A stretch of 64,000 bases of DNA from Pavona decussata. Lineage: Eukaryota. The DNA lies in contig CDRNST010000275.1 in the NCBI GenBank assembly GCA_977016875.1, forward strand, positions 372,001 through 436,000, in the 5' to 3' direction. Below, one piece after another: positions 1 to 64,000 of the stretch. The first letter of the stretch is position 1; every line of letters starts with the position of its first letter. The notes beneath the pieces were generated by a model. The model saw nothing but the letters and a program-made list of their open reading frames with translations. It ran no database searches and had not been told where the DNA came from. Both the position numbers and the translations under genes were made by a program.

Positions 1-9833: not shown

Positions 9834-11945
9834 ATGAAGTACGCCATTTTGCTTCTGCTGATATGCTGGTTTATCAACTCAGGGATGGCGGATCTCTGTC
9901 AGCCAGCATCTTACTCAGTGCAAGGACAGGTGCTAAAAAACCACACCATCGCAGCCGGCCCCGCAAAGCGCATAGAAACGTGTATCATGCAGTGCATGGA
10001 TCATCCTGGTTGCCATAGCAGCAACTTTTATCGCAAGGACAGAGTGTGTGAGCTGAATGACAAGACGCATGCGTATCACCCTGAAGATATGAGAGAAGAG
10101 CATTTGACGAGCTACATGGAGAATACTTTCAGGCAATTTACCTGCAGCAAAGCGGACTCCGACTGCCATCGTTGCGATGTGTAGGTATGTGTGATCACTA
10201 GGTAAATTCCCGGGGAGCCCACAGTACTACTTTATCTGAATAAACGCGTATGTTCTGAGAACGAGATGGGTATGATTGCCAAGGTCTTCTCATTTTTACA
10301 CTTAAACAACTGCAGTTTGTTTTTGAAATATGTATTTGAAGCATGCATTGCTAGTAAAACTGTTCACTTGTTTAACTGGAACGATTTTCTCTTGAGATCA
10401 ATCTTGTTTTTGTTTGTTACTTGTGAATCCGTGGAAGAAATTCCGAGCGCGTGATATGAGAATGTATAGCGTAGTGTTGTTTGTTTCTCGAAATTTTGCA
10501 CAAGAAGCAGCGTCAGTATTTATTATTTTTCCGATAGAATGCGTCATCCGCGCACTTGGAATGGAAAACAGCGACATACCAAACTCAGCCGTGACGGCTT
10601 CTTCGTCTTATTCAAATAGCCAACATGAGCCGTGGCGAGGTCGTCTCAATGATGTACCTAATAGCCGTGGTTGGGGTTACTGGGCGGCGGGAACCTCGAA
10701 TCAAAAAGAATGGCTGCAAATTGATCTTGGGAAAGAGAAGTTGCTGACAAAACTCGCCACACAGGGGAGGCCTTCCTCAGACCAGTGGGTGCGGTCATAC
10801 AAAATTCTGTTCAGTTCAGACGGAACAAGCTGGAAGGAATATAAGGAAAATGATACTGTGAAGGTAATTGTAGTGCAAGTATAAAAACGTTTGTACTATA
10901 TGAACAGAACCACAAACACATTTATAGTAATTTAAACGGATTAAATTTCATTGAAGTTAAACGAAACCAAACTTTATCCAACTCTTTTGAAGGCGATGGT
11001 TCGCGTGTCATTGGTAACCACTCAGTGTAAACGTGAAAATCAAAATTATTGGAAAATCGTTTAGTCCGAATTTCCTACGGAAAGATTTTGCAACATCGTT
11101 AGTAGCTGAGCAAAAACAATGTGTAGTTGTTTTTGGTGGCGAGTTGTTAAAACGTTCATCGACACTCACTGGCTGATGAAAATCGCCTCACAACGAGCCA
11201 ACCAAACAGTCGAGAAAAGCGCGGAAAATCGTTTCAGCACGCGGGACAGGTAGTATGGCTTTGGTGTTTTGCAAGTATCTCAAGGTTTTTTAGGTAATAA
11301 TAAGAAGGCGCAGTACGGCAAACAGACTCAAAGACCAAAGTGAATAAGACAAGTAATCGATTAAACAAGATACTACAGAATTCTCAGAAGCCAATAGCAA
11401 TGAAAGACTAGGTTGAAAAGAGAGTTAAAGTACAGTATTTGAACTCAGAACTTTAAGGTTAATGCAATCAAAGATCATGCGCGCCAATACTGTTCTTTTA
11501 GATAAAATATATGTATCTTTTTTTGTAGGGAGGCGACGTGGCAGTGGTTAGGGGCGCCGGACGTGTTATCTGGAGCGCCCAGGTTCAAGTCCCGCTCCAA
11601 GGCCACGCTTTGTATATAGCCAACTGATTTGCCTCCCACGCGATGGGATTTTTAACAAATGTTCTTTTCAGTCTGCATATTTATTTCACCGGGTTATGGT
11701 TTCCCCAATTAGCGCCGTGGCGACAAATTCTCAGTCGACACTTAAATAAAGTCATTTATTTTTTATTTATTTTTATTTTTACTTAGGTCTTTTCCGCAAA
11801 TTCAGACCGTGGAACAATCGTGTCACACATCTTAACGTCAAGGTTTATGGCCAGATATGTGCGCTTTTACGCCGTATCATGGTACAGCCACATATCCATG
11901 CGAGTTGAGCTGTATGGATGTTTCTCCAGGACCATGACTTCATGA
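9834..11945 (+). pseudogene. PAN-discoidin gene copy 1; frameshifted, predicted 116-aa secreted PAN-only product or pseudogene
   Basis: Exons 9834-10184, 10538-10863, 11787-11945. Relative to the other copies, a +3 insertion and a 22-nt deletion late in exon 1 give TAG (10182-10184) directly before the GT donor. A 1-nt insertion in exon 3 changes the C-terminus from GCSPGP* to GCFSRTMTS*. Confidence 0.85.
11528..11750 (+). mobile_element. tRNA-derived SINE in intron 2 (shared by all five copies: also ~18948, ~35043, ~45693 internally deleted, ~58395)
   Basis: Pol III box A-like TGGCAGTGGTTAGG and box B GGTTCAAGTCC, followed by a non-tRNA body and AT-rich tail, at the same intron position in each paralogue. 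Confidence 0.7.
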
Positions 11946-12545
11946 AACAAACTGTCTTCAATCTCATGTAATGAAAATGATGATTTGTAACTAACATTGT
12001 GCATGCACATTACAATAATTACATAAATATTAAGTGAGATCAGTAAAAAGAAAGTATACAACTAGGCAATATGAAGAACATCACAAGTTTTACTGATGTA
12101 GAAGGCAAATGACCATATGCAAAGGCAAACACGACGTGCGTACGTACATGAAAAGAAGAGCGACTACTACCAGAAAACCCTCTTTTGTGCCTTCGAAGAC
12201 CTTCTTGCAAAACTACGTAAAGTTATTGGGACAGGCCAACAAAACTACTTCAATCCGGCAACAAAGGACGTTCTGGAACGTTTTGTAGAGGTAGAAATCT
12301 GGATCATATGGCGTGATTGATCAACTATAAAAGTAACTTTTGTACTTGACGGAAGATTATCGCAATACTCCAGTGTAAATTTTATCACAGCCTTTGGAGG
12401 AAACAAGTCTACAGTGCTAACTATAAATATAGAAGCATGTTTGTCACACATAACTATAGAAGCAAGGGATTCACTACATTTTCTGAAGGACTGCAAAAAG
12501 ACCGGTGAGGTTGACATTGTTTTATTTACAACTACAAATTAATAA

Positions 12546-13956
12546 TGCACTAGTCAATTGAAACCCCCATCCCCCCGGACCCGGGACAGATAGGGGGATA
12601 ATAGGGGCATAACAGCACTTTTGATCAGAGATCTGTCCCCTGGGGGTGGTAGATAAGATGTGTTTTGCTTCTTTACAGTGTCCCCACCTCGGGGAATCAG
12701 GGAGATTTGACTGTGCTTGACTCAGGTACTGAAGTTCTTCGCGAAGTGAATCGACTGCACGTTGTCATTTTCGCGCCATCCATATTGGCTGATTATTGGC
12801 GAAATGCTTCGCAAAATTTGGTTTAAAGACAATTCAAAAGGAAGAAGAAAATTCATTCCAGCTCTATGCAAAACTCTGCCTACAAACCCATGGTGCAGCC
12901 ATGGGTACAAAACTGGCAGTCGCCTTTGCGGAGATTTTAAAACCGCTCATTTGGAAACGATATATAGACGACATATTTTCCCTCTGGACTTTAAGGAGAG
13001 GAGATAATGCAGTTCAGTGAGCAAGCAAACAAACACCACCCCACAATTAAATTTACGGCTGAAATTTCAGAAACGGAAACATTTCTGGATACAAACATTT
13101 ATAAAGGTGAAAGAGTTCAGAAGCAATTCAGTTCTTGATGTGCGTACGCACTTCAAACCTACTGAAACATTTCAATATACGCACTTCTCTTCGTGGCACC
13201 CACCAGGGGTAAAAAAAGGCTTCATCAAAGGCGAAGCACTGAGACTTCTCAGAACAAACTCTTCTAAAAACATATTTGAAGAGTAAATTCAAAATCCTAA
13301 ATCACGCCTACAGGAAAGAGGTTGTCCCGAGAACTTAAACTTAAAACAAATCCTCATGAAAGCCTGGCATTTAATAGAACAACAACCATGGATATGGCTC
13401 AAAGAAATCTACAAAGACCTTCCCCTCGTATGTTACACTGAGAGGGCGGTCAGTCAAAGATATACCAGTGAGAGCTAAATTACAAAAAAGGCTTAAACAC
13501 ACGCTAATCCTGGCTGCCCTATAGAGTGGTTCCATTTCGAATGCATGGGACTTGTGGATGCACCAAGTCGAAAGCGGCTTTACGCTGACTGTGCTGTTTA
13601 ACATTTTCAAAGCTACCACTACTCAGAAATGCTCTGTTGTAATGTGAAATTCACATTCTTGCAAAATTTAATAATCAACAGCAAGTTTTGTTAAGATGTA
13701 TTAAAAGAAAGCTATTGCCTTATTAAATAATATTTTGCTCCTGATTGATCCAGTGTGAACGGTTTCTTTTGTCTTGCTTTGTTTGGTTTGTGCTTTTTTT
13801 TAACCCCTTGCCAATTTATTCCCAGGGGGAGGGGAATTTGATCTCAAGATTTTCCCCAGGGGCTGGAGGTTTTGGTATGATTTGTTCAGGGCCCTTGTCA
13901 AATCCCCCTACCTGTCCCGGGTCCGAGGGGGTTGGGGGTTTCAATTGACTAGTGCA
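12546..13956. mobile_element. Non-autonomous TIR DNA element (unclassified) with nested Penelope-like fragment
   Basis: Terminal inverted repeat TGCACTAGTCAATTGAAACCCCCA ... TGGGGGTTTCAATTGACTAGTGCA, extending inward with CCCCCGGACCCGGGACAG / CTGTCCCGGGTCCGAGGGG. TSD not resolved. Confidence 0.75.
12860..13500 (+). mobile_element. Penelope-like element reverse-transcriptase fragment (decayed)
   Basis: Frameshifted pieces LQTHGAAMGTK, WKRYIDDIFSLW, HHPTIKFTAEIS, THFKPTETFQYTHFSSWHPPGVKKGFIKGEALRLLRTNSS, typical of the PLE RT/thumb region. Confidence 0.85.
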
Positions 13957-15136
13957 TAAAGCTTGTTAACAGTTACGTTGCTTTCTCACGGTACTTTGAC
14001 AGTTGCTGAACGTTTGTTTTTACTTTGTCTACAAAATCATTTGATGTACATTATGCCTTATCACTGAAATATAACATAAATGTGCGGTTGTCTTAATCAA
14101 CTGAATACTAAATCGGACCTGCATTTGTAGCTATTTTCTCTTGGAAGTTGATCGCCCTGTTTGTTTGTTTTATTTATTATTTTTTATTTTTTGCGTGTGG
14201 CGCCACAGTTCTCTTCAGAGCTTAAAAATCTCGAGATAAGAATGAACGAAGGGAGACGACAACATGCATATCGAGGATCTTCTTTTAAGTTTTAACGGTA
14301 AAATAATAGCGGAACGAAATAGCAATCTTGCGTCGTGTACACGTGTGTGGTACTGTAGATATCTGCTCGGCGCGGCGTTGAATTACATATTTCACAGCTT
14401 GAGCTACAATTCTCCGGTTTTCCACAGGTGGTAACATCATAATATTTTCGATCAAAAGGAATTGTAGCTTTGAGTACAAGACTGTTTTGATGCATCCAAG
14501 ATTTCGTAAAAGGTTTTCATTGGTAGATTTTACAATGTGCGGTTCTGTTCGAAATAGGGATGGTTGCTTCATGTTCGCTTCGTGAAAGGTCGAAATTCCA
14601 GAAAGTACACTTTACGTTTCCGTCTCTCGACAGGACACTTTTTTCGGGCCGCCTTAGCAATTTTTATACAACAAACTATAAAGAATGGGCTTTAAGACCA
14701 TACTAGTTTAAACTTCAAATTACATGTACCAGTGGGCTTTCGTTGCTGTTAAAATTAGCTAAAATTACCTTATCCGCTAAAGCGCTGCAACTAGAGTAAT
14801 TGTAACAGCCAAAAACAAGCAGTTTTCAACAGCTTTCTCAAAATAATTTAGTGATTCAGGGAGATCAAGAGATGTTTGTTATGAGTTCACCAAAGTATAT
14901 CGATAGATGTTATTACGTTGATCTGGAGAGCAAAAAGAAAATGCATTATTTTATTGTAGTTTCGACGCAGCCGGAAGCCCAAAATGGCGTTTTTCGAACT
15001 TTCTTAGATTTCGAAAAAACTAAAGCGCTTCAGGACCTTTGAATAGTATTTTCGAAAATAACTCACTACGGACTGAGGTTATTTGGGCAAAATATGAAGA
15101 AATTGAAACTTTCACGACTTATGCCGGATTCTCGAT

Positions 15137-15158
15137 AATTACAGACAGTGGCTCTTAA
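15137..15158. mobile_element. Orphan Sola3-like transposon terminus
   Basis: AATTACAGACAGTGGCTC|TTAA resembles the right end of the element at 51429-56815 (AATTACAGACGGCCACTC|TTAA). No partner end found in the window. Confidence 0.5.
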
Positions 15159-15690
15159 TAATTGATCAAAAATAAATTTTAATTTATGTTGTCACTCAAA
15201 TCAGATCAAAGCTGTTTTCTGATGTAAGTGTATGACTTTTTAGAATATTCGCAGCGTAGTCGCTTCAAACCGGAAGCAATTATTTTTGTCAATATGAAAC
15301 TAAAATATCCAATCCCCTGGCGAATTCGGCCATATTTTGAGATAACTTTAGACCAACCTGACTGCGAAGAGCAGAAGAGGTTGCTTCTTATTAATAATTG
15401 ATCAAAAATAAATTTTAATTTATGTTGTCTCTCAAATCACGGACAGAGCTGTTTTCTGATGTAAGTGAATAACTTTTTAGAATATTCGCAGCGTAGTCTC
15501 TTCAAACCGGAAGCACTTATTTTTGTCAATATTAAATTAAAATATCCAATCCCCTAGCAGATTCGGCAATATTTTAAGATAACTTTAGAACAACCTTACT
15601 GCGAAGAGCCTAAAGGGTTACTTCTTGCTATTAATAATTGATCAAAAATAGATTTTAATTTATTGTTGTCCCTCAAATTTCGGACAGATT
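15155..15690. repeat. ~235-bp tandem repeat upstream of gene copy 2
   Basis: Motif TTAATAATTGATCAAAAATA.ATTTTAATTT recurs at ~15155, ~15391, ~15632. The same family occurs at 29810-30510 and 63595-63890, with partial copies at ~38670, ~47540, ~48840. Confidence 0.85.
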
Positions 15691-16432
15691 GAATGGAACA
15701 ACTTGCTGATATTAACCATTCTTACGATCTATCGGAAGATAAGCATCGAAACTGCAAGAATACAGAGTTTTTTTTTTTATGTCTTCAACCTTCATGGTAA
15801 GAGATCCTTTTTTTTCTTTAGAGGAAAGAAACAATTCGAATAAGGACGGCTGTCGTAAGTGAAGACTTTTCTATTCTTTTGAACTTTTTAGTTTATTTCC
15901 AAAGTCGGTAAACATATCAGAGATGTTTATTTTTGGCATGGCGCTCTTTTCGCTCCACCCAAAGCGCGATTAATTTGCCGTTTATCTACAACCATTTATT
16001 ATTTAACTGCGACTTTCTTGAAACCGAAAAAGACAGCTGAGTAACGTGGAAAACTAAGACGACGGGAAAATCATTAAATGATAACGGGGCTATTTCTGCT
16101 TTTTCCCTTGCCGTAAAGTACCAAACGTGATGTTTATTCTTTCTAACATCTCTGTTTAAATAACGCACCCTTGGCAGCAAACTTTCATTCAAAACAGAAA
16201 ATCGCGCGATTTGGTGAACAGCAAAAGCAATTCAGGTATTCGTCAAGGTTTTCGGCACTTTGTCGTGAAACAAACATTGAATACTCTCATGGGTGTTTTA
16301 TCATGACATTTATTGGCAATTCGATGGAAATTTTTGACTGACAAGCGTTTAAGGTTTTTAAGACCGTGCCTAGCTGTCGGCTATATAGTCTCAGCGTAAA
16401 GGGCATCTTATATACAAGAGGAGCTGTTCTTT

Positions 16433-16685
16433 AGGCCCGTTTAAACGGTTTCAACATTCGGTTCAACATGCGTTCAACACTTTGTTGAACCAAATGTTAA
16501 GTGTGCTTGAACAGGTCGTCCATCATTGTTGAAGCTTCATTCAACATCCATACAACATTTTCTTTATTCTCAAAAATGTTGAATGGTGTTGAAGCCGTTT
16601 GAACACTCCTTTCAATATTTGTCCAACATTTGCCCAACATCCGATCAACTTTTGTTGAACGAATGTTGGTCGTTTAAACGGGCCT
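16433..16685. mobile_element. PIF/Harbinger-like MITE
   Basis: TIR AGGCCCGTTTAAACG...CGTTTAAACGGGCCT. Orthologous copy at 31233-31529 has a TTA TSD; partial copies at ~8985-9105 and ~49677-49845; empty site at ~46945. Confidence 0.75.
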
Positions 16686-17280
16686 TTAGGCTTTCAATTT
16701 AAAGCATCAGGAATTTAAATTATGAACGTTGCATGTATTTCGAGTTAAAATTTCAAGTTGGGAATGAGTCTCCTTACTCTCACTGATCCCTGAAGGCGCT
16801 GGTTGGAAACAATACCACTGAGCGCTGAAGCGGGTTCACTATTAGGGACTTAAAGGAACCGCGACGGCGACGCCAACGAAAACGTCGCTTGAAAATACAA
16901 GTTTGCGTTACTTGTCCTACTTTGCGATTATTCTAACTCCAGTTCAACTTTTACTGAGAAAGGCGTTCAAGTTGAGACAGAATGAAAAATTTGTGATATT
17001 TACTGGCGATCAAATTCGCCGCAATCGGCTTATATAATCGCCAGGTGTGTCGCCGGCTTTATGGAAGTAGCGTAGCGCGAGGTTAAATTATAAATGGTTA
17101 AAGCAAATTTTTCTTTCTAACGGAGAGAAAATAGTAAAAAAAAAAAATGCTGGAGGAGGAAAGGGGAAGAAAAAAGGCAAAGGAAAAAGCAAGAGCAATT
17201 TTCAAAAGTGAAAATATTGTGCATATTAATCTCCCTGTTGCCAAGAAGTTAACACAATCCTTGTTTCCCTTCCAGCCGGA

Positions 17281-19998
17281 ATGAAGTACGCCATTTTGCT
17301 TCTGCTGATATGCTGGTTTATCAACTCAGGGATGGCGGATCCCTGTAAGTCAGCGTCTAACTCAGTGCAAGGACAGGTGCTTAAAAACCACACCATCACG
17401 GCCGGCCCTGCAGAGTGCATAGAAGAGTGTATCATGCAGTGCATGGATCATACTGGTTGCCACAGCAGCAACTTTTATCGAAAGGACAGAGTGTGTGAGC
17501 TGAATGACAAGACGCATTCGTCTCACCCTGAAGATATGAGAGACGAGCATTTCACTAACTACATGGAAAATACTATCAGACCATTCACCTGCAGCAAAGA
17601 CTCCGATTGTGGAAGTAGTTTGCTTTGCCTGCCATCGTTGAGGTGTGGAGGTAAGTGTGATCACTAAATACTAAATTCCTGGGGAGCTGAGCCCACAGTT
17701 TGCTTTATAGTCAGCGCCCTTACTACTACTTTACATGAATAAACGCGTACGAACGAGATGGCTCTGATTGTCAAGGTCTTCTCAGTTTTAATTCTTAATC
17801 GAAGCATGCATTGCTAGTAAAATTGTTCACTTGTTTAACTTGAACGATTTTCTACTGAGATCAATCTCGTTTTTGTACGTTACTTGTGAATCTGTAGAAG
17901 AAACTCCGAACGCGTGATGAGAATGTAGCGTCAGTTTTTGTTGCTTTTCGGATAGAATGCATCATCCGCGCACTTGGAATGGAAAACAACGACATACCAG
18001 ACTCAGCCGTAACGGCTTCTTCGTCGGCGTCAGGTGTCCGGCATGGGTCTTGGCGAGGTCGTCTCAATAATGTACTAACTAGCAATAGTTGGGGTTGCTG
18101 GGCGGCGGGAACCAATAATCAAGGAGAATGGCTGCAAATTGATCTTGGGAAAGAGAAGTTGCTGACAAAACTCGCCACACAGGGGAGGCCTTCCCTTGAC
18201 CAGTGGGTGCGGTCATACAAAATTCTGTTCTGTTCAGACGGAGCAAGCTGGAAGGAATATAAGGAAAATGGCGCAGTGAAGGTAAATGTAGCGCAAGTAT
18301 AAAAAAGATTGTTCTATATGAAAAGGACCACAAACACATTTAAAGTAATTGAACGGATTAAATTTTACTGAAATCAAACAAAACCAAACTTTATCCAACT
18401 CTTTTGAAGGCTATGGTTGGCGTGTTATTGGTAACCACTGTAAACATGAAAATAAAAATTATTGAAAATCGTTTAAAACTATCAACTTGTTTAGTCCGAA
18501 TTTTCAATGGAAAGTTATGCAACATCGTTATCAGCTGAGCAAAACCACTGTGTAGTAGTATTTGGTGGAGAGTTGTTAAATGTTTACTGACACTCAGTGG
18601 CTGATGACAATGACCTCACAACGATCCAACCAAAACAGTCGAGAAACGCGCGGGAAATCGTTTCAACACACGAGCCAGGTAGTATGGCTTTGGTGTTTTG
18701 CAAGTGTCTCAAGGTTTTTTAGGCAATAATAAGTACAGCGCAGTTCAGCAAACGAGACTCAAAGACTCAAAGTGAATAACAAAAGTAATCAATTAAACAA
18801 GATACTACAGATTTCTCAGAAGCCAATAGCAATGAAAGACTAGGTTGAAAAGGAGTTAAAGTACAATATTTGAACTCAGAACTTTAAGGTTAATAAAATC
18901 GAAAATCATACTGTTATTTCAAATCATATTTATGTATCTCTTTTTGTAGGGAGGGGACGTGGTCAGTAGTTAGGGTCGCCGGACTTGTAATCTGGAGCCC
19001 CCAGGCTGAAGTCCAACTCCAAAGCCACGCTTTGTATATAGCCAACTGATTTCCTTCTCACCCGTTGGGATTTTTAACAAATGTCATTTTCAGTTTACAT
19101 ATTTTGTTTCACGGGTTTATAGTGTCCCCATGCAATTAGCGCCACAGCGCCAAATACTCAGTCGACACTTAAGGTGGCTCTATATAATTTCTTCAGTTTT
19201 CGCTGGTAGTGATATATATATTTTTCTTGATGTTCTGATTCTTTCAGCCCTGTGAAAATATCAGGTTTCAAACATAGTTTCGAGTACCTAAGTCCTTATG
19301 CTTTGCTAAACACACCGTTACAACTGGTAAATCCCGTTTCCATGGCAACGAGCGGATGATACATCTGTAGATTCCTCCACTCCTAGAAAGTTTCAAAACG
19401 GGTTTGACCGAATTTCGTTCGGTAAAATTTCGCTATTTTTTTTTGTAAAAAAGAGAGAAACTCCAAAGTATCTCCTCATAAAGTCAAAACAAATTCTGTA
19501 CATACGTTTGGCCAATTTCTGCAATTTTCGTTTTTACCATTTATTGCAGTTGTGCATATATGATTCTCCGGCCTTAAGATTTTTTGGAGTACAAATACAG
19601 GCTAAATTCTATCATTGAGCCAATTTTTAGAAAAATTCACCATGGAAAACACTTTAAAATAGGCTTTTTTTTCAGGCTAAAACTGGCCTTGTTTCGCGCG
19701 CCAGGATAATGAAAATTCATGTATCAGTTGGAAAACTGCACGCGCTCGCGCCATTTTAGTACCCAGTTGCCGCGCGCCAAAAAACTGTATAGAGTCACCT
19801 TAAATGAAAAAAATGTATTTATTTATGTTTAGTTTTACTTTTACTTAGGTCTTTTCCGGAAGTTCAGACCGTGGAACAATCGTTTCACACATCTTAACGT
19901 CAAGGTTTATGGCCAGATATGTGCGCTTTTACGTCGTATCATGGTACAACCACATATCCATGCGAGTTGAGCTGTACGGATGTTCTCCAGGACCATAA
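17281..19998 (+). CDS. Secreted PAN/Apple + Cys-rich + F5/8 type C (discoidin) domain protein, copy 2 (281 aa)
   Basis: Exons 17281-17650 (370 nt, phase 1), 17956-18281 (326 nt), 19849-19998 (150 nt, TAA), all GT-AG. Signal peptide MKYAILLLLICWFINSG; PAN motif ECIMQCMDHTGCHSSNF..VCELN; discoidin motifs ALGMEN..IPD..TASS, WLQIDLG, ATQGR, SYKI, ARYVRF, MRVELYGC. An acceptor 5 nt before the ATG implies an upstream non-coding exon. Confidence 0.92.
19173..19799. mobile_element. Kolobok-like non-autonomous DNA transposon in intron 2 of copy 2
   Basis: TTAA TSD (19169-19172, 19800-19803); TIR GGTGGCTCTATATA / TGTATAGAGTCACC (purine-purine start); empty TTAA site in the other paralogues (GTCGACACTTAAATAAAG). 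Confidence 0.8.
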
Positions 19999-21017
19999 CT
20001 TAATGAAACAAACTGTCTTCGATCTCATGTAACGAAAATGAGGATTTGTTACTAAAATTGTGCATGCACATGACAGTAATTACATTAATATTAAGTTTGA
20101 TCAGTAGAAAGAAATTATACAGCTAGGCAATATGTAGATCATCACAAGTTTTACTGATGTAGAAGGTAAATGACCACATGCAAAGGGAACACCAGGTGTG
20201 TACGTAGATAAAAAGAAGAACAACTACCAGAAAACCCTCTTTCATTCCTTCGAAGACCTTCTTGCAAAAGAACGAAAGTGTTAACACATATAGAGGGAAT
20301 GACCTCAGATTCATTTATTTTAACTGAAACATGTTGCGGTGAGTAATGAGACTGAATTAAGGTTCTACAATATTCCTGTGCGGAACGCGACCGAAGCCTT
20401 CTGCAGGTTAACGTTTTAATTTCTACCTTATAAGTAAGTTGCGCTGTTGAAGCACAGCTGAAAATAGCATGTTGCTGATTGGTCATTTGTAACAACCCCG
20501 TTTTCAGGGTCTCCTCTTCTCGCTCCCTGGGAAGTGAAGTTAGGTGACGGAGAATCCTGGACAAGAAGCCTAAGGCTTATGAGGTCCAGGATTCCTCCAG
20601 CTTACAACATAGCCATACAGTGTAGTGCAGTGGAAACGGACAAAGCTTACAGAAAAAGCTGAATACAACCGAATGTACTACATAATGATTATGGCACATT
20701 AGTCAGAAAATATTATAAATTAAAAAAGGTACAAGCGTAAATTAATACGAAACTACTGGCGAATGACGTGTGGTGGTTATAAATGTGATTTTCAAGTCCC
20801 CTTCTGTATAATTACAACAGAATTCAGTTCTTCGATCATTTTTAGACTATTGTACAAAAATACTGGAAGTTGAGTAAGGAAAAACTAAGTCACAGAGAAA
20901 TCTAATTCAGTTGTTAGTGTTATTTCAGTTACCGTTATCTTTCGTAGATCTCGTTCATGCTCATAACAGAGATACGTGGTTACAACTAAAGCAAATTCAC
21001 AATTCTGTGAGTTCTAA

Positions 21018-21373
21018 GGGCTGGCTTACACGCGCGATAAGCATAAACACAAGGTGATATAAACAGGCGCGGTGAATTAAACGTTTGGCGCCAAAAATTT
21101 AAAATTCAAGATGGCGGACGCCAAGGAGGTATTCAGCGACGAGACCAAGATGTTTTTACTTCTTCTTCTCTTGTGCTTAAGCTTGTGTTATCCCGGTTTA
21201 CACGGGCGACCTTACGACATAGTAGCAAGTACAAGAGAAAGGAAAGATTTACTTTTTTTGGCGCTTGCGTTTATGCTTTCGCTTATGCTTGCGTCGTCCC
21301 TGTTTACATGTTGGTTTCTTGGGCTTATGCTTGGGCTTATGGTTATGCTTAGGTCGTACATGTAAACCAGTCT
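21018..21373. mobile_element. Old Harbinger-like MITE downstream of gene copies (also ~36886-37232, ~60104-60455)
   Basis: TAA flanks; imperfect TIR GGGCTGGCTTACAC / TGTAAACCAGTCT; internal ATAAGC/GCTTAT repeats. Confidence 0.6.
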
Positions 21374-21924
21374 TAATTCTCGAGGCCGTCAAATGTCCCT
21401 GGGTAAACTAATCCCCGACCTCCACTTATGGTGGTAAGCAGTGAATGCTGCTGTCTTTGAATTAAACGATAAAATTAGCCGTTGCCTCATGGTACTATAC
21501 TAACTATCTACCTAGTCTAGGTCTAGCTTAAGCGTAATACAGGCCTCGACGGTTGCTAAATTTGGAGATAGAGTGGCCAAACAAATAGATTTATTCTTTG
21601 TATAGACACGAAAAATATATAAACTGACTTCATTTTTACGGGAGAGAGCGCTTGATAGCCTACCATACCCCGCAACACGAGCGGCAGTTAAAATTGGTTT
21701 TCGTACGTCATCAAATACCTCTACCAAAAACTAACACTTCATTGTCGACTAAATGAAGGTAATACCAATTTCGCACCATGCTAAACATTTTCTTGCCCCT
21801 CCAACGTAGACTTCTAATTAGTCGATTTGAATTTGAGACGCACAGACCGTATGGTAGGAGTCTAGTGACTGGAAAACGTGTTACTCTCAGATTCTGGATG
21901 GAATTGGAATTTGGAAATCTTGAT

Positions 21925-22295
21925 GATTGACTGACTGACTGACTGGCTCACTGGCTAACTGACTGACTTACTGACTGACTAACTACTGTCTGGCTGGGTG
22001 TCTTACTGACAGATAAGCGGACCTGTTGGATGACTGACTGACTGACTGACTTACTGATCATGACTGGCTGACTGGCTGGCTGGCCGGCCGACTGACTGGA
22101 CCGATTGTCTGACTGACTGATTGACTGACTGATTGACTGACTGACTGACTGACTGACTGACTGACTGACTGACTGACCGACTGACTAGCTGGCTGACTGA
22201 CTGACAGGCTGGCTGGATGGCCGGCTGACTGACTGACTGACTAATTGACTGACTGACTGGACTGATTGTCTCACTGACTGACTGACTGACTGGCT
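21925..22295. repeat. Imperfect (ACTG)n/(GCTG)n microsatellite
   Basis: Long GACT/GGCT tetranucleotide run; orthologous runs at ~37703-37878 and ~61060-61412. Confidence 0.95.
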
Positions 22296-22322
22296 GAAAG
22301 GTCTGAGAAGAAAAGCAATAAT

Positions 22323-49859: not shown

Positions 49860-50558
49860 CCAGGTGGGTACATTAAAAATTATTTGGAAATACAAATAAA
49901 ATTACACTGGTGGATTAAAAGCGGTCTGAAATTATTTACAATAAAAATGTTCCCGACGTTTCGGTCGCAATCACGGACCTTCTTCAGGGGAAGTGAAAGA
50001 AAAATTATCCAGAAGCACAGTTATAAACAAGACGCTGATTAAAATTCAGGATATGTGTCATTTTTTCTTGTTAGCGAGAGTCAAGTGTAAATACTCCTTG
50101 GGGAGTAACGCCCCGTCGGCTCGATTGAGTGGGTCTTTGGCGCAATTAATCTCCCAGGCCTCGAGAATCTTTCTTTGGTGCCAATTATTGCTAGTCCTGA
50201 GAATTGTGGCCTCATCCCACGCGATTTCGTGATTTGTTTTTATCACGTGGTCTGCAAGCGCTGATTTTTCGCCTTGTCGTCGTGAGACAACCTTTTGGTG
50301 TTCGCTTTTTCTTGTTATGAATTTTCTCTGCGTTTCGCCAACGTAACTCTTGCCGCAATTAGCACATGGAATGTCGTAAACGGGATCACGAGTATCTTCT
50401 TTATCCATTTGATACAACCTCCCTTGCAGAATCTGTACGGGGGTATAGCACAATTCCATACGTTAGCGGGACCTCTGAGCCAATTAAGAGAGTTCTGGAA
50501 AACCATGGCATCAAAGTGGCATTTAAACCCTATCAGACAATTAGCAAGATGTTTCCAA
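49860..50558 (-). mobile_element. Penelope-like element 3' part (GIY-YIG endonuclease) with inverted 5' segment
   Basis: Minus strand: VYDIPCANCGKSYVGETQRKFITRKSEH..SALADH..H..RKILEAWEI..LNR. Plus strand from ~50420: IPYVSGTSEPIKRVLENHGIKVAFKPYQTISKMFP, the linker that normally precedes the endonuclease. Confidence 0.9.
49950..49992 (-). ncRNA. Minimal type I hammerhead ribozyme
   Basis: Minus strand UUCCC-CUGAAGA-A-GGUC-CGUGAUUGC-GACC-GAAAC-GUC-GGGAA: CUGANGA and GAAA cores, 5-bp stem I, 4-bp stem II, GUC cleavage triplet; located just 3' of a PLE ORF. Confidence 0.85.
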
Positions 50559-50689
50559 NNNNNNNNNNNNNNNNNNNNNNNNNNNNNNNNNNNNNNNNNN
50601 NNNNNNNNNNNNNNNNNNNNNNNNNNNNNNNNNNNNNNNNNNNNNNNNNNNNNNNNNNNNNNNNNNNNNNNNNNNNNNNNNNNNNNNNN
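50559..50689. other. Assembly gap (131 N)
   Basis: Run of N. Confidence 1.
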
Positions 50690-51428
50690 GTTCAAGTTGA
50701 GACAGAATGGGAAATTTACTGTCATATATTCACGTTCTCCACAAAACCTTGAATTTGGTCTTTTCAAGTTGTTGTTTGGCTGTTTACGGCGAAGAAATGC
50801 ACAAAATTTATAACGCAAGTGCAAAGCCTTTGCTTTTCTCATTAAATCCTATTGTTTTGTGGCGTTCTCGTTGCCGTCGCCGTAATAGCTTCTTAAACTC
50901 CCTTGTTAGCCTCCAACTTCGTCGTTTTTTAAAAGGGTAAGATCACACTACAAGCCTAAGTGGGCCACGCGGCCGGAGCTTAGCCCGGTTTCTGTAGCAT
51001 GAAGCAACTAGACTGAGTATTGCTTTAGTTTTGTTTTCGGCAGAGTCTTGGATAAATATCTTTAAGGAGTAGCGTAGCGCGAGGTTAAATAATAAATGGC
51101 TGGAGCAAATTTTTCTTAATTGTTAACGGAGAGAAAATAGTAAATAGAGAGGGAAAGGAGAGCAAAAAATGAGAAGAAAAAAAGGGCAAAGAAAAGTAAA
51201 AGGTTTTTTCCTTTGTTTTCAAAAGTGGAAATGTCATGCATATTTTTATTCCGGGCAGTTCTGTATTAATCCTGCATTCGCCAAGAAGTTAACGCATCAG
51301 TTCCTTGTTTCCTTTCCAGCCGGAATGAAGTACGCCATTGTGCATCTGCTGATATGCTGGTTTCCCAGCTCAGCCGTGGCCGGTCTCTATAAGCCAGCAT
51401 CTTACTCAGTACAAGATCAGGTGCTTAA

Positions 51429-54400
51429 GAGTGGCCGTCTGTAATTTTCGACTAATGTGTTTTGGGTAAGAAAAAATAAAATTCCTCAAACTTTCTCAAA
51501 ACAAAGGACTAGGTAAGTGATTTACATTGATATAACTTTTGGGTGAATCAAATAAATATTTTAGCTGTAGGACGAATAATTTGGTTTTTCAGCTCTCTGA
51601 AGGCACTCAGGGATCATTTTACTACAGATCGTAAACATCTGGGTCTGGAAATAAAGCGTAACTAAAACTAAACGCCAAGTTGGAACTCGAAATCAGAAGA
51701 CATTTATGATTCATTCAGGACGGTTATTTCCAATTTTAATAAAAAGCTGAATATTTTATCGATTTTTTAACTTGTCTCTTTTGTGAGCCATTTCGGCAGT
51801 TACAAAAATCGGCTAAATTCAAATGAAAATATCGCCAATGGTACATTACTAGACTTCATAAAAGTACACCCCAGTTAAAGAGCAACGTCATTCCTTCAAA
51901 TATATGGAATAAAATTTTGGGGCCAGCGTACCTACGAAATTTGACAGTTGAAATTACAAAGTGCACTTTCGTAAACAAACACTAAATTTTCAAATAGCTC
52001 AACGACGACGAGTCAATGACATACGGAGGAAAACAATCTAAAATCCCCTCGTGTCATGAAATACCTGGAGTGAATAAAATATTTTGCTTCCTGTTATAGT
52101 TTTTGTGAATCAAAAACATATTTTCGATGAATCATTCGCGAATTTTGAAAGAAACAAGACAAGTTTTCAAAAAGTATCGTTTAATTGTCACACCACCTGT
52201 TCAAAAGATAAGCAAATTCCGAGCTTCAAAAACAATCTAAATCGATAAATTATTTGACTTCTATTCCATACGTGGGCCAAAGGCTATCTACAAGAAACGT
52301 ACCTTTACAGTGGAGTGTACTTTTGAGGCCAGATGGTGAGGATCTGTGAAACGCACGTAACTGAGTCTCGCAAAAATTTACGAACTTTCAACAAGTTGGA
52401 TTGCGTGACATAAGCACAGAAACTTGTCCGCCCACCTGTCCGTCCATCGATGATCAAGTAATTTCGCGTTCAGTTTGGCAACGTTTACTGAAGGGGTTGA
52501 GAGGTATTAAAGTTAGTCAAAAGTGAGCTTTTGTTTATTTTCTCGTGACAATCATTGGCCCCTATATAACGCAATTGCTACTTAATACAGGTCATGACGA
52601 CACGCGGTTACTCAACCTTCGTCGGTGGAACATGTAGTTTTAGTGCAGCAAATCCTGCAGTGGTGAGGAGTATAGCGCTAGAGAGTTGTTTCAAGGACAG
52701 AAAAGTACGTCTAAAATCACGCGACGTCCGCGATGCTTCCTTGTAAAATGAGGCGCAGTTAATGTTATATACTCGGATTACTCCTAGCTAGAGCAGGTAA
52801 TCAACTGAACCAGAGTAGTAATGCAATAATAACAAATTTATAGTTTGAAGTTACACTATTCCTATCCTTAATTAAGAAAACGTTTACAAATCTGCTTGAT
52901 AAAAAGGACAATTCCAACATAATACCTGGTCAAGATTAAAACTAGCCCGCTATTTGAGTTGCGCTATGTTACTTCTCACGTAGAACTCCCATCCCCTCCG
53001 GGGGAGGGGTAAAGGGTAAGGTGGGGGATGAGGAGGGTCTGTGGTTTCATCGTCTTAGGTGTGGAAAAGTTCAACCAGGCGAGCAGGAGAAGTGAACACA
53101 AACTTCTGGAGAGGAATCGAAAAAACAACCAAAGTAGGAACTTTTTGGTCCCATGCGTTCTCCGTGCATTCCCTCGCAAGCCTTCCCCGGTCTCGGAAAG
53201 GACACGACTGCTACGTAGGCAACGAATTTCAGGGTAAAATGATTTATGTTTAATGGGTACTTTTATATTGTAAGGGTAATGCCGTAAAGATTCATTTTTC
53301 TGATTTTTAAACTACTATGACGTCAATAAATTCCAAAATGATGGGGCGCGCGGAAAGTTTAAAAGCAAAAGTCGTTTCCCTTCCAAGGGAGTAGGAGAAA
53401 TGAACGAAAAATTTCTGGAGACTGAAGGGGAAAAACAACCGAGGTAGGCACTTTTTGGTCCCCTAAGCACTCCATACATTAACTCGCTACCCTCCCCCGC
53501 GAGCCTTCCCCGCTCGTTCATCAACTTTGTTGACGGATATCTCTTTTAGCAGCTGTGCAATATCCGAGGTTAAGGAAAGCTCCACTAAGTAGAATTAGAG
53601 AAGAACAACGATTCCCACGATGAAGACGATCAACCAACAAAGCTCTTCACTTGCCCGGTTGACGGATGTGTAAAACTTTTTCCAGCGTTACAGCTCTTTA
53701 GAGAACCATTTTCAGTACGGTAATATAAATGCGAAATTGTCCTCGAAAGGAAGAACTTATTTGACAAGGCCAGAATCGCCTAGAGAGACAAACTTCTCAG
53801 CTAGTGGCAAGATCCACGCTTCGAGGCCGTGCTGAAGAGTTTCAAACACAAGGCTGGGCACGATAAAGAAGCCTGAACGTTTCACTGAAACTGTAAGAAT
53901 GCTACCTCAGGGGCGTAGCCAGGATTTCTAGGGGGTGGGGGGGGGGGGGGGGGTCCCAAATTGGTTCCAACGAAAACGGTTGGTCTAAAATCCTTACATT
54001 ACGTACGTACAAGACTTTGGCGTTTACGCTACGCAAACAGAAGACGCCTTGGTTGCCCGTTGAGTGAACATGCTTATCACTTCCTTGATATTTATGTCTC
54101 GGTGGTAATTGATGTTCATCAACGCCAGCCCAGACTCTCGCTCGCTTGACATGGTCGACCTCAGGTATGTTTTTAACCTTCTTAGTGTACTGAATGAGCG
54201 CTCACATTCAGTTGACGTTATCGGCAACGTGCACAAAATGCACTCCTTTGACTTCTTGGATGGCGGGCCTGTTTCCTCTGCTTGTTCGACGCTTCCTCTT
54301 TCGCTGCTTTGTCGTCGTTTTGTCTCTTCGGTTCTGGGATTGGAATTTCATCAATATAATCGATGTTAGGGCCGGAAAAATGTCTTGACTCGAATTTCTT

Positions 54401-56815
54401 ACGCATTATCAGTAAATGTTTCGCTGTGCCTACCTTTTTGGTGAAAAGAATGCATCGATCTTTTGCAATCGGGACATTGTTACGAAAGCCACCAGCTCGC
54501 ACAACACCAATGGATCGTCTACTAATTTCGCGGGAATTTCTGCTGTGCACACACGCGCATCTTGTTACACGGGAATCGCAGCTCTGCTCATGTCTCCGAA
54601 AATGCAAGTGAAACGCAAGTAGGTACCACAATGACGTTCACTGTACTTTGTAAGCATAGAACAAAACGAAGAATTTCAGGAATCGAGAGTCCATTATACT
54701 CTTGCTGGGATAAAATCACTGTTAAAAATAGGAGAGGAGGGGTTTCGGAGCCCCTGGAACGCTCCCTTTGGCTACACCCCTGTACCTTGATGAAAAGTTT
54801 CCCATTGGCCAGGAAACCGGCCATAAGCTTCATGCAGCAGCCGTGGCATGTGACATAAGGTTTGCTAAGGACAAAGGCGGAAATAGAAGGTTTACAGTAG
54901 ATGATTTCCTCACACCTCAACAAGTCCAATCTTTATTTTTGCAGAGCGGCTGCTAAGCTAAAGAACAGCCAAGAAGACACCCCTGAAGAAGACATTATTG
55001 CCGCTGAGGGCGGGCGAAGCTGCTTATTTACTAACTCGCCAAACTATTCTTGACCAGTGTCTGTTATCCCATCCAGTCACTTTCGAATCATTTAACCTCT
55101 GTAACTTAAATGCGTCGAATGGATTCAAAGAGCTTAGCATCGTCATGCTCCACAAAATGTGTGAATCTTGACTTTGATTTAATAGATGTCACCCATTTCT
55201 CAACGGCACGTAAGGCACCTTACATCGAATTGCAAAGGTGTCTTGTGGATGAGTGCAGCTGTGCACTTTACCAAAAATTATTGCAAAATTTTTGCATAAG
55301 TCTTGTAACAAAACGGTATATAACAGTTAGCATTTGATGTATTTTCACGTCTTCCATGCCTTCGAGTTGTACTTTACTTCCTTTCGTGGATATTACGTAG
55401 AGAGATGTAGACTTGTTGGCGGAATGTAGGAACCGGAACTAGAATATCTCTTCTAGGCTGTCATTAGACAACAAAGGCGTTTCAGAATTTTTGTCATGAC
55501 TCAGACCCCCTTCTAAGAAACTTACTACATGTGCTACCAGTCTCCTGTAAAGAAAACAAGCAAGGCGGTGCTGCCAATAGAGTTAGTAAAATCCAGCTGA
55601 AGCCGGACTGCACCCAGACTGAAAATCGGCGATAAATTAACGCAGGTTAGGGGAAACATAGAATGTTCAGTTTCTGCAATGGGCGCTTGATTGCTTTCTT
55701 GTTTAGCTAAGTAGTCTGTATCCGATATCCTCTCATTTGATATCGCATCAAATGAAAAAACGTTTTCTCTAAAACTGATATCAGATAATCATTTGCGCGG
55801 CTCGGCACTCAGGTCTTCCCGACCCGAGTGATCTGGGGACGACAATGTGTATGTAACGCAATCTTTTTCGCCTTGATCAGGAGATCTCTCGCTGCTTCAT
55901 GCACCACAGAAAAGATACTTCTATTGTCGGAAAGGGAACATTAGCTTGACGACCTCAGTTGTTGTAAGGATCTCGAGAGTCGTTGGATCTTTCGAATACC
56001 GTAAAACATTCAGTTTTTCCGTGACGAACAGCGGGAGTTACAGTCAAAGAATGGTCAAATCGAGTCAAAGTTTGTCGAAGACTGTATAAACTTCACCACA
56101 AATTCCGCGAAAACATGTTTCCATTCCGCCATCCCACTGGGAAGGTAACTGAAAGCATTCCTTTTTCTCCAAGTCAGAGTATCTTAAGCACGTTAGTGGA
56201 TTTTGTAATGTTTTTCCTTCGTATTTCATTGACTCGTCGTTGTTGAGCTAATTAAAGATTGCGTTTGTTTACAAAAGTGCACTTTGTAATTTCAACTGTC
56301 AAATTTCGTAGGTACGTTGGCCCCAAAATTTTATTCCATATATTTGAAGGGAAGACGTTGCTCTTTAACTGGGGTGTACTTTTATGAAGTCTAGTAATGT
56401 ACCATTAGCGATATTTTCATTTGAATTTAGCCGATTTTTGTAACTGCCGAAATGGCTTACAAAAGAGACAAGTTAAAAAATTGATAAAATATTCAGCTTT
56501 TTATTAAAATTGGAAAATAACCGTCCTGAATTAATCATAAATGTCTTCTGATTTCGAGTTCCAACTTGGCGTTTAGTTTTAGTTACGTTTTATTTCCAGA
56601 CCCAGATGTTTACGATCTGTAGTGAAATGATCCCTGAGTGCCTTCCGAGAGCTGAAAAACCGAAATATTTGTCCTGCAGCTAAAATATTTATTTGATTGA
56701 CCTGAAAGTTACATGAATGTGAATTACTTATCTAGACCTTTCTTCTGAGAAAGTTTGAGGAATTTTATTTTTTCTCACCCAAAACACATTAGTTGAAAAT
56801 TACAGACGGCCACTC
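51429..56815 (+). mobile_element. Sola3-like DNA transposon (internally deleted/decayed), ~600-bp TIRs
   Basis: TTAA TSD (51425-51428, 56816-56819); GAG...CTC termini; TIRs ~51429-52035 and ~56210-56815. Relic coding pieces at ~52594-52800 and ~53620-54960 (LFTCPVDGCVK..LENH; YLDEKF.IGQETGHK..RRFTVDDFLTPQQVQS). TTAA plus GAG plus very long TIRs matches the Sola3 description. Confidence 0.85.
53908..54782 (-). mobile_element. Non-autonomous hAT element (5-bp TSD) nested in the Sola3-like element
   Basis: TIR CAGGGGCGTAGCC / GGCTACACCCCTG; TSD TACCT (53903-53907, 54783-54787); minus-strand hAT dimerisation-domain relic TLPITSTECERSFSTLRRLKTYLRSTMSSER. Confidence 0.88.
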
Positions 56816-59530
56816 TTAAAAATCACACCATCATGGCTGGCCCCGCAGAGCGAATAGTAGAGTGTGTTATGCAGTGCATAGATCATCCTGGTTGCCATAG
56901 CAGCAACTTTTATCACAAGGACAGAGTGTGTGAGCTGAATGACAAGACACATGCGTCTCACCCTGAAGATATGAGAGAAGAGTATTTCACTATCTACATG
57001 GAAAACACTTTCAGACCATTCACCTGCTGTAAAGACTCCGACTGTGGCAGTAATTTGCTTTGCATGCCATCGATGAGTTGTGAAGGTAGGTGCAATCTTC
57101 AAATACCCGCATTCCTGGGGAGCTGAGCCCACAGTTTGCTTTAGAACAAACGCGTTTATACTGAAAGAATTGCAGCTTGTTTTTTAATATGCCTTTGAAG
57201 CATGCGTTGCTAGTAAAATTGTTCACTTGTTTAACTTGAACGATTCTGTCCTGAGATCAATCTCGTTTTTGTACGTTACTTGTGAATCTGTAGAAGGAAC
57301 TCCGAGCGTGTGACATGAGAATGTAGTGCAATTTGTTTCTCGGAATTTTGCACAACAAACAGCGTCCATTTGTTATTTTTTCGATAGAATGCGTCGTCCG
57401 CGCACTTGGAATGGAAAACAATGACATACCAGACTCAGCTGTAACGGCTTCATCGTCTTGGTCAGATAGCCAGCATGAGCCGTGGCGAGGTCGTCTCAAT
57501 AATGTACCTAATGACGATGGCTGGGGTTGCTGGATTGCGGGAGCCTCGAATCAAGGAGAATGGCTGCAAATTGATCTTGGAAAGGAGAAGCTGCTGACAA
57601 AACTCGCCACACAGGGAAGGCCTTCCTTTGACCATTGGGTGCGGTCATACAAAATTCTGTTCAGTTTAGACGGAACTAACTGGAAGGAATATAAGGAAAA
57701 TGGTGTTGTGAAGGTAACTGTGGTGCAAATTTATAAAAACGCTTGTACTATATAAACAGGACCACAAACACATTTAAAATAATTAAACAACCAAATTTGA
57801 CTGAAGTCTACCAAAACCAAACTTTATCCGACTCTTTTGAACGCGATGGTTGGCGCGTTATTGGGAAACATTGTAAACGTGAAAAATCAAAACTACTAAA
57901 AATCGTTTAAAGAAATCGACTTGTTTAGTCAGAATTTCCAACGGAAAAAGTTTTGCAACATCGTTATCGGCTGAGCAAAACCACAATAAAGTTTTATCTG
58001 GTAGGAAGTTGTTAAACGCATGTTAGATGACTCTCAGTGGCTGATGACAATGACCTCAAAACGAACCAACTAAAACAGTCGAGGAGCGCGGGAAATCGTT
58101 TCAGCACGCGGGACAGGTAGTACGGCTTTGGTGTTTTGCAACTGTCTCTAGATTTTAAAGGCAATAATTAGAGAGCGCAGTACAGCAAACAAGACTCAAA
58201 GGCGTAAAGTGAATAACACAAGTATTTTCGTTTAACAAGATAGTACTTAATTCTCAGAAGGCAATAGCAACGGCAGACTAGTAAGAAAAGGGAATTAACG
58301 CACAAGATTGGAATTCAGAACTTTAAGGTTTATACAATCAAAGATAATGCGCTCATACTTTTATTTCAAATAAAATTTATGTATCTCTTTTTGTAGGGAG
58401 CCGACGTGAAAGAAGTTAGCGGCGCGGGACGTGTAATCTTGAGCCCCCAGGCTAAAGTCCAGCTCCAATTTAGAGCCAAGCTTTGTATATAGGCAACTGA
58501 TATGCCTCCCACCCGTTGGGATATTTAACAAATGTTTTTCTCAGTTTGCATATTTATTTTTTACCGCGTTATAGTGTCCCTAATTAAGGCCACAGCGCCA
58601 AATACACAAGCAAAACTTAAATAAAACTTCTTATATTTATATATAATATATATATTTATATTTTTACTCAGGTCTTTTCCGGAAATTCAGACCGTGGAAC
58701 AATCGTGTCACACTTCTTAACGTCAAGGTTTACGGCCAGATATGTGCGCTTTTACGTGGTATCGTGGTACAAGTACATATGCATGCGAGTTGAGCTGTAC
58801 GGATGCTCTCCAGGACCATAAGTTAATGTAAAAAACTATTTTCAATCTCAAGTAATGGAAATGAGGATTGTCATTAAAATTGTGCATGCGCATCAATAGT
58901 TAACATCAATATTATGGGAGATCAGTAAAAAGAAGTTAGACAGCAAGGTAATATGTTGAACAGCATAAGTTTTACTGATGTAGAAAGCAAATGACCATAT
59001 GCAAAGGGAACACGAGGTGCGTACGTACATAAAACGAAGAGCAACTATTACTAGGAAACCCTCTTCAATTTCATGCCTTCGAAGACCTTCTTTCAAAACG
59101 ACGTGAGTCTTAACACATACCGACAGAATGACTTCAGGATTTATTTATTTTAACTGAAACATGTTGCGGTGAGTAATGAGACTGAATTAAGGTTCTACAA
59201 TATTCCTGTGAACTACACGACCGAAGCCCTCTGCAGGTTAACGTCTATCTACCATATAGGTAAGTTGCGCTGTTGAAGCACAGCCGAAGCTGGCATGTTG
59301 CTGATTGGTCATTTCCAGCAAATTCTTTTCCAGCGTCTCTTCTCTTCTCGCTCCCTGGGAAGTGAAGAGGAAAGAGCCTGGGACCGAGGTTGCATCTCTA
59401 GAAGTGCTCTTCCCAGAATTAGCATATTTTGAAAATAGGAAGAGAGAAAATTTATTTGTTTTGTCGCACATTACAGATTTTATCAAGAACTGGATCATTA
59501 TACTGACTGCCAATCCAGGAATTTAACTCG

Positions 59531-59563
<33 letters not shown>

Positions 59564-61059
59564 GCTCGTGGAATAATTGTTATAGTTATACACATTGGCA
59601 CGTATACAAATAAGTTAGGTGACGGAGAATCCTGGACAAGAAGCCGAGGGCTTATGAGGTCCAGGATTCTTCCAGCTTACAACATAGCCATACAGTGTAG
59701 TTCAGTGGAAACAGGCAAACTTTACAGAAAAAGCTGAATACAACCAAATGTACTACATAACAATTATGGCACATTGGTCACAAAATGTTTAGAAATTAAA
59801 ATAGTAGAGGCGCAATTAATTAAAACGAAAATGCAAAATGCACTGGCGAATGACCTGTCGTGGTCTTAAATGAGATTTCCAAATCCCTCTCTGTATAATT
59901 ATAACAGAAATCAAATTCTTCGATCACTTTTAGACTATGGTACAGAATACTGGAAGATGATTCAGGCAAACTAAGACACAGAGAAATCTAATACAGTTCT
60001 TAGTGTTATTTCAAATACCGTTATTTTCCTTAGATCTCTTTCATGCTTATCGTAGAGCTACGTGATCACAACTAAAGCAAAGTCACAATTCTGTGAGGTC
60101 TAAAGACTGGCATACAAATGCGATAAGCATAAGCACAAGGTGATATACGCAGGCGCAGTGAATTAAACTTTTGGCGCCAAAATTTTAAATCCAAGATGGC
60201 GGACGCCGAGGAGGTATTAAGCAACGAGGCCGAGACGCTGTTGCTTGTTCTTTTCATGTGCTTACGCTTGCGTCATCCCGGTTTACCCGGGAGACATAAC
60301 GATGCAAACATGTGCGCAAGGGCAAGAAAAAGGAACGATTTCCTTTTCTTGTGCTTGCGTTTATGCTTGCGATTATATTTGCGTAGCCCCGTTCACACGT
60401 TGATTTCTTGTGCTTGTGCTTGCACTTATGGTTATTCTTGCATCGTAGGTGTAAATCAAATGTCCAGGAGTAAACTAATCCCCGACCTCCACTTATGGTG
60501 GCGAGGGGTGAATGCTACTGTCTTATAATTAAACGATAAAATTAACCGTTGCCTTATGGCATTATACTATCTACCTAATCTAGGTCTAATTTAAGCGTAA
60601 TACAGGCTTGAAAGGTTGCAAAATTTGGAGCTAGGGAAGTTCAAGAAATAGATTTATTCTGCGTATAGACACTGAAAATATATAAACTGACTTTGCTTTT
60701 ACGGAAGAGAACGCCTGATAGGCTTCCATACCCTGCGATACAAGCGGCAGTCAAAATTCGTTTTCGCACGTCATCAAATGTCTCTCCCTAAACGGAACGC
60801 TTCATTGTCGAATGAATGAAAGTAATACCAATTTCACGCATGCTAAACATTTTCTTGCCCCTCCATCGTAGACCTCATGTAATTTTTCTTGTTCGGCACA
60901 ACCAATCACAGAGTGAAGAGGTCAATGACGTATGAAAACTTTGATTTGACTCGGTGTTAACCTCTAACTGGTCGATTTAAATTTGAGACGCACGGACCGT
61001 ATGGTAGGAGTCTAGTGACTAGAAAACCTGTTGCTCTCGGATTCTGGATGGAATTGGAA

Positions 61060-61412
61060 TTTGAAAATCTTGATGAATCACGAACTGACTGGATGACTGA
61101 CTGACTGACCAACTGATTAACTACTGACTTGCTGGGTGTCTTACTAACTGACTGATTGACTGGCTGCGCCGGCTGGCTGACTGACTGCCCGGCTTGCTGA
61201 CTGAATAATTGACCCACTGACTCGCTGCATGACTGAATTATGATTAACTGACTAACTGTCTGGCTGACTGACTGACTGTCTGACTGTCTGACTGTCTGAC
61301 TGTCTGACTGTCTGACTGTCTGACTGACTGACTGACTGACTGGCTGACTGGTTGACTGCCTGATTGACTGACTGGCTAGCTGACTGACTGAAAGACTGAC
61401 TAACGAACTGAC
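61060..61412. repeat. (ACTG)n / (GACTGTCT)n microsatellite
   Basis: Tetra/octanucleotide run orthologous to 21925-22295. Confidence 0.9.
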
Positions 61413-61435
61413 CAAAAGCCTAAGGAACAGAACAG

Positions 61436-64000: not shown

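Follow-up and report, generated by a model that had tools for sequence, protein, structure and literature searches.

Diversified lectin-like recognition families of invertebrates include the FREPs of snails, the VCBPs of amphioxus, and millectin and tachylectin-2 of corals. To our knowledge, corals have no adaptive immunity, and they must distinguish symbionts, commensals and pathogens; the candidates usually proposed for such discrimination are expanded families of secreted binding proteins whose contact loops have diversified. The family examined here, from Pavona decussata, resembles those families in being a lineage-specific tandem expansion of secreted, putative binding proteins that vary at the predicted ligand-contact surface. 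However, its fold and domain pair are different, and the signs of selection on it are suggestive.

Proteins combining a PAN domain with an F5/8C (discoidin) domain are present across Hexacorallia, where they have been automatically named "lactadherin-like". The earlier note had not recognised a characterised gene of this architecture, but RefSeq holds PAN+F5/8C proteins called lactadherin or lactadherin-like from Montipora (XP_068731339), Porites lutea, Actinia tenebrosa (XP_031553890) and Nematostella (XP_001630952). These share the signal-PAN-linker-discoidin order, a length of 269-293 aa, the cysteine pattern and 50-58% identity in exon 2 with the P. decussata proteins, but are automatic annotations without functional work. 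Full-length cDNA-type relatives, P0009 and P0033, were found in other corals. In the literature on coral and cnidarian lactadherin, discoidin and PAN-domain proteins, no paper on the PAN-discoidin architecture was found; "lactadherin" genes have been described as coral-diversified (PMC6208414), and the remaining related literature consists of general lists of candidate receptors.

The characterised proteins closest to the discoidin part are the C2 domains of coagulation factors V and VIII (FV, FVIII) and of lactadherin (MFG-E8), which share the discoidin fold, the closing Cys pair and 38-40% identity over ~157 aligned columns, and whose membrane-binding spikes coincide with the variable positions of the coral proteins. 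Unlike these, the coral protein (~281 aa) has a single discoidin domain rather than two, with a PAN/Apple domain as its N-terminal partner, lacks EGF and A domains as well as RGD, and belongs to a multi-copy tandem array in which the loops are diversified. Retinoschisin (RS1) is also small and secreted, with a short N-terminal module preceding its one discoidin domain (sequence match E=9e-11), but it carries an RS1 domain in place of PAN, forms octamers, and is the product of a single-copy vertebrate gene without loop diversification. In the engineered FVIII discoidin "Discobody" (PDB 4pt6), the spike loops were, according to the entry title, rewritable to antibody-like specificities on a fixed scaffold; that variation is man-made, whereas the coral loop variation is natural.

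Organisation of the locus

The window, a stretch of 64,000 nucleotides of the P. decussata genome (assembly GCA_977016875.1, contig CDRNST010000275.1, positions 372,001 to 436,000 of the forward strand; coordinates below are window positions), includes five three-exon genes, all on the + strand, each encoding a PAN/Apple domain and a single F5/8C discoidin domain behind a signal peptide (Table 1). They extend from the ATG of copy 1 at 9834 to the stop codon of copy 5 at 58821. In all five, exon 1, which ends in phase 1, encodes the signal peptide, PAN and a Cys-rich linker; discoidin codons 1-108 are contained in exon 2, which ends in phase 0; and exon 3 encodes the remainder of the discoidin domain. 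The introns are of the GT..AG type.

Table 1. Features of the PAN-discoidin genes in the window
Feature	Position	Strand	Remarks
Copy 1 exon 1	9834..10184	+	Signal peptide and PAN; broken
Copy 1 exon 2	10538..10863	+	Discoidin codons 1-108; own frame open
Copy 1 exon 3	11787..11945	+	1-bp insertion near 3' end alters final residues and shifts stop
Copy 2 exon 1	17281..17650	+	Intact; signal peptide, PAN, Cys-rich linker
Copy 2 exon 2	17956..18281	+	Discoidin, spikes 1-3
Copy 2 exon 3	19849..19998	+	C-terminal discoidin part, loop 4, stop
Copy 3 exon 1	32258..32627	+	Intact; splice to exon 2 present in run contig
Copy 3 exon 2	34056..34381	+	
Copy 3 exon 3	35275..35424	+	Exons 2 and 3 joined in one contig
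Copy 4 exon 1	44040..44409	+	Intact
Copy 4 exon 2	44705..45030	+	Bears type A spike 1-2 cassette
Copy 4 exon 3	45859..46008	+	
Assembly gap (N)	50559..50689		Intergenic, between copies 4 and 5
Copy 5 exon 1, first part	51325..51428	+	Signal peptide, PAN start; ends at TTAA target site
Insertion in copy 5 exon 1	51429..56815		5,387 bp
Copy 5 exon 1, second part	56820..57085	+	Open frame once insertion omitted
Copy 5 exon 2	57388..57713	+	
Copy 5 exon 3	58672..58821	+	

The common exon structure claimed for five paralogues in the earlier note was thus present, but among these five copies only copies 2-4 encode intact 281-aa products. Copy 1 has lost a net 19 bp from exon 1, which causes a frameshift, with TAG as the final codon of the exon. 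Copy 5, which also lacks the first PAN cysteine, is split by an insertion with 21-bp terminal inverted repeats and a TTAA target duplication (51425-51428 and 56816-56819). The insertion is a TTAA transposon; a search for a transposase found no ORF of 140 aa or more within it.

The assembly gap is located 4.5 kb past the stop codon of copy 4 and 636 bp ahead of the ATG of copy 5, and is crossed by no exon or reading frame. The sequences flanking it align, with order and orientation kept, with unbroken intergenic DNA that precedes two paralogues located beyond the window, and the scaffold join therefore looks right.

The earlier note had made its proposal depend on expression of copies 2-4, of which one copy was examined. 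Two RNA-type runs belonging to two studies yielded spliced contigs which show that copy 3 or its near-twin is expressed, the reads not separating copy 3 from this 97%-identical gene. The splice joint 32627>34056, with GT..AG ends, was present in a run contig, and one contig bridges exons 2 and 3.

The array and its turnover

The full family comprises 14 copies across ~170 kb at a single locus, with 5 of the 14 inside the window. Close PAN exons were found at this locus only, and two genes upstream in the array have the PAN exon of the family joined, in identical splice phase, to a WSC exon. WSC is a putative carbohydrate-binding domain. A single-locus array of 14 copies with two types of spike cassette and PAN-WSC sister genes is described for this genome only.

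Birth-and-death evolution, as the earlier note had suggested, is borne out by the four broken copies, by duplication of a 34-kb block and by copy content that varies among assemblies, and recombination among copies was detected (PHI p<=0.001). Turnover would involve unequal crossing-over, segmental duplication and gene conversion, with copies being lost via frameshift or transposon insertion.

The number of copies could in principle reflect uncollapsed haplotypes or misjoined scaffolds, as the 34-kb block occurs twice with 97.3-97.7% identity and a scaffold gap lies ~2 kb beyond one of its copies. Such an artefact is highly improbable as an account of the array. Between the two copies of the block, which differ by a frameshift and in intron size and neither of which adjoins the gap, lie 68 kb and three other genes, and an array of 172 kb or more is present in an independent assembly. 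A haplotig origin of the five window copies was rejected, as their mutual identity of 70-91% in exon 2 is well past allelic divergence. Part of the duplication of the 34-kb block might stem from assembly. The array is considered to be a genuine birth-and-death, loop-diversified family with a putative function.

Domain architecture and fold

A Pfam profile search conducted exon by exon matched PAN_1 (PF00024) at 35-41 bits (gathering cut-off 21.4 bits) and F5_F8_type_C (PF00754) at 66-70 bits with exon 2 alone (gathering cut-off 28.2 bits), in agreement with the domains assigned in the earlier note. Exon 3 spans positions 86-127 of the F5_F8_type_C profile. Discoidin residues C1 and C153 are kept in 14 of 14 copies and are predicted to form a disulphide that closes the discoidin barrel, and the PAN cysteines are invariant among the anthozoan relatives. 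The fold was assessed with an AF2 model of the coral relative P0009 (pLDDT 78.9; exon-2 part ~65-75% identical), which stood in for the window proteins and superposed on the C2 domains of FVIII, FV and lactadherin with TM scores of 0.89-0.93 and rmsd of 1.3-1.9 A.

The family falls outside lactadherin/MFG-E8, since the profile search matched no EGF domain in any exon, the RGD tripeptide is absent from the translated copies, and each gene encodes one discoidin domain instead of the two in tandem (C1 and C2) of lactadherin. Despite the single discoidin domain, it is also not retinoschisin-like by definition, as the N-terminal module is PAN_1 and not an RS1 domain.

Variable positions in the discoidin domain

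All of the peptide motifs that the earlier note had quoted were present on the + strand at their five places. Across the 14 copies, columns with 4-6 different residues are discoidin positions 24-31, 38-56, 80, 106, 137 and 142, of which 106 and 137 have no assigned place relative to the spikes. The clustering of variable positions is not due to chance.

The proposal that the variable clusters correspond to the FV/FVIII C2 spikes held on alignment with the structural references, which include PDB 3hnb (identified by its entry title). Y24/S25 align with the Trp-Trp tip of FV, position 80 aligns with the Leu of the FV spike-3 loop KSLSSE, and W140-Y141-H142 align with W2313-V2314-H2315 of FVIII. 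Most residues at the spike tips are aromatic or hydrophobic (Y/W/A at position 24; Y/F/L/M/H/S at position 80), and the W140-Y141 loop is conserved among copies. Differences between copies are mainly in spikes 1-3 and the W-Y-x loop, at the predicted ligand-contact end of the discoidin barrel.

The spike 1-2 cassette

Codons 22-57 exist in two types, A and B, between which dS is 0.80 compared with 0.16-0.23 elsewhere in the gene. The type A cassette of copy 4 (~44770-44915) has 92-94% identity with a distant type-A copy, compared with 74-86% for type-B copies. Spikes 1-2 are therefore encoded by an old cassette within a homogenised backbone. As the synonymous divergence of the cassette exceeds that of the flanking sequence by a factor of 4-5, something must shield it from homogenisation. 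A mutational hot spot in the loops was considered as the cause of the raised synonymous rate, which was mostly explained by the deep A/B cassette instead. Within type B only, dN/dS for codons 22-57 is 1.55 compared with 0.3-0.7 elsewhere.

Tests for selection on the loops

Codon models were run with a custom implementation using partly fixed branch lengths, not with PAML or HyPhy. A model with separate omega values for loops and scaffold was far better than one with a single omega (2dlnL=53), and with a free rate for the loops the values were 1.15 and 0.48, respectively (p=0.0014), confirming the predicted excess of non-synonymous change in the loops. Across analyses, omega was ~1.1-1.4 for the loops and ~0.45-0.5 elsewhere. 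The PAN exon, used as an internal control, had an omega of 0.40 and gave no positive-selection signal.

Site models after recombination screening, as the earlier note had proposed, gave a divided answer. The single-tree result was set aside because of the recombination detected with PHI, and three segment trees were used instead. With these, M2a and M8 favoured positive selection (p=3e-6 to 5e-7) and picked sites 49, 53, 80, 106 and 142. However, when codon rates were gamma-distributed, M2a against M1a gave p=0.30 with 14 sequences, 0.29 with 18 and 0.058 within type B, and for the loops treated as a block with their own rate, omega=1 was not rejected. As the signal of the standard tests is lost once codon rates vary, positive selection on the loops, with omega above 1, is regarded as suggestive, and neutral drift in unconstrained loops is possible.

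Interpretation and alternatives

The reading preferred here, with a probability of roughly 55%, is that the locus holds a single tandem family of secreted, soluble ~281-aa proteins that undergo birth-and-death turnover and in which putative binding loops have been diversified on a shared scaffold. The array is compatible with a diversifying recognition family, in which both adaptive selection and function are putative. The backbone of the gene would be kept similar while the loops at the predicted ligand-contact end vary among copies, and two old versions of spikes 1-2 would persist in an otherwise homogenised gene. Each paralogue may thereby present a different binding surface on the common scaffold, with PAN as a second, constant module for binding or oligomerising, and the paralogues together would recognise various extracellular glycans or lipids, for example on microbial, symbiont or dying-cell surfaces. 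An immune, symbiont or opsonin role for the family is putative.

The loops may instead be neutral, the family being a young and partly redundant expansion in which the loops are unconstrained (omega ~1) and the paralogues do one job with no adaptive diversification. The loss of significance with codon-rate variation and a loop omega indistinguishable from 1 are what this account expects, the scaffold omega of 0.45-0.5 is itself relaxed, and 4 of the 14 copies are decaying. It is nonetheless a possibility with the odds against it, as every discoidin domain that has been characterised uses the spike loops as its functional surface, where freedom to vary does not equate to absence of functional constraint. 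In addition, dN exceeds dS in the type B spikes 1-2, M2a and M8 were strongly positive even on segment trees, and the deep synonymous divergence of the cassette needs protection from homogenisation. Alternatively, all copies might bind one ligand, such as phosphatidylserine-rich membranes or matrix, via hydrophobic spike tips, and serve in dying-cell clearance or adhesion with loop changes that tune affinity only. The best sequence and fold matches are indeed membrane-binding C2 domains, the tips are mostly aromatic or hydrophobic and the conserved W140-Y141 loop aligns with the membrane-binding W2313 segment of FVIII. However, there is no EGF/RGD module for bridging to integrins, the tips alternate between hydrophobic and polar residues among copies, and the WSC domain of the sister genes points to carbohydrate over lipid, making a single lactadherin-like ligand unlikely.

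In a nematocyst proteome from a myxozoan (PMC8684318), "lactadherin-like" FA58C proteins were listed as candidates for venom-like compounds, and venom families are often fast-evolving tandem arrays, so that the coral proteins could be secreted into prey or predators with loops that diversify against their targets. This is very improbable, as the myxozoan protein has 671 aa and another architecture, and nothing ties the coral PAN-discoidin family to nematocytes.

An extension of the preferred reading, of loop diversification in a birth-and-death family, is put forward tentatively, and is on balance doubtful. The spike 1-2 segment may act as an MHC-type binding-site cassette in a concertedly evolving array, with two ancient versions, type A shared with other coral genera and type B with an extra loop cysteine. 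Gene conversion would homogenise the rest of the gene, and the loops would be under diversifying selection in the expanded type-B lineage. Together with the PAN-WSC sisters, the array would then form a modular, exon-shuffled recognition system in which a constant PAN exon is combined with interchangeable, diversified modules for putative glycan or lipid binding.

The locus is a compact and tractable case, as the product has 281 aa and a well-understood fold, the variable positions are on known ligand-binding spikes, and natural cassette variants and sister genes with a swapped putative binding module are at hand. If binding differs among the paralogues, they would constitute a new class of recognition molecules in corals, and engineered discoidin binders would have a natural counterpart in them; if it is the same, the array would be an ordinary young tandem expansion, mislabelled lactadherin by database names. 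Loops that vary on a conserved scaffold were likewise observed in other coral species.

Gene structure, predicted products and expression

The motifs quoted in the earlier note were all found on the + strand at five places in the window, and the exon structure said to be common to the five paralogues was recovered as a single gene model using unit alignment and a search for exon boundaries (see table). Pfam assigned exon 1 to PAN_1, and exons 2 and 3 to F5_F8_type_C. The reading frames of copies 2, 3 and 4 are uninterrupted, and each encodes a product of 281 aa. As the N-terminus of the products is a hydrophobic leader, and inspection of the sequences revealed neither a second hydrophobic segment nor a C-terminal anchor signal, they are predicted to be soluble, secreted proteins. 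In the AF2 model of a relative, residues 1-26 have pLDDT <50.

Contigs of four runs were aligned to copy 3 only, and contigs covering its exons were found in two of the four (same organism, different studies). One contig per run omits an intron as modelled, with one joining 32627 to 34056 (GT..AG ends) and the other bridging 34383 to 35280. As these contigs are 95-99% identical to the window, their source may be copy 3, its 97%-identical twin or alleles. The same exon joins are present in full-length ORFs on 1.35-kb contigs of other corals (relatives P0009 and P0033) and in RefSeq models. The family is at least partly expressed.

Features of the PAN-discoidin array and its surroundings (C275, contig CDRNST010000275.1)
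Feature	Coordinates	Size	Strand	Description
Exon 1		370 bp	+	ATG to GT donor, phase 1
Exon 2		326 bp	+	AG acceptor to GT donor, phase 0
Exon 3		150 bp	+	Terminates in TAA
Insertion in copy 5 exon 1	window 51429-56815	5,387 bp		After codon 35; perfect 21-bp terminal inverted repeats, TTAA target-site duplication
N run	window 50559-50689			Intergenic, between copies 4 and 5; 636 bp upstream of copy 5 ATG
Segmental duplication	C275:318342-353483 vs 386860-420614 (window 14860-48614)	34 kb		97.3-97.7% identity, 68 kb apart
PAN-WSC genes (two; loci L050, L031)	C275:284098-286200 and C275:292714-294930			Signal and PAN exon, then one WSC-domain exon

Variation in the ligand-contact loops

Variation in the family is focused on the ligand-contact loops of the discoidin domain. 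In a 14-copy alignment, columns with 4-6 different residues were found at discoidin positions 24-31, 38-56, 80, 106, 137 and 142. Sequence alignment to solved structures placed positions 24/25 at the Trp-Trp tip of factor V (FV) C2 in spike 1, positions 37-50 in spike 2, and position 80 at the Leu of the FV 'KSLSSE' spike-3 loop. W140-Y141-H142 aligned with W2313-V2314-H2315 of FVIII, where the W2313 segment is called membrane-binding in the title of PDB entry 3hnb. Alignment to the FV and FVIII C2 domains thus bears out the proposal that the variable clusters correspond to F5/8C spike loops. The AF2 model of P0009 superposes on the C2 domains of FVIII, FV and lactadherin (TM 0.89-0.93), and in exon-2 ORFs of other coral species the loops vary in both sequence and length and the scaffold is nearly fixed.

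Selection and recombination

Codon models were fitted using the author's own GY94-type code, which gave an overall omega of 0.69 for the discoidin part. Recombination was detectable (PHI p<=0.001 overall, 0.03 for exon 2 and 0.05 for exon 3), and site models were therefore run with separate trees for three segments. With these trees, the M7/M8 comparison suggested in the earlier note was strongly positive (2dlnL=29.2), as were M8 vs M8a (2dlnL=25.5) and M2a vs M1a (2dlnL=25.5, p=2.9e-6), with ~8% of sites having omega near 4 and the top posterior at positions 53, 80, 106, 49 and 142. However, the significance of M2a vs M1a was lost when gamma codon rates were included (p=0.30 for 14 sequences and p=0.29 for 18 sequences).

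When loops were set by homology (positions 23-31, 37-56, 76-83 and 139-144), omega was 1.42 for the loops vs 0.45 for the scaffold (2dlnL=53 vs a single omega). The predicted excess of non-synonymous change in loops over scaffold persisted when the loops were allowed their own rate (omega 1.15 vs 0.48, p=0.0014), in which case loop omega did not differ significantly from 1. Pairwise counts were in agreement (loops dN 0.275, dS 0.286; scaffold dN 0.068, dS 0.157), and the divergence of flanking non-coding sequence was ~0.17-0.21. The PAN exon, used as a control, had an omega of 0.40 and gave no selection signal (p=0.56), showing that the code does not call selection everywhere. Overall, positive selection on the loops is suggestive but not robust.

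A distinct spike 1-2 segment in copy 4

In a sliding-window comparison, the identity of copy 4 with every other copy was 85-97% across the introns and most of the exons, but it dipped at window 44700-44899 to 74-86% with most copies vs 92-94% with a distant array member. Two versions of the spike 1-2 segment were distinguished. Type A was found in four copies, and the same type is present in Montipora, Porites and P0009. All other copies carry type B, which has an additional, odd cysteine at discoidin position 47 in spike 2 (window 34194-34196 in copy 3), a position at which C, S, G and Y all occur when copies or assemblies are compared. Cys47 is presumably unpaired, and might lead to disulphide-linked oligomers or be an additional variable contact residue.

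Between types A and B, dS was 0.80 and dN 0.44 in codons 22-57, vs a dS of 0.16-0.23 in the remainder of the domain and a K of 0.28 in non-coding flanks. As the divergence is deep in this segment and shallow in its flanks, much of the apparently fast synonymous rate in the loops reflects an old cassette within a homogenised backbone. Within type B, dN in codons 22-57 was 0.224 and dS 0.145, a ratio of 1.55, with ratios of 0.30-0.70 elsewhere. The site test on type B only (13 sequences) gave p=6e-6 when codon rates were held uniform but p=0.058 when they could vary, and it picked out positions 24, 28, 49, 53, 80, 96, 106, 126, 137 and 142. The case for diversifying selection within this young expansion is therefore borderline.

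Relatives and PAN-WSC sister genes

Among named proteins, the best matches come from two stony corals, Porites and Montipora, and the sequencing runs in which the sequence occurs carry coral or coral metagenome labels. The order PAN_1, then F5_F8_type_C, recurs in proteins of 269-293 aa from Montipora, Porites, Actinia and Nematostella, which share an invariant cysteine framework and have automatic names of 'lactadherin(-like)' or 'EDIL3'. Identity with lactadherin was rejected, as the array family lacks an EGF domain and RGD and has a single discoidin domain, whereas lactadherin has two. A literature search found no paper on the PAN-discoidin family; lactadherin-like genes are listed, without further treatment, among coral-diversified genes by Cunning et al. 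2018 (PMC6208414). The architecture had not been recognised as that of a characterised gene, which holds in that no study was found, but the domain pair is already in databases under a misleading name. The array adds a further case to the secreted binding proteins that have expanded, and diversified in their loops, in invertebrates.

The PAN exons of two PAN-WSC genes on the same contig are 89-90% identical to exon 1 of copy 3. An ORF with a WSC match lies ~1.5 kb downstream of each, scoring 28.2 bits in one gene and 26.0 bits in the other (cut-off 27.8). Each ORF is preceded by an AG acceptor whose phase, 1, matches that of the PAN exon, and is terminated by a stop, predicting a join to the PAN exon. 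This looks like shuffling of WSC and discoidin exons within one locus, in which one unvarying leader-PAN exon would then be paired with different binding modules. Such pairing modestly favours a lectin-like role, and a role in immunity or symbiosis may be envisaged.

Broken copies

Copy 1 has lost a net 19 bp from the Cys-rich linker. This loss shifts the frame and makes TAG the final codon of exon 1, which terminates in phase 0 where exon 2 requires phase 1. There is also a 1-bp insertion close to the stop. Use of a weak cryptic donor (GTTGCG) could bring exon 1 back into phase at the cost of linker cysteines, and copy 1 is a probable pseudogene.

Exon 1 of copy 5 is interrupted by an insertion with a TTAA duplication, as would be made by a piggyBac-type element. 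As an ORF scan found no ORF >=140 aa within it, the element is probably non-autonomous. The exon is open once the insertion is removed in silico, pointing to a recent event. Copy 5 also has Tyr in place of the first PAN cysteine. No exon or reading frame spans the N run upstream of this copy, and a scaffold join there is plausible because both gap flanks align, with order and orientation kept, to continuous DNA upstream of two paralogues beyond the window.

Array size and turnover

A six-frame search of the entire 602-Mb assembly for exon 2 identified 14 close copies (70-100% identity), all on the + strand of C275 between 302 and 469 kb, and PAN exons >=74% identical were found at this locus only. 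More distant discoidin exons (<=50% identity) number hundreds elsewhere in the assembly (740 first-look candidates). Further discoidin exons were seen on contigs C250, C233, C56 and C78, and those on C250 include strictly periodic runs, spaced 1.1-1.2 kb, with the look of arrays or of giant genes encoding many discoidin domains. When flanking DNA was added and all 14 copies were modelled, 10 were intact. The four broken ones are copies 1 and 5, a third disrupted by a 4-bp insertion, and a fourth whose leader T-run is one T too long, which could be an assembly error.

The duplicated 34-kb block contains three array genes (copies 2-4) and a retroelement between them, and one duplicate gene later gained a 4-bp frameshift. 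This block might conceivably be a haplotype-duplication artefact. For the five copies in the window, the same explanation was rejected, as their exon 2 sequences differ by 9-30%. The array also extends over at least 172 kb in two independent public assemblies, in which some of the copies have near-identical counterparts and several further copies, absent here, are present. Loci L044-L048, in public assemblies ERZ25073805, ERZ25073751 and ERZ26692669, come from this coral or one very close to it. For near-identical pairs between assemblies, at least three differences lie in spikes 1-2 (C47G, N26K, Q28L) and at least one in the scaffold. The 14 copies, four of them broken, the 34-kb duplication and the copy content differing between assemblies all fit the birth-and-death family envisaged in the earlier note.

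Long open frames were also present between array genes at window 25300-29450 and 41270-43220. By eye, the first resembles an LTR-type element encoding reverse transcriptase plus integrase, and the second a reverse transcriptase of the non-LTR class that carries a YADD motif. In another assembly, locus L047 has a retroelement beside an array gene, with precomputed matches to RVT_1, RNase H and rve.

Follow-up and report, generated by a model that had tools for sequence, protein, structure and literature searches.

The 64,000-nucleotide stretch of DNA analysed here (the window) carries five copies of a gene in which one codon has a different state in every copy within a nearly invariant context, and the question is how this codon diversified. 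The initial annotation had placed it at the tip of spike 3 of a discoidin domain and had proposed a specificity-switch residue under strong diversifying selection or micro-scale gene conversion.

The focal codon and its gene array

The pattern AGGCCTTCC-NNN-GACCA-N-TGGGTGCGGTCATACAAAAT (38 nt) has five matches on the + strand of the window, at 10768, 18186, 34286, 44935 and 57618, each with 0 mismatches, where 0 matches are expected (100 shuffles). The five codon states TCA, CTT, TAT, ATG and TTT read exactly as first described. The codon is in frame and lies at offset 239 of exon 2, the position originally given, when counted from 0; exon 2 is 326 nt long in all five window copies. Most pairs of states had been claimed to differ at 2-3 nt, which is seen in 8 of the 10 pairs, and the claim of near-invariant flanks also holds, the single flank change within the pattern being CAG>CAT (Gln>His) in copy 5. 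The five copies belong to an array of 14 tandem copies on one contig of a stony-coral-like anthozoan genome. A whole-genome search with the same pattern gave 13 matches, all within the array (TTT x4, ATG x4, CTT x2, TAT x2, TCA x1), and one further array copy carries a four-codon patch.

The three-exon genes code for proteins of 281 aa that consist of a signal peptide (called by eye from a hydrophobic N-terminus), a PAN/Apple domain and a single F5/8-type-C (discoidin) domain. W2-W4 have a spliced coding sequence of 846 nt that stays in frame. Exon 1 is broken in 4 of the 14 copies (W1, W5, L002, L004), in which exons 2 and 3 stay open. In W1, a 19-nt deletion that breaks the frame and a TAG stop lie at the 3' end of exon 1, near 10160-10190, and exon 3 has a 1-nt insertion after ELYGC. 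The insertion in W5 has terminal inverted repeats of ~0.6 kb (51425-52033 / 56212-56819) and is bordered by a CTTAA/TTAA duplication; no long ORF was found inside its 5.4 kb. The only run of N letters in the window lies between the end of copy 4 (46008) and the start of copy 5 (51326), 5.6 kb and 6.9 kb from the nearest focal codons, and no N letters occur in the exons or introns of any window copy. The sequence on either side of this gap (48831-49843 and 51264-51430) runs collinear with two segments upstream of copy 3 (30405-31405 and 32201-32363), with order and orientation kept, which would fit continuity of the sequence across the gap.

Features of the window (positions in the whole stretch)
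Feature	Position	Strand	Description
Gene copy W1	9834..11945	+	exon 1 from 9834; exon 2 10538-10863; exon 3 11787-11945
Focal codon W1	10777..10779	+	TCA (Ser); W1 a probable pseudogene
Gene copy W2	17281..19998	+	exons 17281-17650 (signal peptide + PAN), 17956-18281, 19849-19998; 281 aa
Focal codon W2	18195..18197	+	CTT (Leu); intact gene, spliced CDS 846 nt
Gene copy W3	32258..35424	+	exons 32258-32627, 34056-34381, 35275-35424; 281 aa
Focal codon W3	34295..34297	+	TAT (Tyr); intact gene; sister-assembly orthologue also TAT
Gene copy W4	44040..46008	+	exons 44040-44409, 44705-45030, 45859-46008; 281 aa; divergent spike 1-2 cassette
Focal codon W4	44944..44946	+	ATG (Met); intact gene; sister-assembly orthologue also ATG
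Assembly gap (N)	50559..50689		W4-W5 spacer
Gene copy W5	51326..58821	+	exon 1 51326-51430 + 56815-57085; exon 2 57388-57713; exon 3 58672-58821
Insertion (transposon) in W5 exon 1	51425..56819		5.4 kb
Focal codon W5	57627..57629	+	TTT (Phe), then GAC CAT (Gln>His); exon 1 transposon-split
Second five-state codon (spike 2, alignment column 43)	10666..10668	+	CGT; in the other copies AAT (18084), GGT (34184), CAG (44833), GAT (57516)
Fourth-loop codon (exon 3 codon 34, alignment column 143)	35374..35376	+	fastest codon of the domain; W1-W5: AGC 11886, AAC 19948, CAC 35374, AAA 45958, AAG 58771

Position of the focal residue in the discoidin domain

In Pfam profile searches run exon by exon on unjoined exons, exon 2 matched F5_F8_type_C (PF00754) at profile positions 2-83 (E = 3.7e-20, 72.8 bits, cut-off 28.2) and exon 3 matched positions 86-127 (E = 7.9e-6, 26.4 bits, just below the cut-off when taken alone), while exon 1 matched PAN_1 (PF00024) in W3 (E = 1.4e-10, 41.3 bits, cut-off 21.4) and W4 (E = 2.9e-9). 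Cysteines stand at the start (E-C-V-I-R) and end (ELYGC) of the discoidin domain in all copies, as expected for the N- to C-terminal disulfide that closes this beta-sandwich fold. The HMMER alignment places the focal residue on Leu79 of the factor V C2 domain and the invariant serine before it on Ser78, in agreement with the spike-3 tip location originally claimed. The tip of spike 3 in factor V C2 is formed by L79/S80, and S78 lies in the lipid pocket (PMC11098723). In an AlphaFold model of an Acropora homologue (P0086, 61% identical to the window protein), the equivalent Tyr188 is predicted in the middle of a 7-residue loop (184-190) between two strands; this model was built from 36 full-length rows with a mean pLDDT of 63, and its discoidin part, which alone is usable, superposes on the C2 domains of lactadherin, FVIII and FV with TM 0.84-0.90 and an rmsd of about 2 A. 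A first model (P0061, mostly exon-only rows) was discarded at pLDDT 49. By homology, spike 3 of the discoidin domain, a beta-hairpin loop, has the focal residue at its apex. Four of the five states had been described as hydrophobic or aromatic, which is correct, although the sole non-hydrophobic state (Ser) belongs to the broken copy W1. Intact copies carry Phe, Leu, Tyr or Met, except for one copy, its loop remodelled, that carries His.

Rates of change and competing explanations

Among the 14 copies the focal codon takes six states, each of which arose once on the exon-2 tree and then spread by segmental duplication. The neutral baseline was the first 600 nt of intron 2, and L004 and L006 were left out of the trees; fixed-window alignments of intron 1, of the 3' part of intron 2 and of the downstream flank were rejected as baselines because they were contaminated by non-homologous insertions. 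In site tests on a single tree, compromised by detectable recombination, the ratio of non-synonymous to synonymous rate at the focal codon was 2.2 to 5.3 depending on the counting method: 11 parsimony steps were counted against 2.9 expected under neutrality, omega by parsimony steps was 3.1, and a one-rate maximum-likelihood test gave beta = 5.3 (LRT 12.95, p = 3.2e-4). Compared across the paralogues, the site is faster than synonymous sites by both measures. However, when each multi-nucleotide change is counted as one event, there are 5 events against 2.2 expected, only 2.2-fold (p = 0.08), and therefore "strong" diversifying selection on the focal codon alone is not established. Counted as events, the loops as a class changed 1.23-1.36 times as often as neutral (p = 0.035-0.006), with loop boundaries set partly after the variation was seen.

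The focal codon is not singular in its five states, since a spike-2 codon likewise has five. It is one of ~10 codons that change fast, which are found in each of the four binding loops, and ranks 3 of 154 by LRT, after the fourth-loop codon and the spike-2 codon; spikes 1 and 2 and the fourth loop are as hot as spike 3. In the alignment with FVIII, the counterpart of the fourth-loop codon is His2315, part of the membrane-binding segment Trp2313-His2315. Sliding windows gave four non-synonymous peaks over a synonymous rate that is flat along the exon. Divergence was p = 0.142 in the intron, pS = 0.136 and pN = 0.05 in the scaffold, and pN = 0.285 in the loops. Amino-acid changes are concentrated in the four loops, and the beta-sandwich scaffold is under purifying selection with uniform synonymous rates. 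The four corresponding loops form the ligand- or membrane-binding face in the C2 domains of factors V and VIII and of lactadherin. The reading we favour, and hold to be reasonably likely, is that the paralogues of this secreted PAN-discoidin array of 14 genes diversified on the binding face, with the spike-3 tip as one of roughly ten positions that would determine specificity or affinity. Differences between the paralogues on this face would have been promoted, or at least tolerated, and the array would therefore offer a panel of related binding specificities. New states would arise mostly by point substitutions, several of them requiring two nucleotide changes, and recombination and short-tract gene conversion would now and then shift states between copies. 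Against this reading, only 1 of 5 orthologue pairs (orthologues about 1-3% apart) differs at the codon, and two of the five window states lie in disrupted genes. The focal residue itself may act as the specificity switch that was first proposed.

A rather unlikely, but still sizeable, alternative is relaxed constraint only, in which the tip tolerates most large side chains and drifts near-neutrally, the contrast with the flanks being due to purifying selection on the flanks. The event counts (the focal 5 against 2.2, and the lower loop value of 1.23) speak for it, and therefore leave room for a near-neutral, unconstrained loop; the retention of hydrophobic or aromatic residues in intact copies, with Ser in a pseudogene, points the same way. 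Unusual synonymous conservation, a possible sign of homogenisation or of a constraint on RNA or splicing, was not found in the focal flanks, where 3.0 synonymous changes were counted against 6.9 expected (p = 0.08) with no outlier window, and therefore the "invariant context" needs nothing unusual. Drift of this kind is opposed by the nucleotide-step omega of 3-5 at the focal site, by a loop pN about twice the intron divergence or scaffold pS, and by the location of 27 of 38 multi-nucleotide codon changes within the 34 loop codons. It is also opposed by the variability of the same position in three other coral genera, where it ranks 2nd of 152 domain columns by entropy with 11 residue types (36 homologues); the variable residue of the PS-x-DQ motif is S, F, M, A, Y, L, W, V or T among 74 exon-level homologues. 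It is very improbable that the states come from drift in pseudogenes or from misassembly of a repetitive array. The window states Ser and Phe do lie in copies with a disrupted exon 1, the array holds near-identical twins (L003/W2 and L004/W3), and the window has a gap. However, the Leu, Tyr and Met copies of the window are intact 281-aa genes, scaffold pN/pS is about 0.37, twins 68 kb apart have their codon states in common, and orthologues in independent sister assemblies again have Tyr, Met, Met and Phe.

Micro-scale gene conversion as the main cause, with tiny cassettes shuffled among paralogues, flanks homogenised and old variants kept apart, is improbable, although one orthologue pair and the PHI test are suggestive of such conversion. 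The sister-assembly orthologue of L007 (97.8% identity across 2 kb) reads TAT...CGG in place of the TTT...CTT of L007 and L002; the three differences fall in 17 nt and all match W3, and the tract is at most ~75 nt long, which suggests a 17–75-nt conversion tract across the focal codon in this pair. The cluster is not significant alone when scanned over 2 kb, however, and TT>GG could be one event. The PHI test for recombination was significant within exon 2 (p = 0.02) and with exon 3 or the intron included (p <= 0.001). An exon 3 codon flips between TCA and CAG (3 nt) several times on the tree, the intron and exon trees conflict on the grouping of W4 and twin L005, and the spike 1-2 cassette of W4 has a pS of 0.47-0.61 compared with 0.09-0.20 in the W4 scaffold. 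Against conversion as the main cause, all focal states are monophyletic on the exon-2 tree, so no transfer is required among the 14 copies. The whole-genome search found the codon and its context nowhere outside the array, so there is no external donor, and scaffold pS equals intron divergence, so the flanks were not specially homogenised. A further proposal, to which we give a similarly low probability, is that the array works as a cassette-shuffling system in which loop variants would be stored in the copies whose exon 1 is broken. Short-tract conversion would paste these variants into copies that are expressed, within the germ line and conceivably also in somatic cells; if true, this would renew the panel of discoidin binding sites of a coral faster than point mutation.

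Significance and comparison with known systems

To our knowledge, corals have no adaptive immunity and tell symbionts, commensals and pathogens apart by germ-line receptors. The array is a candidate recognition family, a set of secreted discoidin proteins whose differences are almost confined to the binding face, at positions that can be named: the fourth-loop codon, the codon of the spike-3 tip and about eight others in spikes 1 and 2. Many lectin and receptor families are known to combine a conserved scaffold and hypervariable binding loops with birth-and-death evolution and conversion, and the focal-codon pattern is usual for a diversifying family of recognition proteins; the array is of value as a mapped candidate and not as a new principle.

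Homologues that share this architecture, 262-288 aa long and annotated as "lactadherin-like" or "retinoschisin-like", are found in Acropora, Montipora and Porites; those of anemones are more distant. The window exons are 57-68% identical to the full-length coral models, the best named matches (Acroporidae, Poritidae) stand at 55-67% identity, and these anthozoan PAN-discoidin proteins have the same exon-junction residues and four variable loops as the window copies. Judged by sequence, the window genes belong to this anthozoan secreted PAN-discoidin ("lactadherin-like") family. "Lactadherin" was listed among the gene families diversified in corals (PMC6208414). The literature searched on the coral PAN-discoidin family and on positive selection in discoidin domains held generic mentions only, with no site-level pattern, array structure or function described.

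The C2 domains of FV, FVIII and lactadherin (MFG-E8) have the fold and loop layout of the window proteins, which differ from them in joining one discoidin domain to an N-terminal PAN/Apple domain and in a spike 3 that is two residues shorter. The hydrophobic or aromatic focal residue of intact copies resembles Leu79 of FV and Leu2251/2252 of FVIII, which are inserting or contact residues. The window proteins have hydrophobic tips and conserve the counterpart of Ser78; the basic residues of the phosphatidylserine pocket (e.g. FV Lys23) are not evident in the window alignment. The window family is multi-copy and diversified in its loops, whereas FV, FVIII and lactadherin are conserved single genes. 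Snail FREPs and amphioxus VCBPs, which have a different fold, are likewise multi-copy and secreted; their amino-acid diversity gathers at the binding surface, and they too show signs of positive selection and recombination. The same features, again on a different fold, are found in coral tachylectin-2 (PMC2880987). The diversity seen in the window is that between fixed paralogues. In neuropilin b1 and in the "discobody" (PDB 4pt6, by its entry title an engineered FVIII discoidin domain with antibody-like affinity for an integrin), ligand specificity resides in the corresponding discoidin loops, but these are single conserved or engineered domains without the natural panel of paralogues that the array presents.

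Gene units of the array and their disruption

Each unit of the family has three exons. The PAN/Apple domain in exon 1 matches Pfam PAN_1 (E = 1.4e-10 in W3; the window copies are W1-W5), and the donor site of this exon, G|GTAAGT, is in phase 1. A single F5/8-type-C (discoidin) domain is split between exon 2 (326 nt) and the last exon, exon 3 (150 nt including the stop). In-frame coding sequences of 846 nt (281 aa) were obtained from W2, W3 and W4. Domain and homology searches were performed with exons one at a time. Full-length homologues with PAN and discoidin domains (262-288 aa) are present in Acropora, Montipora and Porites under the database labels 'lactadherin-like' or 'retinoschisin-like'. 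Identity between the window copies and annotated coral homologues reaches at most about 67%, and sea-anemone relatives are found at 37-39%. At this distance from the coral homologues the host would be an anthozoan, probably a scleractinian. Among more than 700 discoidin-exon candidates in the 602 Mb assembly, only 14 are close relatives; all lie on one contig within 167 kb, five of them inside the window (L001-L009 denote the copies outside it). On another contig, dozens of near-identical discoidin-exon matches with 39-40% identity to the query recur at regular intervals of about 1,094 nt and about 1,234 nt. They are tandem arrays of great regularity or else giant genes with many discoidin domains.

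At its 3' end, exon 1 of W1 has lost a net 19 nt and carries a TAG at the donor, so that it no longer joins exon 2 in phase. One nucleotide inserted behind the closing Cys of ELYGC alters the C-terminus of W1, and the spike-2 Cys is missing (GWGYW). By its sequence W1 is a probable pseudogene. Exon 1 of W5 is in two pieces, with exons 2 and 3 open. The insertion in it is bordered by a CTTAA/TTAA duplication, no long ORF was found in its 5.4 kb, and it is a non-autonomous foldback-type DNA element. A broken exon 1 with open exons 2 and 3 occurs in 4 of the 14 array copies. The L002 and L004 frameshifts may stem from errors in the assembly, which is unlikely for the W1 19-nt deletion and the W5 transposon. 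The one N run in the window separates copies 4 and 5. It is confined to their spacer, outside all exons and introns, and every copy of the spike-3 codon is over 5.5 kb away. Both flanks of the run are collinear with sequence upstream of copy 3, which fits continuity across the run, the gap length being uncertain. Near the start of the window, a single unbroken ORF has matches to Pao/BEL peptidase (A17), reverse transcriptase, DUF1759 and DUF5641. Its product resembles an intact polyprotein of a BEL/Pao LTR retrotransposon, and its presence explains why GC is 48% over the first 8 kb.

Features of the window and of other regions of the assembly
Feature	Location	Description
BEL/Pao-type ORF	633-6923 (+)	2,096 aa
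W1 exon 1 end	10110-10200	deletion and TAG
W1 C-terminal insertion	11920-11945	1 nt
Spike-3 context, W1	10768 (+)	TCA
Spike-3 context, W2	18186 (+)	CTT
Spike-3 context, W3	34286 (+)	TAT
Spike-3 context, W4	44935 (+)	ATG
Spike-3 context, W5	57618 (+)	TTT
W3 exon 1	32258-32627	hydrophobic leader, PAN/Apple domain, short Cys-rich linker
W4 spike 1-2 segment	44776-44913	divergent
N run	50559-50689	spacer
W5 exon 1, pieces	51326-51430; 56815-57085	interrupted
W5 exon-1 insertion	51425-56819	5.4 kb; ~0.6-kb terminal inverted repeats, 88-96% complementary
L001	G000:C275:298700-305000	exon 2 patch
Array with higher-order repeat	G000:C275:302000-469000	repeat of ~68 kb; L002-L006 vs W1-W5
Discoidin-exon matches	G000:C250:450000-830000	regularly spaced

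States of the spike-3 codon and its rate of change

The exon-2 codon at the tip of spike 3 (the focal codon) differs in all five window copies. A pattern search of the window for its context returned exactly five matches without mismatch, with none expected by chance, and recovered the five states where the initial annotation had placed them. Most pairs (8 of 10) differ by 2-3 nt as described, and CAG>CAT in copy 5 is the sole change among 35 flanking bases. The codon is not singular in this respect, since column 43 of the alignment of exons 2 and 3 likewise takes five states in W1-W5. Genome-wide the context occurs 13 times, always in the array (TTT four times, ATG four, CTT two, TAT two and TCA once), and the residues in array order are H F L Y M M F S L Y M F F M. 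The His belongs to the fourteenth copy, L001, in which a four-codon patch has RFQHT replacing RPSMD. About 9 of 12 spike-3 nucleotides are changed there within an ordinary surrounding context, in what looks like a multi-nucleotide patch; RFQHT is also found in the database protein P0052. In intact copies the residue is Phe, Leu, Tyr or Met, all bulky hydrophobic or aromatic, or His in the remodelled loop of L001. The single Ser is that of W1, the probable pseudogene.

Two neutral yardsticks are concordant in the five window copies, with intron-2 divergence of 0.142 and pS of 0.136 in the scaffold (the domain outside the four variable loops). The corresponding pN is 0.05 in the scaffold and 0.285 in the loops. 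In sliding windows four non-synonymous peaks stand on a flat synonymous rate. With loop boundaries set partly once variation had been seen, events in the loops were 1.23-1.36 times neutral (p = 0.035-0.006) and those in the scaffold 0.37; 27 of 38 multi-nucleotide codon changes fall within the 34 loop codons. Synonymous depletion in the focal flank was not significant (3.0 vs 6.9 expected, p = 0.08).

The focal codon clearly outpaces the synonymous sites around it, contrary to the outcome that the initial annotation had named as refuting its reading. By parsimony on the intron tree it took 11 steps vs 2.9 expected, joint first with a spike-2 codon, and omega was 3.1 when synonymous and non-synonymous steps were separated. 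On the exon tree, a one-rate likelihood test by site gave it beta = 5.3 (LRT 12.95, p = 3.2e-4; 0.05 after Bonferroni correction). Only two of the 154 codons were faster, column 143 in the fourth loop (beta 8.1) and column 54 in spike 2 (beta 6.4); the site tests assume a single tree although recombination is present. When each codon change was counted as one event, 5 were found vs 2.2 expected (p = 0.08). The strong selection proposed for this codon depends on the treatment chosen for double hits. The focal-equivalent column holds 11 residue types among 36 annotated homologues of three genera, and of 152 columns only its neighbour has higher entropy; the fourth-loop column is fifth. In 74 exon-level homologues, many with longer loops, the variable position of PS-x-DQ is S, F, M, A, Y, L, W, V or T.

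Substitution, duplication and possible conversion

Each focal state is monophyletic on the exon tree, on which the state changed five times, in nine nucleotide steps; the states then spread by duplication, including that of a ~68-kb higher-order repeat. Divergence between repeat partners is very uneven, L003/W2 being nearly identical and L005/W4 about 7% different. The orthologous array was found in two ENA assemblies with introns 96-99% identical, and Tyr, Met, Met and Phe are retained in the orthologues of W3, W4, L006 and L008, respectively. Copies in those assemblies that lack a one-to-one partner in this array (PFFDQ, GSPSFDQ) indicate that gene content varies. Copy order also differs, so that copy number and order are variable between assemblies.

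Micro-scale gene conversion at the focal codon had been offered as an alternative to selection. In its favour, PHI was significant within exon 2 (p = 0.02) and on adding exon 3 or intron 2 (p <= 0.001), TCA/CAG flips several times on the tree at one exon 3 codon, and intron and exon trees conflict on the grouping of W4 with its twin L005. The L007 orthologue, present twice in the sister assemblies (97.3-97.8% identity across 2 kb), reads TAT...CGG vs TTT...CTT in L007 and its paralogue L002. All three differences in these 17 nt are as in W3, which hints at a short conversion tract spanning the focal codon, bounded to <= ~75 nt. Against this, the clustering is by itself not significant in a scan of 2 kb, and one event may account for TT>GG. 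The spike 1-2 cassette of W4 has a pS of 0.47-0.61 vs 0.09-0.20 in its own scaffold, which points to an old cassette, either retained or imported by recombination. The segment is also seen in exon 2 of L005, L009 and L001, and its synonymous divergence is 3-4 times as high as in the scaffold and intron that go with it.

The best reading of the array is a birth-and-death tandem family of putative secreted PAN-discoidin proteins. The binding face would diversify at about ten codons over four loops, and the spike-3 tip is among the three fastest. New focal states would arise by substitution, with recombination or conversion moving states now and then.

Position in the fold and related proteins

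The HMMER alignment places TQG-R-P-S-x-D-Q-W-V onto TQG-C-K-S-L-S-S-E-M-Y-V of factor V C2, so that Leu79 pairs with the focal residue and Ser78 with the invariant Ser. In FV-C2 the spike tips are W26/W27, R43 and L79/S80, and S78 lies in the lipid-head-group pocket (PMC11098723). The AlphaFold model used is of P0086, an Acropora millepora homologue (not a window protein) with the same PSYDQ loop (mean pLDDT 63; 62-93 across the discoidin part). Its focal equivalent, Tyr188, is in the middle of a seven-residue loop (184-190) between two strands. The spike-3 tip position proposed in the initial annotation agrees with both the alignment and the model. The hottest exon 3 codon aligns with FVIII His2315, and Trp2313-His2315 of FVIII is a membrane-binding segment (title of PDB 3hnb). 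From these alignments and the model, the variable positions are predicted to lie on four loops of the canonical binding face. A literature search returned generic statements only (e.g., PMC6208414, PMC2880987): 'lactadherin' is counted among coral-diversified gene families (PMC6208414), and positive selection is reported for coral tachylectin-2 (PMC2880987). The P0086 model matches lactadherin, the C2 domains of FVIII and FV, neuropilin b1, DDR2 and CASPR2 (TM 0.79-0.90). Candidate ligands of the putative binding face would be lipid, glycan or protein.
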